From Candidatus Hodarchaeota archaeon (lineage in GTDB: Archaea > Asgardarchaeota > Lokiarchaeia > Sigyniarchaeales > SOKP01), in the NCBI GenBank assembly GCA_048887225.1, contig JBHLJY010000004.1:32001-96000 (forward strand): DNA of 64,000 bases, written 5' to 3'. Of this stretch, positions 1 to 64,000 are shown piece by piece (positions within the stretch are counted from its first letter, which is position 1; the number at the start of each line of letters is the position of its first letter). Under the pieces are notes generated by a model that saw only the letters and a list, made by a program, of their open reading frames with translations, did not search any database and was not told the DNA's origin. Both the position numbers and the translations under genes were made by a program.

Positions 1-1
1 A

Positions 2-466
2 AAAAGACCGTCGTTTAGAAGAGTTGAATCTTGGCGTTACGTTAGAGTTAAGGATTCGTGGAGAAAAGCAAGAGGTATAGATTCACAAACGAGGAAAAAA
101 ACTAAAACAGGTGTAAAATCTCCATCAGTTGGATATAGAAATCCTAAAAAAATACGAGGTTTACACCCGTCTGGCTACGAAGAGGTAAGATTAAATAATA
201 AAAACGACATAGAGAGGTTAAATTTAAGTCCAAAAAAACATGCTTTAAAGATTTCTGGTAAGTTAGGGGCAAAAAAACGATTAGAATTAATAGATTATGC
301 ACAAAAAAGAAATTTTCATATACTTAATATTGGAATTTCTCAAAAGGAGATAGAAGAATTTGAAGCTATGTTGGAGTCTCCTATTGAGGAGTTAGAAGAA
401 GAAGAGTTTCTTGAAGAGGAAGAACTTGATATTGATGAATTAGATGAAGATCAAAAAAAGGGATGA
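2..466 (+). CDS. rpl32e: 50S ribosomal protein eL32 (5'-truncated by window edge), with acidic C-terminal tail
   Basis: Manual translation from nt 2: KRPSFRRVESWRYVRVKDSWRKARGIDS...VGYRNPKKIRGLHPSGYEE; stop TGA at 464-466; lies upstream of L19e as in the archaeal spc operon. Confidence 0.95.
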   Translation, partial: KRPSFRRVESWRYVRVKDSWRKARGIDSQTRKKTKTGVKSPSVGYRNPKKIRGLHPSGYEEVRLNNKNDIERLNLSPKKHALKISGKLGAKKRLELIDYAQKRNFHILNIGISQKEIEEFEAMLESPIEELEEEEFLEEEELDIDELDEDQKKG

Positions 467-470
467 TAAA

Positions 471-926
471 ATGAATTTAAATGCTCAGAGAAGAATGGCA
501 GCGGAAATTTTAAAATGTGGTGTAAATCGAGTCTATTTTGATCCATACCTCGGGGAAGAAATTGCTATGGCAATTACTAGAGAGGATATTCGCAACTTAA
601 TTAAAGAGGGGATTATCCAAAAGCGATATAAAAAAGGGATTTCAAGTTATAGAAAAAAAATTCGGCATCAAAGAAAAAAAAAAGGTTTAGCGAGAGGTTT
701 GGGAAAAAGAAAAGGAACAAAACACGCAAGACTTCCAAAAAAAGAAGTGTGGATTAGAAGGATTAGACCAATTAGAAAAGAATTAAAAAAACTTAGAGAC
801 CGGAAATTAATAACAACTCCAACTTATCGAAAATTATACAAAAAAGCAAAAGGAGGAATATTTAACAGCGTTTCTCAATTAAATCGCTATATTAAAGACA
901 AAGAATTATTTAGGAGAGGGAGGTAA
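471..926 (+). CDS. rpl19e: 50S ribosomal protein eL19
   Basis: MNLNAQRRMAAEILKCGVNRVYFDP...AITREDIRNLIKEG; ATG 471 preferred over 444, which overlaps eL32. Confidence 0.96.
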   Translation: MNLNAQRRMAAEILKCGVNRVYFDPYLGEEIAMAITREDIRNLIKEGIIQKRYKKGISSYRKKIRHQRKKKGLARGLGKRKGTKHARLPKKEVWIRRIRPIRKELKKLRDRKLITTPTYRKLYKKAKGGIFNSVSQLNRYIKDKELFRRGR

Positions 927-927
927 A

Positions 928-1521
928 ATGGCTCGCGGGCCACGATATAGAAGATCATTTAGAAGAAGAGAACTGGGAAAAACAAATTACTATAAAAGAT
1001 TAAAACTTTTAAAGTCAAGAATATTGAGATTGGTTATTAGAATTTCTAATAGCCATGTAAGAGTTCAATTTATTGAGTCTAAGAGAGGCGGAGATAAAGT
1101 ATTAATATCTGCTTTTTCCAAAGAATTATCTAAAAAGTTTGGATATAATGCTAATACTGGTAACATTCCTGCGGCATATTTAACTGGTTATCTAGCAGGG
1201 TTAAGAGCAGAGAAAGCAAAGATTGATAACGCAATACTTGATTTAGGCATATTTTATCATAAAAATCGCGCTCTAGCTGCATTCAAAGGAGTTTTGAAAG
1301 CAGGGATTAATATTCCCTATCGTGAAGAGTTTTTCCCAGAAAGTTTAGAAGAAAGAATAAAAGGATCTCATATTGAAAATTATGCAAAATTATTAAAAAA
1401 AGATGAGCCAGAAAAATTCACTCAAATTTTTTCTGGATATTTAAATAAGAACAAAATAGATCCATTAAAAATAAACCAAATCTTTTCAAATACATTAAAG
1501 TTGATTGAAAACAACGCTTAA
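928..1521 (+). CDS. rpl18: 50S ribosomal protein uL18
   Basis: MARGPRYRRSFRRRELGKTNYYKRLKLL...NIPAAYLTGYLAG; operon position. Confidence 0.96.
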   Translation: MARGPRYRRSFRRRELGKTNYYKRLKLLKSRILRLVIRISNSHVRVQFIESKRGGDKVLISAFSKELSKKFGYNANTGNIPAAYLTGYLAGLRAEKAKIDNAILDLGIFYHKNRALAAFKGVLKAGINIPYREEFFPESLEERIKGSHIENYAKLLKKDEPEKFTQIFSGYLNKNKIDPLKINQIFSNTLKLIENNA

Positions 1522-1537
1522 TTCCATAATGATACCA

Positions 1538-2152
1538 ATGAGTCGATTAAGAAAAGTAGAAGAAGTATGGATTCCGAAGACTAAGCTAGGAGAATTAGTT
1601 AAAGAAGGATTAATAAACCTCGATCAAATTTATCAAAATAATCTAGTAGTTAAAGAAAAAGAAATAATCGATGTTCTTCTGCCACAACTCGCTGAAGATG
1701 TAATCATAATAAAAATGGTCCAGCAAATGACTGCTAGCGGACAAAAATCTAGATTCAAAGCCGTTGTAATCGTAGGTTCTGACGGATTTTTAGGTGTTGG
1801 CGCAGCAAAAAGTAGAGAAGTTGGTCCAGCAATCAGAAAAGCAATAGATAAAGCAAAACTTTCGGTGGTTCCAGTTTTAAGGGGTTGTGGTAGTAAAGAA
1901 TGTGGATGTGGTGGAACTCACAGTATCCCGTTTAAAGTTCAAGGAAAATGTGGAAGCATTAGAATTCAACTCATTCCCTCTCCAGCAGGCGTAGGATTAG
2001 CATGTGCAGATAAGGTTAAACAAGTATTAAAGTTGTGCGGTATCGAAGATATCTGGAGTAAAACTTTTGGAGATACCCGAACCAGCGAAAATCTAGTAAA
2101 AGCTACGTTTGATGCTCTTAAAAACGCTCATAAATTTAATTTTAATATTTAA
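1538..2152 (+). CDS. rps5: 30S ribosomal protein uS5
   Basis: WIPKTKLGELVK...GCGSKECGCGGTHSIPFKVQGKCGS...PAGVGL; start 1529 or 1538 more likely than 1505. Confidence 0.96.
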   Translation: MSRLRKVEEVWIPKTKLGELVKEGLINLDQIYQNNLVVKEKEIIDVLLPQLAEDVIIIKMVQQMTASGQKSRFKAVVIVGSDGFLGVGAAKSREVGPAIRKAIDKAKLSVVPVLRGCGSKECGCGGTHSIPFKVQGKCGSIRIQLIPSPAGVGLACADKVKQVLKLCGIEDIWSKTFGDTRTSENLVKATFDALKNAHKFNFNI

Positions 2153-2157
2153 ATTGA

Positions 2158-2694
2158 GTGGTTGAAATGGCCATGGTAAAAAAAAAACCAAAACTAAAAC
2201 AAGGAACAGATTTCACACCAAAACTTTTTTTCGCAATTCGAATAAGAGGTGCTCCAGGTATGAGAACAAAGATCCTTGATACATTAAAAATGCTAAGAAT
2301 GCATAAAATAAACCATGGCGTCTTGATATGGGCTGAAAAAAGTTATTGGGGTATGTTAAATAAATGTAAGGATTATATCGCTTACGGAGAAATTGAGGAG
2401 AAAACTTTAGTAAGGTTATTGAGAGTTAGAGGAAGGATTGAAGGAAATAAACCACTCACAGACGAACATATTAAAAATCTTACCGAATTTAAAACAGTAA
2501 AAGATTTTGCTAAAGCCTTATTAAATGGTAAGATACAATATAGAGAAAAAGATGTTTATAAACTCAAACCCGTTTTCAGAATGCATCCACCAAGAAAAGG
2601 TCATCGCGGATCAATAAAAAAACATTACCCTGAGGGTGGAACTCTTGGTAATGTTGGAGATTATATCAATATTTTAATCCATAAAATGCTATAA
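2158..2694 (+). CDS. rpl30: 50S ribosomal protein uL30
   Basis: AIRIRG...DTLKMLRMHKINH...FRMHPPRKG...GGTLG; exact start uncertain (2158/2167/2173). Confidence 0.95.
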   Translation: MVEMAMVKKKPKLKQGTDFTPKLFFAIRIRGAPGMRTKILDTLKMLRMHKINHGVLIWAEKSYWGMLNKCKDYIAYGEIEEKTLVRLLRVRGRIEGNKPLTDEHIKNLTEFKTVKDFAKALLNGKIQYREKDVYKLKPVFRMHPPRKGHRGSIKKHYPEGGTLGNVGDYINILIHKML

Positions 2695-2712
2695 TTGAGA
2701 ATGTGATGCTAT

Positions 2713-3177
2713 ATGAGAAAATTTTCTAAAAGAATTCGAAAAATGAGAGGTACTCGCACCTGTGGATATGGGAAAGTAGGACAACATCGAAAAACGGGTC
2801 AGCGTGCGGGAAGAGGTAAAACCACTCAATGGAAAAAAAGTAAAAGATCATTATATTTAAAACAAAAAGAACTCGGATTTCCAGACCCAGATTGGATAAT
2901 GGGAAAAAGAGGCTTTAAAAGACCTCAAGATATGGTCCGCCTTTCTAAAATTAATGCAATTAATGTTAAAGGTTTAGATTACAAAATTGAGAAAATTGCG
3001 ACAAAATCAGCTGATACTTATACAATAAATTTAGACGATCTCAATATTCAAAAACTACTAGGTCGGGGTCAGACTAACAAAAAAATTAATGTATCCGTCA
3101 AAAAAGCCTCTAAAAGAGCAATTGAAAAAATTGAAGCGGCTGGCGGTAGAGTTACTCTTCTCTCTGAAGCAAAATAA
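2713..3177 (+). CDS. rpl15: 50S ribosomal protein uL15
   Basis: RKMRGTRTCGYG...KLLGRG...ASKRAIEKIEAAGG. Confidence 0.95.
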   Translation: MRKFSKRIRKMRGTRTCGYGKVGQHRKTGQRAGRGKTTQWKKSKRSLYLKQKELGFPDPDWIMGKRGFKRPQDMVRLSKINAINVKGLDYKIEKIATKSADTYTINLDDLNIQKLLGRGQTNKKINVSVKKASKRAIEKIEAAGGRVTLLSEAK

Positions 3178-3271
3178 TTTAGTTCATGTTATTTCCTTTA
3201 CTTTTTCTCAAAACTAATGTTGGATTTTGAATCTTTAAATCAAATTTTAATGCGTAAGGCATTAATAAATT

Positions 3272-3910
3272 TTACGAGATATCCAGCATTTTGTATATCA
3301 ATTGGATTAATCCGGGCAAAATAAATATAAATCCAAGCATGTTTCCAATTAAATGTATCGTAGTGAACGGCAACCCTATAATGTAAGTGGGCCAAAACGA
3401 TTCGATTGATCCATAAAAAACTAACGCACCAATTAAAGTTGAAATAACATCAAAAGTAAATGTAATCAATGCTCCAATGATAGCAAAAGTTAATAAAATA
3501 GAAAATACATATAAATCCTCCTCGGGTTTAAAAAATTCTTTCTTACTTAAGAAATCACACATTACACCTCCTAACAATCCAACTGAAGCATAATGAGCTA
3601 ATTGATACGCAAATAAGGGTATAGGAGAAATCCCATAAGGATTAAAAAATACAAAAATGAATGAACTCATTATACCAACTATCGCACCATCTCGTTTACC
3701 CATTATAAAACCTGATAAAAATATCATTAAAGTGAATAACTCGATATTCGGAATAAACACCAATGCATAACCTAAAACTACTGCTAAAGCAGTAAAAATA
3801 CCTATCAGTGCAGATCGGAAAGACTTTCTCTCGAGCCATACTGTTTGACTTGATTTTTCCCCTTCTTTTATTAGATTTCTGTCCGATTTTTCTTTTGATT
3901 TTAAATCCAA
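3272..3910 (-). CDS. ECF transporter S component (CbrT-like, putative cobalamin)
   Basis: About six hydrophobic segments with an IPNIELFT motif and a C-terminal H-x-x-G-N; divergent from a DUF4430 gene. Confidence 0.75.
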   Translation of the reverse strand: MDLKSKEKSDRNLIKEGEKSSQTVWLERKSFRSALIGIFTALAVVLGYALVFIPNIELFTLMIFLSGFIMGKRDGAIVGIMSSFIFVFFNPYGISPIPLFAYQLAHYASVGLLGGVMCDFLSKKEFFKPEEDLYVFSILLTFAIIGALITFTFDVISTLIGALVFYGSIESFWPTYIIGLPFTTIHLIGNMLGFIFILPGLIQLIYKMLDIS

Positions 3911-4060
3911 AAATATTACCTTATGCTTGTTTTTAATAGTTCTAAGTTCAAATAGTCAAAACATTTTTAATTGATATAATATTTTTTTCTTTAAGAACTT
4001 TTAGGAAACTTATCCTATACTTTCGAAAAACAAGACCTCTAAACTTCTAATCACAACAAA

Positions 4061-5920
4061 ATGAAAAAAAATCTATTATTAATAGGACTATTCATCTTTA
4101 TAATGGCAATCGGAGCCATAATTTTTTACTCAACACTCCAAAATAATGGATTTGAGGAAGATACTATATCTTCTTCAAATCACATGTCTAAACCTAAATC
4201 AGCTTCTATTCCTTCAAATTATAGTCAAGATTTAGGTTTAGATGGTGTTTATATATATAATGTAACTGATTTCGGCGGACCTACGGGTTATTACAATTTT
4301 ACACCTTGGCCTGCACCCTCATTTGAAGGAAATTGGGAGGCAAAAACAGGCGGGCAAATCAAAATTAATTTTACAGGTTTTTACAATGAGAATCCACTAT
4401 GGTGGGGAGATATTTATTATGATTCAATTCCTTGGATGGACATTGAGATCATGAAGAATGATTCAGGTGTGCTAGTGAGTAATTTTACTTTAACAAATAG
4501 ATCGAATACTGAGATATCATATAACCTAATCCTCGGCTATAGTAGTTTTCAGCCAGGTTTTCTTATTCCTATTGATAATTTAACAAATATTAAGAAAATC
4601 GCGATTGAAGAAGCTCCTAAAGGTTACTTCTCAGGACAGTCTATTGTTGAAGAGTCTTTTCATTTTCTTCATATTGATTACGAGAACATAGGTGGAACGA
4701 CAACTAATTTACTTTATGATAAATCGACTGGTTTATTAGTTTGGGCAAAACTATCCTTGGGAGGATATCAAATGGAAATAAAATCACTGAACCTTACTTA
4801 TAATTTAGATTTAACATATAATTATACTGTAAGCGAGTATGGTGAGCCTTTAAAATGGTTTAATTTATCAGGTGATTTCAGAGGAAATGTAAATACTAAT
4901 GTGACTGGTATAGTCAGAGTTAATTTTACGGGCAATTACGACAAAGAAGTTAATGATGAAAGTATTTTTGATAACCCTATTCCTTGGATAAATATAGCTT
5001 TTATTGAAAATAATACTGGAATTTTGAATACTAATTTTACTCTAAGTAATATATCTAATAGTGAAGCAGCGATTAATCTTCAATTAGGATTTAATAATTT
5101 TAGCTCCGGATTTCTTATTCCTACTGATAATATAACATCCTTAATTAATAATGCCACCAATGAATACTTAAGAAATCCATCAAACTGTCTTATTTTTATA
5201 GCTGAAGAAACAGGATTAACAGTTAAATTCATTTTCATAGAAACAGGCGGAGTTAATTTCACTTCCATTATTTATGATAAATTCACAGGTCTTTTAATGT
5301 CGATGAGAACAGTTTCTGGAGATTTCTTGCTCGATATGGAGATAGTTTTATATTATGAAGAATCTGATACAGTTCCACCTCCCAATCCATATTCTAAAAC
5401 AGTTTATGACACAGAAGAGGAAAAAGGAGATAGAGAATTTGCTAATTTTATAGTGCCGTTTTTACTATTAGGATTTGGTGCTGGAGCGTCAATTGGGTTG
5501 CTAATATGGAAAAAAGACATTAAAACACTAAAATACTTATTCACTGGAATTTTGGGCTCTTTATGCTTTAGTTCTCTTATCTTTTTTAATTATTGGCTTA
5601 CAACGGGTATTGCTTCCACTGATGAGACTGAAACACCTTCTGAAGTTGTAGAACATATTACCTTAATCGTAGAATTTGCAGATGATAACATAAAAAGATG
5701 GGAAGATTTTACACTTTATGGAGGTAAAACCACCGTATTAGATGCTTTAGATAAGTATTGTGATATAGAATATGATGATTATGGATGGGGTGTATTAGTT
5801 ACTGAGATAGATGGTATAGAGGGTGACTGGTTATACGAAGTTAATGGTGAAAAACCAAGTCATGGAGCCGATAAGCATTATCTCAGGGATGGAGATGAAA
5901 TTAAATGGGTTTTGCAATAA
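4061..5920 (+). CDS. Membrane-anchored surface protein: two ~185-aa repeats, 2 TM segments and a C-terminal DUF4430 (transcobalamin-C-like) domain
   Basis: Internal repeat (INFTGFY..IPW..NFTL.N.SN.E..GFLIP.DN..YDK.TGLL, twice); C-terminus TVLDALD...GVLVTEIDGI...WLYEVNGE..HGADKHYLRDGDEIKW. Confidence 0.75.
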   Translation: MKKNLLLIGLFIFIMAIGAIIFYSTLQNNGFEEDTISSSNHMSKPKSASIPSNYSQDLGLDGVYIYNVTDFGGPTGYYNFTPWPAPSFEGNWEAKTGGQIKINFTGFYNENPLWWGDIYYDSIPWMDIEIMKNDSGVLVSNFTLTNRSNTEISYNLILGYSSFQPGFLIPIDNLTNIKKIAIEEAPKGYFSGQSIVEESFHFLHIDYENIGGTTTNLLYDKSTGLLVWAKLSLGGYQMEIKSLNLTYNLDLTYNYTVSEYGEPLKWFNLSGDFRGNVNTNVTGIVRVNFTGNYDKEVNDESIFDNPIPWINIAFIENNTGILNTNFTLSNISNSEAAINLQLGFNNFSSGFLIPTDNITSLINNATNEYLRNPSNCLIFIAEETGLTVKFIFIETGGVNFTSIIYDKFTGLLMSMRTVSGDFLLDMEIVLYYEESDTVPPPNPYSKTVYDTEEEKGDREFANFIVPFLLLGFGAGASIGLLIWKKDIKTLKYLFTGILGSLCFSSLIFFNYWLTTGIASTDETETPSEVVEHITLIVEFADDNIKRWEDFTLYGGKTTVLDALDKYCDIEYDDYGWGVLVTEIDGIEGDWLYEVNGEKPSHGADKHYLRDGDEIKWVLQ

Positions 5921-5978
5921 ATAATTTTTGTTTTTCTAAAAGAAGAAGATTAATCTTCCATATTTCAAATTAAAGATA

Positions 5979-6407
5979 TTATTTACGTGCTATTTCCTTT
6001 AGAATTGGATCCATTATCTTGAATGCCTTTTTGACCTTATGGACATAATAACCAAGTTTAAAAGTTTTTTTACAGTTGGTAAATAGCATAAAATCGTTAT
6101 CTTTATCACCTACTAATATGATAGTGTAACCTTGAGTGCCTTTAATTAAGATTTCTTTTAATTCGCCTTGATTTAGTCCTTCACTAATTTTCTCACCTAA
6201 CGAGATTAAAGTGGCAGGACTTGCACTATAAATATCCGCGACCACATCTGCAGTCTCTGAACTAGCAACTCTTAAACCAGTCTTAGAAACTATTGCAGTA
6301 CCTTCTAAATCAGTGCTACTTTCAAGTGTTTCTAACGCACGCATTAAATCGTCTAATATCTCTTGATTTATCTCGTATTCTTTCTGTGATCCTTGCATAT
6401 TTTCCAT
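5979..6407 (-). CDS. Roadblock/LC7 (MglB/LAMTOR-like) domain protein
   Basis: AIVSKTGLRVAS...ATLISLGEKISEGLNQGELKEILIKGTQGYTIIL matches the roadblock pattern. Confidence 0.85.
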   Translation of the reverse strand: MENMQGSQKEYEINQEILDDLMRALETLESSTDLEGTAIVSKTGLRVASSETADVVADIYSASPATLISLGEKISEGLNQGELKEILIKGTQGYTIILVGDKDNDFMLFTNCKKTFKLGYYVHKVKKAFKIMDPILKEIARK

Positions 6408-6447
6408 TTAAACAACCTCACTTATTAATATTATAATTTTTGGTAAT

Positions 6448-7863
6448 TTAAATTTTTTTTATACTAAAACTTCTCAATTCTTTTAACAAAACTGGATCCC
6501 CCTTTGATACTTCTATATCTTTACTTTCAATTCCGACAATCACAGCTCCTTTTGTTCCAAATGTTCCAAGAATTTTTGTAAAAGGTGGCTCCAGCTGCCT
6601 TCCTACTATTTTTTTTGCTCCAGCAGCACTTTGTGCTAAACCTGTACTAATTATCCCTTGAGAATGATCTGGATTTTTAATATATCCTTTTTTTACCTTG
6701 TATTTATAGAATTGCGGAGATACTGAATGAATTTTTGTCAATTCTGCGGACCCTAATATTCTAAGTGTGGTTGGCGGTAAGTCTAATCGACTTAGAAGCA
6801 TTATTTTTTTTTTTCTAATTAAAACCTTTTCTTTTAGCCATAAAAAAGCTTTAAATCCCTTATCTTTATTAGTTGCAATTTTTTGAATCTTTTTACCATC
6901 TAATTCATAATAAGGATAAAGATTTCCTATAACTGTATGCATTCCTATAGTAACATGAACTTGCGTTCCAAAATGAGTTTCAGGTTTGAATAAATTATTA
7001 TTATTTACTCTAACTTCGAGAATTTCCCCATAATCAAAAGCTTCGGGATTATTGGTAGCATAACACCCTCTATATATTTTCTTAACATCTAAATTTTTTA
7101 TATTTATTCCTACTCTATCTCCAGCTTTAGCATTTTCTACATTTTCATGAAATATTTGAATTGATTTTACTCTGCCTGAGGTATTTATGGGCAATACAAT
7201 TAAATTATCATTTATTTTCACTTGACCCTTTAATATAGTACCTGTTATAATAGCTCCCATACCCTTAATTGAAAAATGATGGTCTATAGGGATAATAATA
7301 GGCTCATCCAAATCTCTTTTAATTTTTATAGGTTTGATTGTTTCAAGGATACCTTTCTTTAATTCATTAAATCCAGTTTTTTCTTTGGCAGATATAGCAA
7401 ATATAGGTATATTTGAACCGAAAGAAGTTGAATTAAAAAAATTTCTCGTATTTTTAATTTGTTCCTCAATATTTCCTTTAAATAAATCAGTTTTATTTAA
7501 GACAACTAATATTTTTTGGATTCCAAGCGACTCAATCATAATGAGATGTTCGCCAGTTTGAACTTGCGGACCTTTATTTATATCTATTACAACTATCGCA
7601 AGATCTATAATTTCGACAGATGAAGCGCTAATCCTAATCAAATCAGCATGTCCAGGTCCATCAACTAAAGTTATTAGATATTTATCCAAGATAAAGCTTG
7701 TAAACCCCAAATCGATAGTAATACCTCTTTCCTTACTTTGAGGATGAGCATCAATACCGGCGGTAGATATAATTTCACTTAAAACTGCGGCAATTGCAGT
7801 TTTACCAGAATCGATATGACCGAATAATCCAAGATGTACTGGAATTTTTTTTTCAAGATCCAT
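6448..7863 (-). CDS. selB: Selenocysteine-specific translation elongation factor SelB/eEFSec
   Basis: GHIDSGKT, QSKERGITIDLGF, DGPGH, QTGEHL, NKTD, IDHHFSIKGMG; archaeal-type domain IV (GTFGTKG); tRNA-Sec and SepSecS nearby. Confidence 0.93.
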   Translation of the reverse strand: MDLEKKIPVHLGLFGHIDSGKTAIAAVLSEIISTAGIDAHPQSKERGITIDLGFTSFILDKYLITLVDGPGHADLIRISASSVEIIDLAIVVIDINKGPQVQTGEHLIMIESLGIQKILVVLNKTDLFKGNIEEQIKNTRNFFNSTSFGSNIPIFAISAKEKTGFNELKKGILETIKPIKIKRDLDEPIIIPIDHHFSIKGMGAIITGTILKGQVKINDNLIVLPINTSGRVKSIQIFHENVENAKAGDRVGINIKNLDVKKIYRGCYATNNPEAFDYGEILEVRVNNNNLFKPETHFGTQVHVTIGMHTVIGNLYPYYELDGKKIQKIATNKDKGFKAFLWLKEKVLIRKKKIMLLSRLDLPPTTLRILGSAELTKIHSVSPQFYKYKVKKGYIKNPDHSQGIISTGLAQSAAGAKKIVGRQLEPPFTKILGTFGTKGAVIVGIESKDIEVSKGDPVLLKELRSFSIKKI

Positions 7864-8057
7864 TGCTAAACTTAGTTTAAAAAAAGTAATGAATTGTTAT
7901 AAATTATAAATTCTTTCTTAAAATTTAAAAAATTTTCACGATATAAGTAAAAGATAAACATCAAAATTTGGACTCGTGTAATTTTATTTATAAAAATTTT
8001 AATTAAAAATATAATATAATATAATGTTAAAAATAACCCTATAGAGTTAATAAAATC

Positions 8058-8966
8058 ATGCCAAAATTTTGCGTTTACTGTGGTAAAGAAATTAAAGGGA
8101 CAGATAAATTTTGCATCCATTGTGGAAAACCATTGCTTACTGATCTTCCTAAAACCGATGAAAAATCAGATTTAACGGTTTCTGAAGATTTAAAAAAAAT
8201 CACATCTGAGAAAAAGCAAAAAAAGAAAGCAAAAAAAGAAAAAGTTGAAGAAAAGGTAGAAGAAGAGGAAATTGAAGAAGTAATTGAAGAGGAAATTGAA
8301 GAAGTAATTGAAGAGGAAATTGAAGAAAAGAAAAAAGAAAAAAAAGAAAAAGAAGTAAAATCCCTTCCAGATGACGTAAAAGAACATATAGAAATCCATC
8401 TTCAACTTAATGCTATACGGGAAAAAAAGAAAACATTAGCAGAAAAGTTGATGGAGTTACAAAAAATGGTTAAAAGTCCACAGTACGATACTGATTTTGA
8501 ATTTGGAGAAAAGATTAATGTTCAATTAAAAGCAGTTAAATCACTCATTGAAGAAGTGAAACAAAAGGAGAACGAATTACAACAAAGGGTTAAAAGTAAA
8601 TTTATTGTAGAGAAATTAAACATGGATATTGCGATTAAAAGAGACCAACTTAAAAACCTAATGAGAGAGCACAAACTAAAAAAAATTAGAGATAAAGATG
8701 TCGTTAAAAAATTAAAAGAGAAATACACACAAGAATTAGAAGAACTAATTAATCAAAAAGAAGAATTAGTTGCAGGAATATTTAAATGGATTGAAGAGAT
8801 TATTGATGAAAAAAACGAGTTAACAATTGAAAGCAAATTTAATAAGGCACGATTTTCTTCTAAAGAAATTTCGGAAGATGTATTTAAAGAAAAAGACAAT
8901 GAATTTGAAAAGCAAATAAATAAATTGAGTGGCAAAATCAATACTTTAAAAAAATTAATAAAATAA
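8058..8966 (+). CDS. Zinc-ribbon protein with acidic linker and long coiled coil
   Basis: N-terminal CVYCG...CIHCG; EEEIEEVI repeats; heptad-rich C-terminal half. Confidence 0.7.
   Translation: MPKFCVYCGKEIKGTDKFCIHCGKPLLTDLPKTDEKSDLTVSEDLKKITSEKKQKKKAKKEKVEEKVEEEEIEEVIEEEIEEVIEEEIEEKKKEKKEKEVKSLPDDVKEHIEIHLQLNAIREKKKTLAEKLMELQKMVKSPQYDTDFEFGEKINVQLKAVKSLIEEVKQKENELQQRVKSKFIVEKLNMDIAIKRDQLKNLMREHKLKKIRDKDVVKKLKEKYTQELEELINQKEELVAGIFKWIEEIIDEKNELTIESKFNKARFSSKEISEDVFKEKDNEFEKQINKLSGKINTLKKLIK
8262..8327 (+). repeat. 24-bp in-frame tandem repeat (about 2.75 copies) encoding EEEIEEVI
   Basis: gaagaggaaattgaagaagtaatt at 8262 and 8286, partial copy at 8310. Confidence 0.85.
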
Positions 8967-9016
8967 GTTAAGAGAAAATTTTAATTGTTTTTTATTATTT
9001 TTAAATTTGATAAAAA

Positions 9017-9154
9017 ATGAGAAAGAAATTAATAGCTTTTATAATACTACTCATAGCCTTGTCTTTTTTAGTTATAGGGATACTTGAAGCTCAGATAGCA
9101 CTTATAGATCCATTTTACGAGGAGATGTCAAGTTTTCAAGCGTTTGGATCTTAA
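9017..9154 (+). CDS. Small single-TM protein (45 aa; not in ORF track)
   Basis: MRKKLIAFIILLIALSFLVIGILEAQIALIDPFYEEMSSFQAFGS*; fills the intergenic gap with a basic-then-hydrophobic N-terminus. Confidence 0.55.
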   Translation: MRKKLIAFIILLIALSFLVIGILEAQIALIDPFYEEMSSFQAFGS

Positions 9155-9183
9155 ATTTTATACTTATTTTTAAAATTTCAATT

Positions 9184-9483
9184 TTAATCCCATCGTCCTT
9201 TTTTTATAGTGGCGGAATCTTCTAAAAAACCTTTTTTTTGGATTAGCTTTTCGTCGGATTTTCTTACTTTATTAGCCATTTTGTAGTGTTTTTTACAGAA
9301 AAAAACTTTGTGAAGTCTATTCTCATCTAACTTTAATCCTGCTTTTTCACAAACTTTTGACCATTTTTTTTCTGAGAGAGAACGTATAGCTATCTCACCA
9401 CATTCTTTTACAGAACACTCTCTTGCTTTACTAGCCGGTCCACTAAGATCTCTTTTCTCTCTAAGTTCTTTCGGAAGTTTCAT
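9184..9483 (-). CDS. Small basic C2CH zinc-finger protein (THAP-like spacing)
   Basis: CSVKEC-x34-CKKH with an internal KKW. Confidence 0.6.
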   Translation of the reverse strand: MKLPKELREKRDLSGPASKARECSVKECGEIAIRSLSEKKWSKVCEKAGLKLDENRLHKVFFCKKHYKMANKVRKSDEKLIQKKGFLEDSATIKKGRWD

Positions 9484-9554
9484 AGCAATTCAATCGGTAA
9501 ACATTTTATTAGAATAAATATTAAGTTTTGTAAATAACTAATATCTTAAAATTT

Positions 9555-10292
9555 TTGCTAAAACTAATGGAAAATTTAGATTTAATTTTCAATGAAAAAT
9601 TAATTAAGAAAAAATTATTGGCATTTGATTCTCGAGAGAGAATTTCCCTCAAAGATGATTTTTTTACATCATCAGCAGTCTTGTTTTCAATAATGCCATA
9701 TGAAGAAAAACCATATGATTTGGTTATAATCCATCGCACTGATAGAGGGTCACCACACAGAGGAGAAATGTCATTTCCAGGAGGAAAATTTGATCCAGAT
9801 ATTGATATCTCCTTAAAGGAGACTGCATTAAGAGAAACAAAAGAAGAAATTGGTGTATCAAAAGATAATATTAAAATTTTGGGTTGTCTTGACGATTTTC
9901 CCACCATGACCAAATATATTATAACTCCGTTTATTGGCATTATTGATCCCAATCAAAAGCTAATAAAAAATGAACGTGAAGTACAAGAAATCCTTAAAAT
10001 ACCAATTGATTTTTTCGTAAGTAAAAAAAATTTTAGGGAGCAGGCAATTGATATTGAAGGGAAAAAATTTCCTATTTTCTACTTTAATTATAAAAACAAA
10101 CAAAATGGCAAAACTTATACAATCTGGGGTGCAACAGCATACATGATCTCAACCTTTATTGAACTCATATATGATGTGAACATGTCGGAACTTGGATTAC
10201 AACGATTTAAACTGAAAAAAATCAAGCATCTGAAGGATTATATTAAATATAGAAATAAAATCCACAGAAAATTTGAAAGAAACAAAATTTAA
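9555..10292 (+). CDS. Nudix hydrolase, CoA pyrophosphatase (NUDT7/NudL-like)
   Basis: SAVL...HRGEMSFPGG...ALRETKEEIG...IWGATA. Confidence 0.9.
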   Translation: MLKLMENLDLIFNEKLIKKKLLAFDSRERISLKDDFFTSSAVLFSIMPYEEKPYDLVIIHRTDRGSPHRGEMSFPGGKFDPDIDISLKETALRETKEEIGVSKDNIKILGCLDDFPTMTKYIITPFIGIIDPNQKLIKNEREVQEILKIPIDFFVSKKNFREQAIDIEGKKFPIFYFNYKNKQNGKTYTIWGATAYMISTFIELIYDVNMSELGLQRFKLKKIKHLKDYIKYRNKIHRKFERNKI

Positions 10293-10301
10293 TTTAAGAA
10301 A

Positions 10302-10967
10302 ATGTCCGATTCAAAATTCATTTTTAATCCTGATTTTATTCAAAAAAGATTGAAAACATATGATTCTCCTTCTAGGCTCTGTTTGGATGATGATTCATTT
10401 ATTAAATCTGCAATTGTTTTTTTAATTATTTCATATAAAGATAAACCTTACGATTTAGTTTTAATCCAACGCACTCACCGAGATAGAGATAAGCATGCTG
10501 GAGAGATGTCTTTTCCAGGAGGATTATTTGATTCACAATTGGATAAATCATATAAAGATACTGCTCTCAGAGAGACAGAAGAAGAACTTGGAATCGCTAG
10601 GGAAAAAATTAAATTGATAGGCTGTTTAGATGATCACATTACTCCTAAAAAATTTATTATCACACCTTTTGTAGGTTATATTGATGAGCATCAAGAAATG
10701 ATTAAAAACGAAGATGAAGTACAGCAGATTATAAAGATTCCTATAAGTTTTTTCACCAATAAAAAGAATTATAGAGAAAGAACATATAAACTTAAAGACG
10801 ATACGGTTGCAGTAGGAAAATATAATTATCAAGCACCCAATGATAAGAAAATTGTTATTTTTGGAGCTACAACCCATATAATTGTGACTTTTATCGAATT
10901 GGTTTATAATTTTAAACTAATGAATCCGGGAGCAAGACGGTTAACATGCGATGATTTTAAAGCTTGA
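10302..10967 (+). CDS. Nudix hydrolase, CoA pyrophosphatase paralog
   Basis: HAGEMSFPGG...ALRETEEELG...IFGATT; clear tandem paralog of the upstream gene. Confidence 0.9.
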   Translation: MSDSKFIFNPDFIQKRLKTYDSPSRLCLDDDSFIKSAIVFLIISYKDKPYDLVLIQRTHRDRDKHAGEMSFPGGLFDSQLDKSYKDTALRETEEELGIAREKIKLIGCLDDHITPKKFIITPFVGYIDEHQEMIKNEDEVQQIIKIPISFFTNKKNYRERTYKLKDDTVAVGKYNYQAPNDKKIVIFGATTHIIVTFIELVYNFKLMNPGARRLTCDDFKA

Positions 10968-11067
10968 AAATGAAAATTATTTATCTTAAAAAGATAATTT
11001 TTTTTCTTTATAAATAACAAAATTAATATTCTTATTAGATTTAAATTGTAATTTTTTCAAAATCAGT

Positions 11068-12447
11068 TTGAAAATGGCTGACGATAAATTTTTAAATAAT
11101 AGACGTGATAAAGCAGGATTTTTTAGATGCCCATCGAGCGACCACATATGTTTAGGGGAAGGAATTCACTTGTATAATGAGAGCGAAAATCGTTATTTAA
11201 TATCTCCTGTAAAGATCCATGTACAGAAAGATTCTCCAAGAGAAAAATTAATAAATAATATAAGAAATGTTTTTGAAAGGGAATTCCCAGATAGTCAACT
11301 TTCTGATTTTGATATATCAAGGATCATTTATAATGACCCTAAATTCATTAAAGATAATTTTCTTCACTCAAGAAAAATAAAGAGAAATTCAAAACCAGAT
11401 TTACTTGTACTTATGAAAATTATTTATTATATTCAAAGTTTAAGTATCAATGACATTGCAAAATTTAAAAAAATGAAAGATAATACCACTAAAATATTAG
11501 ATAACATTAAAATAGATATCAGAAAAATAATTCTTGATTTTATCTTTGATAATCCTTATAGTACGAAGTATATTAAACAAGATAATCGAACTAAACACCA
11601 AAGAGAAAATAATTATTGGAGACCTGAATTTGAACTCTTTTTAGATTTATGGTATGCTGCTTCGTTAAATAACAAAGAACCAATAACGATTAAAATCTTC
11701 CAACAAACGATTGGTAATCCTGCTTTTTCAACACCTACTAAAATTGGGAAATGTAATCCGAAATATTTTTACAATTTGCTTAAAAAAATGCCCTCCTTAT
11801 TTCCTCAAATATCACTAAAGGATTTTAAGCAGGTTCATCGAAGTGTTAAAAATTATATAAGAATTCGAAATTTAAGGGAAACTTATAGAAATTATTCAAT
11901 CTATTGGGAGGATGAACTAACAAAGAAAGGCCAAATTACTATTCTTCTTTTAAGAGATTTAGGTGTGGAAGTATTAACTCTTAAAAAGATTCCATCAATA
12001 AGTTTTAATAAAAATTTAGATTTACATGATCCAATAAAATATCAACGACATCATATATTTCCTAACGATAAAGATTCAATTAATCCGAACAGATTAGTGC
12101 TTGCAGTTTTAACTTCCCACACTAGTTTAGAAGGATTAACAAATTTAATAATTTCTCTTATAAAGGATAGAATAAAATCATGCGATAATATTCCACAATA
12201 TTATAAAAACAATATTAAAAATGCTCAACAATTATGGAATGAATTTCTAAAAAGACGAGATATTATAAAAAATATGGGTATAGAATACTTTTTCAGGACC
12301 TATTATCCTGATGTAGTGAATAGGTTTTATAAAAATGTTCCAAGAGGTCATCTTAAACTAGCAATTAAACAAGTGATTAAAAATTGGCTTAAAGATGGAA
12401 ATCCAGAACCCGTACTTCCAAAATATTTATGGCTTCAACTTATTTGA
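11068..12447 (+). CDS. Hypothetical basic protein with a possible HNH-like motif
   Basis: 459-aa ORF; YQRHHIFPNDKDSINPNRLVLAVLTSH resembles a His-Me nuclease motif. Confidence 0.5.
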   Translation: MKMADDKFLNNRRDKAGFFRCPSSDHICLGEGIHLYNESENRYLISPVKIHVQKDSPREKLINNIRNVFEREFPDSQLSDFDISRIIYNDPKFIKDNFLHSRKIKRNSKPDLLVLMKIIYYIQSLSINDIAKFKKMKDNTTKILDNIKIDIRKIILDFIFDNPYSTKYIKQDNRTKHQRENNYWRPEFELFLDLWYAASLNNKEPITIKIFQQTIGNPAFSTPTKIGKCNPKYFYNLLKKMPSLFPQISLKDFKQVHRSVKNYIRIRNLRETYRNYSIYWEDELTKKGQITILLLRDLGVEVLTLKKIPSISFNKNLDLHDPIKYQRHHIFPNDKDSINPNRLVLAVLTSHTSLEGLTNLIISLIKDRIKSCDNIPQYYKNNIKNAQQLWNEFLKRRDIIKNMGIEYFFRTYYPDVVNRFYKNVPRGHLKLAIKQVIKNWLKDGNPEPVLPKYLWLQLI

Positions 12448-12553
12448 AGAAATATAAAAAATGAGGATAAAAAAGAGAGGATTTCTAAATAGGTTTCAAA
12501 TATTGAAAAAACCAAAAATTTCTTTTAAATTTATTAATTTTATTAATTTAAAT

Positions 12554-12706
12554 GGCCCTCGACGGTCGGATTTTGGAATCGTCTCGTTTTCAAACGATAA
12601 GTGGTCTTCGACGCTGGGCTTCAAACCCAGTTATCCTGCGGAGGGATAGGAGTTCGATAATTGCAAGGATTTTCCTTACTTTTGGAAGTCTCCTCGAGGG
12701 CCGCCA
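12554..12706 (+). tRNA. selC: tRNA-Sec (UCA) with two introns (12571-12600, 12659-12688)
   Basis: 9-bp acceptor GGCCCTCGA/TCGAGGGCC, G73 and encoded CCA; after splicing: 7-bp D stem GTCGGAG/CTTCGAC with TGGT loop, 6-bp anticodon stem GCTGGG/CCCAGT with CT-TCA-AA, long variable arm, 4-bp T stem GGAG/CTCC with TTCGATT (9/4 fold); directly upstream of SepSecS. Confidence 0.95.
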
Positions 12707-12728
12707 TTTTAAGATTTTAATGTGATGT

Positions 12729-14081
12729 ATGTTGGTTGATTTCAACAAAATAAGCGAATTTTTTAAAAACTCACCTATACCTCAAAACATGTTAAATAGA
12801 GGGCAGATAGTCTTAGATAATTTTTTAAAACCCATAAAGATTTTATTTGAACAGAAAAATGTACCCAAAGAACCTTGGAGTGACGAACAAATCGAGGTAT
12901 TACTTCAAGCTCTTTCAAATATGGATACTGACAAGGATACTAATGCCGCTAAAGTAGGCGAAAGGGAGGCAAGAATTGCTTCCAAACTCCATTTAAAAAC
13001 TTCAGCCGGATTCTGTCATGGAGTTGGTAGAAGCGGTTTTTTAACAGCTCCGCAACCAAAGGCTCCAGGTGGATCAATAATGTACGAAATCTCTAATTTT
13101 TTAGCGAGAAATTTTCTTAAAAATTTTGGCCTACCCAATATTAAGGATGCGATTGTTGTTCCTTTAGCAACAGGAATGTCGTTATCTTTATGTTTAGGTG
13201 CTTTAAGACTTGATATAGAGAGTAATAAAAACACAATATTAGTGCCACGAATAGATCACAAATCTATATTAAAAGCATTTGATTTAGGAGGTTTTAAACC
13301 TAAAATTATTAATGGTAAAATATTTGGTGATGCTGTAAGAGTGCCTATTGATGATATTAAAGCAAAATTAGATAATAATTGCTTTGCGATTATATCTTTT
13401 ACGAGTTTTTTTCCACCCAGAGAGTATGATGATATAAAAGAAATTAGTAAATTTGCTCAAGAAAATAACCTTGTTCATCTTGTAGTTAATGCATATGGTG
13501 TTCAAAGTCCCGAATGGATGAAATTAATTAGTTCTGCTATTGATGCAGGAAGAATAGATGTCATTATTCAATCTACAGATAAGAATTTTCTTACACCAGT
13601 AGGCGGAGCTGTAATTGCCTCCCCTCGAAAAGAAATAATATCTACAATCAGTCAAGCGTATGCTGGTCGAGCTTCAGCAACACCAGTTGTAAACTTTCTT
13701 ATTTCTATGCTTTCTTTAGGTATTAGTGGGTATCAGAATCTATTGGAAGAACAAAAAAAAAATCGTGTATTACTTGAAGAAAAGTTAAAAGAAACTGCGG
13801 ATAAAATAAATGAAAGACTTTTAGATATATTTAATCCTGTAGCCGTCGCACTATCTCTTGAAAATTTAAAAAAAGAACAAATAACTGCTTTAGGGGGTGC
13901 TTTATATAATTTAAGAGTCACTGGACCTAGAGTCTATAATCCTAAAGATGATAATTTTGGAACATGTTGTGATAATTATCCTATCCCCTATATTGTAATG
14001 AATGCAGCTATAGGAGCTAAACCTACGGATATTAATTCTGCAATTGAAAGATTTGAAAAAGCTTATGACCAAATTACCTAA
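12729..14081 (+). CDS. spcS: O-phosphoseryl-tRNA(Sec) selenium transferase (SepSecS)
   Basis: VGEREARI, HGVGRSG, QPKAPGGS, VPLATGMS, DHKS, NAYG, QSTDKNF (PLP Lys), YAGRAS. Confidence 0.96.
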   Translation: MLVDFNKISEFFKNSPIPQNMLNRGQIVLDNFLKPIKILFEQKNVPKEPWSDEQIEVLLQALSNMDTDKDTNAAKVGEREARIASKLHLKTSAGFCHGVGRSGFLTAPQPKAPGGSIMYEISNFLARNFLKNFGLPNIKDAIVVPLATGMSLSLCLGALRLDIESNKNTILVPRIDHKSILKAFDLGGFKPKIINGKIFGDAVRVPIDDIKAKLDNNCFAIISFTSFFPPREYDDIKEISKFAQENNLVHLVVNAYGVQSPEWMKLISSAIDAGRIDVIIQSTDKNFLTPVGGAVIASPRKEIISTISQAYAGRASATPVVNFLISMLSLGISGYQNLLEEQKKNRVLLEEKLKETADKINERLLDIFNPVAVALSLENLKKEQITALGGALYNLRVTGPRVYNPKDDNFGTCCDNYPIPYIVMNAAIGAKPTDINSAIERFEKAYDQIT

Positions 14082-14196
14082 TCATATTAAAAAAAAAAAT
14101 TCTTCTAAGGTTATCGAAATAGATATATATAAATTTGAAATTAAAAATTATAAGAATATATCAAATTCCAAAAAGTGACATAGAGTATAATAGATT

Positions 14197-14880
14197 ATGG
14201 TCGAAAACCGTCTGCTTGATCAATTTAACTCTGTAATCACTTCCGAGTGGTTATCCACTAATATTACGGAAGATTATGCCCCTTTAAATCATAAAGAATT
14301 GTTTGAATTGGCCTATCATACATCTAATAATGTAGGTAATAGAAATATTTTTATAACATTATCCCAAGATGAACATAAAGCTGGTTCAAAAGCAATTCTT
14401 TATTCAAACACCAAAAAATTTATCTCAATTGAAGCTCTTGACGATAAATTGTCAATTACAAAGTACTACAGCGAAGGTAGTAGTGGTGATAAATTAATTA
14501 ATGAAACAGCCCCCAAACTCAGAAAGAGGAAGGAAATATTTGTTAAAAAGGAAAAAAATGTGAGAGAACAAATTCTTAAATCTATCTTAGTTGAAAGAAA
14601 GCTAGACGAGTGTGCCAATCTGGTAATGGTTAAAGATATTAATCGAAAGATTTATTTCGCCATTGGTGATGCGAGAGAATCTGCTGCGGTTGTGCCATTA
14701 TTTATGGAGGCTGAAGGAGCAAGTTTGGTGCAATTAGCGCTTAACAAATGGATGAGTACAACCCAACAATTAGATGAAGAGGGAGCATTCCCAGAAACTC
14801 ATGTCTCTGGATTACTTAAAAACTTAATGCAGATTAAGAAATGGTTGCTAAATTTAATTTCTCTTAATTTAGATAAATAA
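14197..14880 (+). CDS. Hypothetical protein
   Basis: 227-aa ORF with host-like codon usage; no recognised motif. Confidence 0.6.
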   Translation: MVENRLLDQFNSVITSEWLSTNITEDYAPLNHKELFELAYHTSNNVGNRNIFITLSQDEHKAGSKAILYSNTKKFISIEALDDKLSITKYYSEGSSGDKLINETAPKLRKRKEIFVKKEKNVREQILKSILVERKLDECANLVMVKDINRKIYFAIGDARESAAVVPLFMEAEGASLVQLALNKWMSTTQQLDEEGAFPETHVSGLLKNLMQIKKWLLNLISLNLDK

Positions 14881-14935
14881 CCTAATTTTAACATCTGATA
14901 ATTTTTTCAAAAAGAATTATAATTTGAGAATCAAA

Positions 14936-15119
14936 TGCTCCCGGGGGGATTTGAACCCCCGATTTCTTGGTTTTTTACAAATCGTAAAAATCTCTCAGGT
15001 TTTTACTAAACACAGACAGAAATTTTAAAATTGTATGTCTATGTGTCAATTATAAGACCTGCGCTTGTTGATCAAGCTCATAAAACCTGTGCTTGTTAAC
15101 CAGGCTAAGCAACGGGAGC
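14936..15119 (-). tRNA. tRNA-Ile (UAU) with three introns (15067-15096, 15001-15049, 14964-14993)
   Basis: Spliced product GCTCCCG TT GCTT AGCCTGGTTA AAGC G CAGGT CTTATAA ACCTG AGATC GGGGG TTCAAAT CCCCC CGGGAGC A is a complete cloverleaf; each intron has BHB-like junctions; CCA not encoded. Confidence 0.88.
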
Positions 15120-15261
15120 TTTTTAAAATCAACAACTATAGAATTATACAAAGTGAAAAAGAACTAAAAACATAAAAATTTAACTATAATCCCTAATGTT
15201 ATAATTATATTCAAAAAAATATTAAAAAAAGTGTTATCAGAGCTTAAAAAGGTGATAATTA

Positions 15262-15675
15262 TTGGCTGAAATGATGCAAGACCTTTTAAATTCGATTTAT
15301 AACCGTATCGCACAATTGGGGCAAGCTATTCAAAGTTTAAAGACTACTTTAGACGAGTTAAACCAAAATATTGAGCAAAAAATATCTAATTTAAACGAAA
15401 GAATGTTAGAATTCTCAAAAGAAATTAATACAACTCAAACAATACATATTGACGCTTTAAAAGAGATAGGATTTGAGGTTAAAAGTGAAATAGAAAGAAT
15501 TCGACAAGGGTTGGCACTCGATTCATTCCAGAACATGATTTCATCTCTCGAAAATTTCGAAAAATTAGCTTCTGAAGTGCTTAATCAAGACACAGTGAAT
15601 TTATTATTATCCGAAGCGATCGAATCTGTGAAGAAACTGAAAGAGAATCTACGAGAGGAAGAGGTGAGCGGTTAA
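15262..15675 (+). CDS. Coiled-coil hypothetical protein
   Basis: All-helical heptad pattern; GGTGAT RBS upstream. Confidence 0.7.
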   Translation: MAEMMQDLLNSIYNRIAQLGQAIQSLKTTLDELNQNIEQKISNLNERMLEFSKEINTTQTIHIDALKEIGFEVKSEIERIRQGLALDSFQNMISSLENFEKLASEVLNQDTVNLLLSEAIESVKKLKENLREEEVSG

Positions 15676-15677
15676 GA

Positions 15678-16100
15678 ATGGCTGAACAGCTATTAGATCA
15701 AATGATACAAAAAATTAACGCAATTACGCAATCTTTAGAAGGAACAATTTCTCAAATTCAGAATATGAGCGATACAATCAATAATATAAATCAAAAATTT
15801 AGTGAGGAGACTGTAAGCTTAACAGAAAATATCAGATTAATTGTAGAAGTATTAAAACAATTTCGCGTACAGTCATCTAAAAGTTTAAAAGAATTGTCAG
15901 ATGAATTAAACGACAAAATACAAGATTTATGGGATAAAAATTCTTTAGAATCTATTCTAAAAGAAGAGAAGGACTCACTTGACATAATAAGACAAGGAGA
16001 AATAGCGGTTTCCAATAATTTGTATTACGCTCAATTGCTCTCTATAATTCGCTCTATTAGAGAAGAAACAAATAGGGTATTAAGTGGAAGAAAAACTTAA
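15678..16100 (+). CDS. Coiled-coil hypothetical protein (probable paralog of upstream gene)
   Basis: Similar size and N-terminus (MAEQLLDQ vs MAEMMQDL; NINQK vs NIEQK); GAGGTGA RBS-like motif upstream. Confidence 0.7.
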   Translation: MAEQLLDQMIQKINAITQSLEGTISQIQNMSDTINNINQKFSEETVSLTENIRLIVEVLKQFRVQSSKSLKELSDELNDKIQDLWDKNSLESILKEEKDSLDIIRQGEIAVSNNLYYAQLLSIIRSIREETNRVLSGRKT

Positions 16101-16282
16101 TTCTATCTTTTTAAATCTTAAAATTATTAAGTTATAGCTAACTTTAAGGTGGTCCTTTATTTTATGCTAAAAAATAAAGATGAAAATTAACGCAAACTAA
16201 TAAAGAAGAATATTCCTAAAATCTAAAGCGTTGCTGGATTTTTATCAGGTTTTTAAAAGAATTCAGAAAAATAATAATAGTT

Positions 16283-17116
16283 ATGACAGATTCTAAAAAA
16301 AACATAATCGCACTTTTAACTGATTTTGGTCCTCTCGGAGGTCATTACGTAGCCAGTATGAAGGGTGTTATTTTAAAAATTAATCCTAATGTTAAGATCA
16401 TTGATATCTCTCATAACATATCATCCTTTTCGATAATTGAAGCCTCATATGTAATTAAAACTACATATAAATATTTTCCAGAAAATACTGTTTTTATAAT
16501 AGTTGTAGACCCAGGAGTAGGAAGTTCGAGAAAAATATTAGCCATTAAAACAAAAGCAAATTATTTTTTTGTTGGTCCTGATAATGGGATTTTTTTAAAT
16601 GCAATTTCTACGGACGAAATCTCAGAATGTGTTATAGTAAATAATGATAATTATTTTATAAAGCCAGTCTCAAAAACCTTTCATGGGAGAGATATAATGG
16701 CTCCTGTTGGAGCTCACATCTTAAATGGAATCCACTTAAACGATTTTGGCCCTCCTTTTGAACCAATAAATTTTGCTAAATATCCAATCGAATATGAAGT
16801 CCTCCCGGAAAAGAAAGTCATCAAGTGCACTATTATGTATGTGGATAATTTTGGAAATGGAATTACTAATATAGCAATAGAGAAAAATTTTATTAAAGGA
16901 ACATCTTTATTGTTAAAAGAAAATATGGTTATTGCTTTAGAATTCAAATCCCGAAAATATGAAGGCAAATTCATATCTCATTTTGCGTCCGCATCCCTAA
17001 ATTCTCTTGTCTTCTTGAAAGGATCAACTAATTATCTGGAAATTTCAATAAATCAAGGAAATGCAAGTAAAGACATAGGTTTTAAATCGGGCGATATTAT
17101 TACAATTAATTTATAA
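16283..17116 (+). CDS. SAM hydroxide adenosyltransferase / chlorinase-fluorinase (DUF62) family protein
   Basis: LLTDFG, VVDPGVGS, GPDNG, TFHGRD, YVDNFGN motifs. Confidence 0.92.
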   Translation: MTDSKKNIIALLTDFGPLGGHYVASMKGVILKINPNVKIIDISHNISSFSIIEASYVIKTTYKYFPENTVFIIVVDPGVGSSRKILAIKTKANYFFVGPDNGIFLNAISTDEISECVIVNNDNYFIKPVSKTFHGRDIMAPVGAHILNGIHLNDFGPPFEPINFAKYPIEYEVLPEKKVIKCTIMYVDNFGNGITNIAIEKNFIKGTSLLLKENMVIALEFKSRKYEGKFISHFASASLNSLVFLKGSTNYLEISINQGNASKDIGFKSGDIITINL

Positions 17117-17133
17117 GCGAATATGAAAAATTT

Positions 17134-18264
17134 ATGGAAAAAGAAATTCTAGCTTGCATAGATAACAATAATTTAAAATATCTACAATCAGGGCAGATCT
17201 CTAAATATATCTTTCCAGTTTCTCGGAAAGAAGCACATCAAAAAAATATTACTCATTTAATAGTCCGCTTTTTTATAATGGCCATTACTCCTGAAAATGA
17301 ATTTCTTTATTTAGTGCAAAAACGAGGAAAAACTAAGGAAAGTTACCCTAAATATTATACAGATTCTGCTTCTGGTCATGTAGAGTATGAAAAAAATTTA
17401 AATCTCAACAAAATTAAAAAAAATGCAACACGAGAACTTGAAGAAGAATTTGGAATTCCAAGAAAGGGAATTCAGAAAATAATATTTTACGATCTAGATG
17501 AAGAAAAAGATAATTTTACTTCTGAAATCGCTTTCATTTTTTTAGGTTTGGTTAATTATAATATAAAATTAGACCCTAATCCTAAAGAATTAGAATCCGA
17601 TGGAAGTAAATTCTATACAAAATTACAATTAGAAAAATTGTTAGAAACTCAAAAATCAGTTGATTATTCTAAAGAAATTTGGAAAGAATTAATAAAAACT
17701 GATATTAAAGACCTTTTTGAAACAGAGAAAGATTCACAATCAAATAAGAAAGAAAAGGTTGCGTTGTTTATTGGAAGATTTCAGCCACTACATCATGGGC
17801 ATATTTATGTCATAAGAAATATTTTAAAATCGTTTCATACTTTAAAAATTGGAATTGGAAGCTCACAATTATCGAATGTCAAAAACGATCCTTTCACGAA
17901 CGATGAAAGAAAACAATTTATAAATGCCGCATTGAAAAAAAGAGAAATACCAACTAAAAAATATAAAATATACAATATTCCAGACATATATAACGCAAAA
18001 AAATGGTGTGATCATGTAATTTCTATAGTAGGAGAATTTGATGTCGTCTTTTCTAATAGTTCTTTCATTAGACAACTATTTCAAAATAAAGGGATTAAAG
18101 GTGGAAGAAGACTTGTTATATTTAAAAATAAATTCAATGCAACAAACATCAGAAATTTAATAGCTAAAGATGATAAAAATTGGCTAAAGCTTGTGCCAAA
18201 AGAGGTATATAATTTAATACAAAAATTTAATGGAGTAGAAAGAATTAAATCTTTAAATAAATAA
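17134..18264 (+). CDS. Fusion of an N-terminal Nudix (IDI-like) domain and a C-terminal NMN adenylyltransferase
   Basis: SASGHV...ATRELEEEFGI (Nudix box), then FIGRFQPLHHGH, IGSSQ, DPFT, NATNIR (NadM family). Confidence 0.88.
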   Translation: MEKEILACIDNNNLKYLQSGQISKYIFPVSRKEAHQKNITHLIVRFFIMAITPENEFLYLVQKRGKTKESYPKYYTDSASGHVEYEKNLNLNKIKKNATRELEEEFGIPRKGIQKIIFYDLDEEKDNFTSEIAFIFLGLVNYNIKLDPNPKELESDGSKFYTKLQLEKLLETQKSVDYSKEIWKELIKTDIKDLFETEKDSQSNKKEKVALFIGRFQPLHHGHIYVIRNILKSFHTLKIGIGSSQLSNVKNDPFTNDERKQFINAALKKREIPTKKYKIYNIPDIYNAKKWCDHVISIVGEFDVVFSNSSFIRQLFQNKGIKGGRRLVIFKNKFNATNIRNLIAKDDKNWLKLVPKEVYNLIQKFNGVERIKSLNK

Positions 18265-18290
18265 TAATAAAAGAAGAAATAGCATTTGTG

Positions 18291-19397
18291 TTATTTTAAA
18301 TAATCGACTTTAGTGCTAGCGGCGGGTTTTTCGTAAAAAATTAATTTATTCTTATCTAATTTTGCATAAAATCCCTTGTCCCTAATTGTTTCAAAGATTT
18401 TGAATTTTATTTCGTTATCGTTAAATTCTGAACTTAATTCAGGGGATTTATATTTGATGTAATCAATAACATCTTTCAATAAAGTAGAAGCTGAAATGGA
18501 GGAAAATAATACTAAGGCCTCCTCTATCTTTTTTAATAACTCAGGATTCATATCAAATTTAATTTTAGCTTTCATTATTTTTTTGCGAAGTCTAATGACA
18601 TCATTAGATTCGGATTGAGGATTAATCTCTAAATATCGATTACAAGCATCAATAGCTCTTTTATAAGCTCTTGCTATGTAAAATCCATTAGCCAAATTTT
18701 TCCACATTATCGAATCTTTACTATCTTCTTCGATCATCTTTTTATATATTTTAATGAGGTTGGAGAAAGGCAAATCGTAAAGCCAATCTATTTCTAAAGA
18801 CTTTGTATAGGCCTCAATAGCTTTGTCATATTCTTCCTTACAATACCAAACCCAACCTAAATTGTTCCAAGCTATTTTGCTGTTACCTTCCAATTTTAAA
18901 GCTTTTAAGTAAGCCTCAGTAGCCATATCGTATTTCTCTAAAAAGCGATAAGCTCGCCCTAAATCAATCCAATTAGCAGTATTTAAGGGATCGATTTTTA
19001 ATGCTTCTTTAAATACTGTTATCGCTTTATAATATTCCTTGCGGTCGAAATATATATTAGTTAGATTTACCAGAGGAATATCATAATTAGGATCAATTTC
19101 TAATGATTTTTTATACATTTCAATAGCATCTTCTATTTTGCCCTTACATTCTAATGTATAGCCGATGTTATTTATCGCAGTTTTATTATTTGGCTCGATA
19201 TCTAAAACTCTATCGTAATAATCAATCGCTCTTTCGTATTCTTCTAAATGTCTATAAGATAAACCGATTTTTATAAGGGCATCAACATTATCTGGTTCTA
19301 AATCTAAAGCCTTTTTATATACGTTAATAGCCTCATTATACTTACCTTTATCAAAATAATTACTTCCTTTGTCCATAAATTCTTTAGCCGTAACCAT
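18291..19397 (-). CDS. Tetratricopeptide repeat protein
   Basis: About 7 TPR units (A...Y.KAL.L.P pattern). Confidence 0.9.
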   Translation of the reverse strand: MVTAKEFMDKGSNYFDKGKYNEAINVYKKALDLEPDNVDALIKIGLSYRHLEEYERAIDYYDRVLDIEPNNKTAINNIGYTLECKGKIEDAIEMYKKSLEIDPNYDIPLVNLTNIYFDRKEYYKAITVFKEALKIDPLNTANWIDLGRAYRFLEKYDMATEAYLKALKLEGNSKIAWNNLGWVWYCKEEYDKAIEAYTKSLEIDWLYDLPFSNLIKIYKKMIEEDSKDSIMWKNLANGFYIARAYKRAIDACNRYLEINPQSESNDVIRLRKKIMKAKIKFDMNPELLKKIEEALVLFSSISASTLLKDVIDYIKYKSPELSSEFNDNEIKFKIFETIRDKGFYAKLDKNKLIFYEKPAASTKVDYLK

Positions 19398-19501
19398 TGT
19401 TCTAACTCCTTATATCTATATGTATTATAAAGGTTGTAATATTTTAAATAATTATTTTATGAGGCATTAAAATCAACAAAAAAAGAGAAAGAGAACTATT
19501 T

Positions 19502-20569
19502 TTGAGCGATAAGAAATTTTTGGAAATTAATGGCTCATTTGGAGAAGGGGGAGGTGCCATCCTTCGTTTAACCGCAGCTTTTTCCATATTATTTAATCGC
19601 CCTATTAAAATTAAAAGTATACGTGCTAATCGCCCTAAGCCAGGATTAAGAACTCAACATTTACTAGGGCTTAAGGCACTTGTTGAGTTAACTGATAGTT
19701 CTTTAAGCGATTGTAAAGTTGGATCTAGAGAATTAACTTTAATACCAAAAAGAAGGATTAAAAGTAATATTCACGTAAATATTGATACTGCAGCATCTAT
19801 AGGCTTATTACTTCAACCTATTCAAATTGCATCTTTAGGATTTAAGAGATCGGAGAAAATCGAAATTCTTCTTAGTGGCGGAGGAACCTTTGGTAAATGG
19901 GCTCCAAGTCTTAATTATTTACAACGAGTTACTTATCCGATTTTCAGTAAATCTGGTTTAAGAATTGATATTGAAATAAAAAAACACGGATGGTATCCAA
20001 AGGGGGGAGCACACTCAATATGTTCCATATTCCCTCCAAAAAATAAGTTAAAACCGATAAATTTAACAGAATTAGGAAATATTGATTTAATTGAAGGTGA
20101 AATTATTATAACCAATCAATTGAGGAGACAAAGAGACAACATAGCTGAAAGAATTCGAAAATCTATTAAACAACAAATTAAAAGAAAATTAAAGATAGAA
20201 ACAGATGTAAAGTATACTTGGGTGGATTCGAAAAGTCCTGGCGTGGGCCTCTCTTTATGGGCTCACTCTGATACAAATGCAATAATATCCACTGGTACGA
20301 TTTTAGGAGAAAAAAGTATATCTTCTGAAAAACTTGGATTTATTGCAGCAAATCAGCTGATGAAGTATATAAAAAAGGAAATTCCCGTTGATAATTATTT
20401 AAGCGATCAATTAATACCGTTAATGGCATACGCTAAGGAACCTTCAAAAATAAGAGTTCTTGAAATTACAAATCATACAAAAACCAATTTAAAGTTAATT
20501 AAAAACTTTATAAACAGAGATTACAAAATTACCAAAAACCAACATAATTTTTTAATAGAATATCAATAA
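19502..20569 (+). CDS. rtcA: RNA 3'-terminal phosphate cyclase
   Basis: INGSFGEGGG.ILR, IRANRPKPGLRTQH, GWYPKGG, LSDQL, catalytic TNHTKTN. Confidence 0.93.
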   Translation: MSDKKFLEINGSFGEGGGAILRLTAAFSILFNRPIKIKSIRANRPKPGLRTQHLLGLKALVELTDSSLSDCKVGSRELTLIPKRRIKSNIHVNIDTAASIGLLLQPIQIASLGFKRSEKIEILLSGGGTFGKWAPSLNYLQRVTYPIFSKSGLRIDIEIKKHGWYPKGGAHSICSIFPPKNKLKPINLTELGNIDLIEGEIIITNQLRRQRDNIAERIRKSIKQQIKRKLKIETDVKYTWVDSKSPGVGLSLWAHSDTNAIISTGTILGEKSISSEKLGFIAANQLMKYIKKEIPVDNYLSDQLIPLMAYAKEPSKIRVLEITNHTKTNLKLIKNFINRDYKITKNQHNFLIEYQ

Positions 20570-20736
20570 ATTCGGGCATTAATCACTTCTTTTTTCATAA
20601 TATAATCTACAATCATAAAAATTCATAAGAAATTTTTATAAGATCTTGTTATTATATTTTGTTTTAAAACAAGTGTTAACCTAAATAAATAACTCTTAGT
20701 TAAAATTTTATTTTTTTGTTATTTATCCTGGATTAA

Positions 20737-20764
20737 ATCATATATCTGTTCTAAGATATAAGAT
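20737..20764 (+). repeat. 28-bp 11-6-11 dif-like site, copy 1
   Basis: ATCATATATCT-GTTCTA-AGATATAAGAT; arms are 10/11 inverted; lies between convergent 3' ends. Confidence 0.7.
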
Positions 20765-20812
20765 AGAAATAAAAAAAAAAGAAAAAGGATTTAATTAAAT
20801 TTACACACTTGA

Positions 20813-23800
20813 TTATTCTTTTTTTGGAAGATTAATTATGCCTTTCTTGATTAATACAACAACAGCTACACCACCACCTAGGCTAGCAAGAATAACTACA
20901 ACTATAATTACCATTACTATGCCTATATCCTCCTCGTCGTCGTCATCATCGTCATCTCCGGCAGCAGGACTAGGACCAGGACTAGGACCAGGAGATACAT
21001 CTTGACCATCATCATAAATAGGTTTAGTATCTTCACTTCCTCCACCACCAGGAATAGGATGTAGAGTATTCCCTATGCCATCACCATCTGGATCGCTGCC
21101 CGTATAATTGTCCCAATAATTACCAATGATACCATTGTCCCATCTATTATCGGTACCATCGTCAATGGCATGGACTGTATTATTTCTAAAATAATTCAAA
21201 TAAAAAGTGTTATAATTGCTACCTCCATTGAGAAAAATTCCTCTTCCTTCATTGAAACAAATCTCATTTCCTGTAATATTATTGTTAGTGGATACATCAA
21301 AATTTATCCCGTAGCGTGTGTTATTGTTGATTATGTTTTCAGTAATGTTGTTCCATTCGGCTGAACTTAAATATATACCATCATAACCAGTACCAGAATC
21401 TCCATTATTAGTTATGTTGTTTTCTGAAATGCAATTATCATCGCTGTTTAATATACATATTCCATGCTCCTCATTATATTTTATTTCATTTTTAGAAACT
21501 GTGTTATTATGACTATCATCTTGTAAATATATCCCGTACTGTGTGTTTTTGTTTGCAGTGTTTCCCGAGATAGTGTTGTCAGTGCAATTATTATATAAAT
21601 ATATCCCTGCATTTTGGTTTGATGTCATGTTGTTGCATGCGGTATTGCCTGAGATGGTGTTATCGTCGCAATATGAATATAAATAAATTCCGTATAGGGT
21701 GTTGTCGTTTGCGGTGTTTCCCGAGATGGTGTTATCGTCGCACTCACCTTCTAAATATATCCCGTACTCTTTGTTGTTGTTTGCGGTGTTTCCCGAGATA
21801 GTGTTATCAGTGCAATTATTATATAAATATATTCCGTACTGTGTGTTGTTGGTTGCGGTGTTTCCCGAGATTGTGTTATTGTCACAATAATCTTCTAAAT
21901 ATATCCCGACAAATTGGTTTGATGTCATGTTGTTGCATATGGTGTTTCCCGAGATCATGTTGTTATCGCATTCATCCCATAAATATATCCCATAATCTTC
22001 GTTGTCGTTTGCGGTGTTTCCCAAGATGGTGTTATCGTCGCACTCACCTTCTAAATATATCCCGACATTTTGGTTTGATGTCATGTTGTTGCATACGGTA
22101 TTTCCCAAGACAGTGTTGTCGTCGCAATCATCCCATAAATATATCCCATAATCTTCGTTGTCGTTTGCGATGTTTCCCGAGATTGTGTTATCGTCGCACT
22201 CACCTTCTAAATATATCCCGTACTGTGTGTTGTTGTTTGCGGTGTTTCCCGAGATTGTGTTATCGTCGCACTCACCTTCTAAATATATCCCGTACTGTGT
22301 GTTGTTGTTTGCGGTGTTTCCAGAAATTGTATTATTCTTGCAACGGTATCCTAAATATATCCCTCTTAATTGGTTTGATGTCATGTTGTTGCATACGGTG
22401 TTTCCCGAGATTGTGTTGTCATCGCTATATTCATATAAATATATCCCGTACTGTGTGTTGTCGTTTGCGGTGTTTCCAGAAATTGTATTATTATTGCAAC
22501 GGTATCCTAAATATATCCCTCTTAATTGGTTTGATGTCATGTTGTTGCATGCGATGTTTCCCGAGATTGTGTTGTCATCGCAATCATGCCATAAATATAT
22601 CCCATAATCTTCGTTGTCGTTTGCGATGTTTCCCGAGATTGTGTTATCGTCGCACTCACCTTCTAAATATATCCCGTACTGTGTGTTGTTGTTTGCGGTG
22701 TTTCCCGAGATGGTGTTGTCGTCGCACTCATTTTCTAAATGTATCCCTCTTAATTGATTTGATGTCATGTTGTTGCATGCGATATTGCCTGAAATGGTGT
22801 TATCGTCGCAATATGAATATAAATATATCCCGCTTTCACTATTATCGTTTGCGGTGTTTCCCGAGATGGTGTTATTATCACTATACCATAAATATATCCC
22901 GCTTTCACTATTATCGTTTGCGGTGTTTCCCGAGATGGTGTTATTATTACTATTATATAAATATATCCCGCTTTCACTATTATCGTTTGCGGTGTTTCCC
23001 GTTATGGTATTATTGTCACATTCATCCCATAAATATATACCGAAATCGTTGACGTTTGCGGTGTTTCCCGATATAGTATTATTGCTGGAATAATGCATAT
23101 AAATGCCATAATTCTTATTATATGACATGTTACACATTGAGATAGTATTATTATTGCTGTATAATAATGAAATTCCAATTGATCCATGAGAAACATTTAA
23201 GTTTGAAATTATAGAATATCTACAGTTGGCAAGGAATACTTCTCCAGCATTCGTGAAGTCTGCTAGTTCCAATCCGATCTTATTGACATAGTAATAAATT
23301 GGTTTTCCATTTATAGTATTTGTAGTATCAATATGGTGTGATGAACATTGTTCAAGATTACCAATAATGAATAAACCTGACTCAATCATAATATTTCCCG
23401 AGACAGTGTTATTATTACTCTCCTCTAGATATATTCCATACCTAGTGTTGTCGTTTGCGGTGTTTCCCGAAATTGTATTATTATCACAATTATATAAATA
23501 TATCCCGCTATCCCTGCTGAAATTTGCGGTGTTTCCCGTTATGGTATTATTTTCGCAATAATATAAAGATATCCCTCTATATTGGTTTGATGTCATGTTG
23601 TTGCATGCGATGTTTCCCGAGATTGTGTTGCTATTGCAATCAAAATATAAAAGTATCCCATTATCGTCGTTGTCGTTTGCGGTGTTTCCCGAAATTGTAT
23701 TGTTATCACAATTATATAAATATATCCCGCTATCCCCGTTGAAATTTGCGGTGTTTCCCGAGATTGTGTTGTTATCGCAATTTATTCTTAGATATATCCC

Positions 23801-24862
23801 GCACCAGTTGTTATTGTTTGCGGTGTTTCCCGTTATGGTATTATTGTCGCATTCATCTTCTAAAAATATCCCATAAATCCCGTTTTTGTTTGCTGTGTTC
23901 CCCGAGATTGTGTTGTTATTGCAATTTATTCTTAAATATATCCCTCTATCTTGGTTTGATAATGAATTTTTATTGCATGCGGTGTTTCCCGAGATTGTGT
24001 TGTTATCGCAATTATCATATAAATATATCCCGTCCCCTCTGTTATCGTTTGCGATGTTTCCCGAGATTGTGTTGTTATCGCAATTTATTCTTAAATATAT
24101 CCCATAAAAATCGTTGAAATTTACGGTGTTTCCCGAGATTGTGTTGTTGGTGCATTCATCCCATAAATAAATCCCGCTACCCCCGTTTAAATTTGCGGTG
24201 TTTCCCGAGATTGTGTTGTTATCACAATTATCCAATAAAAATATCCCTCTATCTTGATTTGATGTCATGGTGTTACTTGCTTTATTTCCCGAGATTGTGT
24301 TGTCGTCGCAATCACCTACTAAATATATCCCGTACTCGGTGTTATCGTTTGCGGTGTTTCCCGATATCGTGTTATTATCACAATCATATAAAAATATCCC
24401 GTTTTTATCGTTGTTTGAACAATTGTTAATCAATAAGGCTCCGTTATTTGTGTTTTCCAATTTGATTCCCGCATTCCCCCAATTTGCTCCCGAATTGTAA
24501 ATAGTACAATTTTCAATCCTAAAATAATCGTTTTTGGAATTATTTATAAAAATACCGCTTCCCGTAGGGGAACTGCTTGCGTCGATAGTAACGTTTTCAA
24601 TAACATAGGGCTTGCTCCACGATCCATCGCCACTAAACCAACCCTTACCAGTCGCATCCGACCAATTGCCGTCAATATATATGAAAGATTCAGTATAGGC
24701 TCCCGATTTTTTCGGATTTTTTAAATTAGTTACGTCTAGAATTTCCCCGCTTCCTTCATTATTTAATTGCTGATCGCTGAAATTTACGTTTCTAATGATT
24801 ATTATAGCGAAAACCATTCCTATCGCTATTAAGATTAATATTTTTGATTTATTCGATTTCAT
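20813..24862 (-). CDS. Large surface protein with NosD/CASH parallel beta-helix repeats and a C-terminal TM anchor
   Basis: N-terminal hydrophobic segment; more than 35 GIYL..(C)DNNTISGNTAN.N repeats; GNYWDNY.G.D.DGDGIG; acidic linker plus TM. Confidence 0.9.
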   Translation of the reverse strand: MKSNKSKILILIAIGMVFAIIIIRNVNFSDQQLNNEGSGEILDVTNLKNPKKSGAYTESFIYIDGNWSDATGKGWFSGDGSWSKPYVIENVTIDASSSPTGSGIFINNSKNDYFRIENCTIYNSGANWGNAGIKLENTNNGALLINNCSNNDKNGIFLYDCDNNTISGNTANDNTEYGIYLVGDCDDNTISGNKASNTMTSNQDRGIFLLDNCDNNTISGNTANLNGGSGIYLWDECTNNTISGNTVNFNDFYGIYLRINCDNNTISGNIANDNRGDGIYLYDNCDNNTISGNTACNKNSLSNQDRGIYLRINCNNNTISGNTANKNGIYGIFLEDECDNNTITGNTANNNNWCGIYLRINCDNNTISGNTANFNGDSGIYLYNCDNNTISGNTANDNDDNGILLYFDCNSNTISGNIACNNMTSNQYRGISLYYCENNTITGNTANFSRDSGIYLYNCDNNTISGNTANDNTRYGIYLEESNNNTVSGNIMIESGLFIIGNLEQCSSHHIDTTNTINGKPIYYYVNKIGLELADFTNAGEVFLANCRYSIISNLNVSHGSIGISLLYSNNNTISMCNMSYNKNYGIYMHYSSNNTISGNTANVNDFGIYLWDECDNNTITGNTANDNSESGIYLYNSNNNTISGNTANDNSESGIYLWYSDNNTISGNTANDNSESGIYLYSYCDDNTISGNIACNNMTSNQLRGIHLENECDDNTISGNTANNNTQYGIYLEGECDDNTISGNIANDNEDYGIYLWHDCDDNTISGNIACNNMTSNQLRGIYLGYRCNNNTISGNTANDNTQYGIYLYEYSDDNTISGNTVCNNMTSNQLRGIYLGYRCKNNTISGNTANNNTQYGIYLEGECDDNTISGNTANNNTQYGIYLEGECDDNTISGNIANDNEDYGIYLWDDCDDNTVLGNTVCNNMTSNQNVGIYLEGECDDNTILGNTANDNEDYGIYLWDECDNNMISGNTICNNMTSNQFVGIYLEDYCDNNTISGNTATNNTQYGIYLYNNCTDNTISGNTANNNKEYGIYLEGECDDNTISGNTANDNTLYGIYLYSYCDDNTISGNTACNNMTSNQNAGIYLYNNCTDNTISGNTANKNTQYGIYLQDDSHNNTVSKNEIKYNEEHGICILNSDDNCISENNITNNGDSGTGYDGIYLSSAEWNNITENIINNNTRYGINFDVSTNNNITGNEICFNEGRGIFLNGGSNYNTFYLNYFRNNTVHAIDDGTDNRWDNGIIGNYWDNYTGSDPDGDGIGNTLHPIPGGGGSEDTKPIYDDGQDVSPGPSPGPSPAAGDDDDDDDEEDIGIVMVIIVVVILASLGGGVAVVVLIKKGIINLPKKE
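21540..24400 (-). repeat. Internal near-identical ~66-78 bp coding repeats of the beta-helix gene
   Basis: Recurring gtttcccgaga..gtgtt(a/g)tc and tttgatgtcatgttgttgcat; tandem 69-bp duplication around 22172-22320. Confidence 0.85.
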
Positions 24863-25331
24863 TTTTTTTAAATTTTTTTTTAAGATTTTAGATGATCAAA
24901 TGTTTGTATTTCAAATTTAATGATCATCAATAGTTCAACAATCTTAAATTTTATATTTAAAAGGATCTGGTAAATTTTTGAAGCATTAAATTTTCCAAAT
25001 TTAATTTTAATTAAATAAATTAAAGATATTAACCCATTTTAAAGACTAGAGCAAAGATTTAAGCACGAAACGGTAAATTCTAATAAATTCCAATAGAATT
25101 ATTTGATACAAAATGATACAAAAAATATTTTTGTGGTATCATAATAATAACAAATCAATCGCTTTTTGTTTTTGTGGGCACATATAAATTAAAAATTGAA
25201 TATAGTACATTAACATTTTATATAAGGATTATATAATAAATGTCAATATTAAGGCTAAAACATTGATTTTGAACAAAAACATCTTATCGTTTTTTTTAAA
25301 AGACCTTAATAATCAAATTGAAAATCAAGAA

Positions 25332-25359
25332 ATCACATATTTGTTCTAAGATATAAGAT
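25332..25359 (+). repeat. 28-bp 11-6-11 dif-like site, copy 2
   Basis: ATCACATATTT-GTTCTA-AGATATAAGAT; 26/28 identical to copy 1, same orientation. Confidence 0.7.
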
Positions 25360-25465
25360 TCACTAAGCTTAACCTTTCAAAATAGCAAAAAAAAATTATC
25401 AGTAATGATTATAAAGTCTTGTTATTATATGAATATTATAAATTATCTTTAAATTTTCAATTAAG

Positions 25466-26374
25466 ATGTCAATCGCACTCCAAAGATGTCCCAGATGCGG
25501 AAACGAAAATCCCGCAGATAGTTTTGTTTGCTCCTTCTGCGGTAAAAGATTAAAAATGGAATCTATTGAAAATTTTTTTCTTTTTCGTCGAATTGAAGAG
25601 GAATGGGTAACACCACTTCCATGGTATATGAAAATTTATTATCTTTTTAGAGATCCCTCTCGTGCGTTCCACGATATCAATCACAAGAGAAGTGCAGCTC
25701 CTGGTTATATTATTCTATTATTAAATTCATTATTATGGGGTTTTATGGGTTTAGCTTTTATCTCACATTTTAGATTTAGCCCCATTTCGACGGCATTTAT
25801 TTATGCAATATCGTTTTTTATAATTTTTTTTATATTTGGACTACTTTTCAATTTTATATTTTATACAATTCTTACTTGGTTGTTTAGTAAAGGTGCTAAT
25901 TACGCCGTTGGATTTTCAGAAAGATTAGATATTCGTTTTGGAGGTGAAAAAGAAAAAATAGAGCTTCATAAAAAATCAGAGATGAGCCCTTTTTCTATTT
26001 ATAAAGGAGGCACGCTATTACAAAAACAAGCGGCTTATAAATATAAAATGCTTTTTTGCGCTTTTACTCCTTTTTTATTGGTTAATGCTATTAAAGTTAT
26101 AATCATTCTTATTGCATTCCCTACTATTAGGGTTGATACTGAAAGCGAACTGCCCCTAGATATTTTTAACAGAATATTTAGATCTCCAGTTTGGACTGTA
26201 CTCGATGTTATTGACGCTTTAACTATGGCAATTTGGGTACCTATTTTAATGGCTTTAGCCATAAGAGACTTATCCAATTCATCTACACTCCGCGTTTTAA
26301 TTTCATCACTGATAATAGGTGCATCTGTTGCAGTGCTGTTCTACTTTCTTAGACCTACTCTTTTTGGAAGTTAA
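25466..26374 (+). CDS. Zinc-ribbon + Yip1-family membrane protein
   Basis: CPRCG...CSFCG; LFRDPSRAF.DI followed by about five TM segments. Confidence 0.75.
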   Translation: MSIALQRCPRCGNENPADSFVCSFCGKRLKMESIENFFLFRRIEEEWVTPLPWYMKIYYLFRDPSRAFHDINHKRSAAPGYIILLLNSLLWGFMGLAFISHFRFSPISTAFIYAISFFIIFFIFGLLFNFIFYTILTWLFSKGANYAVGFSERLDIRFGGEKEKIELHKKSEMSPFSIYKGGTLLQKQAAYKYKMLFCAFTPFLLVNAIKVIIILIAFPTIRVDTESELPLDIFNRIFRSPVWTVLDVIDALTMAIWVPILMALAIRDLSNSSTLRVLISSLIIGASVAVLFYFLRPTLFGS

Positions 26375-26442
26375 AGCTAAATTTATTAACTGATAATCCC
26401 ATCATTATTTAATTAAATTGAATTTCTCAAAGTATTATTTAA

Positions 26443-27090
26443 ATGAAAGAAGATAAAGCAAATTTCGCTAAAATCGAATCTGAATTATTCGCACTAATTA
26501 ACTCTATAATAAATCTTTATATTAAATATCAAAAAGGCTCAATTAACGAAAACTTCTTTCAAAAAGCCGTTAAAGACGCAATGAATGGTTTATTGAGTAT
26601 AAATCTTTATTTAAAAAAAAGAAATATTTCACTTACCAAATTTTTAAATGGTATGAATCTTCTCGACGATTATGATAAAGTTATGAAAATTGTTAATAAT
26701 ATTTCTGATTTAGATTCTTACGATGAATTTAATACAGTTCGAAATGGAAATAAATTTTATTCTGAGAAAAGACTAAGGAGTTCTATATTAGAACTGCCTG
26801 GAATTGCTTCAGAGATAACCTCTTCATTTATCACGCTTATCGATGCGTTAAAATTAGAAGGGCAAAGCCAATATCTTATGATTAGACTGCTGAATGAGTT
26901 AAAGGCTAATTTTAAAAAATTTAAATTTCCAGGATTAAAAGATATTCGACTTAAAATAAAAAAAATTTATAGAGACGCTTTAAAGAATACTGCTAATCTC
27001 GTCAGTGATAATCAATTTAGAGAAGAAATAGCAGATCGGTTGTATTCAGTTTTGAAAGAATTTCAGCAAAAAATCAGTGTAAAAACTTAA
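26443..27090 (+). CDS. Vps28-like ESCRT-I subunit
   Basis: SELFALINSI..LY.KY.KG.I (Vps28 N-terminal pattern) and ASEITSSFITLIDALKL (Vps28 C-terminal FIT.MD.LKL signature). Confidence 0.78.
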   Translation: MKEDKANFAKIESELFALINSIINLYIKYQKGSINENFFQKAVKDAMNGLLSINLYLKKRNISLTKFLNGMNLLDDYDKVMKIVNNISDLDSYDEFNTVRNGNKFYSEKRLRSSILELPGIASEITSSFITLIDALKLEGQSQYLMIRLLNELKANFKKFKFPGLKDIRLKIKKIYRDALKNTANLVSDNQFREEIADRLYSVLKEFQQKISVKT

Positions 27091-27189
27091 TTAGAATAAT
27101 AAAATTAATATTTTTTCTATAATTTGAGAAAGTATTAGTATAAAATTAAATTCTAAAGCTATAATCATTATTCATAGTGACGATTTAAT

Positions 27190-27459
27190 TTGCCGCGACC
27201 TGGATTGAGATCACACGCACAAGCACGAAAAAAATTAAGAACACCTGGAAATCGGAATATTACTCACTATTGGAGAAGAAAACCAAAATCAAGTCATTGT
27301 GCTATATGTAAAAATCCGCTTCCTTCAATCCCAAAACTGAGACCTTCAAAAATGAAAAAGACTGATAAAATCAGAAGACGACCCAATAGATTGGAAAGTG
27401 GAAGATACTGTGCTAAATGCCTTCAAATTTTAATAAAACAAGCCGTTTGGAATCAGTAA
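27190..27459 (+). CDS. rpl34e: 50S ribosomal protein eL34
   Basis: RTPG, CAICK.PL, RPNR..SGRYCAKC. Confidence 0.93.
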   Translation: MPRPGLRSHAQARKKLRTPGNRNITHYWRRKPKSSHCAICKNPLPSIPKLRPSKMKKTDKIRRRPNRLESGRYCAKCLQILIKQAVWNQ

Positions 27460-27573
27460 GAATTTTCTATTATTATCGAAAACATATTTTCTATTTTTAT
27501 AGCGTTTTTAAGGATATTAAAATTAAAATTATAAAGTATTAAATAAAACATACGGAAAATTAATTATCAAAAC

Positions 27574-28113
27574 ATGATTTTAACAATTTCTGGTCTACAT
27601 GGAACAGGTAAATCGGTAGTGGGTAAGAAAATTGCTTTAGCTCTGGGGATTAAATATTATTCAACCGGGGAGGCGTTTAGAGATCTTGCTAAGGAAAAGA
27701 ACATGACTTTAGAAGACTTTACCAAATATGTAGAAAAACATATTGAAATCGACAAAGAATTGGACAAAAAAATTATAGAAATAGCTAAAAAAGATGAGAT
27801 CATAATTGACAGTCAATTAAGTGGATATCTCTTAAAGGACATCGCAGATTTTAAAATTTTGCTAAAATGTTCATTAGAAATTCGCGTTAAAAGAATGGCT
27901 GAAAGAGATAATACAACATACGAGGAGAAATTAAAAGAGACTGAACTTCGAGAAAAATCAGAATCAGAACGATTTATTTTACTTTATAATATTAAAATAA
28001 ATGACATGGAAAAAGCGAAAGAGATTTTTGACATAATTTTAGATACTGAAAAATTGTCAGTAGAAGAAGCTGTAAATAAAATCCTTGAAGAGATTAAAAA
28101 AATAATTATTTAA
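27574..28113 (+). CDS. cmk: Cytidylate kinase (archaeal type)
   Basis: TISGLHGTGKS, STGEAFR, IDKELD; conserved L34e-cmk-L14e order. Confidence 0.92.
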   Translation: MILTISGLHGTGKSVVGKKIALALGIKYYSTGEAFRDLAKEKNMTLEDFTKYVEKHIEIDKELDKKIIEIAKKDEIIIDSQLSGYLLKDIADFKILLKCSLEIRVKRMAERDNTTYEEKLKETELREKSESERFILLYNIKINDMEKAKEIFDIILDTEKLSVEEAVNKILEEIKKIII

Positions 28114-28239
28114 CTCATTTTTCTAAAATCGTAAAAAATTTATTATTAAACATATTTCATATCTTACAAAGGATTGTTTGTCTTTACTGGAATTAAACCA
28201 GTATTGATAAATTTACCAAAAATAGTTTGGTGACAAATT

Positions 28240-28512
28240 ATGAGTATTTACGATATTGGAAGAATAGTAGTAAAAACAAGAGGAAGGGAAGCGGGCAAAT
28301 ACGCAGTAATCGTTGATATAATAGACAAAAATTATTTACTCGTTGATGGATTAAAAGTCCGAAGACGACGTGTTAATTATAATCACATAGAACCTACTCC
28401 TGATTTAATAAATATTGAAAAAGGAGCTAACCACATAGAAATTGAGGCAGCTATTAAAAAAGCTAAAAAGACTAAAATAATGAATCAAACTATTTCCATA
28501 CCTATAAAATAA
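28240..28512 (+). CDS. rpl14e: 50S ribosomal protein eL14
   Basis: IGRIVVKTRGREAGKYAVIVDIIDKNYLLVDG..VRRRRVN..HIEPT. Confidence 0.95.
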   Translation: MSIYDIGRIVVKTRGREAGKYAVIVDIIDKNYLLVDGLKVRRRRVNYNHIEPTPDLINIEKGANHIEIEAAIKKAKKTKIMNQTISIPIK

Positions 28513-28572
28513 TTTAAATCCATAATTTTTTATAATTTTACCAATAAATATATTATTTTCTTTTATTCTTAC

Positions 28573-28708
28573 GCAACGGTTGCCTAGCCTGGTACGGCGC
28601 TGGCTTGGAGTGGTCAAAAGCCCAATTAGCCAGTGTGTGAATGCACTCGGGGGTTCAATGTGAATTTTGTATTTCGCAAAAAGCGAACAAATCCCTCCCG
28701 TTGCGCCA
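28573..28708 (+). tRNA. tRNA-Ser (GGA) with two introns (28611-28627 at 37/38; 28659-28690 in the T loop)
   Basis: Acceptor GCAACGG/CCGTTGC, G73, CCA; anticodon stem CTGGC/GCCAG; long variable arm; BHB central helices TTGG/CCAA and GTTC/GAAC. Confidence 0.92.
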
Positions 28709-28773
28709 TTTGTTAAAGTTGAATAAAAAATGAGAATCTTTTAAACTATGATGATTTTTTTTAAAAAATTTGA

Positions 28774-29379
28774 TTAAACATCAGGAAACTGCATTGCAGT
28801 AGCTTTCTGTCCACCAAACATTTGTTCCATTCCTCCCGAAGCTTGTGTCTGCAATTTAAAAATTCTCTGAAGTAGGGTATTAATACCTAACGAACAAATG
28901 AAATACCAAGCAGTAAAATTGATCCACGCGTAGGTGCCAATCCAAGAACTTTCGTCGGCAAATGCCATATTAAAGAAAAAATTTAAAAAAGGCAATGAAT
29001 ATAAGGTTTTTCCCATTGGTGTTGACGCAACCGAATCATTAGCGAAGAACATCCTTAAAATAATAAAAGTAATAAGCATCGGAAGAAAAGTAATACATGT
29101 AGGTTTTAATCTCTGCATTGCCATACCTTGTTGCGTTTTCTTGAGCATCTCCTCTCGACGCTCCCATTTTTTACGCTGTTTGTGATATCTCTCAACGTCA
29201 ATTTCAGCTAATTCTATAATCCTCTTCTTCTCTTCTTGGTGAGCTTTTATTTGCTTCTGTTTCCGTTGAATTTCTTCAGTGTCTACTAACCACTTTGTCA
29301 AACCGACGCTTACAAAGGCAATGATAATAGATAATAATAATATAAAAAACATTGAATCAGGAGGACTTAATAACGACAT
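28774..29379 (-). CDS. DUF106 / EMC3-TMCO1 (Oxa1 superfamily) membrane insertase
   Basis: TM-coiled coil-TM layout, LKP..ITFLP and WYFICS motifs; immediately downstream of secY. Confidence 0.88.
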   Translation of the reverse strand: MSLLSPPDSMFFILLLSIIIAFVSVGLTKWLVDTEEIQRKQKQIKAHQEEKKRIIELAEIDVERYHKQRKKWERREEMLKKTQQGMAMQRLKPTCITFLPMLITFIILRMFFANDSVASTPMGKTLYSLPFLNFFFNMAFADESSWIGTYAWINFTAWYFICSLGINTLLQRIFKLQTQASGGMEQMFGGQKATAMQFPDV

Positions 29380-29486
29380 GGTAATGGCATTTTGAGTTTT
29401 GATTATCTTAATTTGTTATACTTAATAATATTAACACTATTTTAATATTTTTTTTAGAGATCTTTTTTAAAGCTTTGAATTAGATT

Positions 29487-30956
29487 TTAATCTAATCCTA
29501 AGAAACCCCTCATTGATGGATATTGCTGGGCAGCCACCTCTTTGGAAATCGTCTCGGCATATTGATGTATAATACCTATAGCTATTAGAAGTCCCGTACC
29601 TGAAGTCAATGCACCTAGACCATCTGCCATAAAACTTAACAACGCTATGAGTATCCCGTTTAATATGATTAATGTAGGAATATATCTTTGAAGTATTCCT
29701 TCTATGATTTTCGCCGAACTTCGAAAGCCAGGAACCATCATCCCTGAATCTATGATCTGCTGGGCTATATCTCGGGGTGCTAGACCTGATACTTCGACCC
29801 AAATTTTCCCAAGTTTGATACATAAAAAGATAAATATAAATAAATAAATGACCGCCCGTAAAGGATCGTCCATTAATGCCTCTATCCCAAGCGGAGGCGA
29901 AAGATAATATATCAGACCTGAAGTTGGAACAAGATAGCCTCCCGTGCCGGTCCCTGTTTCTTGTCTCTCGAAAGTCCCGAATAAATCAAGCCAGAAATCG
30001 TAACCTTGACCACGTAGCCCGGACTGTGGTCCCGCTAATAATTGACCAAAAAACAATAAATTCGCATATAAAGCATTAACTAAAATAACTGGTATATTAG
30101 AGACATAGAGCAATTTCATTGGATATTTGCCTTTAAAACCTCGATAGCCTCGATAAGCTAACGGAATTTCAACTCGGGTGCCTTCAAACCACACAACAAT
30201 TACAAATATAACTAATGTGGTAATTATTCCTAATAGAGACGGTAATTGCCCTCGTATCCAAATATCATCTAAATTGGTCTCAGGATCGTCATCAAATAAA
30301 ACGTAAAAGAATGCAATAATTATGCCTCTCGGTATACGGCCTTCTCCTGGAGCTTCGATAAAACTGAAAGCGTTCCAAAATATTTGACCAGCGACTCCAG
30401 CGGCAATAAACAAAGATACACCGCTGCCAAGACCCCAACCTTTTTGAAGTAGTTCATCGAGCAATATAATTACGATTCCAGCAAATAATAATTGCATAAA
30501 AATTAACACTATGTTTTGTACTCCAAGTTCAGTTGGCGGACCAAAAGCACCTCCTATTATATATGCAACTGTATTAAACATGGTTAAAAATATCGACATG
30601 ACTTTTTGTGTCCCACTAAACATTGCCCGATCGTATGGATCGCTCATATCGACAGTGATGATTTTAGAACCAAGTAGGAGCTGCATTATAAGTCCCGCTG
30701 TAACTATAGGACCAATTCCAAGTTCCGTTAACGTCCCTCTTTGGCTTGCAAGTATAACTCTTAACCAATAAAAATAATCTGTTGAATCCTCTAGTTCTAC
30801 ACCATATAATGGAATATTTGACATAATTAAGTAAATGATAAGTACCAAAGCTGTCCAGACGAACTTCTCTTTAAAAGATACCTCTCTCTGAGGATTTCTA
30901 ATTTCTGGCATTACTTTTACAAAAGGCGTAAAAAACCGAATGAACTTTCCCGCCAT
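29487..30956 (-). CDS. secY: Preprotein translocase subunit SecY/Sec61alpha
   Basis: GTLTELGIGPIVTAG, GWGLGSGVSLFIA, YPMKLLYVSNIP, PGFRS, SGTGLL. Confidence 0.97.
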   Translation of the reverse strand: MAGKFIRFFTPFVKVMPEIRNPQREVSFKEKFVWTALVLIIYLIMSNIPLYGVELEDSTDYFYWLRVILASQRGTLTELGIGPIVTAGLIMQLLLGSKIITVDMSDPYDRAMFSGTQKVMSIFLTMFNTVAYIIGGAFGPPTELGVQNIVLIFMQLLFAGIVIILLDELLQKGWGLGSGVSLFIAAGVAGQIFWNAFSFIEAPGEGRIPRGIIIAFFYVLFDDDPETNLDDIWIRGQLPSLLGIITTLVIFVIVVWFEGTRVEIPLAYRGYRGFKGKYPMKLLYVSNIPVILVNALYANLLFFGQLLAGPQSGLRGQGYDFWLDLFGTFERQETGTGTGGYLVPTSGLIYYLSPPLGIEALMDDPLRAVIYLFIFIFLCIKLGKIWVEVSGLAPRDIAQQIIDSGMMVPGFRSSAKIIEGILQRYIPTLIILNGILIALLSFMADGLGALTSGTGLLIAIGIIHQYAETISKEVAAQQYPSMRGFLGLD

Positions 30957-31135
30957 TATTCCTTAGTTAAAAGTATTTTTGTATAATATTGTAATCAGTA
31001 AAATATAACTAAAAGAAAAAGGAATTTTAAAAAAAGTTTTTGATTTAAGAAGAATAACAAAACAACCTATTTTAATTATTAAAATAGAAAATAAATACAA
31101 AAAAACATCTATTTTTAGCCAAAGGCCGCTGTCGT

Positions 31136-31432
31136 TTAAAACAATGAACCTATACCAGTGGGTTCTTCTTCCTTAACCTCTTCTTCTTTCGTTTTTTTAG
31201 GTGCTGCTTCTTTTGTTGGTTTTCCTGTAACTGTTGGTGTTGTCATAACTGGAGCTGATGATACGTTTGCAATAATGGTATCTATATCTGTCTCATTTAA
31301 TCCAGCAATTAATTTTGCAATTTGTGATTTATCAGGCGTTACGCCTGCAGCTGTTAATACTTTTTCAATAGCAGCTTCGGTGATTTTTTTCGAAGCTTTA
31401 TGTAGTAAGAGCGCAGCATATATACTTTCCAT
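31136..31432 (-). CDS. rpl12: Ribosomal stalk protein P1 (aL12)
   Basis: MESIYAALLLH...acidic tail GIGSLF. Confidence 0.95.
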   Translation of the reverse strand: MESIYAALLLHKASKKITEAAIEKVLTAAGVTPDKSQIAKLIAGLNETDIDTIIANVSSAPVMTTPTVTGKPTKEAAPKKTKEEEVKEEEPTGIGSLF

Positions 31433-31518
31433 ATTATTTTACCTCTTTTTTTTATTTTTTATTAATTAATGTGAAAAATTTAGAATTTTTAATGATTAAA
31501 TTAAGTTTTTACATAAAA

Positions 31519-32427
31519 TTATCCAAATAAACCTCCTATTCCAACGGATTCAGATTCTTCTTCTTCCTCTTCTCGTTTTTCTTCTTCTGCTTTTACATCC
31601 TCTTTTTCTACAGTAGGGATAATTCCACCTTCAAACACTACAACATTGACTATATTCGCATTACTTACCGCTTTTTTAATATATTCATCTATCATATCTT
31701 CGAAAAAAATAGGCACTTCAAAAAGAATTCGTAATGCAGCGGAATAACATGATCTTAAATCTTGTTGGAATTTTTCTATATCCATATATAGGATTTCTTC
31801 GGAAATTATTTCTCCGTCAGCCCAAGCAAAATGGATTTTAATCAATGATTCTATGGGTTTAATTCCTAATTTTTTTAAGACAGCTGCTTGTTTGATGTCT
31901 ACCAAATCTCCAGCTTTATGAGTACGTGTATCTTCTTTAATCCAGATAGTATCATTTTGAATTCGAGTAGGTAGACGTAATGTCATGTTTAATTCAGAAA
32001 TTACTTGGCCCGTCGGTAATCCTGTATCTCCTGCTGGAACCCATATATCTACTGGAGTGATTTCATCGGGCTTAGCTGGTACCATCCATTCTGTTTCGTT
32101 AAAAATCTTTTTTAATTCAAACATATTAGTGTTTGTAAAAACGAGACTTGATTGTCCTGGAATATTTCTTGCAAACTCGTCTAGATTAGGCTTTTTCGAT
32201 TCCTTTTGATATTTCTCAATGGCTCGGATTTGTAAGTTTTTCTTTGACATTCGAATTTCCGCTTTTCCTCTTAAAATATTGCGCGTGTCTTGAATTTGCC
32301 TATCGTTAATGTGAGCCATTTCTATGACTGCCACATTTTTATATTTCTTAAATAAATCTACTAAATAATCAATCTCGTCTAATTTCCATTGCGGAATTTG
32401 TTTTTTCGAAATCATTTTTTCACACAC
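31519..32427 (-). CDS. rpl10: 50S ribosomal protein uL10 (P0)
   Basis: IPQWK, LRGKAEIRMSKK, VPAGDTG, LKKLGIKP, acidic tail GIGGLFG. Confidence 0.95.
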   Translation of the reverse strand: MCEKMISKKQIPQWKLDEIDYLVDLFKKYKNVAVIEMAHINDRQIQDTRNILRGKAEIRMSKKNLQIRAIEKYQKESKKPNLDEFARNIPGQSSLVFTNTNMFELKKIFNETEWMVPAKPDEITPVDIWVPAGDTGLPTGQVISELNMTLRLPTRIQNDTIWIKEDTRTHKAGDLVDIKQAAVLKKLGIKPIESLIKIHFAWADGEIISEEILYMDIEKFQQDLRSCYSAALRILFEVPIFFEDMIDEYIKKAVSNANIVNVVVFEGGIIPTVEKEDVKAEEEKREEEEEESESVGIGGLFG

Positions 32428-33148
32428 CTACATTTTTTAAGTATACCTCATCAATTTTAATGGGTTTACCCATAGTAGTTTTTATAAACATCGATCTGAA
32501 ATTATTATATTTGTGAGGCATTTGGTCTGCGACATAATCAACAACAGCTTTCATGTTTTCTAAAATTTTATCCATTTCCATTGACTTTTTTCCTATCTTT
32601 ACCTGTAAAACTGGATGCTTTTTAACAATAATTCTTATAATTTTTTTATATCTCTCAATGGCTATTTTAAGATCACTTACTGATGAGATGATTCCATAAC
32701 CACTCGGGAATGGTTTAGGCATTTTCCCTGTGGGTCCCAAGAATCTGGCAAGAAAACGTGCGACATCTCGCATATTTTTGTCTTCAACAATGAAGAAATC
32801 ATATTTTTTTACAAATTTCTTTTTGTACTTTTTTTCTTCTCGATCTAAAGCCGCTAATCCATCTGCATTAAGTGTATCTAGTCCTAAATTTTTAGCTTCT
32901 AATAATATATCATCAGAAGCAATAACACAGACTTTTGGGTTATCATCAGTTATTACATCGTTAGGCAATATCAACTCTTTGTCAATTCTTTGTTTCGGAT
33001 CATTTAAATTAATATCTTTTATATTTATAATCAAATCAATTGTTTCGTCGAAGTTTCGCACTTTATCTTTGAATCCTTCTCGCTTTATAACCGAAAAATC
33101 AATCGCAGCGTTTAAAGACCTTTTTAATAATTTATCGTCAACTTTCAT
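32420..33148 (-). CDS. rpl1: 50S ribosomal protein uL1
   Basis: RNFDETIDLIIN, LGPTGKMPKP, IKTTMG. Confidence 0.95.
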   Translation of the reverse strand: MKVDDKLLKRSLNAAIDFSVIKREGFKDKVRNFDETIDLIINIKDINLNDPKQRIDKELILPNDVITDDNPKVCVIASDDILLEAKNLGLDTLNADGLAALDREEKKYKKKFVKKYDFFIVEDKNMRDVARFLARFLGPTGKMPKPFPSGYGIISSVSDLKIAIERYKKIIRIIVKKHPVLQVKIGKKSMEMDKILENMKAVVDYVADQMPHKYNNFRSMFIKTTMGKPIKIDEVYLKNVGV

Positions 33149-33151
33149 TTT

Positions 33152-33713
33152 TTACAAATCCTCCTTTATTTTATCATCGTATTCTCCATTATTAATTCTC
33201 TCTTGAATGATCCTAGGGTCCTCTCCTTCAACAGTTAGGCCTACAGATAAGGCGGTTCCTAATACTGTTTTAACACCAGTTTTAAATGTTTTATCTAAAA
33301 AGATGTCTTTTTTAGCATTTGCGACCGAAATTATTTGGTCAAGAGTTAAATTACCAATTTTATCCTCTCCTGGATTTGAAGAACCCTTCTCAACTCCAAC
33401 TTCTTTCAATAATAATGAAGCTGTAGAAGGAGTTTCTACAAAAATTTCAAATTGTTTTGTCTCAGGATCACACTCAATTCTCACTGGAACAGTTAATCCT
33501 TTAAACACCATTGTTTTTTCGTTTACAGCATCAATGACATCCTTAATATTGATACCCGTTGGACCTTAAGCCAATAATTCGAAATGAATTATTTACAGCC
33601 GGTCCAATTGGAGGTCCTCCTGAAGCATTAGGGGTAATTTTCGAAGTGAAAGTTTATTATACACTCCCTCCAGTCACAAGGGCCTTTACTACAACCTTTC
33701 CTTTTTTACTCAT
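33152..33713 (-). CDS. rpl11: 50S ribosomal protein uL11, split into exons 33713-33664, 33627-33595 and 33566-33152
   Basis: Joined exons = 498 nt, 165 aa: MSKKGKVVVKALVTGGSASGGPPIGPAVGPTGINIKDVIDAVNEKTMVFKGLTVPV...; the ORF track shows only the last 119 aa. Confidence 0.9.
33567..33594 (-). other. uL11 intron 2 (28 nt, strict BHB, frameshifting)
   Basis: Outer helix TTGGACC/GGTCCAA, central helix GGCT/GGCT (two G-U pairs), bulges GT^A and TA^A, inner helix AATAATTC/GAATTATT; splicing gives GCT GTA GGT (A-V-G). Confidence 0.9.
33628..33663 (-). other. uL11 intron 1 (36 nt, relaxed BHB, contains in-frame stops)
   Basis: Central helix AGGG/CCCT, bulges AG^T and AA^T, inner helix GTA/TAC; splicing gives GGG AGT GCT (G-S-A). 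Confidence 0.82.
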
Positions 33714-33917
33714 CGCTATCAAATTATTATCTTAAATTTGTTTCAAAATATATCATTAAAGGTTTAGGAACGCATCGTTTTTTCAATAGAATTTATTTCA
33801 ATATCTCAATTATATTGAAACCGCTATAATTTGCGTCCTAAGTCTATAAGAAAATATTTTGAACTTAGTGTGTTGGAAAGTGAATTAGAATTAAAAAAGT
33901 TTATTAAAAGATATCGT

Positions 33918-34103
33918 TTAAAATCTGCAACATAATCTTCGACCATAGTCGAGATTGCTCTTCAAATATTCATTCTCCAGTATTTTCATAACTTTATCAT
34001 ACTCGAGATTTAACTTTTTTACAATATCTTCTATCTCAATACCAGGTGTAGATATCAATCTAAAAATCTCTTTTTTTACATCTTCATTAACTTCTTCAGT
34101 CAT
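33918..34103 (-). CDS. Small HTH-like protein ending in LCCRF
   Basis: IEDIVKKLNLEYDKVMKIL resembles a helix-turn-helix; 61 aa. Confidence 0.5.
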   Translation of the reverse strand: MTEEVNEDVKKEIFRLISTPGIEIEDIVKKLNLEYDKVMKILENEYLKSNLDYGRRLCCRF

Positions 34104-34163
34104 TGTTTTTTAGATAATAATTTCTATATTTTAATATTTAGCTTAATTTTTAAAAATAAAATT

Positions 34164-35228
34164 TTATTTCGAACTTTTTCTTTTACCTTCAATTATAGCC
34201 TTCCCTAATTCTAGTACTCTGTCGAAGGGTTCCTCACCATCTTTCCTTAGTTGTAGAATTATTGCTTCTTCTGGACAAACGTTAGCACATAATCCACACC
34301 CGAGGCATAGATCTGTATTAACTATTGCGAAATCTTCCAATTGTATTGCTTCAACTGGGCATCGTTCTACGCAATTACCACATCCAACACATGTTTCTCG
34401 ATCTATTATGGATTCGAACATTGCGTTTAGAAATCTATGTTTATCTAGTCCTTTTTGCGTTATTCCTTTCATAGATGCACAACAACAAGGACAGCAATTA
34501 CATATATTTGACAAGTGTTTGGAATTAACTCCTGCATGAATCAGGCCTGCATTGTCTGCTTCTTCAATAATATTTATAGCCTCCTCAGCAGAAATTTCCC
34601 TACCGACCCCATTTTCAATGTAATATTCAGCTGCAACCCCGAAGGATAAACAGTTTTCTATTGGACCATCGCAACCTTCACCGTTTAATTTTGCTTCTTT
34701 ACGGCAAATACATTCGTATACTGCTATTTTTCTGGCATTTTTAATACTCTCTTTGAGTTTATGGTAAGGGTACAGAACAGTATGAGCTTCTATTGTTTCT
34801 TCAACAGGAAGCACCTTGAATCCCGGTACATTACTTGCCCCCATTTCATTCATATATGCTAAATCATAATATTTTTTAAACATTTTTGCGAGCTCTTCAT
34901 CTAGTTTTCCAACGGAGTACTCATATAATCCAACCATAAACGGTGCTGAATTGTAAAGTGTCTTCCCATCTCGTCTAACACGGAAAATGAGTCCCTTTCT
35001 TGACATTGAATCTAATTTTTCTTCTACTTCTTTTATTTCCGATCCTACTCGTCTAGCAATTCGAGATGCTTTTTCGGGAATAGGAGTTAGGAATATTGCT
35101 ATTTTTGCTTCTTCTTCCGTAAAAAGTCTTTTCAAGATCTTGATTTCAATCCCGTTTGATGTTTTAGGATAGCCTAATGGGAACCGATCTAAAAATTCTC
35201 TTAACTTTAAGTAAGCCTTTTCAGACAT
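34164..35228 (-). CDS. 4Fe-4S cluster-binding protein (N-terminal wHTH-like region, C-terminal 2x[4Fe-4S] ferredoxin)
   Basis: CICR, ICNCCPCCC, CVGCGNCVERCP, CLGCGLCANVCP. Confidence 0.88.
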   Translation of the reverse strand: MSEKAYLKLREFLDRFPLGYPKTSNGIEIKILKRLFTEEEAKIAIFLTPIPEKASRIARRVGSEIKEVEEKLDSMSRKGLIFRVRRDGKTLYNSAPFMVGLYEYSVGKLDEELAKMFKKYYDLAYMNEMGASNVPGFKVLPVEETIEAHTVLYPYHKLKESIKNARKIAVYECICRKEAKLNGEGCDGPIENCLSFGVAAEYYIENGVGREISAEEAINIIEEADNAGLIHAGVNSKHLSNICNCCPCCCASMKGITQKGLDKHRFLNAMFESIIDRETCVGCGNCVERCPVEAIQLEDFAIVNTDLCLGCGLCANVCPEEAIILQLRKDGEEPFDRVLELGKAIIEGKRKSSK

Positions 35229-35355
35229 ATACTTTAACCTCAGTGCTTATTTTGAAATATTGAAAAATAAATAAGAATTTTATTTTTATCATCAATAGGA
35301 CTCTTATTAATTATGAAAAAACCATAGGTTAATTAAATTTATATTACTTATAGAT

Positions 35356-35955
35356 TTGATGAATAACGAAAAGGACTTATCCATCGTAGATTCTGATGAG
35401 AAAATCAATATCATTAATCAAATTCAAGAGATTCTAAATTATATTAAAGTAAAAAAATTTGTTAAATTAATACCAGAAGTTCGCACAAATATCGCAGGTG
35501 CTTTAAATAATGCAATGAAATTGGAGGATGTTGCCGGAGTTGATGGCAGAATTACAATTATCGATGGTATGCCAAAAGCTGCAGGTGATATTAAATTTGG
35601 AACCGCCGAACATACTGCTAGGTTGATTTTAACAACAAAAAAATTCGATAGTTCAATTAATTTTGTGATTAATCTGAGATATAGTCCTGAATTAATAGAA
35701 GCTATTCAAAAAAAAACTAATTTAGAAATGTTTGAGATAATTCGGGAAAATGAACGCGAAGAAAATCAAAAAAAGGAATTAACCACCATGCAGTGGCTAA
35801 TTAAGGAAAGTTTTATTGAAAAAGGAAAGATTCCAGATATCATTTGGGATAAAGGTGCAATCGGCAAAGAACCAATGATTAGATTGTTTGCAAGAAATTC
35901 AAATGATATGATAAAAAAACTAAGTAAAATTCTTGACCTAATTAATAGTGATTAA
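35356..35955 (+). CDS. thiN: Thiamine-phosphate synthase ThiN-family protein
   Basis: LIPEVRTNI, VAGVDGRI, FG.AEH.AR, PDIIWDKG.IGKEPMIR. Confidence 0.85.
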   Translation: MMNNEKDLSIVDSDEKINIINQIQEILNYIKVKKFVKLIPEVRTNIAGALNNAMKLEDVAGVDGRITIIDGMPKAAGDIKFGTAEHTARLILTTKKFDSSINFVINLRYSPELIEAIQKKTNLEMFEIIRENEREENQKKELTTMQWLIKESFIEKGKIPDIIWDKGAIGKEPMIRLFARNSNDMIKKLSKILDLINSD

Positions 35956-36048
35956 TATTTTAAATATAAAAATTTCATATAAATTTAAAAAATATTAAAA
36001 TAGGTTTATTAATTAATTAAAAAAAACCATCTGAATTATGTAGAAACC

Positions 36049-36621
36049 ATGAATGAAGAAATTTCGGAAAGATTAGATGTTAAAGCTAAAGAAAAAACAC
36101 TTTTACAGACTAATCTGACAAAAAGAGTAGCAACGGCTGGAATATTTATTGCGGTTGGGTTAATTTTAAGTTACTTAAATCCCTTTGCCTACTTTACAAT
36201 TTTTGGGACTAAAATCAATCCATTCGCTCACTTCATTAATGCAATGACAGGAGTTTTAATTGGACTATCATTTGCTTGTGTAGTTGCATTAGGTATCGCA
36301 ATTTTACGTTTTGTTCTTGGAATAGGTACAATCCACGCTTTCCATGGGGGGATCTCTGGAGCTGTTGTTGTTGGCCTATCGGCTTATATTTTACGAAAAA
36401 AATCTCCTAAACATGTAGAATTAGCAGCGTTTACTGAACCAATAGGTACAGTATTTATTGGAGGTACAATTGCTCAATTAATCGCACCTCTCGGAGGCAT
36501 TGAGGGTTTATTTATTTATTGGGGATTATTTGCTATGAGCTGTATACCTGGCTGCGTTTTAGGTTATTTAATGTTAAGAGTCCTAAAAAGAGCAGATATC
36601 ACATGGGAAGATTACTTTTAA
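36049..36621 (+). CDS. thiW: ECF transporter S component ThiW
   Basis: PFAHFINAMTGVLIG, GTIHAFHGG, EPIGTVFIGG; adjacent to thiN. Confidence 0.85.
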   Translation: MNEEISERLDVKAKEKTLLQTNLTKRVATAGIFIAVGLILSYLNPFAYFTIFGTKINPFAHFINAMTGVLIGLSFACVVALGIAILRFVLGIGTIHAFHGGISGAVVVGLSAYILRKKSPKHVELAAFTEPIGTVFIGGTIAQLIAPLGGIEGLFIYWGLFAMSCIPGCVLGYLMLRVLKRADITWEDYF

Positions 36622-36643
36622 TAATTATTCCACTTTTTTTTTA

Positions 36644-37237
36644 ATGTTTATGAAATTCCGCGAGAATTTAGATTTCAACGAGTTTATTGGTCATCAAACT
36701 CTATTATATGGTGAAACAGATACAAAAAAGACCTATTATACAGCAAGATTTGTTCAATTTCTTCTAAAAGTTAAAAAAACTAACCCTAAAGATATAACCA
36801 TCTTAGATTTTGCCCCTAAATTGTTTAAATACTATGGTATAAGGATTGGAGGGAAAATCGAGGATTATTTTCCACAGAGCTTAAAATGTAATAATCTTGT
36901 TTTTAAAGGAGAAATAATACCACCCCGGCTAAGGGCAAGTAATAAAAGTGAGCTATATAATAATACCTGTAAAAACTACAAAAAAACTCACGAAATTTTA
37001 AAATTTTATAACGAGAATCCAACTCAAGTTTTAATAATTAACGATATTTCTATATATCTTCATCTTGGAAGTAAAAAATTTTTATTAGAAACAATTAAAA
37101 AAGCAGATACGTTTTTTGGAAATACTTATTACGGTTCTTTTATAGAGCGTAATTTTGCTAGTCTTTTTAGCTTGAAGGAAAAGCGTGTCGTTGAATCTCT
37201 CATTAAAAAAATTGAAAAGTCTTATTCTACGGATTAA
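36644..37237 (+). CDS. Hypothetical protein with a degenerate P-loop
   Basis: TLLYGETDTKKT, ILDFAP, IINDISIYLH. Confidence 0.6.
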   Translation: MFMKFRENLDFNEFIGHQTLLYGETDTKKTYYTARFVQFLLKVKKTNPKDITILDFAPKLFKYYGIRIGGKIEDYFPQSLKCNNLVFKGEIIPPRLRASNKSELYNNTCKNYKKTHEILKFYNENPTQVLIINDISIYLHLGSKKFLLETIKKADTFFGNTYYGSFIERNFASLFSLKEKRVVESLIKKIEKSYSTD

Positions 37238-37282
37238 ACACCTTCTAATAGTAAATTAAGGAGGAATAAAGCTTTTTGTCGT

Positions 37283-37597
37283 TTAGCCAATTTCCATCCC
37301 TTTATATTTTTGTTCTTGAACACTCATTATCCATTTTCTTATATTTTTTACCATTTTAAACACATCTGGTAGAGGACGAATTGATTTATTGACAAATTCA
37401 ACACCTTTCATAGAAATAGCATAATACTTCTTTCCATCTTTTTTAAGTGATTTTTCTAAATACCCTTTCTTAATTAACCTATTTATTTCTGTATAAACTG
37501 AAGATTTTCTATTCAAACCTTCTCTAATTTGCCTTTCCGACAATGGTGCTGAATAAAACAACACATATATAATCTTCTCTTCTGTTGTCCCAAGCAA
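37283..37597 (-). CDS. Winged helix-turn-helix protein
   Basis: PLSERQI...KSSVYTEINRLIKKGYL...YYAISMKG. Confidence 0.75.
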   Translation of the reverse strand: MLGTTEEKIIYVLFYSAPLSERQIREGLNRKSSVYTEINRLIKKGYLEKSLKKDGKKYYAISMKGVEFVNKSIRPLPDVFKMVKNIRKWIMSVQEQKYKGMEIG

Positions 37598-37731
37598 ATT
37601 TGTTCATCTCAAAAAAAAAATCACTCATTCTTTTTCAATTTCTTCTTTAATTAATTCTTTATTTTATAGCAATTTATACTTATATATTTAAAAAATAAAT
37701 TTAAAACTATAATAATCAAGATGATGATTAT

Positions 37732-39294
37732 ATGAATCGGACTGAAACTGACTCTGAGCCCCCTTTAGAATTTACATTAGATAGAAAAAAAATAATAGCA
37801 AATTTAATGGAATTAATACCAAAAATGAAAGAACTTAATAAGAAATCTAAAGAGATCTTACCAACAATTCAAAAACCAAAATTGCAAGTTATAGCACCTG
37901 ATTCAAATACGATAAAAAATGATTTAGAAAAGATTTGTAGCGTCCCCCACAGGAGGATTGGAACAGAAGAAGCTCATGAGATTGAAAATTTTATTGAAAA
38001 AACATGTAGAAAATTAGGGCTTATTAATGTCAAAAAAGAAACATTTGAGATTATAAATTGGGTTGCGACTAATTGGAAGATATTAATTAAAGCAAATAAT
38101 GAGATTATTGAAATTCCATGTTTCTATGTTTTAAATACTGAATTTACAGATAAAAATGGGATTACTGCGCCTCTAATATATGTAGGAGCTGGTTCAAAAA
38201 AGGATTTTAAAAAAAAAGATGTTAATGGAAAGATTGTAGTAGCAGATATAGAATTCCCTACTCTACCATTAGGCAAATTACTAAAAATAGCAGAACCATA
38301 TTATATCGCTGATCCCACAAATACAATTGCTGATACAACAGAAATTATTCTAACTTTTGCTCTTACAAACTTTCCACCACAATCTTTAGGTGGAAAACCA
38401 AGAGAAGATTCAGTATATTGGCGAGCAGTACGTAGAGGTGCTTTAGGATTAATTCTGATCTTACGTGATGCTCCTACTAATATTAATTCTCATTGGGGGC
38501 CTTATGATGGTTCATTCAAACCTGTTCCTGCTTTATATGTTGGGAAATATGATGGAATGAAGGTTAAAGAATTGGTTCAAACAGAAGCCTCTCAAGGTAC
38601 TATAATCCTTAATGGATATAAAGAAATCAGTAAAGCAAACAATATATGGGGGATCTTACCTGGTCAATCAGAAGAAATGATAATGGTCTCATCTCATACT
38701 GATTCTGCATTCAAAGGAGCTTCTGAAGATGGTACAGGAGTAGCTATGATTCTTGCTCAATTAAGAGCATGGTCAAAAATTCCTAAAGAGGAAAGACCTA
38801 AATCTTTATTATTTGTTTTGACAGCAGGTCATCTTTACGGAGGTATTGGTGCAGAAACATTTGCGAAGAAATACAGAGATAGTTTATTAAGAAATGTTTT
38901 AGTTGATATAAATCTTGAGCATATGTGTGCTAAAGAGGTTGAAGAAGACCCAGAAACTCATAATTATCGATTTACAAACAACCTTGCATTAGGAGCAGTG
39001 TTTTTAACTCATAATGAAACCTTAGTTGCTCATACGATAAAAGCATTCAAAGAGCATAAAATAGAGCGTATGATTTTAATTCCAGAAAACTTCTTCGCTA
39101 CTCCTGCAATTGGAGAAGCAGGACATTTTACCAGTTATAGCGATTTAAAAATTATTCATTGGATACGATCGCCGTATTATCTTCTAACAGCAGAGGATAC
39201 TTTAGATAAAATTGCCATAGATAAATTACACCCAACTGCTCAATGTGTGACTGATTTAATTAATTCATTAATGCAGCTATCAACAAAACCTTAA
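37732..39294 (+). CDS. M28-family peptidase with PA domain
   Basis: HRRIGT, PA insert (DVNGKIVV), SSHTDS, EDGTG, DINLEH; the usual EE motif is replaced by GH. Confidence 0.8.
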   Translation: MNRTETDSEPPLEFTLDRKKIIANLMELIPKMKELNKKSKEILPTIQKPKLQVIAPDSNTIKNDLEKICSVPHRRIGTEEAHEIENFIEKTCRKLGLINVKKETFEIINWVATNWKILIKANNEIIEIPCFYVLNTEFTDKNGITAPLIYVGAGSKKDFKKKDVNGKIVVADIEFPTLPLGKLLKIAEPYYIADPTNTIADTTEIILTFALTNFPPQSLGGKPREDSVYWRAVRRGALGLILILRDAPTNINSHWGPYDGSFKPVPALYVGKYDGMKVKELVQTEASQGTIILNGYKEISKANNIWGILPGQSEEMIMVSSHTDSAFKGASEDGTGVAMILAQLRAWSKIPKEERPKSLLFVLTAGHLYGGIGAETFAKKYRDSLLRNVLVDINLEHMCAKEVEEDPETHNYRFTNNLALGAVFLTHNETLVAHTIKAFKEHKIERMILIPENFFATPAIGEAGHFTSYSDLKIIHWIRSPYYLLTAEDTLDKIAIDKLHPTAQCVTDLINSLMQLSTKP

Positions 39295-39522
39295 TCGCGC
39301 TCTTTTTTAATAATAATTTGAAGATTTAATAAATTTTAGAATTATTATTGAAATATCGTTTTTAAATAATGTTTTAAAACTGAATCTATTTAGTCTTACT
39401 CACTTTATTTTTTTTTTAAAAATTTTATTGTCAAACATTAACTTTTTAATAAGATATTTTAACAGATAACTTATCTTTTATTATGAACTTTTTTTTATAG
39501 TTTCCTTTTTATAATTTTTTTA

Positions 39523-39768
39523 ATGTTAGATGAAATTGACTATATGAAACCATTGGAAAATTATAATTTAAAAATTAGATATATAAATGGACAAAAATTA
39601 TTAAAGGATATTCTGCATAAATTTAATCAAGAAAGTGTAATGAAGGATTTCTTAGAGGAGATTGAGGGCTTTATAAAAGGTATTCATGAAGTTTTTCCTA
39701 GATATTCAAAAGAAATAAAAATGCAATGTGAAAAAATACATCATTTTTTAAACTCAGAATCAGTCTAA
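39523..39768 (+). CDS. Hypothetical protein
   Basis: 81-aa ORF, no motif. Confidence 0.4.
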   Translation: MLDEIDYMKPLENYNLKIRYINGQKLLKDILHKFNQESVMKDFLEEIEGFIKGIHEVFPRYSKEIKMQCEKIHHFLNSESV

Positions 39769-39827
39769 TGCTTTTTAAATTTTTTTTTTCTGATTTCTAA
39801 ATAATAGTTTTTAATCTTTTCTTTCTA

Positions 39828-41729
39828 CTATAAAATTGGTAGTTTTACTGTAAATGTACTACCCATTTTTCTTCCTCCAGATTCAGCCCAAATATGACCT
39901 CCATGTAAATCAATGATTTCCTTACAGATATATAAACCAAGGCCTGAACCCTTTCTATCAACATATTCTAATCCTTCTCCAAATCTCTCTATTTTTCCAA
40001 ATCTGGTGAATAATAGATTCATTTCTTTTTTAGTTAATCCTATACCCGTATCACTTACTGAAAAAATAACCCAATCCTCTTGTCTCCATAAACTTATATC
40101 AATTTTTCCATTAGGTGGCGTATTATTTATAGCATTTGACAAGAGATTTGTAATTACTTCTCCAATTCTCTTTTTATCTATATTCAAATATAATGCTTCG
40201 GGGAGATTCAAATTTAGTGAAAGTTTTCTATTAATAAGTAAATACTTCATATCTTGAGAACTTTCTCTAATTAATTCACTTAAATTAAGTTTTTCTTTCT
40301 TGACCTCCATCTTATTATCTTCAATTCGAGATACATTTAGTAATTTTGCTACTAGTTCCTTTAATCTGGAGCCACCTTTATTAATCATTTGAATTATTTC
40401 TAATGCTTCTTTTCCAATTTGATCTTTATAAACTGTTGTAAGAAGTTCTGACCCGCTTATAACTGGTATTAAAGGAGTTTTTAATTCATGTGAAACCCTC
40501 GAGATTAAATCTTTCCGAATTTGTTCGAGTTCTTTTAATTTTTCGAATTCTTCTTGAATTAAAAGTTCTGCTCTCTTTCGCTCAGTAATATCTTGTGCTA
40601 TAAACTGTACTAATGTTTTATTTCCAATTTTTATTAAAGAGCCACGGAGATTTACCCAAATAAAACCTCCAGCTGACCTATATAAAGGAAATTCAATCGA
40701 TTCGTTTTTATCACCTTCAAGTATTTTTTTAAAATAGTATGCAAGTGAAGTTATATGTGCTTTATTTTTCTCATTTAACGAAAATATTTCCTTAAAGTTT
40801 TTTCCGAGATAATCATCTATTTTATGGATACTAAGAAAATGACTAGTGGCACTATTACAGGCAATTAAATTTCCATTTAAATCTAAAAGTCCTATGGAAT
40901 AAGGAGAACTTTCGAATAAATGTCTAAATTTTATCTCAGATTCTTTTAACTTTTGTTCAGCTTTTTTCTCATCAGTAATATCTTGTCCTATAAATTGTAT
41001 TAAGGTTTGGTCTTCTATATTTATTAAAGAACTATTGAGACTTATCCATTGAATACTTTTATTAGATCTAACTAAAGGAAATTCAAAAGATTCCGTAGTT
41101 TCTCCATTAACGTTTCTTTTTATTTGATCTAATATTATTGGGATTATTGGTATTTCCTCTTCTTGTATAGAGAAGATTTCTCTAATATTTTTACCGATTA
41201 AATCATCTCTCGTACGCGAAGTAAGAAAATCATTGACGGCAATGTTTATATCTAAAATATTACCCTCTAAATCTAGTATTCCTATAAGAAATGGTGAGCT
41301 TTCAAATAAGTGTCTATATTTTTCTTCACTTGCTTTGAGTTGCTTTTCTGCTTTCTTTCTCTCTGAAATGTCTCTAGCGATACCCAAAACAGCATATATT
41401 TCATTATTTTCTTTCAAAGGGATGCCAATAGTTTCCACATAAATAGTATTACCAGTTTTACTTTTTAATTCATATTCAGTAAGTGTGGATTGTCCTCCTG
41501 TCGTTAAAGTTTCATTTAACTGGGTAAAAGCCTTTTTCAGTTGAATTGTATCTATTAAGTCACCGAAGGAAAGGTTATTAATATCTTCTATAGTATAACC
41601 TAAACTTCTTAATGCGGCATCATTCGCATCAAGGAAATTCCCTTTAAGATCAAAAACATAAATTAAATCTAATGTTTGTTCAAATAAATCTTTGTATTTC
41701 TCTCTTATTTCATCTTTTTTATATGTCAT
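39828..41729 (-). CDS. PAS-domain sensor histidine kinase (3 PAS + HisKA + HATPase)
   Basis: PAS repeats ending DISERK/DITDEK/DITERK; SHELKTP, NLLSNA, DTGIG, GSGLGL. Confidence 0.95.
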   Translation of the reverse strand: MTYKKDEIREKYKDLFEQTLDLIYVFDLKGNFLDANDAALRSLGYTIEDINNLSFGDLIDTIQLKKAFTQLNETLTTGGQSTLTEYELKSKTGNTIYVETIGIPLKENNEIYAVLGIARDISERKKAEKQLKASEEKYRHLFESSPFLIGILDLEGNILDINIAVNDFLTSRTRDDLIGKNIREIFSIQEEEIPIIPIILDQIKRNVNGETTESFEFPLVRSNKSIQWISLNSSLINIEDQTLIQFIGQDITDEKKAEQKLKESEIKFRHLFESSPYSIGLLDLNGNLIACNSATSHFLSIHKIDDYLGKNFKEIFSLNEKNKAHITSLAYYFKKILEGDKNESIEFPLYRSAGGFIWVNLRGSLIKIGNKTLVQFIAQDITERKRAELLIQEEFEKLKELEQIRKDLISRVSHELKTPLIPVISGSELLTTVYKDQIGKEALEIIQMINKGGSRLKELVAKLLNVSRIEDNKMEVKKEKLNLSELIRESSQDMKYLLINRKLSLNLNLPEALYLNIDKKRIGEVITNLLSNAINNTPPNGKIDISLWRQEDWVIFSVSDTGIGLTKKEMNLLFTRFGKIERFGEGLEYVDRKGSGLGLYICKEIIDLHGGHIWAESGGRKMGSTFTVKLPIL

Positions 41730-41982
41730 CTTAATCTATTTTTCTTGACTCCTAAAAAGTTAATGATAAAAGTAAAATTTATGCTTTTCCTTTTTTAAGG
41801 TATTTATAGATTTTAGTTGCTCTAAGTTATTCGTCGTCATTTTTCGACTTTCTCCTATGACATATCTGTAAAAAACTTTATATATAATGGAAAAAAAAAA
41901 AAAATTAGCTAATAATGGTTAAGGGTGATTATTTATCACATTTGTACAAGAGAAAGGATTATATCAAAAACTATATCAAAAT

Positions 41983-42183
41983 TTGAAAGAAATATCTAAA
42001 CTTCGAACAGATTTAATTAAATTCTTAGAATTAGTTCTGGATTTATTTTCGTATAAAAATTCTACTACTCAAGAAAAGGATATTTCTAATAAGATTTTAT
42101 TCTATATTAAATCTTTCAACGAGAGCCATCCTATAAATATGTTTAGTGAATTAAATCAAGAATTATTAAAAGAAACCGTTTAA
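41983..42183 (+). CDS. Hypothetical protein
   Basis: 66-aa ORF; frame is open back to 41929, just after a GGTGA motif. Confidence 0.4.
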   Translation: MKEISKLRTDLIKFLELVLDLFSYKNSTTQEKDISNKILFYIKSFNESHPINMFSELNQELLKETV

Positions 42184-42248
42184 TATTCTAAGAAACTTTG
42201 AAAATAGAAGTAGAAGATAGTTAATAAATAATTAGGGATAGAATTAAA

Positions 42249-42419
42249 ATGAATAAATTATTTGATGAAATTAAAGAAGGATTGAGAAAAGCATTAAATG
42301 AGCAAGAATCCCGCACTAATTTCGATGGTATAGTTTGCCAAAATTGTGGTTGTTATAACCATAGAGCAAGAAAGGGACAACCATGTGGTAATTGTTTAGC
42401 AAAATTGAATTTTTTTTAA
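42249..42419 (+). CDS. Small zinc-ribbon protein (56 aa; not in ORF track)
   Basis: MNKLFDEIKEG...VCQNCG...PCGNCLAKLNFF*. Confidence 0.65.
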   Translation: MNKLFDEIKEGLRKALNEQESRTNFDGIVCQNCGCYNHRARKGQPCGNCLAKLNFF

Positions 42420-42584
42420 TCATTGTGCTAATAATTTCTATCTCATTTATTATAGAACAATTGAAGCTCTAGATTAAATTTTTATACTTCTTTTTCTTTT
42501 GAGATATCGTTTAGTTAAGTTAACTATTTAAACTTATTCAACCAATATTTAAAAAACATATCTAATTATATATTCAAAAATAAT

Positions 42585-43994
42585 TTGGTAATAGTTATGG
42601 ATAATAAAGATGTTGAAATATTACACTCAAAGAAGAGTATGGCTTCATACGGTTTCGGAAAATTCGTAAATGAATTTTTAAACATGGCCTTTGGAGCATT
42701 TGTCTTTTTCTACTACGAGGCCGAGATTGGTCTGAGTGTTTGGCTCACTGCTTTTGGATACATCATATTTGCAATATGGAATGCAGTCAATGATCCTTTT
42801 ATTGGTTATTTAGTTGATCGCCCCTTCAATTTCACAAAAAAATGGGGTAGAAGATTTCCTTGGGTTTTCATAGGAGGAGTTCCGTGGATAATTTGCTATT
42901 TACTTCTCTTTACACCTCCCGCCGTAGATCCAAAAGGAGAAGGAGCATGGTTAATCTTTTTATGGTTATTAATTATGACTTGCTTATATGACACATTTTA
43001 TTCTATTTTTAATGTAAATTTTTATGGACTTTTTCCAGATAAATTTCGTTCAGAAAATGAACGCAGGGATGCCGCAGGAATTAGCACAATGGTGGGAACT
43101 TTTGGAGTAGCTCTAGGGGCAATTATACCACCATTATTTATAGTTTTTGGGAATAAACAGTCATATATAATTCAGGCAGGAGTAGCTATAATTGTATGCA
43201 TAATAGCCTTAGCATTAACTATTCCGGGGTGTCGCGAAGATCAAGAGCGAATTGACTGCTATCTCGAAAAGTGTGAAGAAGGATTAGAACGAGGATCCTT
43301 TTTTAGAACTTTTAGAACTAGTTTAAAGCATAAGAATTTTATTGCATATACGCTTGCTTTCTTGTTTTACTATTCTTTAGTACTTTGTATGATAGGATCA
43401 ATTCCATACATGGCAAGGTATAGATTAGAAAGAAAAGCGGGAGATATCATATTAATAATGGCCGGACTTCTTATTGGATCTTTTTGTTCAATACCCTTAT
43501 GGACAATTATTGCCCGTAAAATTAAGGATGACCGTAAAACGATAATCATTGCCGCAATCGCTATGATAATCTTTACAGGTCTTCTTATCTTTATAAACGA
43601 TTATTATATACTTTTCATCGGAATGCTAATATGGGGTACTAGCCTTGGAGGTTTTTGGGTTATGCTTTCTCCTAATTTTGCTAATGTTATTGACGAATCC
43701 GTAATATTGACGAGTAAAAGAGAAGAGGGTTTATATAATGGCATCAATACTTTTGTTGCTCGTGCGTCCCTTATTATTCAAGCTGTAAGTTTTGCGGTTG
43801 TACACACCCTAACTGGATTCTCCGAAGGAGCGGCAACACAATCAGCCGAAGCAAAATGGGGAATTCAAATTCATTTTGCCTTACTCCCAATGATTTTTAT
43901 TATCATTACAGCTGTGATATTTATTAAATTCTTTGACCTTACACCGGAAAAAGTAAAATCTAATAAAGAAAAACTAGTTGATATAGGAATTTAG
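42585..43994 (+). CDS. MFS transporter, GPH (MelB/MFSD2-like) family
   Basis: WNAVNDPFIGYLVD...WGRRFPW; VIDE...REEGLYNG; about 12 TM. Confidence 0.92.
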   Translation: MVIVMDNKDVEILHSKKSMASYGFGKFVNEFLNMAFGAFVFFYYEAEIGLSVWLTAFGYIIFAIWNAVNDPFIGYLVDRPFNFTKKWGRRFPWVFIGGVPWIICYLLLFTPPAVDPKGEGAWLIFLWLLIMTCLYDTFYSIFNVNFYGLFPDKFRSENERRDAAGISTMVGTFGVALGAIIPPLFIVFGNKQSYIIQAGVAIIVCIIALALTIPGCREDQERIDCYLEKCEEGLERGSFFRTFRTSLKHKNFIAYTLAFLFYYSLVLCMIGSIPYMARYRLERKAGDIILIMAGLLIGSFCSIPLWTIIARKIKDDRKTIIIAAIAMIIFTGLLIFINDYYILFIGMLIWGTSLGGFWVMLSPNFANVIDESVILTSKREEGLYNGINTFVARASLIIQAVSFAVVHTLTGFSEGAATQSAEAKWGIQIHFALLPMIFIIITAVIFIKFFDLTPEKVKSNKEKLVDIGI

Positions 43995-44049
43995 ATTTCT
44001 AAATCTATTCAGAGAATTCTTTAGATAAAAAATCAATTTCGGTTAGATT

Positions 44050-44202
44050 TTACTTTCTTTTTTTTATTTTAATAGAGTTAAATGGTAGCTTTACACCACA
44101 ATAATGACAAATATTTTCCTCATTTTCTTTAAATTCAGAGATTAGGGAACCACAATAAAAACAAAATCTTAACTTTTTTTTGTTTGCTTTAATATATATC
44201 AC
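44050..44202 (-). CDS. Small zinc-ribbon protein (~50 aa; not in ORF track)
   Basis: ...LRFCFYCGS...ICHYCGVKL...; start is GTG, or a downstream ATA/ATT after AGGTGAT. Confidence 0.55.
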   Translation of the reverse strand: MIYIKANKKKLRFCFYCGSLISEFKENEENICHYCGVKLPFNSIKIKKRK

Positions 44203-44402
44203 CTATACGTAAATTATAATATCTTTAATTAGATAAAAGGGATTTGAATATTAAAATAAACTGTAGTCCAATTATTGTCTTAAATCAATGAATATAAAAG
44301 ATATACTTAATTAATATAAGCATTTTCACTCAATTATTTTTAAAATATAACATTTTTAAGTAAAGACTTATTAAGTTTTTAATAATGGCCAAAACCTAAG
44401 AA

Positions 44403-44430
44403 ATCTTATATCTTGAACTAAATATAATCT
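44403..44430 (-). repeat. 28-bp dif-like site, copy 3 (variant spacer)
   Basis: Minus strand AGATTATATTT-AGTTCA-AGATATAAGAT; right arm identical to the other copies. Confidence 0.6.
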
Positions 44431-44567
44431 ATTTAAAAATTATTATTATTGAATATACTTCTGTTTTCTCAATTTCACCAAATTATTGCATATATATGTA
44501 GATAATAAGTCCTTTTTTATATCCGCATTATTAAAAGAAAACCAAAATCTTACATTTTGGTAAAGGA

Positions 44568-45167
44568 ATGAAATATAATAGTATCATTAAAAATACTTTT
44601 ATTTATTTATTTTTGACAGCTGCATTTTTACTAATACATGAAATAGCACATTGTATAACAGCTATTATATTTGGTGGAGAATTTAGAGGAATTTGGTTAA
44701 CTTCCTTTGTTGGTTTTGGAAAAAAATCAAATCAAGTTAGTACATTTAGCGTTTATGCTTATACTAATTATAATGATAGCATTGTATGTTATAGATGTGT
44801 GAAAGTAGCTGGTAGTTTAACTACGATATTATCTGCTTCAGTGGTTAATTATATCTCAAAAAAAAAGAAAAATTTTATTGTGTTTTTAACGACTTCTAAT
44901 GTGATTTTTTATGAAGTATTTTATTGGGCTGTTTCTCCATTATTAAAATTTGGTGATGCTTATCAATTATTACAATCTTTAAAAATAACTAATTTAACTG
45001 CAATTTTATTGTTTTCATTAATATTTTTTCTTGTAATGACTTGGTTATCAATATCATTAACAAGTACGCTTTTAAAATTGTTAGATTCCTCTTCTGGTAA
45101 ATTTAATGCCTATGATCCTAAGCAGACCAAGAAATTACGAGAAGAGGGAGCTTTTAGAGCAATTTAA
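44568..45167 (+). CDS. Membrane protein, M50-like metallopeptidase fold
   Basis: TM-embedded HEIAH, VAG, GDAY. Confidence 0.65.
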   Translation: MKYNSIIKNTFIYLFLTAAFLLIHEIAHCITAIIFGGEFRGIWLTSFVGFGKKSNQVSTFSVYAYTNYNDSIVCYRCVKVAGSLTTILSASVVNYISKKKKNFIVFLTTSNVIFYEVFYWAVSPLLKFGDAYQLLQSLKITNLTAILLFSLIFFLVMTWLSISLTSTLLKLLDSSSGKFNAYDPKQTKKLREEGAFRAI

Positions 45168-45208
45168 TGAATATGGAAATGTCCAAGAGAAAATATAAAA
45201 GATAGTGC

Positions 45209-46255
45209 TTATCTTTTATGAACTTTTTTCCTCATAATTAAGATTGTAATTATAGCAATTAGTGAGCCTGATAGTATTGATAAGTTATATCCGTTAATAG
45301 ACTCGAAATCAAAATCATTATCATCGTCATCATCATTAATTTTTAGAGGAGGTGTATACGGGACTGTAGCATTCACAAGGACATAATTCATTGCCGCAGC
45401 GCAAGCTTTAGTTGCATTGTTTAAATTAGCTTCTATGCGATTATAATACTCTTGATGTTCTAGCGTGTCTGTTGATCGGTCGGCGAAAGTATTATTCCAA
45501 TTACTAAAGAAGTTTTCGTAAAGCCAAAATGCGTTGTGAGCGTAATTGTGGGTACTATCGTTATAAGTATCCCACGCTAAGTCTACAGCTGCATCATATG
45601 GTTTTTTTGAACCGATGGTAAAAGGAAAAATTTTAAAAAATTCTTCCATATCGTCAGCTTCATCTGTTCTTGTTTTTATATAACCTTCTAATTGCGTATG
45701 ATTGTCGTCAAAATTTACAGTATCATAAGGTGGCTCATAATTTTCGGCTACATGGCAGAAAACAGCCATATCAGAGATATAATGCGTCATCGCTCCAAGG
45801 TAGAAGGCAGCTAGATCGTATTTTTCCTCATCCAAATTAACACATGCAAGATCTCCCATAGATTTCGCTCTAAGAGCTGCATCATCTTCATAAACAGAAC
45901 CATCTTGGTGTATATATATATGGTGCCAGCTAAAATCACCGAATCCTATAATTGATTTTCCGTCTAACGTCATTGAAACTCCAGAGTTATCGGGAGCTTC
46001 GGTTCCCACAAAATATATCAATTTTCTATCATTTAACCATTGCCACCTAGTCGCGTTGTCGTTCAGCAGAGCCGTTAGTGAAACATTAGCAACCCAGTCA
46101 TGACCAGCAAAATCATTGTTATAATCATAACTACTTGAGTCGTCGGCATAACTTCCATTAGGTAAAGCTACGCTTTCGTGAGTTAGTGCTGTAAAAATAA
46201 TTATTACTAACAAAAAGCTAACTGGTAATAAAATAAAATTTCTCTTATTTCTCAT
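45209..46255 (-). CDS. Secreted zinc-dependent phospholipase C/nuclease-family protein with C-terminal membrane anchor
   Basis: Signal peptide; HDW, APD, HH, LGAMTHYISD...H, H..LE; C-terminal INGY + TM + RKK (Loki-CTERM-like). Confidence 0.8.
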   Translation of the reverse strand: MRNKRNFILLPVSFLLVIIIFTALTHESVALPNGSYADDSSSYDYNNDFAGHDWVANVSLTALLNDNATRWQWLNDRKLIYFVGTEAPDNSGVSMTLDGKSIIGFGDFSWHHIYIHQDGSVYEDDAALRAKSMGDLACVNLDEEKYDLAAFYLGAMTHYISDMAVFCHVAENYEPPYDTVNFDDNHTQLEGYIKTRTDEADDMEEFFKIFPFTIGSKKPYDAAVDLAWDTYNDSTHNYAHNAFWLYENFFSNWNNTFADRSTDTLEHQEYYNRIEANLNNATKACAAAMNYVLVNATVPYTPPLKINDDDDDNDFDFESINGYNLSILSGSLIAIITILIMRKKVHKR

Positions 46256-46461
46256 AGTAATACGATTCTTTCTTATTTATTAAATCCCTTTAATAATTAA
46301 ATTATATAATTATTGATTAATTGATAACTAGCGCTTTAATAACAAATTAACATTTTTTTAAAATCTGGGGTATGTTGCGAAAATAAGATATGCAACACAC
46401 AAATATACTTCTTAAAAAAATAGTTTGAAATTTGGCTTTTTTGAATAGGTAAACTTAGAGA

Positions 46462-46489
46462 ATCTTATATCTTAGAACAGATATGAGCT
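46462..46489 (-). repeat. 28-bp dif-like site, copy 4
   Basis: Minus strand AGCTCATATCT-GTTCTA-AGATATAAGAT; similarity to copy 2 extends about 30 bp further (46431-46461 vs 25360-25390). Confidence 0.7.
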
Positions 46490-46755
46490 ATATTTTAATT
46501 GTAATAATAAAAGAGCTTATTTGTTCAATTCGTATTTTACTCTTTTTTTAACAATTCATTTTTTGACTATTAGAGGAGTAATTAAAAGGATTTGGAAACA
46601 TAAACTAGAAAAGCTTGGGAGCATAAGAAGACTTCTAGAATACCTTAAAAACTCATAATTTTTTTGAACTTCTCTTTTTTTTATATTATACAGAAAATTT
46701 TTATTTTTAAAATTATAAAAACCATTAATTAAATTAGATTATAGAGTGAAATAGC

Positions 46756-47415
46756 TTGAAAAAATTAGTTCTTTTTGGACCACCGGGAAGCGGGAAAGGG
46801 ACGTTAGCTTCATTAATACTTAAAGTTTTACCTAATATTGTTCATGTAAGCACCGGTGATATTTTTCGTGAAAATTTAAAAAACAAAACACCATTAGGCT
46901 TGAAAGCTAAAGAGTATATGGAAAAAGGCGAACTTGTTCCCGATGAAATTGTCATTAAAATGGTAGAGAGCCGTCTAAATCAAGAAGATGTTAAACAGTA
47001 TGGATTTATGTTGGACGGTTTTCCACGAAATACACGGCAAACGAGGGCTCTTGATGGAATAACTCAAATTGATACTTTTCTCCTATTAGAAGTCGAAAGA
47101 AATATAATTAAGAAGAGAATTCTCGGAAGATTTGGCTGCGGTGAATGTGGTGAGATTTACAATAAATATACGCTGCCACCTAAAATACAAAAAGGAACAA
47201 ATCAATGGATTTGCGATAAGTGCGGAGCTGAAATAGAGTTTAAGCAAAGAAGCGATGATACTGAAGAAACACTCGAGAAACGCCTAAATGTGTACGAGGA
47301 AAATGCCAAACCAATAATCAATTACTATCAGGAAAAAGGATTACTGAAAAAGGTTGACGCTGAAAATACTTTAGAAATGTCCGCTGATGATATTAAGAAA
47401 ATAATCGAACTGTAA
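46756..47415 (+). CDS. adk: Adenylate kinase (bacterial/eukaryal type with Zn lid)
   Basis: GPPGSGKGT, STGDIFR, GELVPD, LDGFPR, CGECG..CDKCG, QRSDD. Confidence 0.93.
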   Translation: MKKLVLFGPPGSGKGTLASLILKVLPNIVHVSTGDIFRENLKNKTPLGLKAKEYMEKGELVPDEIVIKMVESRLNQEDVKQYGFMLDGFPRNTRQTRALDGITQIDTFLLLEVERNIIKKRILGRFGCGECGEIYNKYTLPPKIQKGTNQWICDKCGAEIEFKQRSDDTEETLEKRLNVYEENAKPIINYYQEKGLLKKVDAENTLEMSADDIKKIIEL

Positions 47416-47451
47416 TATTTAATTAAATTCTATCTTTCTTATTGATATAAA

Positions 47452-48207
47452 ATGAAACCCAATATATGTGTAGCACTTCCAATTAAATCTGGGAATGTAA
47501 AGGAAAATTATGCGATAATCAAAAGGGTTTTAGAAAGTAAACCCGACCTAATTGAATTTAGGTTTGACTACATCGAAGAGATTTCACAGTTAACTCCCGA
47601 TTTTGTAAAGGTCTCATTAAATCTCATTAAACCGGATGTGCTATCCATTTTTACGTTTAGAGATCCATCTGAAGGGGGTCAATGTGCAATTAGCCAAGCA
47701 GATCGCTTAAAAATAATAAATTTGCTGATTGAATCCCATCCTGATTATCTAGATATTGAAATGAACACAAAAACAGAACATTTAAGCGAGATTATAAATC
47801 TCGCTGATAAAAATAAGGTAAAGCTCATATTTTCTTATCATGATTTCGAGAAAACTCCATCTTTCGAAGCAGCATCAGATATTTTTGAAGGCTTTAAAGA
47901 TAAACTATTAAGCAATCGTTTAATCGATGCCCTAACGCTTAAAGAGGTTACCTACAAAATAATATTTACTGCTCAAAGCTTTGAAGATAATTTCATTCCA
48001 ATAAAATTATGTAAAGTTGTATCAGAAAAAGAAAAAGATCAAGGTATCATTAGTTTTTGTATGGGTGAATTAGGCATTTTCTCAAGAATAATGTGCGTAA
48101 AGTTCGGTTCTTTTCTAACTTATGGCTCTTTAGAGGATAAAACTGCACCTGGACAAATAAATATTAAAAAAATTAGAGAATTACACCAATTACTATTTAG
48201 TAATTGA
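47452..48207 (+). CDS. aroD: Type I 3-dehydroquinate dehydratase
   Basis: IEFRFD, TFR...EGG, SYHDFEKTP, MGELG..SR, TAPGQ. Confidence 0.93.
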   Translation: MKPNICVALPIKSGNVKENYAIIKRVLESKPDLIEFRFDYIEEISQLTPDFVKVSLNLIKPDVLSIFTFRDPSEGGQCAISQADRLKIINLLIESHPDYLDIEMNTKTEHLSEIINLADKNKVKLIFSYHDFEKTPSFEAASDIFEGFKDKLLSNRLIDALTLKEVTYKIIFTAQSFEDNFIPIKLCKVVSEKEKDQGIISFCMGELGIFSRIMCVKFGSFLTYGSLEDKTAPGQINIKKIRELHQLLFSN

Positions 48208-48216
48208 TATTTAAAA

Positions 48217-49788
48217 ATGACAGAATTAAACGAAAGTTCATCTTCAGAAATTTACATTATACCAGAACCTGTAAAAATAGTCCAGGAAGATGGAGAATTT
48301 ATTATAAATAATAAAACAACCATTCTAACAGATTCAAAATCAATACAAAATGCTGAATTTCTAAAACAAATATTGACTCCTGCAACTGATTTAAAACTAA
48401 CTATAAAAAATCTTACCCAAAAAGAGGAAGATTCTAATGTTATAATACTTAAAGTTGTTGATAATGAAAAAACTTTAACTTCGGAAGGATATTCTCTTCA
48501 AGTCTCTCCTACAGAAGTTAATCTCTCAGCTCCCACTCCTGCTGGAATTTTTTATGGCATCCAAACACTAAGACAACTTCTTCCACCTGAAATAGAAAGT
48601 TCCAACGTAAAAAATATGGAATGGGCTATTCCATGTGTAAGTATTAAAGATTATCCACGTTTTTCATGGCGAGGATTTATGCTGGACGAATCAAGACACT
48701 TTTTTGGCAAAAATGTAGTAAAAAAATTACTTGATCAAATGGCGCGTTTAAAATTAAATAAATTTCATTGGCATCTTACGGATGATCAAGGTTGGCGGAT
48801 TGAAATAAAAAAATATCCTCTTCTTACAGAAATAGGATCAAAGAGGAAAGGAACAATTACTCCACGAAAAAAATTAGATGGAATTCCCGTTTCAGGTTTT
48901 TATACACAAAACGACTTAAAGGAAATCATTGCTTATGCAGCTGAAAGATTTATTGTAATTATTCCTGAAATAGACGTACCAGGTCATACGACAGCACTTC
49001 TCGCTTCATATCCAGAATTAAGCTGTACGGGGGGACCTTTCGAGGTTAGCACTCATTTTGGAATCCATAAAGAGGTTTGTTGTATAGGGAAAGAAAGAAC
49101 ATTTGAAGTTGTCCAAGGTATTTTGAATGAAATCATAGAGATCTTTCCTTCTGAAATAATTCATACTGGTGGAGATGAAACTCCCACAAGAAGATGGAAA
49201 AGATGTCCTATTTGTCAAGCGCGATTAGAAAAAGAGGAACTTGAGAAAGAAGGAGATCTACAAATTTATTTCACAAATAGAATTGCGGATTATCTGTCTT
49301 CTAAAGGACGCAGATTGATGGGATGGAATGAGATCCTAAATGAAAAATTATCTAATAAAGCGATCTGCCAATATTGGACCTTTAATTTTGATATGGTTTT
49401 AGATCACATAAGAAAGGGAAGGGATTTAATTATGTCAGAAATGAGTGCTGTCTACCTAAATTATCCTTATAAATTAATTCCATTAAGTAAAACTTACCTA
49501 TATGATCCTATTCCAAAAGAATTAGAAAAAAAATACCATAGTTATATCCTCGGACTCGAAGCTTGTTTATGGGCTGAATTTATTCCAAATATTAAGCGCC
49601 TGGAGTGGCAAGCATTTCCGCGCCTAATAGCTGTAGCAGAAACAGGTTGGACACCTAAAAAGAAAAAAAAATTTCGATCATTTCTAACGCGTTTAGATTC
49701 TTATCTCAAAAGACTAAGCTATTATGAGATAAATTTTGCTAAAAAAGAAGAATTTGAAGAAAAAGAAGGAAATATTCAAAACAAGTAA
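48217..49788 (+). CDS. Beta-N-acetylhexosaminidase (GH20)
   Basis: DYPRFSWRGFMLDESRHF, HWHLTDDQGWR, EIDVPGH, HTGGDE. Confidence 0.94.
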   Translation: MTELNESSSSEIYIIPEPVKIVQEDGEFIINNKTTILTDSKSIQNAEFLKQILTPATDLKLTIKNLTQKEEDSNVIILKVVDNEKTLTSEGYSLQVSPTEVNLSAPTPAGIFYGIQTLRQLLPPEIESSNVKNMEWAIPCVSIKDYPRFSWRGFMLDESRHFFGKNVVKKLLDQMARLKLNKFHWHLTDDQGWRIEIKKYPLLTEIGSKRKGTITPRKKLDGIPVSGFYTQNDLKEIIAYAAERFIVIIPEIDVPGHTTALLASYPELSCTGGPFEVSTHFGIHKEVCCIGKERTFEVVQGILNEIIEIFPSEIIHTGGDETPTRRWKRCPICQARLEKEELEKEGDLQIYFTNRIADYLSSKGRRLMGWNEILNEKLSNKAICQYWTFNFDMVLDHIRKGRDLIMSEMSAVYLNYPYKLIPLSKTYLYDPIPKELEKKYHSYILGLEACLWAEFIPNIKRLEWQAFPRLIAVAETGWTPKKKKKFRSFLTRLDSYLKRLSYYEINFAKKEEFEEKEGNIQNK

Positions 49789-49798
49789 GAACTTAAAT

Positions 49799-49969
49799 TT
49801 ATTCTTTATCAAAGAAATTTCCACATTCACCACATTTTATCAACCTTTTATAAACAGGAGTACCCTGCATCGAATAATATAATACTTGATTCTTATCAGG
49901 TTCTTCATGTAGCTTACGTGGATTTTCATTTCCACAACTTGGGCATTTAATTCGCTTATAGTCAGACAT
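49799..49969 (-). CDS. Small zinc-ribbon protein (56 aa; not in ORF track)
   Basis: MSDYKRIKCPSCGNENPRKLHEEPDKNQVLYYSMQGTPVYKRLIKCGECGNFFDKE*. Confidence 0.75.
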   Translation of the reverse strand: MSDYKRIKCPSCGNENPRKLHEEPDKNQVLYYSMQGTPVYKRLIKCGECGNFFDKE

Positions 49970-50057
49970 TTAAAAATCTCTTATAGTATTTTTTATTATA
50001 AATAGACTGGATTTGATAAATTTAAATTTTCCTTTTATTAAAGATCTTAATAATTTC

Positions 50058-50594
50058 TTATTGAATAGTTACAATCCCCGTTTTTTCAATAATTTCTCCA
50101 ATTATATCATCAAGTTTTTTCCCTGTTGTTTCAATAACAATATCTGCTGCGGCCTCGTAAAAAGGTTTTCTAAAATTTAGAACTTTTTCAATTTCTGCCA
50201 TAGGATCTTGTTTATCAATTACAGGTCTAGTTTCCTTGCCGTCTTTCATGGCTCTTTCATAAATTTCTTCCGAAGTTGCATCCAATAATACAATATGACT
50301 ATTTTGTTTTAAATAGTCAATATTAATTTTGTTTAGAACGATCCCACCTCCACACGAAATAATAACATTTTGATACTTGGAAGCTTTTTTACATGCAGTA
50401 ATTTCATATTCTCTAAATCTAATTTCTCCATCCTCAGCAAATATATCGGGAATTGATTTACCGGCGTCTTCAATAATAATTTGGTCTGTTTCTATAAATT
50501 TGTAATTGTTTCCAAGACGATTTGCTAAGGCTTTGCCTACTACAGTCTTCCCAGTGGCCATAAACCCAATAAGAGCGATACAATTTTTAGTCAT
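50058..50594 (-). CDS. aroK: Shikimate kinase (bacterial AroK type)
   Basis: IGFMATGKT, IF..DGE..FREYE, SCGGG, RPV. Confidence 0.92.
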   Translation of the reverse strand: MTKNCIALIGFMATGKTVVGKALANRLGNNYKFIETDQIIIEDAGKSIPDIFAEDGEIRFREYEITACKKASKYQNVIISCGGGIVLNKINIDYLKQNSHIVLLDATSEEIYERAMKDGKETRPVIDKQDPMAEIEKVLNFRKPFYEAAADIVIETTGKKLDDIIGEIIEKTGIVTIQ

Positions 50595-50660
50595 ATTTTA
50601 TCCTAATTTTGATTAATTGTTAATTATTAATTATTATAACTCAAAAACTATTATTATATC

Positions 50661-51581
50661 TTGAATTCTAAATTTAACAATGTAATTAAAAATAGATATT
50701 TTAAAAATACTATGTCAAAACAATCATCGTTTTCGGGAAAAACTAAAACTTTTTGTCTTATAGGACACCCAGCGGAACATAGCATGTCTCCAACAATGTG
50801 GAATCCTGCTCTTCAAGAGTTGGGACTTAATTATGTTTATGTAGTCTTTGATGTTCATCCAGACAATTTAAAAAAGGCTGTTGATGGATTTCGAGTATTC
50901 GGTATTGAAGGAATTAACGTAACTATCCCCCATAAAGAGACAATTATACAATATCTCGATGAAATTGATCCGATTGCTGAGAAAATGGGTGCCATAAACA
51001 CAATTAAAAACGAAAATGGATTTTTAAAAGGCAGAAATACTGATGCTGGAGGAGCTAAGAAATCTCTTTTAGATGCAGGATGCTCTATAAAAGGAAAAAA
51101 AATATTAATGTTAGGATCTGGAGGAGTAGCAAGAGCAATATGCTATATTTTATCTGAGGAAGCTGAAAGAATAGTCTTAACTGATATTATTAAGGAGAGA
51201 GCCATAAATCTTGCTAATGAAGTAAAAGATAAGATGAATGCTGATATTATTGGTAAAATTAGCAACGAAACCACAATTAAAGAAGAAATTAAAGACACAG
51301 ATATATTAATTAATGCAACACCTTTAGGTATGTACCCCAAGGTCGATGCATCCCCCATATCAAAAGACCTTCTACATAGCGAATTATTTGTGTTTGATGT
51401 AGTATATAATCCATTAGAAACAAAATTAATGAAAGAAGCTGCAGAAGTTGGAAGTAAAATCCTTGGAGGCTTAGATATGCTCGTTAATCAAGGAGTTTTA
51501 GCCTTTGAATGGTGGACAGGGAAAACACCTAATAGTGAACTAATGAAAAATAAAATAATCGATTTTCTCAAAATTAAATAA
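50661..51581 (+). CDS. aroE: Shikimate dehydrogenase
   Basis: GHP.EHSMSP, NVTIPHK, AINT, NTD, GSGG, NATPLGM, DVVYNP; true start may be about 50712. Confidence 0.94.
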   Translation: MNSKFNNVIKNRYFKNTMSKQSSFSGKTKTFCLIGHPAEHSMSPTMWNPALQELGLNYVYVVFDVHPDNLKKAVDGFRVFGIEGINVTIPHKETIIQYLDEIDPIAEKMGAINTIKNENGFLKGRNTDAGGAKKSLLDAGCSIKGKKILMLGSGGVARAICYILSEEAERIVLTDIIKERAINLANEVKDKMNADIIGKISNETTIKEEIKDTDILINATPLGMYPKVDASPISKDLLHSELFVFDVVYNPLETKLMKEAAEVGSKILGGLDMLVNQGVLAFEWWTGKTPNSELMKNKIIDFLKIK

Positions 51582-52807
51582 TGTCAAAAATCAACAAACC
51601 AGTTGTTTCATTGGCCCGTAATGAGAATATTGATTTAGCGGTTAAATTATGTCTTGATCAACTTAAAATCCCGAATATGACGGGAAAAACAGTTTTATTA
51701 AAACCCAATGTTGGAAGAGAGGAGGATCCCAAATTAGCGATTAATACTAATCCAGAAGTAGTTAGTGCGGTTTTTAATTACTTAAGAGAACAATATAAAG
51801 CACATTTTTTAATTGGCGATTCTCCTATTATAAATACTGATACTAAGAGAGCTTTTGAGCAATCCGGCTATTCTGAATTATTAAAACATAAGGATTTACA
51901 ATTTATTGATTTAGATGATCGACCACCAGTAGAGTTAGAAATTCTTGAAGGTAAAATTCTAAAAAAAATCAAAGTGACTGGTTATTGGCAGGATATTGAT
52001 GTAATTATAACCATTCCTTGCGTGAAAATGCATATGCACTGTGGAGCATCTTTAGGCTTTAAAAATCTCAAGGGCTTAATATATAAAAAAAAAAAAATTG
52101 AACTTCATCATTTCCGAGCACCAGAATTAATTAAGAAATTAAAAAAATCTATTGAAAAAGTTAAAGAATTAGATGTTGCTATTGCAGACCTTGCGCATGT
52201 AATCCGTGCTGACTTGGCTGTAATTGATGCTTCTTATGCTCAAGAAGGAATGGGACCTTCATCGGGAGATCCTGTAAAATTAGACACAATTATAGCATCT
52301 ACAGATTACCTTGCAGCAGACATTATAGCACTTGCAATAACTCAGCCAGAATGGACATTAGAAAATGTTCCTCATTTAAAACTCATATCAGAAATAATAC
52401 CAAATGCACCAAAAAGCCGTAAAGACATTATTACAAATCCAGAAAATATTCAAGAATTTGTTAGACCTTTAAAACCCCCTCCAACTTCAATAAACATTAA
52501 ATATAAAAATGTGAATTTAATAGACATCGATTCATGTTCTGCTTGTTTATCCACAATATTTAATTTATTGAAAAATAACAAAGATTTTATTGACAAACAT
52601 TTTACCCCCGAAAATCCATTAAATTTAGCAGTAGGAAAAGGAATAAAACAATCTGATATTTATGATGAGACTTTCTTAATTGGAAACTGCACATATGACC
52701 AACGAGAAAATGGTATTTTTATTAAAGGGTGTACCCCTGTTGAGTCAACAATTTTTGAAACTATAAAATATAACGTAAAAGAAAAAAAAAAAAAAAATTT
52801 TAAGTAA
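51581..52807 (+). CDS. DUF362 Fe-S protein
   Basis: VLLKPN, T.PEVV, K.H...SLGFKNLKG, EGMGP; C-terminal CSAC..GNC..GC.P. Confidence 0.85.
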   Translation: MSKINKPVVSLARNENIDLAVKLCLDQLKIPNMTGKTVLLKPNVGREEDPKLAINTNPEVVSAVFNYLREQYKAHFLIGDSPIINTDTKRAFEQSGYSELLKHKDLQFIDLDDRPPVELEILEGKILKKIKVTGYWQDIDVIITIPCVKMHMHCGASLGFKNLKGLIYKKKKIELHHFRAPELIKKLKKSIEKVKELDVAIADLAHVIRADLAVIDASYAQEGMGPSSGDPVKLDTIIASTDYLAADIIALAITQPEWTLENVPHLKLISEIIPNAPKSRKDIITNPENIQEFVRPLKPPPTSINIKYKNVNLIDIDSCSACLSTIFNLLKNNKDFIDKHFTPENPLNLAVGKGIKQSDIYDETFLIGNCTYDQRENGIFIKGCTPVESTIFETIKYNVKEKKKKNFK

Positions 52808-53339
52808 GTTTATTTATTATCGAAGTAGCGAAATTCTTAGCGTTCTCAAAATCTTGAACATCAGGATGTCCTTTAACCAAATTTAACCATCTCTCTTCAG
52901 CTATCTTTTGTTCTTCTGGAGTGAAGGTACTCCAAGCAGCACGCCTCTGTTCTTCTGCTTTTTCCACTAAATTTTCTCCGCAACAATCGAACGTTCCTAA
53001 TACTTCACAATTACTTTTTTCTATGATTTTATCGATTGAATTAAAACAATCTGGATAACATCCCCGTTCATAGTTTTCATGTGTATAAAAATATACAAAT
53101 TTGGGTGGGAGTTCGGGTGCTTTTTTAACAAAAGCTGTGAGCTTTCTTGAAACATTAAATGCAAAGAGACCAGACCCTATAAAAGCAACATCGTATGAAC
53201 CTAACAAACTTGGATCAGCACCTTTAATATCCAGGAGATCAACTTCATGTCCAGTTATTCCTTCTTTTATAGCTTTAGCTACTTTTTCAGTATTTCCAGT
53301 TGTAGAAAAATAAGCAACTAATATTTTCAAACTAATCAC
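52800..53339 (-). CDS. Flavodoxin-family protein
   Basis: YFSTTGNTEKVAKAI, GHPD..D...AK.FA. Confidence 0.88.
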   Translation of the reverse strand: MISLKILVAYFSTTGNTEKVAKAIKEGITGHEVDLLDIKGADPSLLGSYDVAFIGSGLFAFNVSRKLTAFVKKAPELPPKFVYFYTHENYERGCYPDCFNSIDKIIEKSNCEVLGTFDCCGENLVEKAEEQRRAAWSTFTPEEQKIAEERWLNLVKGHPDVQDFENAKNFATSIINKLT

Positions 53340-53438
53340 TAAAGTTATCTAGTTTGGAATTAATTACATAGAAAGTATTAATATTTAAAAAAAAGATTAT
53401 GATTTTTTATAAACAGTGTTAAAAAAGATTAAAATGGT

Positions 53439-53804
53439 TTATATTTTACTTCCACAAGTAGGACAAAAGTTTTGGTATTGACTATCTAATTTACCTCCGC
53501 ACAATGGACAATATTTAACTATGTCAGATTCAATTGTTTTAACTTGGCTATATTGAGCTTGCTGCTGATACGGCAACTGGCTAATGACTTGTGAATCTTG
53601 GCTTAGTAACGCTGAAACTTCTGTACCACAATGAACGCATCTGTTTTCGGGTTTAGAATAATATATAATCAAATAAATGAAAAAACCAATTCCAAACGTA
53701 CAACAGAATAAAACAATAGCTAATAATGCATCAATCGGTTCTCTATGGAGTAAAACGTTTTGCTGACAATGCGAACAAAACCCCATTGGAGGAATACGTG
53801 TCAT
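53439..53804 (-). CDS. LITAF-like zinc/membrane protein with C-terminal zinc ribbon
   Basis: CSHC-hydrophobic segment-CVHCG, Q-rich linker, CPLCG..CPTCG. Confidence 0.65.
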   Translation of the reverse strand: MTRIPPMGFCSHCQQNVLLHREPIDALLAIVLFCCTFGIGFFIYLIIYYSKPENRCVHCGTEVSALLSQDSQVISQLPYQQQAQYSQVKTIESDIVKYCPLCGGKLDSQYQNFCPTCGSKI

Positions 53805-53910
53805 AATATAATACTCATTAATTCTTTACTTTTTCAAAATGAATTGAATTCTAAGATATTCAAAAACAATACTCTCTTATAATTTTTATACTTTTAAATA
53901 TTTAATTTAA

Positions 53911-54525
53911 ATGAAAATAATGAACCTAACTCAAAAAGCATTTTTCGTAGTTATTGATGGCGTAGATGGGTGTGGAAGTACCACTCATAGTCGTCTTCTT
54001 GCTGGATTTTTGGAGAGTAAAACACTCAAAGTCTACTTAACTCAAGAACCTTCCAAAAGCGAAATAGGATTGTTATTAAGAAAATTCTTGAAAAATAATA
54101 ATATTCCACCAACAACTGACGCTCTTTTGTTTGCAGCAGATAGAGATCTCCATTATAATAACGAAATCAAGAAAAAACTTGACGAGGAATATATTGTAAT
54201 ATCAGATCGTTATATTGAATCTTCCATTATATACCAATCATTACAATCTGATGAGATCTCTGTAAAATGGGTAAAAGAGATTAATAAATTCGTAGATAAA
54301 CCAGATTTAACTATTATTTTAGATATCGATCCTAGAGTCTCTTTAGCAAGAAAAACCGAAGAGAAATTAGAAAAATTTGAAGACACACCTTTTTTAAACA
54401 AAGTTAGGGATCTTTATCTAAGCAGAGCTAAAAAGTTAGGTTATTATATTGTTAACTCTGACGATATTATTGAACTTGTACAAGAAAAAATTCAAAAAAT
54501 CGTTATTGATAAATTAAAAGAATAA
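53911..54525 (+). CDS. tmk: Thymidylate kinase
   Basis: IDGVDGCGSTT, EP, LLFAADR, SDRY..SS..YQ, PDL. Confidence 0.93.
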   Translation: MKIMNLTQKAFFVVIDGVDGCGSTTHSRLLAGFLESKTLKVYLTQEPSKSEIGLLLRKFLKNNNIPPTTDALLFAADRDLHYNNEIKKKLDEEYIVISDRYIESSIIYQSLQSDEISVKWVKEINKFVDKPDLTIILDIDPRVSLARKTEEKLEKFEDTPFLNKVRDLYLSRAKKLGYYIVNSDDIIELVQEKIQKIVIDKLKE

Positions 54526-54596
54526 GAAATAAATTTTTATTTTTATTTTAAATTTGCAGCGAAAATTACATCGTATTAATTGAAATTAGACCTAAA

Positions 54597-55880
54597 GTGA
54601 AAGAGGACAACTCATTTAAAAATCAATTGTTTAGAAAAGATAGAGTTTTCAATTATGTTCAAAAATTTAGCTTTCCTCGACTCACTGGAACTGATGGAGA
54701 AAAAGAAGCTGTTGAACTGACTGTACAGACCTTTAAAGAAATAGGATTTAAGGATAATGAAATTCAAAGAGAACCGTTTGAATTATCAGATTTTTACTCT
54801 ACGACCTTAGTTAAATTAATTGCGATAATTAGTTTAAATTCTTTATTAATTTTTGTATTGGCAATATACCTTTACCCAATCTTTACATTTTTTATAATTG
54901 GGTTAATGTCTTTAATTGTTTTTCTAATTGTTAAAGGTTTAAAATATCCGGAAAAGAAAAGATTTTGGAGCGAATATTTTGGAAATACAGTTCAGGCCAC
55001 TAATGTTTTTTTAACAATTCCAGCGAAATTATTGCCAATAGAGGAAGCTGGAAATATTATAATTTCTGCTCATTTGGATTCAAAATCTCAAACATTTAAA
55101 ACTGTGTGGAGGATATTATCGTATAGAATTTGGTTATTTTGCGGTATTATTCTTGGTGGTTTTTACATTGCATTTCTTCTTTATACTTACAATATCGTAG
55201 AACTTAATTATCAAATTGTACAAATTGGCATTTGGACATTAACGGTTTTAATTTCTTTCTCGAATTTAATATTAATATTTCTAAACACTCATAACAAATC
55301 GCCAGGTGCTTTAGACAATGCTTCTGGCATGTCTATTGTATTTGAGTTGAGTAGATATTTTAAAGATCATAAATTAGATAATTTCAATATATGGTTTTGT
55401 CAATTTTCTGGAGAAGAATTAGGAACTATGGGCTCAAGAATTTTTGTAAATAATCGCGAAGACCAATTCGTTAAAGGTAAGGTTTTTCAATTAAATTTTG
55501 ATATGGTTTCTTCAGCTAAACGTAAAAAAAGAAATAGGGTTGAATATTTAAAATCGTATGGATTAATACCCCGTAAAAAAGTCGCCCCAATCCTTAGCAA
55601 GTATCTGGATAAAGCAGCATCGGAGGAAAATGTAAAAATTTGTGGTTTTCATATAACAACAGGAGCACATTTAGATTCTGTTGCATTTCATTTAAGAGGG
55701 TATAGTGCTCTTGATATTACGACTAGAGATGCTGCGTTTTATACCCATAATAAGGGGGATACTCCAGATAAAGTTGATCCTCGTGTTTTGGTAGAAGCAT
55801 GCATAATTGCTCGAAGAGTAATTTTAATGCTTGACAAAGATTATAAGATATTATGTGAAAATCGCGAAAGAGCATGCTAA
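54597..55880 (+). CDS. Membrane-bound M28-family peptidase
   Basis: PRLTGT, SAHLDS, GALDNASG, GEELG, NFDMV, H..GD; four TM segments. Confidence 0.87.
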   Translation: MKEDNSFKNQLFRKDRVFNYVQKFSFPRLTGTDGEKEAVELTVQTFKEIGFKDNEIQREPFELSDFYSTTLVKLIAIISLNSLLIFVLAIYLYPIFTFFIIGLMSLIVFLIVKGLKYPEKKRFWSEYFGNTVQATNVFLTIPAKLLPIEEAGNIIISAHLDSKSQTFKTVWRILSYRIWLFCGIILGGFYIAFLLYTYNIVELNYQIVQIGIWTLTVLISFSNLILIFLNTHNKSPGALDNASGMSIVFELSRYFKDHKLDNFNIWFCQFSGEELGTMGSRIFVNNREDQFVKGKVFQLNFDMVSSAKRKKRNRVEYLKSYGLIPRKKVAPILSKYLDKAASEENVKICGFHITTGAHLDSVAFHLRGYSALDITTRDAAFYTHNKGDTPDKVDPRVLVEACIIARRVILMLDKDYKILCENRERAC

Positions 55881-57148
55881 AAAGAATGAAAAAGACAATA
55901 GCAGAAAAGATTTTGTTGGAACATTCGGATTTAAAAGAAATATCGCCCGGACAGTATATAGAGTGTGATATTGATTTAATAATGGTCCACGAGCAATTAG
56001 GTGGAAGAATTCATAAAGAATATGAAAAACTTGGAATTGATTATGTTTGGGATCCAAATAAAATCTTCTTTATACTGGATCATTGGGTTCCGGCCCCTAC
56101 GATATCCGCAGCTCAAATGCATCAAGATTGTAGAACCTTTGCCGAAAAGTATAATTTTATACATAATATGGGAATGGACAAGGGAATATGCCACCAAGTA
56201 TTACCAGAGATGGGATTTTCACGACCAGGAATGCTAATTGTTGGTTCTGATAGCCATACAACTACTTATGGGGCGTTTAATTGTTTATCTACAGGTATCG
56301 GAGCTACTGATGTTTCAGTTGTTTTTGCTACTGGTAATCTATGGTTTAAAGTCCCAGAATCATTTAAGATCAAATTATCTGGGGAATTACAAAGAGGAGT
56401 AATGTCGAAGGATTTTATCCTAACTTTAATTGGAGACATTTCTACTAAAGGTGCTATTTATAAATCACTGGAATTTCATGGAGAAGGGATGAAATCATTA
56501 TCAATTGATGGAAGAATGACAATTTCTAACATGATAGTAGAAGCTGGGGCAAAATTCGGTGTTTTTTTACCAGACAAAAAACTAGAAAAATGGCTAAAAA
56601 ACAGAACTAATGAACCATATAAATTTGTAACTCCTGATGATGGTGCAGTTTATGAAAAAACTATCGAGTATAACTTGTCAGAAATAACTCCTGCTGTGGC
56701 AAAACCGTCTAGTCCCGGTAATTTAGCTAAAATTGAAGAAGTAGAAGGAATCGAAATCGATCAGGCGTTCATTGGAAGCTGTACAAACGGTCGAATGGAA
56801 GATTTAAGAATTGCGGCAAAAATCCTAAAAGGTAAAAAAATTCATCCAAGAACAAGGTTAATCATAATTCCTGCCTCTAAGGAAATTTTTAAAAAAGCAT
56901 TAAAAGAAGAATTAATTGAAATTTTTATTGAAGCTGGTGCTGTAGTTGGAAATTCAACATGTGGTCCTTGCATAGGAGGACAGCTTGGCGTATTAGGAGC
57001 AGATGAAATTTGTATTAGTTCTACTAATAGAAATTTTATGGGAAGGATGGGAGATCCAAGCTCTGAAGTTTATCTCGCTTCTCCTGCGACAATTGCGGCT
57101 TCAGCTTTAAGAGGAAAAATTACCGATCCAAGGGAGGAGAGCTTTTAA
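55874..57148 (+). CDS. leuC: 3-isopropylmalate dehydratase/homoaconitase large subunit
   Basis: DH, GICHQ, DSHTTTYGA, GSCTNGR, CGPCIG, STNRNF.GRMG; leuC versus hacA not resolved. Confidence 0.88.
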   Translation: MLKRMKKTIAEKILLEHSDLKEISPGQYIECDIDLIMVHEQLGGRIHKEYEKLGIDYVWDPNKIFFILDHWVPAPTISAAQMHQDCRTFAEKYNFIHNMGMDKGICHQVLPEMGFSRPGMLIVGSDSHTTTYGAFNCLSTGIGATDVSVVFATGNLWFKVPESFKIKLSGELQRGVMSKDFILTLIGDISTKGAIYKSLEFHGEGMKSLSIDGRMTISNMIVEAGAKFGVFLPDKKLEKWLKNRTNEPYKFVTPDDGAVYEKTIEYNLSEITPAVAKPSSPGNLAKIEEVEGIEIDQAFIGSCTNGRMEDLRIAAKILKGKKIHPRTRLIIIPASKEIFKKALKEELIEIFIEAGAVVGNSTCGPCIGGQLGVLGADEICISSTNRNFMGRMGDPSSEVYLASPATIAASALRGKITDPREESF

Positions 57149-57649
57149 TTGATGGAAAAAATCGAAGGTTTTGCTTATCTTTTAGGAGATGATATTAATA
57201 CTGACGATATTGTACCTAGTCATACTTTAACTATGAGGAACCCTAATGAAATGGCAAGATGTACCCTTGAATTTATCGATCCTAGTTTTACTAAAAATGT
57301 TGATAAGGAAAATATTATAATTGCTGGTGAAAATTTCGGTACAGGAAGTTCACGTGAAGAAGCCGTTAATGTATTTAAAATTCTCGGAATTAAAGCAATT
57401 ATAGCAAAATCTTTTGCGAGAATTTATTTTAGGAATTTAATAAATGTAGGTATACCCGGAATAACTTTAAATTGGGATGAAAATTTATTTTCTAAAGGTG
57501 ATAATTTGGAAATTTCTCTCGAAAAAGGTATTATTTTCAATATAACTAAAAACATTAAAATTAAATTCACAAAACTGCCTGAATTTTTAACATTAATTTT
57601 AAATGAAGGTGGTATAATCAACCAGTTAAAGAAAATTCTCTCAAAATAA
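57149..57649 (+). CDS. leuD: 3-isopropylmalate dehydratase/homoaconitase small subunit
   Basis: DINTDDI.P, NFGTGSSRE, SFARIYFRN. Confidence 0.88.
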   Translation: MMEKIEGFAYLLGDDINTDDIVPSHTLTMRNPNEMARCTLEFIDPSFTKNVDKENIIIAGENFGTGSSREEAVNVFKILGIKAIIAKSFARIYFRNLINVGIPGITLNWDENLFSKGDNLEISLEKGIIFNITKNIKIKFTKLPEFLTLILNEGGIINQLKKILSK

Positions 57650-57654
57650 GATCT

Positions 57655-58203
57655 TTAAAATAAATCTTGTATTTCTTTCTGAATTTTTTCAATTCTTTTT
57701 TTAGATTTCAATAAAATTTTACTCTTGCCGTATTTTGTAAACCAGGTCTGAAATCTCTCTTCAATTGTAACTTCTCTTCTTCCCGCCATGTGTTTATCTG
57801 CTAAACATACGATTTTTTCTTCTAACGTCTCTGGCAAATAACTAGAATCTTTGATTTTTAGGTTTAATTCAATAATATCTTCTTTATCTAAACCTCCTAA
57901 AATATGGGTTTCACATATCCTTGCAATTTTCTCTGGAAAACCTTTATCTCGCAATATTTTACCCCCTATTAAGGCATGATTAAAACCATGTGTTTTAGAT
58001 CTTCCAATGTCGTGTAAAAGGGCACCAATTTCTACCAACTCTTTATCAACCTTATATTTTCTTATTTTACTAACAATTTCTAAAGCTTTTTCAGCAACGT
58101 TCATTGAATGACGCCGAACTGAATATGGAACTTTTAATCTTTTCAATAATTCTAATACAAAATCCCGATTGGGTAAAACGGAAGCTTGCTCTTCTTTTAC
58201 CAT
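57655..58203 (-). CDS. HD-domain (HDIG) phosphohydrolase
   Basis: RH...LLHDIGR...H...H...EEKIVCLAD. Confidence 0.88.
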   Translation of the reverse strand: MVKEEQASVLPNRDFVLELLKRLKVPYSVRRHSMNVAEKALEIVSKIRKYKVDKELVEIGALLHDIGRSKTHGFNHALIGGKILRDKGFPEKIARICETHILGGLDKEDIIELNLKIKDSSYLPETLEEKIVCLADKHMAGRREVTIEERFQTWFTKYGKSKILLKSKKRIEKIQKEIQDLF

Positions 58204-58396
58204 TATAATTTATATATTAATACTTAAGTTTAAGTTTTAGTTTTTTAAAGAGATGATTAAAAATTTAAATAAACAAGCCTGCTATTGACGAGATTTTAAC
58301 CTAAGCAAAAAATTTTTAATTTATTCACGTTTTTTAAAACTAAATAAGTAGAAAAAGAACAAGCTCAATAAAAAAATAAAAAATAAGGCGGCTTAC

Positions 58397-59197
58397 TTGG
58401 CTAAAAAGAAAAAAGAACCGCAAGAAGAGAAAGAAGGAAATGATGATACACTCGATTTAGACTTTGAGGAAGATTTTGAAGAGGATCTCGACCTTGAAGA
58501 AGAACTAGATTTACTTGACACCGAGAATTTAGAAGCAGAGTTAGAAAAAGAGGAAAAATTAATTGACAAAGATGAGGCTCAGAAACAACTATATTTATCT
58601 TGTGGAATACACATCGGTACTAAGTTATTATCTGGCGATGCCCGAAGATTTATCTACAGGCAGACTAATTATGGATTATACGTCATCGATTTAACTCAAA
58701 CTGACGAACGTTTAAACATTGCAGCAAAATTTTTAAGCAAATATGTTGAGGAAGGAAGCGATAGAGTTATTGTCAGTTCCGTTCGACGATATGGTAAGGA
58801 ACCCGTTCAGAAATTTTGCGAGGTGCTTGGATGCAGAGCTATTATTAATCGTTTTATTCCTGGAAGCTTGACAAATCCAATTATCGAAACTTACATTAAG
58901 GATGCCTCAGTAGTCGTCATTGTTGACCCGCATGCCGATAAAGTGGTTTTACGAGAAGCTCAATTAGCTAGAATACCGGTGATTTCTATATTTGACACTG
59001 ATGATACTCTTACTGGCATTGATCTTGCTATTCCAGCTAATAATCGAGGTAAAAAAGCACTTGGTTTAACATTTTGGCTGCTAGCTAGACAAATCATGCT
59101 TGAATTAGGAAAAATCTCGAGTGAGGACGAATTTCCTTATACTCTAGAAGAATTTACGAGCAAGATAACACCAGTTTATCGTCCACAACAAACATAA
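58397..59197 (+). CDS. rps2: 30S ribosomal protein uS2 with acidic N-terminal extension
   Basis: GIHIGT, RFIPGSLTN, DP..D, IPANNRG..ALGL.FWLLAR. Confidence 0.95.
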   Translation: MAKKKKEPQEEKEGNDDTLDLDFEEDFEEDLDLEEELDLLDTENLEAELEKEEKLIDKDEAQKQLYLSCGIHIGTKLLSGDARRFIYRQTNYGLYVIDLTQTDERLNIAAKFLSKYVEEGSDRVIVSSVRRYGKEPVQKFCEVLGCRAIINRFIPGSLTNPIIETYIKDASVVVIVDPHADKVVLREAQLARIPVISIFDTDDTLTGIDLAIPANNRGKKALGLTFWLLARQIMLELGKISSEDEFPYTLEEFTSKITPVYRPQQT

Positions 59198-59324
59198 ATT
59201 ATTAATTATTGAATTCTCTATAAAAATAGATTTTAGTTCCTTACCATAATTCATATATATCTTTTAAAATATGGATATTTTAATTCAATTTGCATTAATT
59301 ATACAAATTTGATGTGATATAACG

Positions 59325-60101
59325 ATAAAAAAAATTATTGCTTTTTCTGGTAAAGGAGGCGTTGGGAAAACTACTGCTTTAGTTTTGTTTTTAAAATATA
59401 TTCTCGAGACCAAAAATAAACCAGATGTTTTAGTTATAGATTCCGATCCAGATGCTAATATTGCTGATGTGATTGGTGAAGAAGTAAGATTTTGCGACAC
59501 TATTGGCGGAAAGATGAAGGTCTTAAAGGATAAAATTCAAAAACAAAAGTTACCCCCCGATATGCCAAAAAATCAAGTAATAGAATCAGATGTTTTTGAG
59601 TGTCTTATTGAAATGGATGCGTTCGATCTTTTAGAGATGGGTAGACAAGAAGGAGAGGGCTGTTATTGTTTCATTAATTCTGTCCTAAAGAATGTTATAG
59701 ACACTTTATCTAAAAATTACGACTTTACCCTCTTAGATTCACCAGCTGGTTTGGAGCATTTTGCTCGAAAAACGGGTAGAAACGTTACCGATCTCGTCAT
59801 AGTAACAGACCCGAGTAAGATGGGTATTCACACGATGAAACGCATACTTGAAATAACTAATGAATTAGATTTGAAATTTGAAAATGTCTGGGTTCTTGGG
59901 AATCGTTTCCCCGAAAATCTTAGAGATGTTTTAGAAAATGAAGTAGAAAAGTTAAAAGACGGTAACATTCATTTGTTAGGATTCATTTCAAATGATGACG
60001 AGATTAGTAGAATTAACCTAACAGGAGGAAATTTATTAGAAATTCCTAAAGAAAATCCCTCTTATAAACAAGCTAAAGAAATATTCGGAAAAATTGTCTA
60101 A
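59325..60101 (+). CDS. cooC: CooC/MinD-family ATPase (CODH nickel-insertion accessory type); apparent non-canonical start
   Basis: SGKGGVGKTT lies in frame upstream of the ORF-track start; DSDPDAN, EGCYC, DSPAGLEH. Confidence 0.85.
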   Translation: MKKIIAFSGKGGVGKTTALVLFLKYILETKNKPDVLVIDSDPDANIADVIGEEVRFCDTIGGKMKVLKDKIQKQKLPPDMPKNQVIESDVFECLIEMDAFDLLEMGRQEGEGCYCFINSVLKNVIDTLSKNYDFTLLDSPAGLEHFARKTGRNVTDLVIVTDPSKMGIHTMKRILEITNELDLKFENVWVLGNRFPENLRDVLENEVEKLKDGNIHLLGFISNDDEISRINLTGGNLLEIPKENPSYKQAKEIFGKIV

Positions 60102-60205
60102 ATTGTTATCTATTTTTATTAAAATTAAAACTATTTTAGACTAGTAGGATTATAGTTATTTATTCATTATCAGTATTTAAAATATAAAAAAATTATAGAT
60201 CTAAA

Positions 60206-62029
60206 ATGGTTAAATACACTGGAAGTGAAATTATTTCCAAATATTTAATTAAGGAAGGAGTAAAATACGTTATTGGCATCCCTGGGCATGGATGTCTTGC
60301 TCTAGTAGATGCTTTCTATAAAGATAGGGATAACCTTACTCTTATTCAACCTAAGCAAGAAATGGCGGGTATACATCTCGCAGTTGGATATTATAGAATA
60401 ACAGGTAAACCCTTAGTAGTTTTCACATCCATAGGACCAGGTGCTATCAATACCGCCATAGGTTTGGCCGATGCATATGTGGATTCGATGCCCGTTTTGT
60501 GTATTACTGGGGATACTCACGTACATATGCGAGGTAAAGGTGTTTTACAAGAAATTGAACGATCAAGAGATTCGGATTTGCCAAGAATTTTAGAACCTAT
60601 AGTCAAACGAAGCTGGCAGGTGAGTGATGTAAAGCAGCTACCAACTATAATGCAACGATCATTTAATCAAATGCTACAAGGCCGTCGAGGACCTGTGCAT
60701 ATTGACCTACCAATGGACGTTCAGGCAGAGGCAATTGATATAAAAATCCCTGAACCTTTAGAAAGAAGAGCTGCAGGCAGGATCTTAGGAGATCCTAAAC
60801 AAATTAAAGAAGCAGTAAAATTATTAAAAGATGCAAAAAGACCGGTATTATTTTTAGGTGGAGGCGTGGTAGCATCTGAAGCATTTTCAGAAATTAAAGA
60901 ATTAGCAGTAAAGATCGGGGCTGCTGTTGTGGTTACAATGATGGCAAAAGATGCTTTCCCAAATGATCATCCCTTATTTTGTTGGTCTGCTGGTAGCAAA
61001 GGAACTACAATTGGATTAAAAATGACATCAACTGCTGATGTAATTTTGGCAGTTGGGTGTCGTTTTGCTGATGAAACCGCAAGTTCATATAAAGATGGTG
61101 TGAGCTTTTCAATCCCTCCCACGAAACTTATACAAATTGATATTGATCCTCATGAAATCGGTAAAAATTACCCAGTTGCAGTAGGAATAATAGGTGACGC
61201 TAAAGCGTGTTTGAAACAAATAAATGAAACTTTAAACGCCGAATATTTTTTAAAAAATTATGAGAGTACAGATTTTTTTAAGGAAATGCAAGAAGAAAAC
61301 AAAAAATGGTTTGAATTTATTGATAAACATCGGGACGATTCGAAAGTTCCTGTCATGATTTCCACTGTGCTTAAAGAAGTGAGAAAGTTTTTCGATAGGG
61401 AAGCTGTAATCGTCACAAGTTCTGGAAACGTTCAAGCTCAAATGCTTCAAGAATTAGAATTTTACGAACCTAAAACTTGTATAACTGCTGGTGGTTTCTC
61501 TACTATGGGCTATAGTGTACCTGCTGCAATAGGGGCCAAATTGGGTTCAATTGATATTGGTAAACTTAATCGCCAAGTAGTTGCTCTTGTTGGTGATGGC
61601 GATTTCATGATGACTCTTTCTGAGCTCTCAGTTGCGGTTCAATTAGGTTTGGATAATATTTTCTTTATTGTAATAAATAACCATGGTTGGATTGCGATTA
61701 AAGACCTTCAGCAAGCCGCTTTTGGAGAAATTCGAGGTTATGGAACGGCTTTTAAAGATAAAGATGGAAATACTTATTCACCTGATTTTGCAAAAATAGG
61801 GGAAGCCTTTGGTTGTTATGCCGAGAAAATTTCAAAAAAAGAAGAGATTATACCTGCCTTGGAAAGAGCAGCTAAATCCCGTCAACCTGCTGTTATAGAA
61901 ATCTTAGTGAATCGTGAGTTTCCCTATACTGGAAGCCCAGCCATGGGTTGGTGGGATGTTCCAATTCCAGAATATTTAACGGAACGCCGAAAAAAATACG
62001 AAGAAGAAATAAAGGGAGAAAAATTATAA
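60206..62029 (+). CDS. Thiamine-diphosphate-dependent enzyme (acetolactate synthase/IolD-like)
   Basis: GIPGHG, QE, TSIGPG, GPVHIDLP.D, STMGY, GDGDF...NN. Confidence 0.88.
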   Translation: MVKYTGSEIISKYLIKEGVKYVIGIPGHGCLALVDAFYKDRDNLTLIQPKQEMAGIHLAVGYYRITGKPLVVFTSIGPGAINTAIGLADAYVDSMPVLCITGDTHVHMRGKGVLQEIERSRDSDLPRILEPIVKRSWQVSDVKQLPTIMQRSFNQMLQGRRGPVHIDLPMDVQAEAIDIKIPEPLERRAAGRILGDPKQIKEAVKLLKDAKRPVLFLGGGVVASEAFSEIKELAVKIGAAVVVTMMAKDAFPNDHPLFCWSAGSKGTTIGLKMTSTADVILAVGCRFADETASSYKDGVSFSIPPTKLIQIDIDPHEIGKNYPVAVGIIGDAKACLKQINETLNAEYFLKNYESTDFFKEMQEENKKWFEFIDKHRDDSKVPVMISTVLKEVRKFFDREAVIVTSSGNVQAQMLQELEFYEPKTCITAGGFSTMGYSVPAAIGAKLGSIDIGKLNRQVVALVGDGDFMMTLSELSVAVQLGLDNIFFIVINNHGWIAIKDLQQAAFGEIRGYGTAFKDKDGNTYSPDFAKIGEAFGCYAEKISKKEEIIPALERAAKSRQPAVIEILVNREFPYTGSPAMGWWDVPIPEYLTERRKKYEEEIKGEKL

Positions 62030-62059
62030 TATATTAATCCTCTTCCAAAAATGATATTA

Positions 62060-62875
62060 TTATGATTTTGAAAATCCTCCATGATGAAATTCGATACTAA
62101 AATTTAGGTGGTTGTCCTCGCAATATTTCTTGATTTCTTCTTCTATCAAATCCCATCCTATACGATCTCTTCTTAACTCTTGATATGTAGATAAAAGTTT
62201 AGGGTAATTTTTTTTAATTATTTGGAAAATACGGGGAATATTATGAGGTCGAAAATTTAAATTTTCAAACATATAATAATCTGTAAAATTTATCGATTCT
62301 TGAATTATTTTGCGAAAATCTGTTATTTCTGGAAAAAACGGAGATAAGAAAACATAAGTCTTGATTTTATTATCATGTAGTTTTTTAATCACATTTAATC
62401 TTTCGATTGGTCTTGATGCCCCCCGTTCAATGACTTTTGAAAATTCCTCATCTAATGTACTAATTGAAATTCCAACTTCGATATTTTCAAATTTTTTAAA
62501 TAAATCAATATCTCTTGCTACAAATTTTGATTTAGTGAGAACTGTAACTCTTGCTTTAGTTCCAATAAGTTTTTCTAAGATTTTTCGAGTATTCTGATAC
62601 TTTAATTCTAAAGGAATATAGGGATCTGTTACTGAACTAAGTAAGATTGTCTTTTCATTATATTTCTCGGGCTTTATTTTGTTTAAATCAAAAATTTTAA
62701 TATCTAAAAATTGTCCCCACTTATCACCTTTATGATTTGTAAATCTAATCATGAATTCAGCATAACAATAAACACAACCATGCTGACACCCAATATAAGG
62801 ATTAATGACAAAATCTACTCCAGGTATATTGCTTTTAGTTATAATTCCTTTAGCTTCTCGAAAGTTGATTTTCAT
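62060..62875 (-). CDS. Radical SAM protein (spore photoproduct lyase-like)
   Basis: NPYIGCQHGCVYCYA, SSVTDPY, LTKS. Confidence 0.88.
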   Translation of the reverse strand: MKINFREAKGIITKSNIPGVDFVINPYIGCQHGCVYCYAEFMIRFTNHKGDKWGQFLDIKIFDLNKIKPEKYNEKTILLSSVTDPYIPLELKYQNTRKILEKLIGTKARVTVLTKSKFVARDIDLFKKFENIEVGISISTLDEEFSKVIERGASRPIERLNVIKKLHDNKIKTYVFLSPFFPEITDFRKIIQESINFTDYYMFENLNFRPHNIPRIFQIIKKNYPKLLSTYQELRRDRIGWDLIEEEIKKYCEDNHLNFSIEFHHGGFSKS

Positions 62876-62906
62876 ATAATAACTAGAGCATATAATTAAA
62901 AATAAA

Positions 62907-63998
62907 TCAGATGGCGTAAATTGAGAATTTTGTATCTAATTTTCTTCTTAGGATCCTAGGAAAATTGAAATTTTTAGAATAATAATTAAATATAAGAATA
63001 TCAATTCTTTTCTGTTCATTAATATAATTGTAATCTAAATCTCTTTTCTTTTCTTCAATTATTTTTTTGACAAGTTGCTCTACCAGCTCTTTAGTGTTAT
63101 TATCAGGTTCTATAAATGGTAGAGCATGAATACCTGTTATTTGAATACTGCTAGTATTATTTATGATTCCTTTAGCAAGGTAATTATATAAAGAGCTGTT
63201 TAATAGGCCTAACGCGTACTCTACTGAAATAGAATTGTTCTTAACAATAAATCCAATAGCTTTGTTCGAATCCCAATAACATCCACTTGGCATATAACGA
63301 GCTGCAAGTCTAGAGCTAACACCACTTATAACAATTCCTTCTTCTTCAAAGGGAACATTTTTAGGAATATCGTAAATTGGAAGTGAATTTTTATCCCATT
63401 CTAATGCTTCCATAATAGGTCTATAGTATTGATCTGCTCCACCTCTCTTCAAATATGGTTTCCATCTATCAGTTTCAAATTCATCCTTCGTTATGATTTT
63501 ATATTTCTTATTAGGATCTATTGTTTTCTCATTTCGCTTTTTAAAGATATTTGCTAATTTAGTCCCCTCAACGGCAGCAATATATTTTAAATTATTATGC
63601 GTATGCATACCGATATGCCCTTTAATGTGAGCTTCCAATCTTGACGAATTTTCAAATAAATTGATAATTTCTTCTTCTACATCGGTAAAAAACAAATTAT
63701 ATGGTAATAGATGATATTTCTTCTGTTTAAATTTATTTATAATTTTAGGTTTTTGATATTCATCTTCATTTTTAACTCTCGGGATGATTCTCATTATATT
63801 TTCTTTTCTCTGAATTCGATTCTCTTTACCAACACATTTCTCAAGGATTATTATAACAGGATTAGTACTCACATCTTGACTCTCAAAAAGATCTTTTGGT
63901 GCTAATAATATTTCGCTGATTTTACAATTTTCTAAAATGAATTTCCTAAATTTTGTGTGCGTATTGAGAGTTAGAAAGGAATCACTGATTATAAAACC
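62907..63998 (-). CDS. N6-adenine DNA methyltransferase / type IIG R-M protein, C-terminal part (runs off window)
   Basis: Frame open to the window edge: GFIISDSFLTL..HTKFRKFIL...LF....V...IIIL; TaqI-C-like region PYLKRGG...LGLLNSSL...LP. Confidence 0.8.
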   Translation of the reverse strand, partial: GFIISDSFLTLNTHTKFRKFILENCKISEILLAPKDLFESQDVSTNPVIIILEKCVGKENRIQRKENIMRIIPRVKNEDEYQKPKIINKFKQKKYHLLPYNLFFTDVEEEIINLFENSSRLEAHIKGHIGMHTHNNLKYIAAVEGTKLANIFKKRNEKTIDPNKKYKIITKDEFETDRWKPYLKRGGADQYYRPIMEALEWDKNSLPIYDIPKNVPFEEEGIVISGVSSRLAARYMPSGCYWDSNKAIGFIVKNNSISVEYALGLLNSSLYNYLAKGIINNTSSIQITGIHALPFIEPDNNTKELVEQLVKKIIEEKKRDLDYNYINEQKRIDILIFNYYSKNFNFPRILRRKLDTKFSIYAI

Positions 63999-64000
63999 TA

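Follow-up and report, generated by a model that had tools for sequence, protein, structure and literature searches.

Among the selenocysteine tRNA genes described so far, that of Lokiarchaeota carries a 31-nt intron in the T loop (Mariotti et al. 2016, PMC4989117; Santesmasses et al. 2017, PMC5330540), and the tRNA-Sec genes of Daphnia pulex carry a canonical anticodon-loop intron (PMC5330540). Introns in tRNA-Sec go unmentioned in a 2024 survey covering more than 400 Asgard genomes (PMC11227280). From Atabeyarchaeia and Freyarchaeia, tRNAs with several introns have been described (Valentin-Alvarado et al. 2024, PMC11291895), and in a preprint of October 2026 it is reported that Asgard tRNAs commonly have D-arm introns, which tRNAscan-SE often misses, that splicing has so far been demonstrated for none of them and that some of these inserts may not be introns; selenocysteine tRNAs are named only in its methods (10.64898/2026.10.13.758758). 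For tRNAs of Thermoproteales and Crenarchaeota, non-canonical BHB introns cut by EndA of the (alpha-beta)2 or epsilon2 type are described (PMC5829648; Marck and Grosjean 2003, as cited in PMC11291895).

The tRNA-Sec(UCA) gene studied here, found in a 64-kb stretch of DNA that we call the window, shares with its Lokiarchaeota counterpart the UCA anticodon, G73, the 9/4 fold, a 7-bp D stem with a 4-nt D loop, a long variable arm and a T-loop intron of about 30 nt; the initial annotation had mentioned an intron-bearing tRNA-Sec in Lokiarchaeota, and the published T-loop intron (PMC4989117) bears this out. As in Lokiarchaeum, where the distance is about 6 kb, EFsec lies upstream on the opposite strand (PMC4989117). 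Unlike the Lokiarchaeota gene, for which only the T-loop intron is reported, the window gene has a second 30-nt intron in the 5' strand of the D stem, and it is adjoined by SepSecS, which was on a separate contig in the Lokiarchaeota study (PMC4989117). The tRNA-Sec papers searched (PMC4989117, PMC5330540, PMC9499178, PMC11227280) make no mention of a D-arm intron in tRNA-Sec. In contrast to the single canonical intron of the eukaryote D. pulex, the window gene has none at position 37/38, but 13 of its relatives do.

The likeness to the Asgard multi-intron tRNAs lies in inserts of about 20-35 nt at BHB-compatible sites, several per gene and commonly in the D arm, and their hosts also have two EndA paralogues and a patchy presence of introns among relatives (PMC11291895, 10.64898/2026.10.13.758758). 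Those studies focus on ordinary tRNAs of Atabeyarchaeia, Freyarchaeia and Jordiarchaeia, whereas the window lineage is Loki-type and the gene encodes tRNA-Sec. With the introns of Thermoproteales and Crenarchaeota (PMC5829648), the window gene shares the occurrence of a relaxed HBh' motif away from the anticodon loop, the presence of more than one intron in a gene, and a heteromeric, broad-specificity EndA, which is putative here. The D-arm intron, the two-intron gene and the three-site polymorphism described below are thus new for tRNA-Sec in the literature searched, within a known phenomenon.

The gene and its predicted spliced product

The gene was found on the forward strand at the coordinates given in the initial annotation, in three exons separated by two introns of equal length and with two A/T-rich signals in its flanks:

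12554-12706, + strand: tRNA-Sec(UCA) gene, three exons and two 30-nt introns
12554..12570, + strand: exon 1, with the acceptor 5' strand (9 nt), 2 linker nt and the first 6 nt of the D-stem 5' strand
12571..12600, + strand: intron 1, 30 nt, interrupting the D-stem 5' strand behind mature nucleotide 17, standard position 15/16
12601..12658, + strand: exon 2, from the last nucleotide of the D-stem 5' strand through the T loop up to position 59
12659..12688, + strand: intron 2, 30 nt, interrupting the T loop at standard position 59/60
12689..12706, + strand: exon 3, with T60, the T-stem 3' strand, the acceptor 3' strand, G73 and CCA
12520..12528, + strand: promoter-like A/T box TTCTTTTAA, 34 nt upstream of the tRNA 5' end
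12707..12710, + strand: TTTT run directly 3' of CCA

Exon 2, which is 90-98% identical across the family, comprises the D loop, the D-stem 3' strand, the anticodon arm (UCA at 12621-12623), the variable arm and the T-stem 5' strand. When the three exons (12554-12570, 12601-12658 and 12689-12706) are joined, an RNA of 93 nt is obtained that ARAGORN calls as tRNA-SeC(tca); at default settings, no call was returned for the unspliced sequence or for either singly spliced form. The spliced RNA has a 9-bp acceptor stem, Watson-Crick at 9/9 pairs, and a 4-bp T stem, giving the 9/4 fold, together with a 7-bp D stem (GUCGGAG/CUUCGAC) closed by the 4-nt loop UGGU, a 7-nt anticodon loop with UCA on a 6-bp stem, a long variable arm (6-bp stem, 5-nt loop) and G73 before CCA. 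Its RNAfold minimum-free-energy structure, at -48.0 kcal/mol, is identical to the cloverleaf of ARAGORN, so that both programs agree with the 93-nt product of 9/4 fold proposed initially. In anticodon, 9/4 fold, D arm, variable arm and G73, the product has the structure of an archaeal-type tRNA-Sec. The D loop had been described at first as eukaryote-like; this has to be corrected, since 7 bp in the stem and 4 nt in the loop are what characterizes the D arm of archaeal tRNA-Sec (PMC4989117, PMC5330540).

The gene stands out as a G+C-rich island inside an A/T-rich spacer, the exons having 62% GC, the introns 33% and the genome 30.5%. A match to CRISPR-DR47 of Rfam at 12467-12509 (E 0.11), in the same spacer, was judged to be due to chance. 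Over the whole window, neither ARAGORN nor Rfam at gathering thresholds called any tRNA, because the introns interrupt tRNA-Sec. On the Rfam model RF01852 (tRNA-Sec), the unspliced gene reaches 20 bits by a partial match over its central part, the gathering score being 47.

The CCA is encoded in the gene (12704-12706), and GCCA is encoded in 82 of the 84 parsed orthologues; the window gene and its family are in this respect opposite to the statement of a 2022 review according to which CCA is not encoded in tRNA-Sec genes of archaea (PMC9499178). A T run occurs within 6 nt of CCA in 44 of 85 orthologous loci, and the one at 12707..12710 is likely a transcription stop. Upstream, the motif TT[TC]TTTTA starts at -34 in 11/77 distinct orthologue flanks, including that of the window gene, and we infer that the A/T box at 12520..12528 is a putative promoter element. 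Directly upstream of tRNA-Sec lies a 459-aa ORF (11068-12447, + strand), which has no Pfam match and is absent beside tRNA-Sec in the loci of 22 relatives that were searched; it was considered as a Sec-linked factor and dropped on both grounds, and is possibly an inserted gene.

Structure of the two introns

Both inserts fit the archaeal BHB rule, with two 3-nt bulges flanking a 4-bp helix and the cut after the second bulge nucleotide, and the helices and bulges proposed initially for both introns were recovered in the motif analysis, with covariation in relatives. Folded globally, the 153-nt precursor has a minimum-free-energy structure that lacks both BHBs, which speaks against them, and local and constrained folds were used for this reason; a conformer that has both BHBs together with the stems of the acceptor, anticodon, variable and T arms is 5 kcal/mol higher in energy than the global minimum.

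In intron 1 the central helix is GUCG/CGAU, with one G.U pair, and the bulges are GA|U and AA|G. The inner helix h' (UUUGGAA/UUUCAAA) has 7 bp, and the outer helix h has only 2 bp, which are invariant, so that the motif is of the relaxed HBh' type and not a strict hBHBh'. This HBh' is the local minimum-free-energy structure of the intron and accounts for 47% of the ensemble. Under the strict definition derived from intron 1, the + strand of the 64-kb window has 41 occurrences of the motif, so that about 0.1 would be expected in 153 nt. Of the distinct real D-arm introns, 41 in number, 38 keep the central helix at 4/4 pairs; three D-arm introns show the compensatory change from GUCG/CGAU to GUUG/CAAU, for which GUUG/CGAU represents the G.U intermediate, and the pairs of the inner helix alternate among A-U, U-A, G-C and C-G. 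As noted initially, intron 1 pairs with D-stem nucleotides before splicing, the GUCG of the central helix belonging to the D stem and the CGAU to the 3' end of the intron, and the D stem should therefore form only after excision.

These data bear on the possibility that one or both inserts are retained in the mature RNA as expansion segments, giving a larger D arm or T loop. When Asgard tRNAs are annotated, insertions in the D arm often stay in the 'mature' sequence, and some of these insertions may indeed not be introns (10.64898/2026.10.13.758758). The insert of the window gene, however, splits the D stem, which is required for the tRNA-Sec fold; its 3' end covaries with D-stem nucleotides in such a way that the 4-bp helix and the two 3-nt bulges are kept, and close relatives function without the inserts. 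Since a covarying 4-bp helix with its bulges would otherwise be without purpose, it points to an EndA site, and we regard retention as very unlikely.

The exact cut was considered separately. The 5' junction of intron 1 can be shifted by one base, as A12570 is identical to A12600, and in one genus the relatives have a second class of D-arm introns with a register one base upstream (GGUU/AACC). Together with the near absence of the outer helix in intron 1, this could indicate that the junctions, the enzyme or the pathway of removal depart from the canonical EndA cut after the second bulge nucleotide, for instance through a register shifted by one base or a separate endonuclease for the relaxed D-arm motif. 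Against this, either register of intron 1 yields an identical product, and both D-arm registers obey the 3-4-3 BHB rule, which makes such a departure highly improbable, and removal of the inserts by EndA at the junctions listed above is the reading that we follow. One relative assembled as a single contig (G067) has two tRNA-Sec genes, at C1:777919-777995 (L081) and 1145207-1145283 (L084), each with a D-arm intron in the shifted register; the two intron sequences differ and their hairpins are kept.

In intron 2, the central helix pairs UUCG, at T-loop positions 54-57, with UGGA at the 3' end of the intron, two of the pairs being G.U, and the bulges are AU|A and AG|U. The outer helix is the T stem, with 5 bp, and the inner helix is interrupted, consisting of 1 bp and two mismatches before a hairpin, which falls short of a strict hBHBh'. 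Across relatives, the inner helix of the T-loop intron covaries, with pairs switching as in the D-arm intron. By a loose rule, the motif of intron 2 is matched 858 times in the 64-kb window; because the motif is not rare on its own, the support for this intron is comparative and lies in the intron-less orthologues, which are continuous across the junction. It is precisely missing in several of them (e.g., L022, L020, L023), and the loci L018 and L022, from two species and with flanks 96-97% identical, differ by exactly a 31-nt T-loop insert.

The weak outer helix of intron 1, and the two G.U pairs and interrupted h' of intron 2, mean that an endonuclease of relaxed specificity would be needed, a property that we infer from the pattern of EndA paralogues only. 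Two ORFs of the EndA family, each of 201 aa, are present in the genome; in one of them the catalytic Tyr, His and Lys are all found, and the other has lost the His, a pair that would fit a broad-specificity (alpha-beta)2 enzyme. As summarised in the preprint, Thermoproteales, which belong to a different phylum, have intron families shared among tRNAs (10.64898/2026.10.13.758758), whereas no repeated family was found here: a blastn-short search of the introns with their flanks against their own genome gave only chance matches of 11-14 nt. Two other hits in the genome, at C21:30004 and C1:372272, proved on inspection to be unrelated.

Occurrence of the introns among relatives

To test the junctions by comparison, an intron-less orthologue was used as a query against 154 species-genomes of the same order. 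The gene was found in 132; 85 loci were fetched and parsed with a structure-anchored parser, and a few further cases were assigned from the BLAST pattern. The following states were obtained:

No intron: about 64 species
D-arm intron only: 15 species
D-arm and T-loop introns: about 36 species (31 verified, 4 by BLAST pattern)
T-loop intron only: 3 species
Canonical 37/38 and T-loop introns: 11 species
37/38 intron only: 2 species
Cut by contig ends, ambiguous: 3 genomes

The tRNA-Sec of this order has therefore three intron sites in six occupancy states. The D-arm intron is present in about 52 of the 132 species (about 39%), is spread over 10 of the 13 genera of the family and is missing in about 83 orthologues; as related genomes are not independent, these species counts describe a distribution and not a number of events. 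The D-arm intron had been called 'less usual' in the initial annotation, which holds for the tRNA-Sec papers searched, where it is unmentioned, but not for the order itself, given this frequency. The 37/38 intron was found in 13 species (L057-L069, e.g., L057:184-334), with a length of 22-28 nt, a central helix CUUC/GAAG and A-rich bulges; we found no report of an archaeal tRNA-Sec with an intron at this position in the literature searched.

The intron-less orthologues also define the junctions. In these genes the 17 nt of exon 1 run directly into GTGGTC, and the sequences GGT(C/T)(G/A)GA followed by GTGGTC, and TTCGAT followed by TC(C/T)CC, are those expected from the junctions proposed for the window gene, so that both introns, 12571-12600 and 12659-12688, stand as first delimited. 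On average, pairwise identity is 94% for the exons, and 73% and 67% for the two introns. The intron-less orthologues, with exons 90-97% identical, score 51-63 bits on RF01852, above the gathering score of 47; one T-only gene scores 49 bits, and two D-only genes both fall under the gathering threshold.

SepSecS adjoins tRNA-Sec in 16 of 23 orthologous loci, and three intron states (none, D only, D+T) are represented among them, all with this adjacency, which indicates that one orthologous locus is concerned. The SepSecS relatives are on MAG contigs mostly labelled Promethearchaeota or Promethearchaeia, which places the window organism among the Loki-type Asgard archaea; other close relatives carry the labels Thorarchaeota or Hermodarchaeota. 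An Asgard-type SepSecS (75% identity) and a two-intron tRNA-Sec are also found on LJUH01000039.1 (L042), assigned to 'Chlamydiae bacterium SM23_39', which is probably a mis-binned Asgard contig.

Selenocysteine machinery, proposed processing and possible intron turnover

Four genes of the Sec pathway, PSTK, SepSecS, EFsec and SelD, co-occur with tRNA-Sec in the genome and make its Sec machinery complete, and two of them lie in the window:

12729..14081, + strand: SepSecS (O-phosphoseryl-tRNA(Sec) selenium transferase), 450 aa, Pfam PF05889, E 1.3e-118
6448..7863, - strand: EFsec/SelB, Sec-specific elongation factor, 471 aa, TIGR00475, 248.6 bits, above the cut-off

Only 22 nt separate tRNA-Sec from the start of SepSecS downstream, and EFsec lies about 5 kb upstream of it on the opposite strand. 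Elsewhere in the genome are SelD, which has one in-frame TGA, and PSTK, which matches the full length of TIGR03574 with 155.7 bits, under the equivalog cut-off. A gene for the ligase RtcB is present as well. Its Pfam match is in two pieces (G000:C13:33313-33459 and 33486-34649, L117), split at profile position 47 with about 26 nt between them.

This context weighs on the question of whether the region could be a decaying tRNA-Sec pseudogene whose inserts are unremoved junk, Sec decoding having been lost or depending on an unassembled gene. The silence of ARAGORN on the unspliced sequence and its 20 bits on Rfam would fit with decay, and an assembly in 49 contigs could miss a second copy. The exons are, however, strongly constrained, the stems show compensatory changes, about 50 species have the same inserts, SelD has kept its in-frame TGA, and the genes for EFsec, PSTK and SepSecS show no damage; moreover, no second tRNA-Sec candidate was found in this 49-contig assembly, which is 98% complete. 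A pseudogene is therefore extremely improbable. Taken together, the comparative and structural data indicate that the region is very probably the genome's single tRNA-Sec(UCA) gene, functional and interrupted by two BHB introns, whose removal would give a tRNA of 93 nt.

On this basis, the gene would be transcribed as a precursor of about 153 nt, from which EndA would cut each of the 30-nt introns, and RtcB would join the three exons. The D stem would form once intron 1 has left. The 93-nt tRNA-Sec would then be serylated and phosphorylated by PSTK, SepSecS would convert the phosphorylated tRNA, and EFsec would deliver the product.

Other tRNA genes of this genome also appear interrupted. ARAGORN finds only 32 tRNA genes in the 98%-complete genome, 16 of them with introns, and several isoacceptors are missing from its list, which suggests that more tRNA genes are hidden by non-canonical introns. 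A second interrupted tRNA gene is located in the window at 14936-15119 (- strand), with 35.9 bits on the Rfam tRNA model over 184 nt and no ARAGORN call; its anticodon region is enlarged by an insertion of about 81 nt, and its variable region by one of about 31 nt.

The intron sites in the tRNA-Sec locus are the D stem at 15/16 (14/15 for the second register), the anticodon loop at 37/38 and the T loop at 59/60, and their occupancy is patchy within single genera. A tentative reading, which we hold to be possible but rather doubtful, is that the locus is a live record of ongoing BHB-intron turnover and that the D-arm intron is also a maturation checkpoint, which may bar the precursor from the Sec pathway before splicing. 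If the pattern were due to repeated recent gains, and not to losses or allele exchange, the locus would offer a tractable case for the arrival of archaeal tRNA introns.

The D-arm intron drops the gene under the Rfam threshold and ARAGORN finds nothing; for this reason, surveys of the Sec trait in Asgard genomes that are based on tRNA-Sec could undercount it. For a survey such as that of more than 400 genomes with Secmarker and tRNAscan-SE at default settings (PMC11227280), such an undercount is a risk and not a demonstrated error. The very recent differences in presence and absence at this locus could serve for testing models of intron gain and loss, and its main values are thus the warning that it gives for annotation and the study of intron turnover.

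What the first reader, a model, noticed from the sequence alone, without database searches (positions are those of the whole stretch)
12571..33663. Dense BHB introns with a narrow size class shared by tRNA and mRNA
Seen: nine introns in four genes. The seven outside anticodon loops are 30, 30, 30, 30, 32, 28 and 36 nt; the two anticodon-loop introns are 17 and 49 nt. All three tRNAs in the window are multiply interrupted. Inference: a recent wave of ~30-nt intron insertion, enabled by a broad-specificity EndA, that spilled from tRNAs into a highly expressed mRNA. The RNA cyclase rtcA (19502-20569) lies in the same region, which may be coincidental.
Basis: partly seen in the sequence, partly recalled or inferred. 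Interest (0 to 1): 0.72.

Follow-up and report, generated by a model that had tools for sequence, protein, structure and literature searches.

The report
tRNA-type mini-introns, also in rpl11
In this Loki-type Asgard archaeon, three tRNA genes and the only gene for ribosomal protein L11 are broken by roughly 30-base inserts shaped like the introns the tRNA-splicing enzyme removes. Heavy tRNA interruption is already published for Asgard archaea, but splicing inside a protein-coding sequence is in print for only one other archaeal gene (cbf5).

Summary

- **tRNA-Sec:** 30 and 30 nt.
- **tRNA-Ser(GGA):** 17 and 32 nt.
- **Probable tRNA-Ile(UAU):** 30, 49 and about 30 nt.
- **rpl11:** 36 and 28 nt.

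Seven of the nine have a perfect 4-bp central helix and 3-nt bulges in the exact splicing register. Two inserts in the third tRNA are irregular.

The rpl11 case is the strong part. Of 94 distinct related L11 loci, 40 carry 1-3 such inserts at four recurrent sites. Splicing restores the consensus protein in every case. Helices covary, and exon synonymous codons differ between carriers and non-carriers.

The genome encodes an (alpha-beta)2 EndA with the specificity loop intact. Its rtcB ligase gene carries a 29-nt intron of the same kind.

About 30 nt is the genome-wide mode. It reflects the minimal hairpin-plus-motif architecture, not shared ancestry, because the introns are unrelated in sequence.

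The "recent single wave" reading is not supported. The introns are shared across genera, although turnover between sister species is fast. The position of rtcA looks coincidental. No RNA data were available.

This scan has reported rpl11 introns in other Asgard genomes, and mRNA introns in other windows of this genome.

The parts
12554..12706 (+). tRNA-Sec (anticodon UCA) gene with 9-bp acceptor stem, G73 and an encoded CCA. It lies directly upstream of SepSecS.
   Evidence: ARAGORN calls tRNA-SeC(tca) after both inserts are removed. There is a weak Rfam tRNA-Sec hit. Orthologues in 24 relatives align over mature positions 1-90.
12571..12600 (+). tRNA-Sec intron 1 (30 nt, D-arm)
   Evidence: Central helix H GUCG/CGAU is perfect, the bulges are GA|U and AA|G, and the inner helix h' is 7 bp. 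The insert sits after mature position 16, is present in 15 relatives and absent in 8 or more.
12659..12688 (+). tRNA-Sec intron 2 (30 nt, T-loop)
   Evidence: H is perfect and the outer helix h is 5 bp. The insert sits after mature position 75 and measures 29-32 nt in 12 relatives. A 31-nt T-loop intron is published for Lokiarchaeum tRNA-Sec (PMC4989117).
12729..14081 (+). SepSecS (O-phosphoseryl-tRNA(Sec) selenium transferase), the gene next to tRNA-Sec
   Evidence: Pfam PF05889, E 1.3e-118.
14936..15119 (-). tRNA gene with three inserts, probably tRNA-Ile(UAU)
   Evidence: Rfam tRNA, 35.9 bits, model positions 1-71. Acceptor, D, anticodon and T stems were read by hand. The ARAGORN solutions are ambiguous.
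15067..15096 (-). D-arm intron (30 nt) of the third tRNA
   Evidence: H UGGU/AUCA is perfect, h' is 5 bp, and there is no outer helix. A 13-nt direct repeat makes the exact position ambiguous.
15001..15049 (-). Anticodon-loop insert (49 nt) of the third tRNA
   Evidence: The loop plus insert is 56 nt. H UUAU/GUAA and a long inner helix (3+9 bp) form only one nt off the canonical 37/38 register, and the 3' bulge is irregular. This comes from my own reading.
14964..14993 (-). Variable-region insert (about 30 nt, boundaries plus or minus 2 nt) of the third tRNA
   Evidence: There are 35 nt between the anticodon and T stems where 5 are expected. The insert holds a 7-bp hairpin, but no clean BHB fits my strict model.
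19502..20569 (+). rtcA (RNA 3'-phosphate cyclase). No evidence links its position to the introns.
   Evidence: Pfam RTC plus RTC_insert.
28573..28708 (+). tRNA-Ser(GGA) gene with a long variable arm and an encoded CCA
   Evidence: ARAGORN calls tRNA-Ser(gga) after both inserts are removed.
28611..28627 (+). tRNA-Ser intron 1 (17 nt, canonical 37/38 position)
   Evidence: H UUGG/CCAA is perfect and the outer helix is the anticodon stem.
28659..28690 (+). tRNA-Ser intron 2 (32 nt, T-loop)
   Evidence: H is perfect and h is 4 bp. It was also recovered by the split-T-loop scan.
33664..33713 (-). rpl11 exon 1 (ATG at 33713-33711; 50 nt)
   Evidence: Frame translations and spliced alignment to the consensus N-terminus of relatives.
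33628..33663 (-). rpl11 intron A (36 nt, in frame, two TAA codons), after the VTGG motif
   Evidence: H AGGG/CCCU is perfect, the bulges are AG|U and AA|U, and h' is 3 bp. The outer helix is not formed, so the motif is relaxed. The same site is occupied in 15 distinct loci. H pair 1 covaries (A-U, U-A or U-G), and exon codon GGG occurs in 15 of 15 carriers against 3 of 73 non-carriers.
33595..33627 (-). rpl11 exon 2 (33-nt micro-exon)
   Evidence: It encodes the conserved ASGGPPIGPA stretch, and exon lengths add to 498 nt, which is 166 codons.
33567..33594 (-). rpl11 intron C (28 nt, frame-shifting), between GPAV and GPTG
   Evidence: This is a canonical hBHBh' motif: h 7 bp, H GGCU/GGCU, bulges GU|A and UA|A, h' 8 bp. 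The site is shared by 6 distinct loci with compensatory changes in h and H. ViennaRNA predicts the outer and inner helices.
33152..33566 (-). rpl11 exon 3 (rest of the N-terminal domain plus the RNA-binding domain)
   Evidence: Pfam Ribosomal_L11. The genome's only Ribosomal_L11_N match covers profile positions 21-58 here.

Best explanation
The window comes from a Lokiarchaeial (Promethearchaeota) metagenome-assembled genome. All nine inserts are best read as bulge-helix-bulge (BHB) introns.

**Proposed mechanism.** In the precursor RNA, four exon bases just upstream of the 5' splice site pair with four intron bases just upstream of the 3' splice site. This forms the central helix H. It is flanked by two 3-nt bulges on opposite strands, and the heteromeric (alpha-beta)2 splicing endonuclease EndA cuts each bulge after its second base. 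RtcB then joins the exons.

**Consequences for each gene.**
- For the tRNAs, splicing restores the cloverleaf.
- For rpl11, it removes a 36-nt insert that carries stop codons and a 28-nt frame-shifting insert. It joins three exons, one of only 33 nt, into the only intact L11 reading frame in the genome.

**Size class.** The roughly 30-nt size is the minimal architecture for an intron outside the anticodon loop: 1 bulge nt, a short hairpin, 4 nt of H and 2 bulge nt. It is not a sign of common descent.

**Distribution.** In this family the introns sit at a few sites where GC-rich Gly/Pro codons can form the exon half of the motif. They are gained or lost quickly between close relatives.

**Shown versus inferred.** Shown here: the motifs, their covariation, restoration of the gene products, and the presence of the enzymes. 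Inferred: cleavage and ligation in vivo.
For: **Organism**
- Record titles of the closest loci name Promethearchaeota.
- A VPS28-like ORF and SepSecS lie in the window.

**tRNAs**
- ARAGORN recognises Sec and Ser only after the inserts are excised in the BHB register.
- Compact tRNA-Sec orthologues define the same two inserts without using the motif.

**rpl11**
- There is a single L11 copy, and its contiguous N-terminal domain is truncated.
- 40 of 94 distinct related loci carry 1-3 inserts of 28-38 nt at four sites. Splicing gives the consensus protein in each.
- The central helix is perfect in 46 of 53 introns, against 0-1 of 53 in slid registers.
- Compensatory changes occur in H and h.
- Exon synonymous codons at the H positions differ between carriers and non-carriers. 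At site A, GGG occurs in 15/15 against 3/73. At site D, GCAU occurs in 20/20 against 10/68.
- Contigs from two other studies are colinear across both introns at about 93% identity.

**Enzymes**
- Two EndA paralogues are present. The alpha subunit keeps its His and the K-P-R of the specificity loop. In the beta subunit the His is replaced by Ser (PMC3241643; PMC5829648).
- RtcB is present.

**Same kind of intron elsewhere in the genome**
- rtcB, 29 nt, inside the GVGY|DINCG motif.
- FGGY kinase, 33 nt, with 2 TAA inside a full-length HMM match.
- DeoC-type aldolase.

**Size class**
- All 7 T-loop introns measure 30-32 nt.
- 21 of 37 solver calls fall in 27-32 nt.
- There is no sequence similarity among 27 introns of this genome.
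Against: - No RNA evidence exists. No RNA run holds this sequence, so splicing is inferred.
- rpl11 intron A lacks an outer helix; there is a G-G mismatch in all 15 carriers. Minimum-free-energy folding does not reproduce its motif.
- Two inserts of the third tRNA (49 nt and about 30 nt) fit the motif only loosely, and that tRNA's identity is uncertain.
- My genome-wide motif-plus-ORF census could not separate real introns from background. The total number of mRNA introns is therefore unknown.
- The tRNA census is partly automated and imprecise.
Confidence: 0.85

Rival explanations
1. One reading: a recent burst of one proliferating roughly 30-nt element spread through the tRNA genes and spilled into rpl11.
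For: - The size class is narrow.
- Sister species separated by very short branches differ in rpl11 intron content, for example L035 with A and D against L036 with B, and L042 with B and D against L046 with none. Minimum changes on the tree: 11 for 14 A carriers, 10 for 11 B, 3 for 7 C and 15 for 18 D, out of 90 rows.
Against: - 27 introns of this genome are no more similar to each other than shuffled sequences: mean score -5.6 against -6.0, maximum 7 against 8.
- Both tRNA-Sec introns are colinear at 80-87% identity in at least 8 relatives of several genera.
- rpl11 introns at a given site are homologous across distant branches of the family.
- The 2026 Asgard tRNA census preprint likewise found no general copying route (10.64898/2026.10.13.758758).
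Confidence: 0.07
2. The rpl11 inserts are not removed from the RNA. Instead the ribosome skips them (programmed bypassing or frameshifting, as in T4 gene 60 or the yeast mitochondrial 'byp' elements).
For: The inserts are of similar length to known bypass elements (27-55 nt). This comparison rests on my own knowledge, and no tool result supports it.
Against: - No matching take-off and landing codons flank either insert (sequence).
- The conserved features are base pairs between exon and intron in the exact EndA register, with covariation.
- Inserts of the same shape sit in tRNA genes, where translation plays no part.
- Up to three inserts occur in about 60 nt of coding sequence.
Confidence: 0.03
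3. rpl11 here is a decaying pseudogene or an assembly or binning artefact.
For: The contiguous reading frame is broken twice, and the genome is a draft of 49 contigs.
Against: - L11 is a single-copy gene sitting in an otherwise intact L11-L1-L10-L12 operon.
- The exons are perfectly conserved at protein level in 40 interrupted loci.
- The same arrangement appears in contigs from independent studies.
- The breaks fall only at four sites and only with BHB geometry.
Confidence: 0.02
4. The third tRNA (15119-14936) is a degenerate or non-functional copy, and its 49-nt and roughly 30-nt inserts are not spliceable introns.
For: - It has no clean BHB in the canonical register.
- ARAGORN solutions are ambiguous, giving Ile, Leu and undetermined calls.
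- Its Infernal score is low at 35.9 bits.
Against: - The acceptor, D, anticodon and T stems are all intact and GC-rich.
- The D-arm insert has a perfect central helix.
- The 49-nt insert has a 4-bp helix plus a long inner helix one nt off register.
- Heteromeric EndA with the specificity loop cuts relaxed motifs (PMC3241643).
Confidence: 0.15

Closest known systems
BHB intron in the cbf5 pre-mRNA of Crenarchaeota (Watanabe 2002; Yokobori 2009, PMC2738675)
   Same: - It is a short BHB intron inside a protein-coding sequence.
- The organisms have a heteromeric EndA.
- The intron was lost in some lineages.
   Different: - cbf5 has one intron at one site in one gene.
- rpl11 here has two introns, and up to three in relatives, at four sites, with a 33-nt micro-exon.
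- Turnover between sister species is rapid.
- Several other coding genes of the same genome, including rtcB, are interrupted too.
- The host is an Asgard archaeon rather than a crenarchaeon.
- cbf5 splicing was shown experimentally; this is not.
[quoted passage not shown]
   Same: - There are multiple non-canonical BHB introns per tRNA gene, many in the D-arm and T-loop.
- Standard annotators miss them.
- The organisms have an (alpha-beta)2 EndA.
- Gains are repeated, with no evidence of intron copying.
   Different: - Those studies concern tRNA genes only; the preprint never mentions mRNA.
- The median intron length reported there is 22-23 nt, against a mode of about 30 nt here.
- This genome is less extreme, with about 27 of about 43 tRNA genes interrupted against 92-98% there.
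Lokiarchaeum tRNA-Sec with a 31-nt T-loop intron (Mariotti 2016, PMC4989117)
   Same: The tRNA is the same (9/4 fold, UCA anticodon, G73) and it has the same T-loop intron position.
   Different: - This copy has a second 30-nt intron in the D-arm.
- It lies next to SepSecS rather than near EFsec.
- Relatives show all four combinations of the two introns.
BHB intron in the 5' UTR of Haloferax volcanii HVO_1309 (Schwarz 2020, PMC7714728)
   Same: EndA processes an mRNA.
   Different: That 46-nt intron is in the untranslated leader and is not needed to restore a reading frame.
Unconventional HAC1/XBP1 mRNA splicing in eukaryotes
   Same: Splicing is independent of the spliceosome: a protein endonuclease cuts stem-loops in an mRNA, and a tRNA ligase (RtcB in animals) rejoins it, changing the reading frame.
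   Different: The cut is made by IRE1, not the tRNA endonuclease. It is a regulated stress response at one site. No homology of the introns is implied.

Membership tests
Archaeal BHB (EndA-dependent) introns | [quoted passage not shown] | tested here: met
   H is perfect in the exact splicing register for 7 of 9 inserts. Across related rpl11 introns it is perfect in 46 of 53, against 0-1 of 53 in slid registers. Two inserts of the third tRNA fit only loosely.
Archaeal BHB (EndA-dependent) introns | Removal restores a functional RNA or reading frame | tested here: met
   ARAGORN calls tRNA-SeC and tRNA-Ser only after excision. The spliced rpl11 is 498 nt and matches the uninterrupted consensus of relatives.
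Archaeal BHB (EndA-dependent) introns | The structure is conserved through compensatory change | tested here: met
   At site A, H pair 1 is A-U, U-A or U-G. At site C, h pairs 3 and 6 swap A-U and U-A. Exon synonymous codons track intron presence.
Archaeal BHB (EndA-dependent) introns | The genome encodes the splicing endonuclease and the RtcB ligase | tested here: met
   Two EndA paralogues are present, a catalytic alpha and a beta with the His replaced by Ser. RtcB is present.
Archaeal BHB (EndA-dependent) introns | Cleavage by EndA and ligation are shown on RNA (spliced product, circular intron) | not testable with these tools
   No RNA run holds the sequence.
Broad-specificity (alpha-beta)2 EndA with the Crenarchaea-specific (L1) loop | Two distinct subunits, with the loop carrying the conserved Lys and Arg next to the catalytic pocket of alpha | tested here: met
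   The alpha subunit aligns with the A. pernix alpha chain 3P1Z_B at E 5e-35, and K-P-R aligns with K44-P-R46 (PMC3241643). Substrate range itself was not tested.
Group I / group II self-splicing introns | A ribozyme core of hundreds of nucleotides | tested here: not met
   The inserts are 17-49 nt, and no Rfam intron family hit was found in the window.
Translational bypass elements (T4 gene 60, mitochondrial byps) | Matching take-off and landing codons flanking the skipped stretch | tested here: not met
   No such codon identity is seen at either rpl11 insert (sequence).
tRNA-Sec (archaeal type) | UCA anticodon, 9/4 acceptor/T stems, G73 and a long variable arm | tested here: met
   A 9-bp acceptor stem, 4-bp T stem, G at 12703 and a UCA loop were read. 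ARAGORN calls SeC. SepSecS is adjacent.

The most novel reading that the evidence does not exclude
In this Lokiarchaeial family, EndA/RtcB splicing is a routine layer of mRNA maturation. It acts on essential genes such as rpl11 and the ligase gene rtcB itself. The mini-introns are not passive relics. They arrive at BHB-competent target sites by an active route, such as reverse splicing plus recombination or site-specific gene conversion between lineages. They may also couple ribosome and ligase synthesis to splicing capacity.
Probability: 0.25. Interest if true: 0.9.

Novelty: new variant of a known kind. Interest (0 to 1): 0.74.

Why it matters
**Scale.** The papers I could search report archaeal mRNA splicing by the tRNA machinery for one coding sequence (cbf5) and one 5' UTR. 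Here it affects an essential ribosomal protein gene in 40 of 94 sampled relatives, with up to three introns and micro-exons. It also affects the ligase gene and metabolic genes of the same genome.

**Evolution.** The host belongs to the Asgard archaea, the closest prokaryotic relatives of eukaryotes. This makes questions about how interrupted protein genes were tolerated before the spliceosome directly testable.

**Practical consequences.**
- Gene callers truncate or split these genes.
- L11 is a standard phylogenomic marker, so truncated versions may enter marker sets.
- tRNA sets look incomplete: this window has 0 tRNAs by default tools.

**Selection.** The dependence of exon synonymous codons on intron presence is a clean example of RNA-structure selection acting on coding sequence.

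Tried and rejected
1. **Default tRNA finders.** ARAGORN and Rfam at the gathering threshold found nothing in the window.
2. **Genome-wide mRNA intron census.** I scanned both strands for the BHB geometry and required that excision joins two open frames. Real and decoy geometries gave equal counts at every threshold. This held after requiring at least 2 G-C pairs in H and A/U-rich bulges. True cases (rtcB, the aldolase, FGGY and candidates in hdrB-like and acyl-CoA dehydrogenase-like genes) are in the lists but cannot be separated without homology. I therefore give no total.
3. **Automated tRNA intron solver.** It over-splits or merges neighbouring introns. I use it only for the length mode.
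4. **RNA evidence.** No RNA holder was listed for the r-protein operon. A 1-in-100 sample of raw DNA reads from the source study laid nothing on the stretch.
5. **rRNA introns.** No 23S rRNA is in the assembly.
6. **Thermodynamic folding of the rpl11 precursor.** It reproduces the outer and inner helices of intron C, but not the G-U-rich central helix and not the motif of intron A. The z-score is only -1.65.
7. **Shared intron sequence family within the genome.** None was found.
8. **Other split genes in the window.** Candidates look like ordinary gene junctions, for example LeuC/LeuD at about 57142-57174.

Full report
**1. What the window is**

The window is G000:C4:32001-96000 of a 3.27-Mb draft genome in 49 contigs with about 30% G+C. 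A VPS28-like ORF, an EMC3/TMCO1-like ORF and SepSecS point to an Asgard archaeon. The closest public loci carry titles naming Promethearchaeota or Promethearchaeia, that is Lokiarchaeia-type genomes.

**2. The observation**

Default tools see no tRNA in the window. At a relaxed threshold Rfam scores one tRNA (14936-15119, minus strand, 35.9 bits) and gives a weak tRNA-Sec signal at 12591-12684.

I used the standard BHB geometry. Each strand, read 5' to 3', is helix, 4-nt central helix H, 3-nt bulge cut after its second base, helix. I enumerated candidate introns, excised them and asked ARAGORN for a full-length tRNA.

- **tRNA-Sec.** The best solution is tRNA-SeC(UCA) at 12554-12703 (CCA to 12706), with introns 12571-12600 and 12659-12688.
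- **tRNA-Ser.** The best solution is tRNA-Ser(GGA) at 28573-28705 (CCA to 28708), with introns 28611-28627 (canonical 37/38) and 28659-28690 (T-loop). All four of these introns have a perfect H.
- **Third tRNA.** Its D-arm insert 15096-15067 has a perfect H. The 49-nt anticodon-loop insert forms a 4-bp helix and a long inner helix one nt off the canonical register. The roughly 30-nt variable-region insert has a 7-bp hairpin but no clean motif. The identity, probably Ile(UAU), and the exact boundaries remain uncertain.

A motif-free check was possible for tRNA-Sec. I aligned the mature sequence to the orthologous loci of relatives. This places inserts of 29-34 nt after mature position 16 and of 29-32 nt after position 75. 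Eleven loci have both inserts, four have only the first, one genome (two loci) has only the second, and six loci have a compact gene.

**3. rpl11**

The 119-aa ORF 33152-33511 (minus strand) holds only the RNA-binding domain. Upstream, the N-terminal domain is in two other pieces.

- Removing 33663-33628 (36 nt, in frame, two TAA) and 33594-33567 (28 nt) gives exons of 50, 33 and 415 nt, which total 498 nt.
- Intron C is a textbook hBHBh' motif with h 7 bp, H 4 bp and h' 8 bp.
- Intron A has a perfect H (AGGG/CCCU) and correct bulges but no outer helix.
- The genome has one L11 gene. Its only Ribosomal_L11_N match starts at profile position 21, in exon 3.
- Contigs assembled in two other studies are colinear over both introns with only substitutions. 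An assembly error is therefore excluded.

**4. Comparative evidence for rpl11**

I fetched 110 L11 loci, of which 94 are distinct. I aligned the consensus N-terminal peptide with a splice-aware dynamic programme.

- Forty loci carry one (29 loci), two (9) or three (2) inserts of 28-38 nt.
- The inserts always fall at one of four sites: A after VTGG, B inside GGPPI|G, C at GPAV|G and D at TGIN|I.
- Splicing restores the consensus protein in every case.
- H is perfect in 46 of 53 distinct introns in the register dictated by the protein, against 0-1 of 53 when the partner strand is slid by 1-3 nt.
- There are compensatory changes. Site A, H pair 1, is A-U (6), U-A (7) or U-G (2). Site C, h pairs 3 and 6, swap A-U and U-A.
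- Exon synonymous positions that form H differ sharply between carriers and non-carriers. Site A has GGG in 15/15 against 3/73. Site D has GCAU in 20/20 against 10/68. Sites B and C behave likewise.

Either the exon is constrained by the motif or the intron only persists where the motif can form. Both readings require that the structure is used.

None of the seven loci from three sister families that I read carried an insert.

**5. Age and turnover**

On a tree of L11 C-terminus plus L1 with 90 rows, the minimum numbers of changes are as follows:

| Site | Carriers | Minimum changes |
|---|---|---|
| A | 14 | 11 |
| B | 11 | 10 |
| C | 7 | 3 |
| D | 18 | 15 |

Well-supported sister pairs on very short branches differ completely. 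L035 has A and D while L036 has B. L042 has B and D while L046 has none. The tree is short and was built with the quick method, so the counts are upper-leaning, but the sister contrasts do not depend on deep nodes.

Introns at one site are clearly homologous across the family, with site D the clearest case. The tRNA-Sec introns are shared at 80-87% identity across genera. So the introns are old as a class and volatile as individuals. That is not a single recent wave.

Within this genome, 27 introns from tRNA and mRNA are no more alike than shuffled sequences.

**6. Size class**

- All seven T-loop introns found in the genome are 30-32 nt.
- tRNA genes with a single insert exceed the compact length by about 25-33 nt, and those with two inserts by about 61-67 nt.
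- 21 of 37 solver calls fall in 27-32 nt.
- The mRNA introns I checked measure 28, 29, 32, 33 and 36 nt.
- The composition of each intron explains the size: one bulge base, a hairpin of 5-9 bp with a 3-7-nt loop, four bases of H and two bulge bases.
- About 27 of about 43 detected tRNA genes are interrupted, and about 14 are interrupted more than once.

**7. Enzymes**

Two 201-aa EndA paralogues exist.

- **C1 copy (alpha).** It matches the catalytic alpha chains of Aeropyrum, Sulfolobus and Pyrobaculum. It keeps Tyr, His and Lys. It also keeps K-P-R at the position of K44/R46 of the Crenarchaea-specific loop, which confers broad specificity (PMC3241643).
- **C3 copy (beta).** It has Ser in place of the catalytic His.

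This is the (alpha-beta)2 architecture already reported for Asgard archaea (PMC5829648).

RtcB is present, but its gene is itself split by a 29-nt intron (C13:33458-33486) with H UUGG/CCAA and a 9-bp hairpin, inside the GVGY|DINCG motif. A FGGY kinase gene carries a 33-nt in-frame insert with two TAA codons inside a full-length HMM match. A DeoC-type aldolase match stops exactly at a 32-nt BHB insert.

rtcA (19502-20569) is an ordinary RNA cyclase gene. No evidence links its position to the introns.

**8. What is known**

- Dense, often unannotated tRNA introns in Asgard archaea are published (PMC11291895; 10.64898/2026.10.13.758758).
- So is a T-loop intron in Lokiarchaeal tRNA-Sec (PMC4989117).
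- For mRNA, the papers I could search report only cbf5 in Crenarchaeota and the HVO_1309 leader (PMC2738675; PMC7714728). Five searches found nothing on Asgard mRNA introns.
- Earlier notes of this scan describe rpl11 introns at four nearby sites in other Asgard genomes, and mRNA introns in other windows of this genome. My analysis was independent for rpl11 and agrees with them.

**9. Verdict**

- It is wrong, or at least unsupported, about a recent single wave.
- The tRNA half is already known. The mRNA half is a new variant of a known kind and rests on strong comparative evidence, but no RNA evidence.

Noticed in passing
G000 contig C13:33458-33486 (outside the window): The RNA ligase gene rtcB is itself interrupted by a 29-nt BHB intron (H UUGG/CCAA, 9-bp hairpin) inside the conserved GVGY|DINCG motif. 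Making new ligase would therefore need existing ligase.
   Followed up: partly
G000 contig C5:191663-191631 (minus strand) and C1:321212-321243 (plus strand): A FGGY-family kinase gene has a 33-nt in-frame insert with two TAA codons in the ITNQ|RET motif. A DeoC/LsrF-type aldolase gene has a 32-nt insert before its GRN.FQ motif. Both have BHB geometry.
   Followed up: partly
G000 C12:16631-16601 (minus), C4:215764-215799 (plus), C1:371574-371542 (minus): Three further frame-restoring BHB candidates of 31, 36 and 33 nt lie in what look like hdrB-like, acyl-CoA dehydrogenase-like and unknown genes. I did not test them by homology.
   Followed up: no
window 12554-14081: tRNA-Sec lies immediately upstream of SepSecS on the same strand. 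In the published Lokiarchaeum contigs, tRNA-Sec lies about 6 kb from EFsec instead (PMC4989117).
   Followed up: no
window 26443-27090 and 28774-29379: These are eukaryote-like signature genes: a VPS28-like (ESCRT-I) ORF and an EMC3/TMCO1-like membrane insertase ORF.
   Followed up: no
window 20813-24862 (minus strand): A 1349-aa NosD/beta-helix repeat protein has a 403-aa ORF on the opposite strand (21841-23052). The antisense ORF is probably a by-product of the repeats.
   Followed up: no
window 15119-14936: If the anticodon is UAU, this archaeon has a tRNA-Ile(UAU). That is uncommon in archaea, which usually read AUA with a modified CAU.
   Followed up: no
loci L035/L036, L042/L046, L052/L059: Sister genomes with nearly identical L11/L1 proteins carry entirely different sets of rpl11 introns. 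This suggests very fast gain and loss, or exchange of alleles.
   Followed up: partly

Follow-up and report, generated by a model that had tools for sequence, protein, structure and literature searches.

Most archaea read the isoleucine codon AUA with a tRNA-Ile2(CAU) that is modified to agmatidine by TiaS, while eukaryotes employ an intron-containing tRNA-Ile(UAU). A third solution, tRNA-Ile3(UAU), is published for Nanoarchaeum equitans, Korarchaeum cryptofilum and ARMAN-2/-4/-5 (PMC8450103, PMC6000648, PMC3239211), in which the UAU anticodon and an intron beside it occur in absence of tRNA-Ile2(CAU) and TiaS, but for which we found no description of a guide element or of the U34 modification. 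In eukaryotes, pseudouridines 34 and 36 of pre-tRNA-Ile(UAU) are made by Pus1 in an intron-dependent manner (PMC11408192, PMC11685878). Multi-intron tRNA genes with several BHB introns per gene, including D-arm introns missed by annotators, are described for Asgard archaea (PMC11291895; bioRxiv 10.64898/2026.10.13.758758), although the main text of the preprint never mentions Ile, UAU or TiaS. Here, we analysed a three-intron tRNA-Ile(UAU) gene in a 64,000-nt stretch of DNA (hereafter the window; contig JBHLJY010000004.1, positions 32,001 to 96,000, assembly GCA_048887225.1) from an Asgard archaeon of the class Lokiarchaeia. It shares the anticodon, the anticodon intron and the apparent lack of tRNA-Ile2(CAU) and TiaS with tRNA-Ile3(UAU), but differs in its three introns, in the position of its anticodon intron (38/39) and in its Asgard host. 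In addition, its anticodon intron, which was never lost among the copies seen, carries a conserved motif shaped like a guide RNA, which we hypothesise to direct conversion of the tRNA's own wobble U into pseudouridine.

The initial annotation had claimed a tRNA-Ile(UAU) interrupted by introns at about 21/22, 37/38-38/39 and 45/46, and this observation was confirmed. The gene (184 nt, CCA not encoded) lies on the minus strand, 15119 to 14936, of a 3.27-Mb, 98% complete genome with 30% GC, where it stands alone between plus-strand protein genes, 0.9 kb downstream of SepSecS. Removal of introns of 30, 49 and 30 nt leaves a 75-nt cloverleaf with 7/4/5/5 base pairs, which ARAGORN calls tRNA-Ile(tat). 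ARAGORN at default settings and Rfam at its gathering score returned nothing in the window, whereas a genome-wide RF00005 search scored the gene at 35.9 bits; hence, the claim that standard finders would probably miss it is only partly true. Exon 1 (15097..15119, positions 1-21) comprises the 5' strands of acceptor and D-stem and the D-loop, and is followed by intron 1 (15067..15096, at 21/22), exon 2 (15050..15066, positions 22-38), intron 2 (15001..15049, at 38/39), exon 3 (14994..15000, positions 39-45), intron 3 (14964..14993, at 45/46) and exon 4 (14936..14963, positions 46-73) with T-arm, acceptor 3' strand and discriminator A73. The anticodon UAU (34-36; 15052..15054, U34 at 15054) is invariant in 26 orthologs.

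Junctions 1 and 3 are fixed by natural variants. Among 30 orthologs of the same family, three lack intron 1 and at least ten lack intron 3, with exactly the predicted joins, while some carry further introns in the D- and T-loops. Central BHB helices between 3-nt bulges were found at each junction, with relaxed outer helices: intron 1 has a 4/4 central helix in all 27 carriers and here a 5-bp inner helix, intron 2 has 4/4, and intron 3 has 3/4 (one mismatch) here and 2-4/4 in orthologs. The anticodon intron sits at 38/39 rather than 37/38 in this family, as U33-U36 pair with GUAA (15003..15006) and the partner of U36 varies between G and A (UG 23, UA 3); in the other Asgard families it sits at 37/38. 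The UAU reading does not depend on that choice. Use of the repeat inside intron 1 as the true exon was rejected, as it would give C21 and G37 and the intron-less orthologs show the other join. The start of intron 1 is a near copy of the intron 1/exon 2 junction (16 of 18 bases, period 28; 15050-15097, minus strand), and orthologous introns keep a degenerate copy of the 5' side of the anticodon arm, a candidate for intron gain by tandem duplication. A second candidate is a tRNA-Leu(UAG) at G000:C26:22815-22928 (minus strand; genome and contig handles of this analysis), whose insert is a near-exact tandem repeat of the D-loop/D-stem exon sequence. Two endonuclease-domain genes were found in the genome. 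In the one RNA run searched, no spliced contig was seen; a single 213-nt wetland metatranscriptome contig (96% alike) covers just the unspliced gene and none of the flanks, but as it has no strand, may be DNA and stems from one study, we did not count it.

We next asked how AUA is read in this lineage. TiaS was not found in the genome by Pfam, tblastn or a custom HMM, nor in 161 genomes of the class, and a TilS-like match stayed below cut-off. About 45 tRNA genes were found, of which two carry CAU, one of initiator and one of elongator Met type. AUA makes up 36.4 per 1000 codons, above AUG at 20.3, so a reader is essential and the gene is the only candidate. A37, A38, A73 and C4-G69 are present, while charging with Ile and reading of AUA but not AUG are inferred. 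In the phylum, 184 of 400 genomes have TiaS. Five further families lack it altogether, and intron-bearing UAU genes were recovered in four of them, including the closed Atabeyarchaeia-2 and an Odinarchaeum-sized genome. A strict D-arm pattern missed genes with D-loop introns, and a looser one gave mostly chance matches, which were checked one by one; none of those checked in TiaS-bearing genomes was a tRNA. With these patterns, no UAU gene was found in the Borrarchaeum family (no TiaS in 5 of 5 genomes, two of them 100% complete) and only one in 19 genomes of another TiaS-less family, which reflects limits of the patterns rather than absences. A CAU pattern applied to 80 Asgard genomes gave only chance matches. 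A GTDB-wide pattern returned about 109 archaeal UAU genes with introns, mostly from DPANN and Korarchaeia, and 0 of 80 such genomes have TiaS. An archaeal-type intron-bearing tRNA-Ile(UAU) (L112) lies in a 1.1-Mb chromosome labelled Omnitrophota bacterium, and many records labelled Methanosarcinales also look like small DPANN genomes; these are probably mislabelled.

The interpretation given in the initial annotation, namely eukaryote-style AUA decoding with a eukaryote-like acceptor stem, was only partly supported. Replacement of the agmatidine route by UAU is supported, but this decoding is not special to the lineage, and the acceptor stem as a eukaryotic signature is not supported. The stem is as claimed and matches vertebrate tRNA-Ile(UAU) in 6 of 7 pairs (PMC12135372). 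However, it occurs in only 9 of 152 distinct UAU genes, most of which begin GGGCC, and is identical to the acceptor of this genome's tRNA-Glu(UUC); it was rejected as an Ile marker as well as a eukaryote marker. Overall identity to the vertebrate tRNA is unremarkable, with 50/75 against 49/74 for the genome's own tRNA-Ile(GAU). Acceptor and T stems switch together among orthologs (genes L014, L018, L025, L085 and L086), and two acceptor types occur in distant Lokiarchaeia families, suggesting exchange of the tRNA top half or repeated convergence. Families whose proteins are labelled Heimdallarchaeota, Hodarchaeota, Njordarchaeales and Wukongarchaeota keep TiaS, and two closed genomes of such families carry tRNA-Ile2(CAU) with no UAU gene found.

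The ACA element in intron 2 had escaped the initial annotation. An anticodon intron is kept in all 52 Asgard copies seen, while the other introns come and go. Exactly 13 nt after a G that can pair with C32, this intron holds an ACA in 28/30 genes of the own family, 13/20 of other Asgard families and 36/83 of named DPANN/Korarchaeia genomes, compared to shuffle means of 0.9, 0.4 and 1.05 (maximum 6 in 5000), and no other position stands out. The same search with C34 instead of U34 yielded 73 introns of sufficient length, of which one has ACA at that place (Fisher 3e-11), and 17 other anticodon introns gave none at position 15. Since the genomes are related, the P values overstate the effect, and a G at intron position 2 is also common in tRNA-Met introns (42/48), so that G alone is not specific. 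As CAU genes share U36 but lack the element, it points to U34. The ACA is dispensable in more than half of the DPANN genes and in both Helarchaeales-type genes, which lack it. A Freyarchaeum-type tRNA-Ile2(CAU) (L224) from a TiaS-bearing genome has a 14-nt intron at 37/38 that keeps a G facing C32 and ACGCT complementary to exon 23-26 but no ACA, possibly a relic of the UAU-type guide.

In Lokiarchaeia, the 13 bases consist of 2-5 guide bases and a 7-10-bp intron stem of unrelated sequence, which covaries (0/500 shuffles). In the window gene, the putative 3' guide UGACA (15044..15048) is followed by the lower-stem strand (15036..15043), which forms 8 bp with 15011..15018 (5 of 8 pairs change on both sides), by one unpaired U and by the ACA (15032..15034). 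The resulting count of 5 + 9 equals the canonical H/ACA layout (PMC4652768). G, A and C of the guide can pair with C32, U31 and G30, whereas its first U faces U33; this base lies 14 nt from the ACA, which makes U34 the inferred target under the 14-16 nt rule (PMC11077068). The guide-target pairing is thus only 3 bp plus a mismatch here, and only 2 bp in two Promethearchaeaceae-type genes. In Odin-, Atabey- and DPANN-type genes, the same 13 bases instead pair with exon positions 21-32, with up to about 10 bp. A duplex between exon 21-33 and the intron beats shuffles in 38/98 UAU genes (mean z -1.5) but in 2/84 CAU genes (z +0.1), and position 29 covaries; in the own family, however, it does not (1/30). 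A 5' guide is not conserved (UUUA fits here), and inspection of the alignment revealed no conserved tandem G-A pairs indicative of a K-turn or K-loop for L7Ae. PUA binds ACA and lower stem (PMC7991803), and the spacing also equals that of T-stem to CCA, which Cbf5 uses on tRNA U55 through the same domain, although the argument from spacing is our inference.

To test for a link to Cbf5, we examined its integrity. The genome encodes Cbf5 with a full PUA domain, Nop10, L7Ae-family genes and Elp3, whereas Gar1 is borderline (28.6 bits against a cut-off of 29.3). Among 100 named genomes, presence of Cbf5 alone did not discriminate (91 have it), but the ACA was found in 35/77 with a full-length Cbf5 match and 1/23 with a short or no match. 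Pfam showed that this one exception has a PUA domain, that 11 of 13 short matches lack one above cut-off, and that one ACA-bearing genome counted as full has no PUA hit. These genomes fall in about six lineages, the split was partly drawn after the first batch had been seen and may track general genome reduction, so we regard this as support rather than proof.

Taken together, we are highly confident that the gene is the only AUA-reading isoleucine tRNA of a Lokiarchaeia genome without detectable TiaS, and that its three BHB-type introns are removed by the archaeal splicing endonuclease is inferred from the motifs and from intron-less orthologs. We consider it somewhat more likely than not that the anticodon intron has a second function. 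The precursor can take the BHB fold (-43.7 kcal/mol) or a guide fold (-40.4), which costs only 3.3 kcal/mol; in this view, Cbf5 with Nop10 and Gar1 would bind stem and ACA through its PUA domain and convert U34 to pseudouridine, either in cis before splicing or with the excised intron acting in trans. Pseudouridine 34 would improve charging by IleRS and shut out Elp3-type 5-substitution of U34, which would favour misreading of AUG. In yeast, the modified tRNA is charged 40-fold better than the transcript and the intron prevents ncm5U34 (PMC11408192); as Elp3 is present in all 16 genomes tested, protection of U34 has a plausible purpose. Our analysis itself establishes structure, conservation, spacing, specificity to U34 genes and co-occurrence with Cbf5, while binding, modification, action in cis or trans and the effect on decoding are inferred.

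Among the alternatives, the strongest, though still unlikely, is that ACA and exon-intron pairing serve another protein or step without involvement of Cbf5, such as a stand-alone synthase of the TruA/Pus1, TruD or Pus10 type, ordered splicing or shielding of U34 from Elp3. Yeast Pus1 makes pseudouridines 34 and 36 only on the intron-containing precursor (PMC11408192), TruA- and TruD-family enzymes are present in this genome and could do the job, and neither K-turn nor conserved 5' guide was found. But a stand-alone enzyme gives no reason for an ACA at the H/ACA distance, five ACA-bearing genomes tested have no or only a fragmentary TruA match, and the ACA tracks Cbf5 integrity. Less likely still, U34 may remain unmodified, as reported for Mycoplasma mobile (PMC3575796), with the motif as an inherited relic without present function. 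Many DPANN genes have indeed lost the ACA or have introns too short to hold it; however, ACA and 13-nt spacing are kept across Asgard classes, Korarchaeia and DPANN while the bases between them and the stem are replaced, and the intron was never lost in 52 Asgard copies. Direct homology to the eukaryotic tRNA, recorded in the acceptor stem, is very unlikely. Yeast tRNA-Ile(UAU) also starts GCTC, the stem occurs in three Lokiarchaeia families and in no DPANN or Korarchaeia gene, and UAU plus an anticodon intron is shared. Yet the stem is rare among orthologs and equals the tRNA-Glu stem of this and of another Asgard genome, and the lineages usually placed nearest to eukaryotes keep TiaS and CAU; if eukaryotes branch in or beside Heimdallarchaeia, the resemblance is an analogy unless a tree shows otherwise. 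A pseudogene (an Atabeyarchaeia-2 ortholog is labelled 'possible pseudo' in the supplement of PMC11291895) or a misparsed tRNA-Leu(UAA) is highly unlikely given the perfect cloverleaf, conserved and compensated stems in more than 150 genomes, lack of another AUA reader, lack of a comparable BHB in the UAA registers, lack of a long variable arm and presence of a separate tRNA-Leu(UAA).

Further tRNA genes with unusual features were encountered. A tRNA-Sec-like gene (UCA anticodon, encoded CCA, apparently two introns) at about 12550-12710 (plus strand) of the window ends about 20 nt before the SepSecS start and was missed by ARAGORN and Rfam. Two different tRNA-Cys(GCA)-like genes occur in one genome (G000:C13:66823-66923, minus strand, and C10:1752-1854, plus strand), and the intron of a tRNA-Tyr (G000:C2:237092-237251, minus strand) has a kinked hairpin followed by bases complementary to positions 29-34. 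Several Asgard tRNA-Glu and tRNA-Gln genes, among them the tRNA-Glu genes at G000:C26:22474-22611 and in genomes G013 and G227, appear to have C instead of U at position 33. Beside the tRNA-Ile gene, two abutting helical proteins of about 140 aa without a family match are encoded at 15262-16100 (plus strand).

Archaea that read AUA with a plain UAU anticodon must avoid reading AUG, and we found no report of how they do it; likewise, literature searches on TiaS in Asgard archaea, archaeal UAU genes and a guide in the tRNA-Ile intron, which left out most subscription journals, revealed nothing on TiaS in Asgard archaea or on such a guide. While the tRNA, its introns and the loss of TiaS are of kinds already known and of modest interest, a guide element in the intron would give a concrete answer, would explain why this one intron is never lost and would show that an ACA-dependent guide can work without a K-turn. 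It also bears on the origin of the eukaryotic intron-dependent pseudouridine 34. As a more far-reaching possibility, which we regard as tentative at best, archaeal tRNA-Ile(UAU) genes from DPANN, Korarchaeia and several Asgard classes may descend from one ancient gene whose anticodon intron is a built-in H/ACA-type guide for pseudouridylation of U34 by Cbf5 before splicing, a forerunner of the eukaryotic route later taken over by Pus1.

In comparison with box H/ACA guides, the element shares a putative 3' guide, the lower stem, one unpaired base, the ACA and a predicted target 14 nt from the ACA, and short self-pairing of 2-4 bp can load a U into Cbf5 there (PMC11077068). It differs in being embedded in a tRNA intron and circularly permuted, in lacking a K-turn upper stem and a conserved 5' guide, and in its predicted target, the wobble U of the host tRNA. 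We therefore do not file it as an H/ACA RNA, but it looks as if it works like the 3' half of one. With eukaryotic pre-tRNA-Ile(UAU) it shares UAU, the anticodon intron and, as predicted, pseudouridine 34, whereas the stand-alone Pus1 reads a helix without an ACA signal; on present evidence the two are compared without implying homology. The box C/D guide in the tRNA-Trp intron of Haloferax and other Euryarchaeota (PMC11408192), which acts in trans after excision, is likewise a tRNA intron that guides modification of its own tRNA at position 34; it directs C/D methylation, to which an H/ACA-type pseudouridylation would be added by the element proposed here.

Follow-up and report, generated by a model that had tools for sequence, protein, structure and literature searches.

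The window analysed here, a 64,000-nt stretch of one contig from the 3.27-Mb metagenome-assembled genome (MAG, 98% complete; designated G000) of an Asgard archaeon, contains four 28-bp sites, S1 to S4, each composed of two 11-bp arms on either side of a 6-bp spacer. Two of them accompany a surface protein gene located between rtcA and a Yip1-like gene, and the other two lie in a variable region that extends to adk. The features of the two loci are as follows.

20636-20657: 22-bp direct repeat, target version, TTATAAGATCTTGTTATTATAT
20658-25430: beta-helix block (S1, gene, S2 and modules), 4,773 bp, absent from five relatives
20737-20764, plus strand: site S1, ATCATATATCT GTTCTA AGATATAAGAT
20813-24862, minus strand: gene for a NosD/right-handed beta-helix surface protein of 1349 aa, the cargo of the first block
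25332-25359, plus strand: site S2, ATCACATATTT GTTCTA AGATATAAGAT
25409-25430: right copy of the 22-bp direct repeat, with 2 mismatches
37238-46755: variable region of 9.5 kb between a conserved 197-aa gene and adk
42496-44439: MFS indel of ~1.95 kb, including S3, absent from the closest relative (G002)
42585-43994: MFS_2 transporter gene, inside the ~1.95-kb indel
44403-44430, minus strand: site S3, AGATTATATTT AGTTCA AGATATAAGAT
44568-45167, plus strand: gene for a 199-aa protein, also present in G002
45209-46255, minus strand: phospholipase C-like gene, with a weak Pfam match
46462-46489, minus strand: site S4, AGCTCATATCT GTTCTA AGATATAAGAT, upstream of adk

All four sites were found where an earlier note on this DNA had placed them, and its description of their anatomy holds. 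The right arm, AGATATAAGAT, is identical in 4/4 sites of the window, the spacer is GTTCTA in three of the four (AGTTCA in S3), and the left arm is a degenerate inverted copy, complementary to the right arm at 10, 8, 8 and 9 of 11 positions in S1, S2, S3 and S4, respectively; an exact 17-mer occurs three times in the window. S1 does lie between convergent 3′ ends, those of rtcA (20569) and the beta-helix gene (20813), where it is flanked by a T-rich terminator-type module on the left (L-B) and another such module on the right (R-A). S2 is situated upstream of the beta-helix gene, between the tail of a promoter-type module (L-A) on its left and a module designated R-B on its right, and S4 also carries R-B, at 46422-46461. 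Both pairs, S1/S2 (+,+) and S3/S4 (−,−), form direct rather than inverted repeats. By inspection, neither strand of S1 to S4 shows GTTRRRY or RYYYAAC, and an Rfam search of the window yielded no family at threshold. The hairpins predicted for S as single-stranded DNA are weak (−0.2 to −3.2 kcal/mol) and not better than those of shuffled sequence, which favors recognition of S as double-stranded DNA.

Throughout the genome, S forms a family of ~53 sites. The 16/17-nt core is present in 24 exact copies, vs. 0-1 in each of 40 relatives, with zero occurrences of its reversed control, and the 28-bp palindrome with no more than three mismatches is likewise found in 24 copies, compared with 0-2 elsewhere and none in G001, G004 or G008 (three of nine congeners). 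The observation of four sites in the window is beyond chance. The consensus is ATYATMTATYT / RKTYYA / AGATATAAGAT, with mostly 6-10 of 11 arm positions paired across the 53 copies; positions 7-9, 11, 14 and 17-27 are nearly invariant and positions 3, 6, 12, 13, 15 and 16 are variable in this set, the search for which was anchored on the right arm, so that the “invariance” of that arm is partly an ascertainment effect. The right arm is also unchanged in S copies from six other species.

The genome scan proposed by the earlier note revealed a real family at accessory-gene borders, often in arrays with the order site, single gene, site, in which the cassettes are co-oriented and neighboring sites are mostly direct repeats. 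The cargo between sites, mostly small unknown proteins and a few enzymes, can be likened to that of integrons. The site-cassette-site layout is also present on three environmental contigs (L123, L149 and L188). Contig ends of the assembly fall at S copies (C1:201, C6:53 and C26:51), and no SSU rRNA was found in the assembly. Two groups of matches were set aside: viral contigs gave 42 single matches, among which the palindrome screen was passed only by that on L104 (8/11 arm positions), and these matches were treated as chance-level; and a 12-mer cluster in G012 was rejected as S because it represents the promoter region of tandem paralogs, with the same 11-mer ~55-65 nt upstream of these genes.

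A portable terminator lies on one side of S and, in arrays, the other side is occupied by a portable module of ~165 nt comprising a promoter and leader; S1 and other copies lie between terminators. In the L-A modules (n = 18 copies), S is located at a fixed distance of 44 nt upstream of a TTTAAATA TATA box, downstream of which a conserved leader contains the palindrome CCATAAATTTATGG; the distance is fixed because the whole L-A module is a repeat. Judging from these sequence elements, the array cassettes are predicted to have their own promoter (TTTAAATA box and leader) and would not need a common one. Alignments of paralogous cassettes run exactly from one S to the next (C2:109334-110000 vs. 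C6:96628-97272, 81.6%). In addition, left-flank, spacer and right-flank types were seen in every combination except L-A with GTTCTA, suggesting that the spacer type travels with the left flank and that exchange maps to the conserved arm or the spacer edge. Two footprints have their break exactly at the spacer, one being the adk junction of G006 and the other C6:94742, where an inverted L-A module contributes a TTTCTA that is joined to the conserved arm. Copies of gene ends are found in these surroundings as well, as the 3′ end of a hydrolase gene is copied beside the array at C7:117202-117373, and in the R-C flank the C-terminal part of the product of a neighboring 466-aa gene (C4:108902-110302) is encoded a second time. 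The left end of the beta-helix insert carries a hairpin-terminator module, which was rejected as a general part of the system, having only two copies and none in 30 relatives.

The S1/S2 cassette described in the earlier note is substantiated in part. Five relatives, including one that is ~95% identical in DNA, lack the block with both sites in the spacer from rtcA to the Yip1-like gene, but the block was joined outside the sites: the junctions lie 79 and 49 nt beyond them, within the 22-bp direct repeat, which begins with a TATA-like run ~35 nt ahead of the start codon of the Yip1-like gene and resembles the Yip1 promoter. The right copy of this repeat matches a paralogous C6 module and hence arrived with the insert, not from the target. 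Furthermore, the ends of the insert, when joined, correspond to an uninterrupted module at another place in the genome, which suggests that the block may have entered in circular form with its crossover at a distance from S. The ends of the insert are not inverted repeats. The 3′ end and terminator of the beta-helix gene resemble those of another surface-protein gene in G000 (C1:117468-117604). Comparison of G000 with G002 showed that colinearity breaks ~50-90 nt from S both at the beta-helix block and at C7:38058, indicating that S and its module travel as a whole and that those events took place without crossover at S. On C7, an entire array of four sites constitutes a presence/absence difference between genomes, and the insertion junction of the C7 island falls at an 11-nt repeat. 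Most of the C1 region is without a close match in the G002 assembly.

The content of the 9.5-kb region preceding adk is different in every congener examined, and in G004 its two conserved border genes are 95 bp apart. S3 and S4 had been regarded as the borders of one cassette, a claim that the earlier note itself held to be refuted if the flanked genes were syntenic in relatives; these genes are syntenic in G002, and the claim fails. The actual differences at S3 and S4 are an indel of the MFS gene together with S3 and a replaced phospholipase-like allele. S3 is positioned at the right edge of the MFS insert, the right breakpoint of which lies between 44431 and ~44480, and a weak inverted half-site was detected at 42502-42518 (12/17 positions, a similarity expected by chance near the junction with a probability of ~3%). 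An apparent 16-nt direct repeat flanking this insert was rejected, as alignment gives at most a 4-nt overlap. The 199-aa gene, previously called M50-like, has no Pfam match, and because its counterpart in G002 shows an ordinary dS of 0.13, it does not form one mobile unit with its neighbor. For that neighbor, the match to phospholipase C falls below the Pfam cut-off (24.4 vs. 26.8 bits). Its product is 60% identical to the G002 counterpart, with a dS of 1.33 vs. 0.12-0.22, about ten times that of the flanks, and we read this gene next to S4 as an allelic replacement involving a very divergent allele. Upstream of adk, S is found in the same orientation in three species (G000, G006 and G009) whose Adk proteins are only 70-76% identical; the site is kept, the DNA beyond it differs and the spacer varies.

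Three tyrosine recombinases are encoded in the genome, namely XerA, located beside orc1/cdc6 at C25:18135-19061 (NCBIfam equivalog NF040815, 238.8 bits vs. a cut-off of 220), and two strain-specific non-Xer proteins, on C24 and C7, with no orthologs in the site-bearing congeners, of which the one on C7 is cut by the contig end, its other half missing from the assembly. XerA is the only candidate common to the site-bearing genomes. None of the arrays in the genome has a neighboring recombinase gene, no transposase was found near the arrays, and neither a serine recombinase nor a Y1 transposase (PF01797) was found in the genome. IntI was not found among the three tyrosine recombinases of this 98%-complete MAG, as the best scores with integron-integrase models were 106.6 vs. 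a cut-off of 265 and 59.8 vs. 435. On four short metagenome contigs with genuine sites, none of the listed ORFs was recombinase-like by inspection. A scan for the canonical dif site, using the pattern GATATAA-N6-TTATATC, gave 117 loose matches and no clear site. Among all 11-6-11 palindromes with at least 10/11 paired arm positions, the best dif candidate is a perfect palindrome, CATTCTTATAA TGGAGA TTATAAGAATG, at C4:149593, which is shared only with G002 and is not conserved in the family.

Sites of the dif type possess one well-kept and one looser arm, a variable 6-bp center, and inner arm positions that are the best conserved (PMC6449649). Among these are the sites of pdif modules, which occur on Acinetobacter plasmids, are moved by XerC/XerD and have inverted flanking sites (PMC6449649, PMC7399989, PMC11705084). 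S resembles the pdif sites in its 28-bp, 11-6-11 layout, arm asymmetry, variable center and best-kept inner positions, as well as in surrounding accessory genes as part of a module that lacks a recombinase, for which the housekeeping Xer is the presumed actor. The pdif analogy of the earlier note fits with respect to site anatomy, but not arrangement, since S pairs and arrays are mostly direct and those of pdif are inverted. The sites of pdif modules resemble the host chromosomal dif, and the dif searches above brought to light no link of S to XerA or to the host dif. In other respects the two also differ: a XerC/XerD pair acts on pdif, whereas Archaea have a single XerA; S cassettes are chromosomal, reside in an Asgard archaeon and have a conserved promoter, leader and terminator; and two mapped S-block insertions were joined outside the sites.

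Integrons and CALINs have been described in archaea, where they are reportedly most frequent in Asgard genomes (Ghaly et al. 2022; PMC9668308). As in these, co-oriented, mostly single-gene cassettes of unknown function are split by a species-typical repeat at which homology ends, and S clusters without an adjacent integrase are CALIN-like. However, S is only 28 bp long, while attC sites are 57-141 bp, neither the R′′/L′′/L′/R′ structure nor a GTTRRRY core is present in S, and its folding as a single strand is weak; IntI was not found, and S cassettes apparently bring their own promoter, whereas integrons rely on Pc. The archaeal Xer/dif system, which resolves chromosome dimers (Cortez et al. 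2010, PMC2958812; reviewed in PMC8371274), shares with S the 11-6-11 inverted repeat, and its XerA equivalog is present in this genome. In contrast to dif, of which there is one copy close to the replication terminus, S occurs in ~53 copies in accessory regions, and S-like palindromes are missing in 3/9 congeners. Moreover, canonical archaeal dif arms have ATAA/TTAT adjoining the spacer, whereas S has TCT/AGA in this position.

We tentatively favor the interpretation that gene cassettes in this Loki-type Asgard lineage form a system whose junction element is S, a putative protein-binding dyad; in our judgment, this reading falls just short of being probable. The size and clustering of the family, its lineage specificity, the S-to-S alignment of cassettes and reassortment of their flanks, the presence/absence differences at rtcA-Yip1, at the MFS gene with S3 and at the C7 array, the persistence of S upstream of adk in G000, G006 and G009 despite the divergence of Adk, the two spacer-edge footprints (G006 adk and C6:94742), the dif-like conservation pattern, and the same layout on L123, L149 and L188 all count in its favor. 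Against it count the lack of an array-linked recombinase, the colinearity breaks away from S, and the fact that S is the sole sequence common to unlike flank types, so that homology-dependent exchange would map to S too. What stands of the site-specific cassette system originally suggested is a family of sites at accessory-gene borders where DNA comes and goes; the two mapped insertions are off-site, and no dedicated recombinase was found. In a system of this kind, a site-specific recombinase would bind the arms of S and strands would be exchanged at the spacer or the conserved arm; the enzyme might be XerA or else a recombinase of an unrecognised type. Within arrays, cassettes would be excised, inserted and reshuffled at S. 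A new locus would be seeded differently, as exemplified by the beta-helix block, which may have entered the Yip1 promoter region by a crossover between nearly identical stretches of 13-22 nt outside S, with a circle as the simplest form of arrival.

Alternatively, S could bind a regulatory or architectural protein, acting as an operator, upstream activating site, insulator or termination aid within a portable terminator-S-promoter module, with the shuffling due to homologous or microhomology recombination and no dedicated recombinase. We consider this unlikely, but several observations are compatible with it. The dispersed modules are 100-250 nt in length and 80-95% identical, and the constant 44-nt spacing between S and the TATA box in 18 L-A copies, together with the conserved leader, makes a regulatory role of S conceivable. 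Mapped junctions in short homologies outside S (22 bp at the beta-helix block and 11 nt at the C7 island), gene 3′-end copies beside arrays (as on C7 and in the R-C flank), arrays without a linked recombinase, and the 11-mer upstream of the G012 paralogs, which looks like an ordinary promoter element, are similarly consistent with this explanation. It is less readily reconciled with the location of S1 between convergent 3′ ends, without a nearby promoter, or with the joining of unlike flanks within no more than 12-20 identical nt, little for homologous recombination to act on. Nor would it predict that cassette homology ends exactly at S, that two footprints break at the spacer, or that fixed arms and a variable spacer, a pattern typical of recombination sites, should be found.

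It is quite improbable that S marks the end, or a position close to the end, of a transposable unit that is non-autonomous (MITE-like or a passenger-gene transposon), with a transposase encoded elsewhere and duplication of the target. While the 22-bp direct repeat around the beta-helix block could be viewed as such a duplication, its copies differ at two positions and the right one came with the insert, and the repeat lengths vary by event (22, ~11 and ~0-4 nt), unlike the fixed-length target duplication of a MITE or DDE transposon. As is usual at repeats, contigs end at S copies, and the MFS insert is edged by S3 on one side and by the weak inverted half-site (12/17) on the other, but the beta-helix insert has no terminal inverted repeats, S copies are mostly direct in orientation, no Y1 transposase was found, and no transposase lies near the arrays. 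Finally, although its 11-6-11 dyad, its intergenic and clustered distribution and the reported enrichment of integrons in Asgard genomes (PMC9668308) might recall a single-strand hairpin element (integron attC, IS200/IS605 ends or REP/RAYT), this identity for S is largely refuted and very improbable, given hairpins that are weak and no better than shuffled, a length of 28 bp without the GTTRRRY/RYYYAAC core, cassettes with their own predicted promoters, and a genome in which neither PF01797 nor any protein at integron-integrase cut-offs was found.

Extending the interpretation of S as a cassette junction, we propose, as a possibility that we regard with some doubt, that Loki-type Asgards have their own gene-capture system, independent of integrons, in which self-expressing single-gene cassettes, each with its promoter, leader and terminator, would be excised and inserted at a 28-bp site by XerA or an unrecognised recombinase, thereby building strain-variable islands of surface and secreted proteins. 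The window supplies two cases: an occupied locus whose empty counterpart occurs in DNA of ~95% identity, and a hot spot for insertions upstream of adk in three species. Cassettes that carry their own promoter and terminator and are targetable to a defined 28-bp site may also offer a handle for genetic tools. How genes are acquired and shed by Asgard archaea, the nearest relatives of eukaryotes identified to date, is not well understood. In this lineage, a short site at the borders of accessory genes would represent a novel path for gene flow, a reading that would be strongest if S proves to be a recombination site for the housekeeping XerA or another enzyme.

Four copies (S1 to S4) of a 28-bp site, S, with an 11-6-11 dyad layout are real features of the window and lie where the earlier note had placed them:

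S1, 20737-20764, plus strand: left arm ATCATATATCT, spacer GTTCTA, right arm AGATATAAGAT
S2, 25332-25359, plus strand: left arm ATCACATATTT, spacer GTTCTA, right arm AGATATAAGAT
S3, 44403-44430, minus strand: left arm AGATTATATTT, spacer AGTTCA, right arm AGATATAAGAT
S4, 46462-46489, minus strand: left arm AGCTCATATCT, spacer GTTCTA, right arm AGATATAAGAT

The sequence description in that note also stood: the right arm is the same in 4/4 window copies, GTTCTA is the spacer in all but S3, and the left arm is a degenerate inverted copy, pairing with the right arm at 10/11, 8/11, 8/11 and 9/11 positions in S1 to S4, respectively. S1 does lie between convergent 3′ ends, those of rtcA (19502-20569) and of the gene for a 1349-aa NosD/beta-helix protein (20813-24862, minus strand). 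Gene labels fared less well, as the supposedly M50-like 199-aa gene has no Pfam match and the Zn_dep_PLPC match behind the label "phospholipase-like" is present but sub-threshold.

The genome scan suggested by the note revealed a multi-copy family, with 53 good copies in the genome under study (G000) clustered in arrays, although the apparent invariance of the right arm is inflated because the scan was anchored on it. The clusters are:

C2, 90.8-112.4 kb
C6, 94.7-105.6 kb
C7, 117.4-119.9 kb
C28, 16.8-26.9 kb
C10, 7.4-16.1 kb
C4, 110.9-113.2 kb

Several contigs have a copy of S at their end. The spacer is AGTTCA in 37 copies and GTTCTA in 15. By per-position counts the right arm is well kept, the inner positions of the left arm are conserved and the centre varies at 4/6 positions, a pattern like that general to dif and pdif sites, in which a well-kept arm and conserved inner positions accompany a variable centre (PMC6449649). 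Copies in G002, G003, G006, G007 and G009 keep the right arm unchanged despite the spacers ATTCTA, AGTCCA, GTCCTA and TATTCA. The exact 16/17-nt core occurs 24 times in G000 and 0-1 times per relative (40 relatives; reversed control, 0). With at most 3 mismatches, the 28-bp palindrome also has 24 copies in G000; 6/9 congeners have one or two, none was found in the other three, and the rest of the family is at control level. Site counts are underestimated in G002, and probably also in other fragmented MAGs, because the G002 contig breaks within the C2 array, whose right end is common to G000 and G002. In G012, from another genus, the 11-mer AGATATAAGAT occurs four times (L043 = G012:C7:19898-22865) where small paralogous genes stand in tandem and their upstream regions are identical; these copies lie ~55-65 nt ahead of the start codon, lack dyad symmetry and look like an ordinary promoter element.

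Between successive copies of S, an array has a single gene, encoded on the opposite strand to S. Read in gene orientation, a cassette runs from S through a ~165-nt conserved stretch, a variable ribosome-binding region with the cargo gene and an oligo-T terminator module to the next S. Within the conserved stretch, a TTTAAATA box lies at a distance of 44 nt from S, the palindrome CCATAAATTTATGG is part of a leader, and in many cases there is a short open frame, MGEISNKK. This palindrome is perfect, 14 nt long and overlaps the start of the short frame (L001:5300-5345, in the C2 promoter module), which in one cassette (C2:105186-105683) is fused to the cargo gene; palindrome and frame may be a common regulatory element of array cassettes. 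Cargo consists chiefly of small proteins without a Pfam match, together with a GNAT protein, a class IV aminotransferase, an Fe-alcohol dehydrogenase and a DUF998 protein. The sequences that flank S fall into a few classes:

Left flank L-A: promoter type, 18 copies
Left flank L-B: terminator type
Right flanks R-A and R-B: terminator types
Right flank R-C: encodes the duplicated C-terminal end of a neighbouring 466-aa gene, C4:108902-110302

L-B and R-B are mutual inversions, extending the dyad to CTTAGA, arm, spacer, arm, TCTAAG. Every combination of left flank, spacer and right flank was seen except L-A with GTTCTA, which indicates that the spacer stays with the left flank and that reassortment takes place within the conserved arm or at its edge. 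Alignments of paralogous cassettes stop exactly at S on both ends when 400 nt of extra flank is offered, as for C2:109334-110000 and C6:96628-97272, which are 81.6% identical from S to S.

G000 is a 3.27-Mb MAG of 49 contigs with 30.5% G+C, in which the window is C4:32001-96000. Close homologues of its RtcA are found in Promethearchaeota (Loki-type Asgard) MAGs. The RtcA homologue at 92% identity belongs to a MAG labelled Thorarchaeota, QM1B.325 (G002), which can serve as a near-isogenic comparator because syntenic stretches share 93-96% DNA identity. The 215-aa product of a gene at 26443-27090, directly downstream of the Yip1-like zinc-ribbon gene in a synteny kept in relatives, matches Pfam VPS28, an ESCRT-I subunit (E 3e-6, 27.6 bits vs cut-off 24.5), which fits an Asgard genome.

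At the MFS-adk locus, window 34001-42464 is colinear with G002 at 93% identity, the next ~2 kb (about 42496-44439, with an MFS_2 gene and S3) is missing from G002, and 44483-46049 is only 80% identical. Homology ends on the left at 42495 and resumes ~10-50 nt past S3, which places S3 at the edge of an insert; the opposite edge carries a weak inverted half-site (12/17 positions), and a match this good would turn up near the junction by chance with a probability of ~3%. Codon-level divergence between G000 and G002 is uneven:

Four flanking genes: dS 0.12-0.22
44568-45167, 199-aa gene: dS 0.13, ordinary divergence
45209-46255, phospholipase-like gene: dS 1.33, dN 0.29, 60% protein identity

Given this disparity, we read the phospholipase C-like secreted-protein gene beside S4, whose positional counterpart in G002 is L057 (G002:C55:614-1711), as a replaced allele; one breakpoint of the replacement lies in the 41-nt convergent spacer 45168-45208. 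S3 and S4 do not bound one cassette: the genes between them are syntenic in the closest relative, a result that the earlier note had counted against its proposal. At the S4 position G002 retains an R-B module and a decayed arm, followed by a different gene. Across the genus, the interval from a conserved 197-aa gene to adk, 9.5 kb in G000, is a hot spot: these genes are 95 bp apart in G004 and separated by other genes in G001 and G008, and G006 and G009 have copies of S upstream of adk, oriented as S4, so that a hot spot with S is common to three species. Upstream of adk in G006, core DNA directly abuts the conserved arm and spacer (AAAGAAACCTT, with the conserved adk leader next), which puts the breakpoint exactly at the spacer edge. 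A second such footprint occurs at C6:94742 in G000; here the TTTCTA of an inverted L-A module forms the join to the conserved arm. In G008 (contig C9, L039:10380-10470) a homologue of a small array-cassette gene (C4:111204-111530) adjoins adk; after it come a T-run, CTTAGGTT and part of the promoter module, but no site separates them, and this stretch may be the scar of a lost site.

The whole C7 array (C7:115978-121565, four copies of S) is also absent from G002, where a radical-SAM gene follows the hydrolase stop codon within ~10 nt. This island is bounded by an 11-nt repeat, and immediately before its first S lies a second copy of the alpha/beta-hydrolase 3′ end (at least 172 nt; C7:115746-117408, L004) that is 95.9% identical to G002, vs 93.5% for the resident copy, which suggests that flanking DNA of the donor came in together with the array. 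At C7:38058, G000 and G002 cease to be colinear where the R-B module has its outer edge, ~90 nt away from S.

The pair S1/S2 had likewise been proposed to bracket a cassette, and the block is indeed missing between rtcA and the Yip1-like gene in five relatives (spacer ~90-130 bp), but its borders lie in a 22-bp direct repeat and not at the sites. Two stretches of the window, 14001-20657 and 25391-25493, match one G002 contig at places that overlap (C78:2540-9181 and 9141-9244), which defines 20658-25430 (4,773 bp) as an insertion in G000. The left repeat (20636-20657, TTATAAGATCTTGTTATTATAT) is identical to the empty site in G002 and the right one (25409-25430) has 2 mismatches; 79 nt separate the left repeat from the start of S1, and 49 nt separate the end of S2 from the right repeat. 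The repeat opens with a TATA-like run and stops ~35 nt before the Yip1-like start codon; we read it as the promoter segment of this gene that reaches from TATA to start. When joined, the insert ends reproduce contiguous C6:97271-97420 as a circular permutation (S, R-B, TATA-like stretch, core, hairpin and T-run), a module with two copies, both in G000, and absent from 30 relatives examined. Most simply, the beta-helix gene, two copies of S and a C6-like module would have been carried on a circular DNA that crossed over with the Yip1 promoter region in 13-22 nt of near-identity; the left-end terminator and outward right-end promoter would leave Yip1 expressed. The beta-helix gene is a genuine accessory gene with which S moves, but its insertion did not use S as the crossover. 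A serious rival is that S belongs to a portable regulatory module and that general recombination does the shuffling; the join outside S speaks for it and the cassette alignments that end at S itself speak against it, and we consider it somewhat less likely than recombination at S. The beta-helix 3′ end (membrane-anchor tail) and terminator, 20765-20892, are 77% identical over 142 nt to those of another surface-protein gene (C1:117468-117604), and the shared segment reaches a site in both.

Single-strand hairpins of the sites (-0.2 to -3.2 kcal/mol) are no better than those of shuffles, which speaks against mechanisms of the attC, IS200 or REP kind and favours recognition of S in double-stranded form. 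No serine recombinase or Y1 transposase was found in G000, which encodes three tyrosine recombinases: XerA (NCBIfam equivalog, 238.8 bits vs cut-off 220), adjoining an orc1/cdc6 gene, a second on C24 and a third cut by the end of C7. Since the latter two have no orthologues in congeners, S-bearing ones included, XerA is the only recognised recombinase common to all S-bearing genomes, a candidate for which no link to S was found. A motif scan and a listing of 11-6-11 palindromes did not identify a chromosomal dif site in G000. Candidate dif or att sites are a perfect palindrome outside the window (CATTCTTATAA TGGAGA TTATAAGAATG, C4:149593-149620), identical in G002, and a similar site (CCGACTTATAA CCTAAA TTATAAGTCAG, C24:21879) on a contig with a strain-specific integrase; neither is conserved across the family.

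Archaea are reported to have integrons, with an enrichment in Asgard genomes (PMC9668308), but integrons are defined by attC and IntI, neither of which was found here. The pdif modules have 28-bp sites of like anatomy and, as here, encode no enzyme of their own; their flanking sites are inverted and resemble the host dif. A literature search found no paper describing S. The proposal that each pair of sites brackets a Xer-mobilised cassette holds only in part. Our tentative interpretation is that the sites are junction elements, probably recombination sites, of a cassette-type accessory-gene system.
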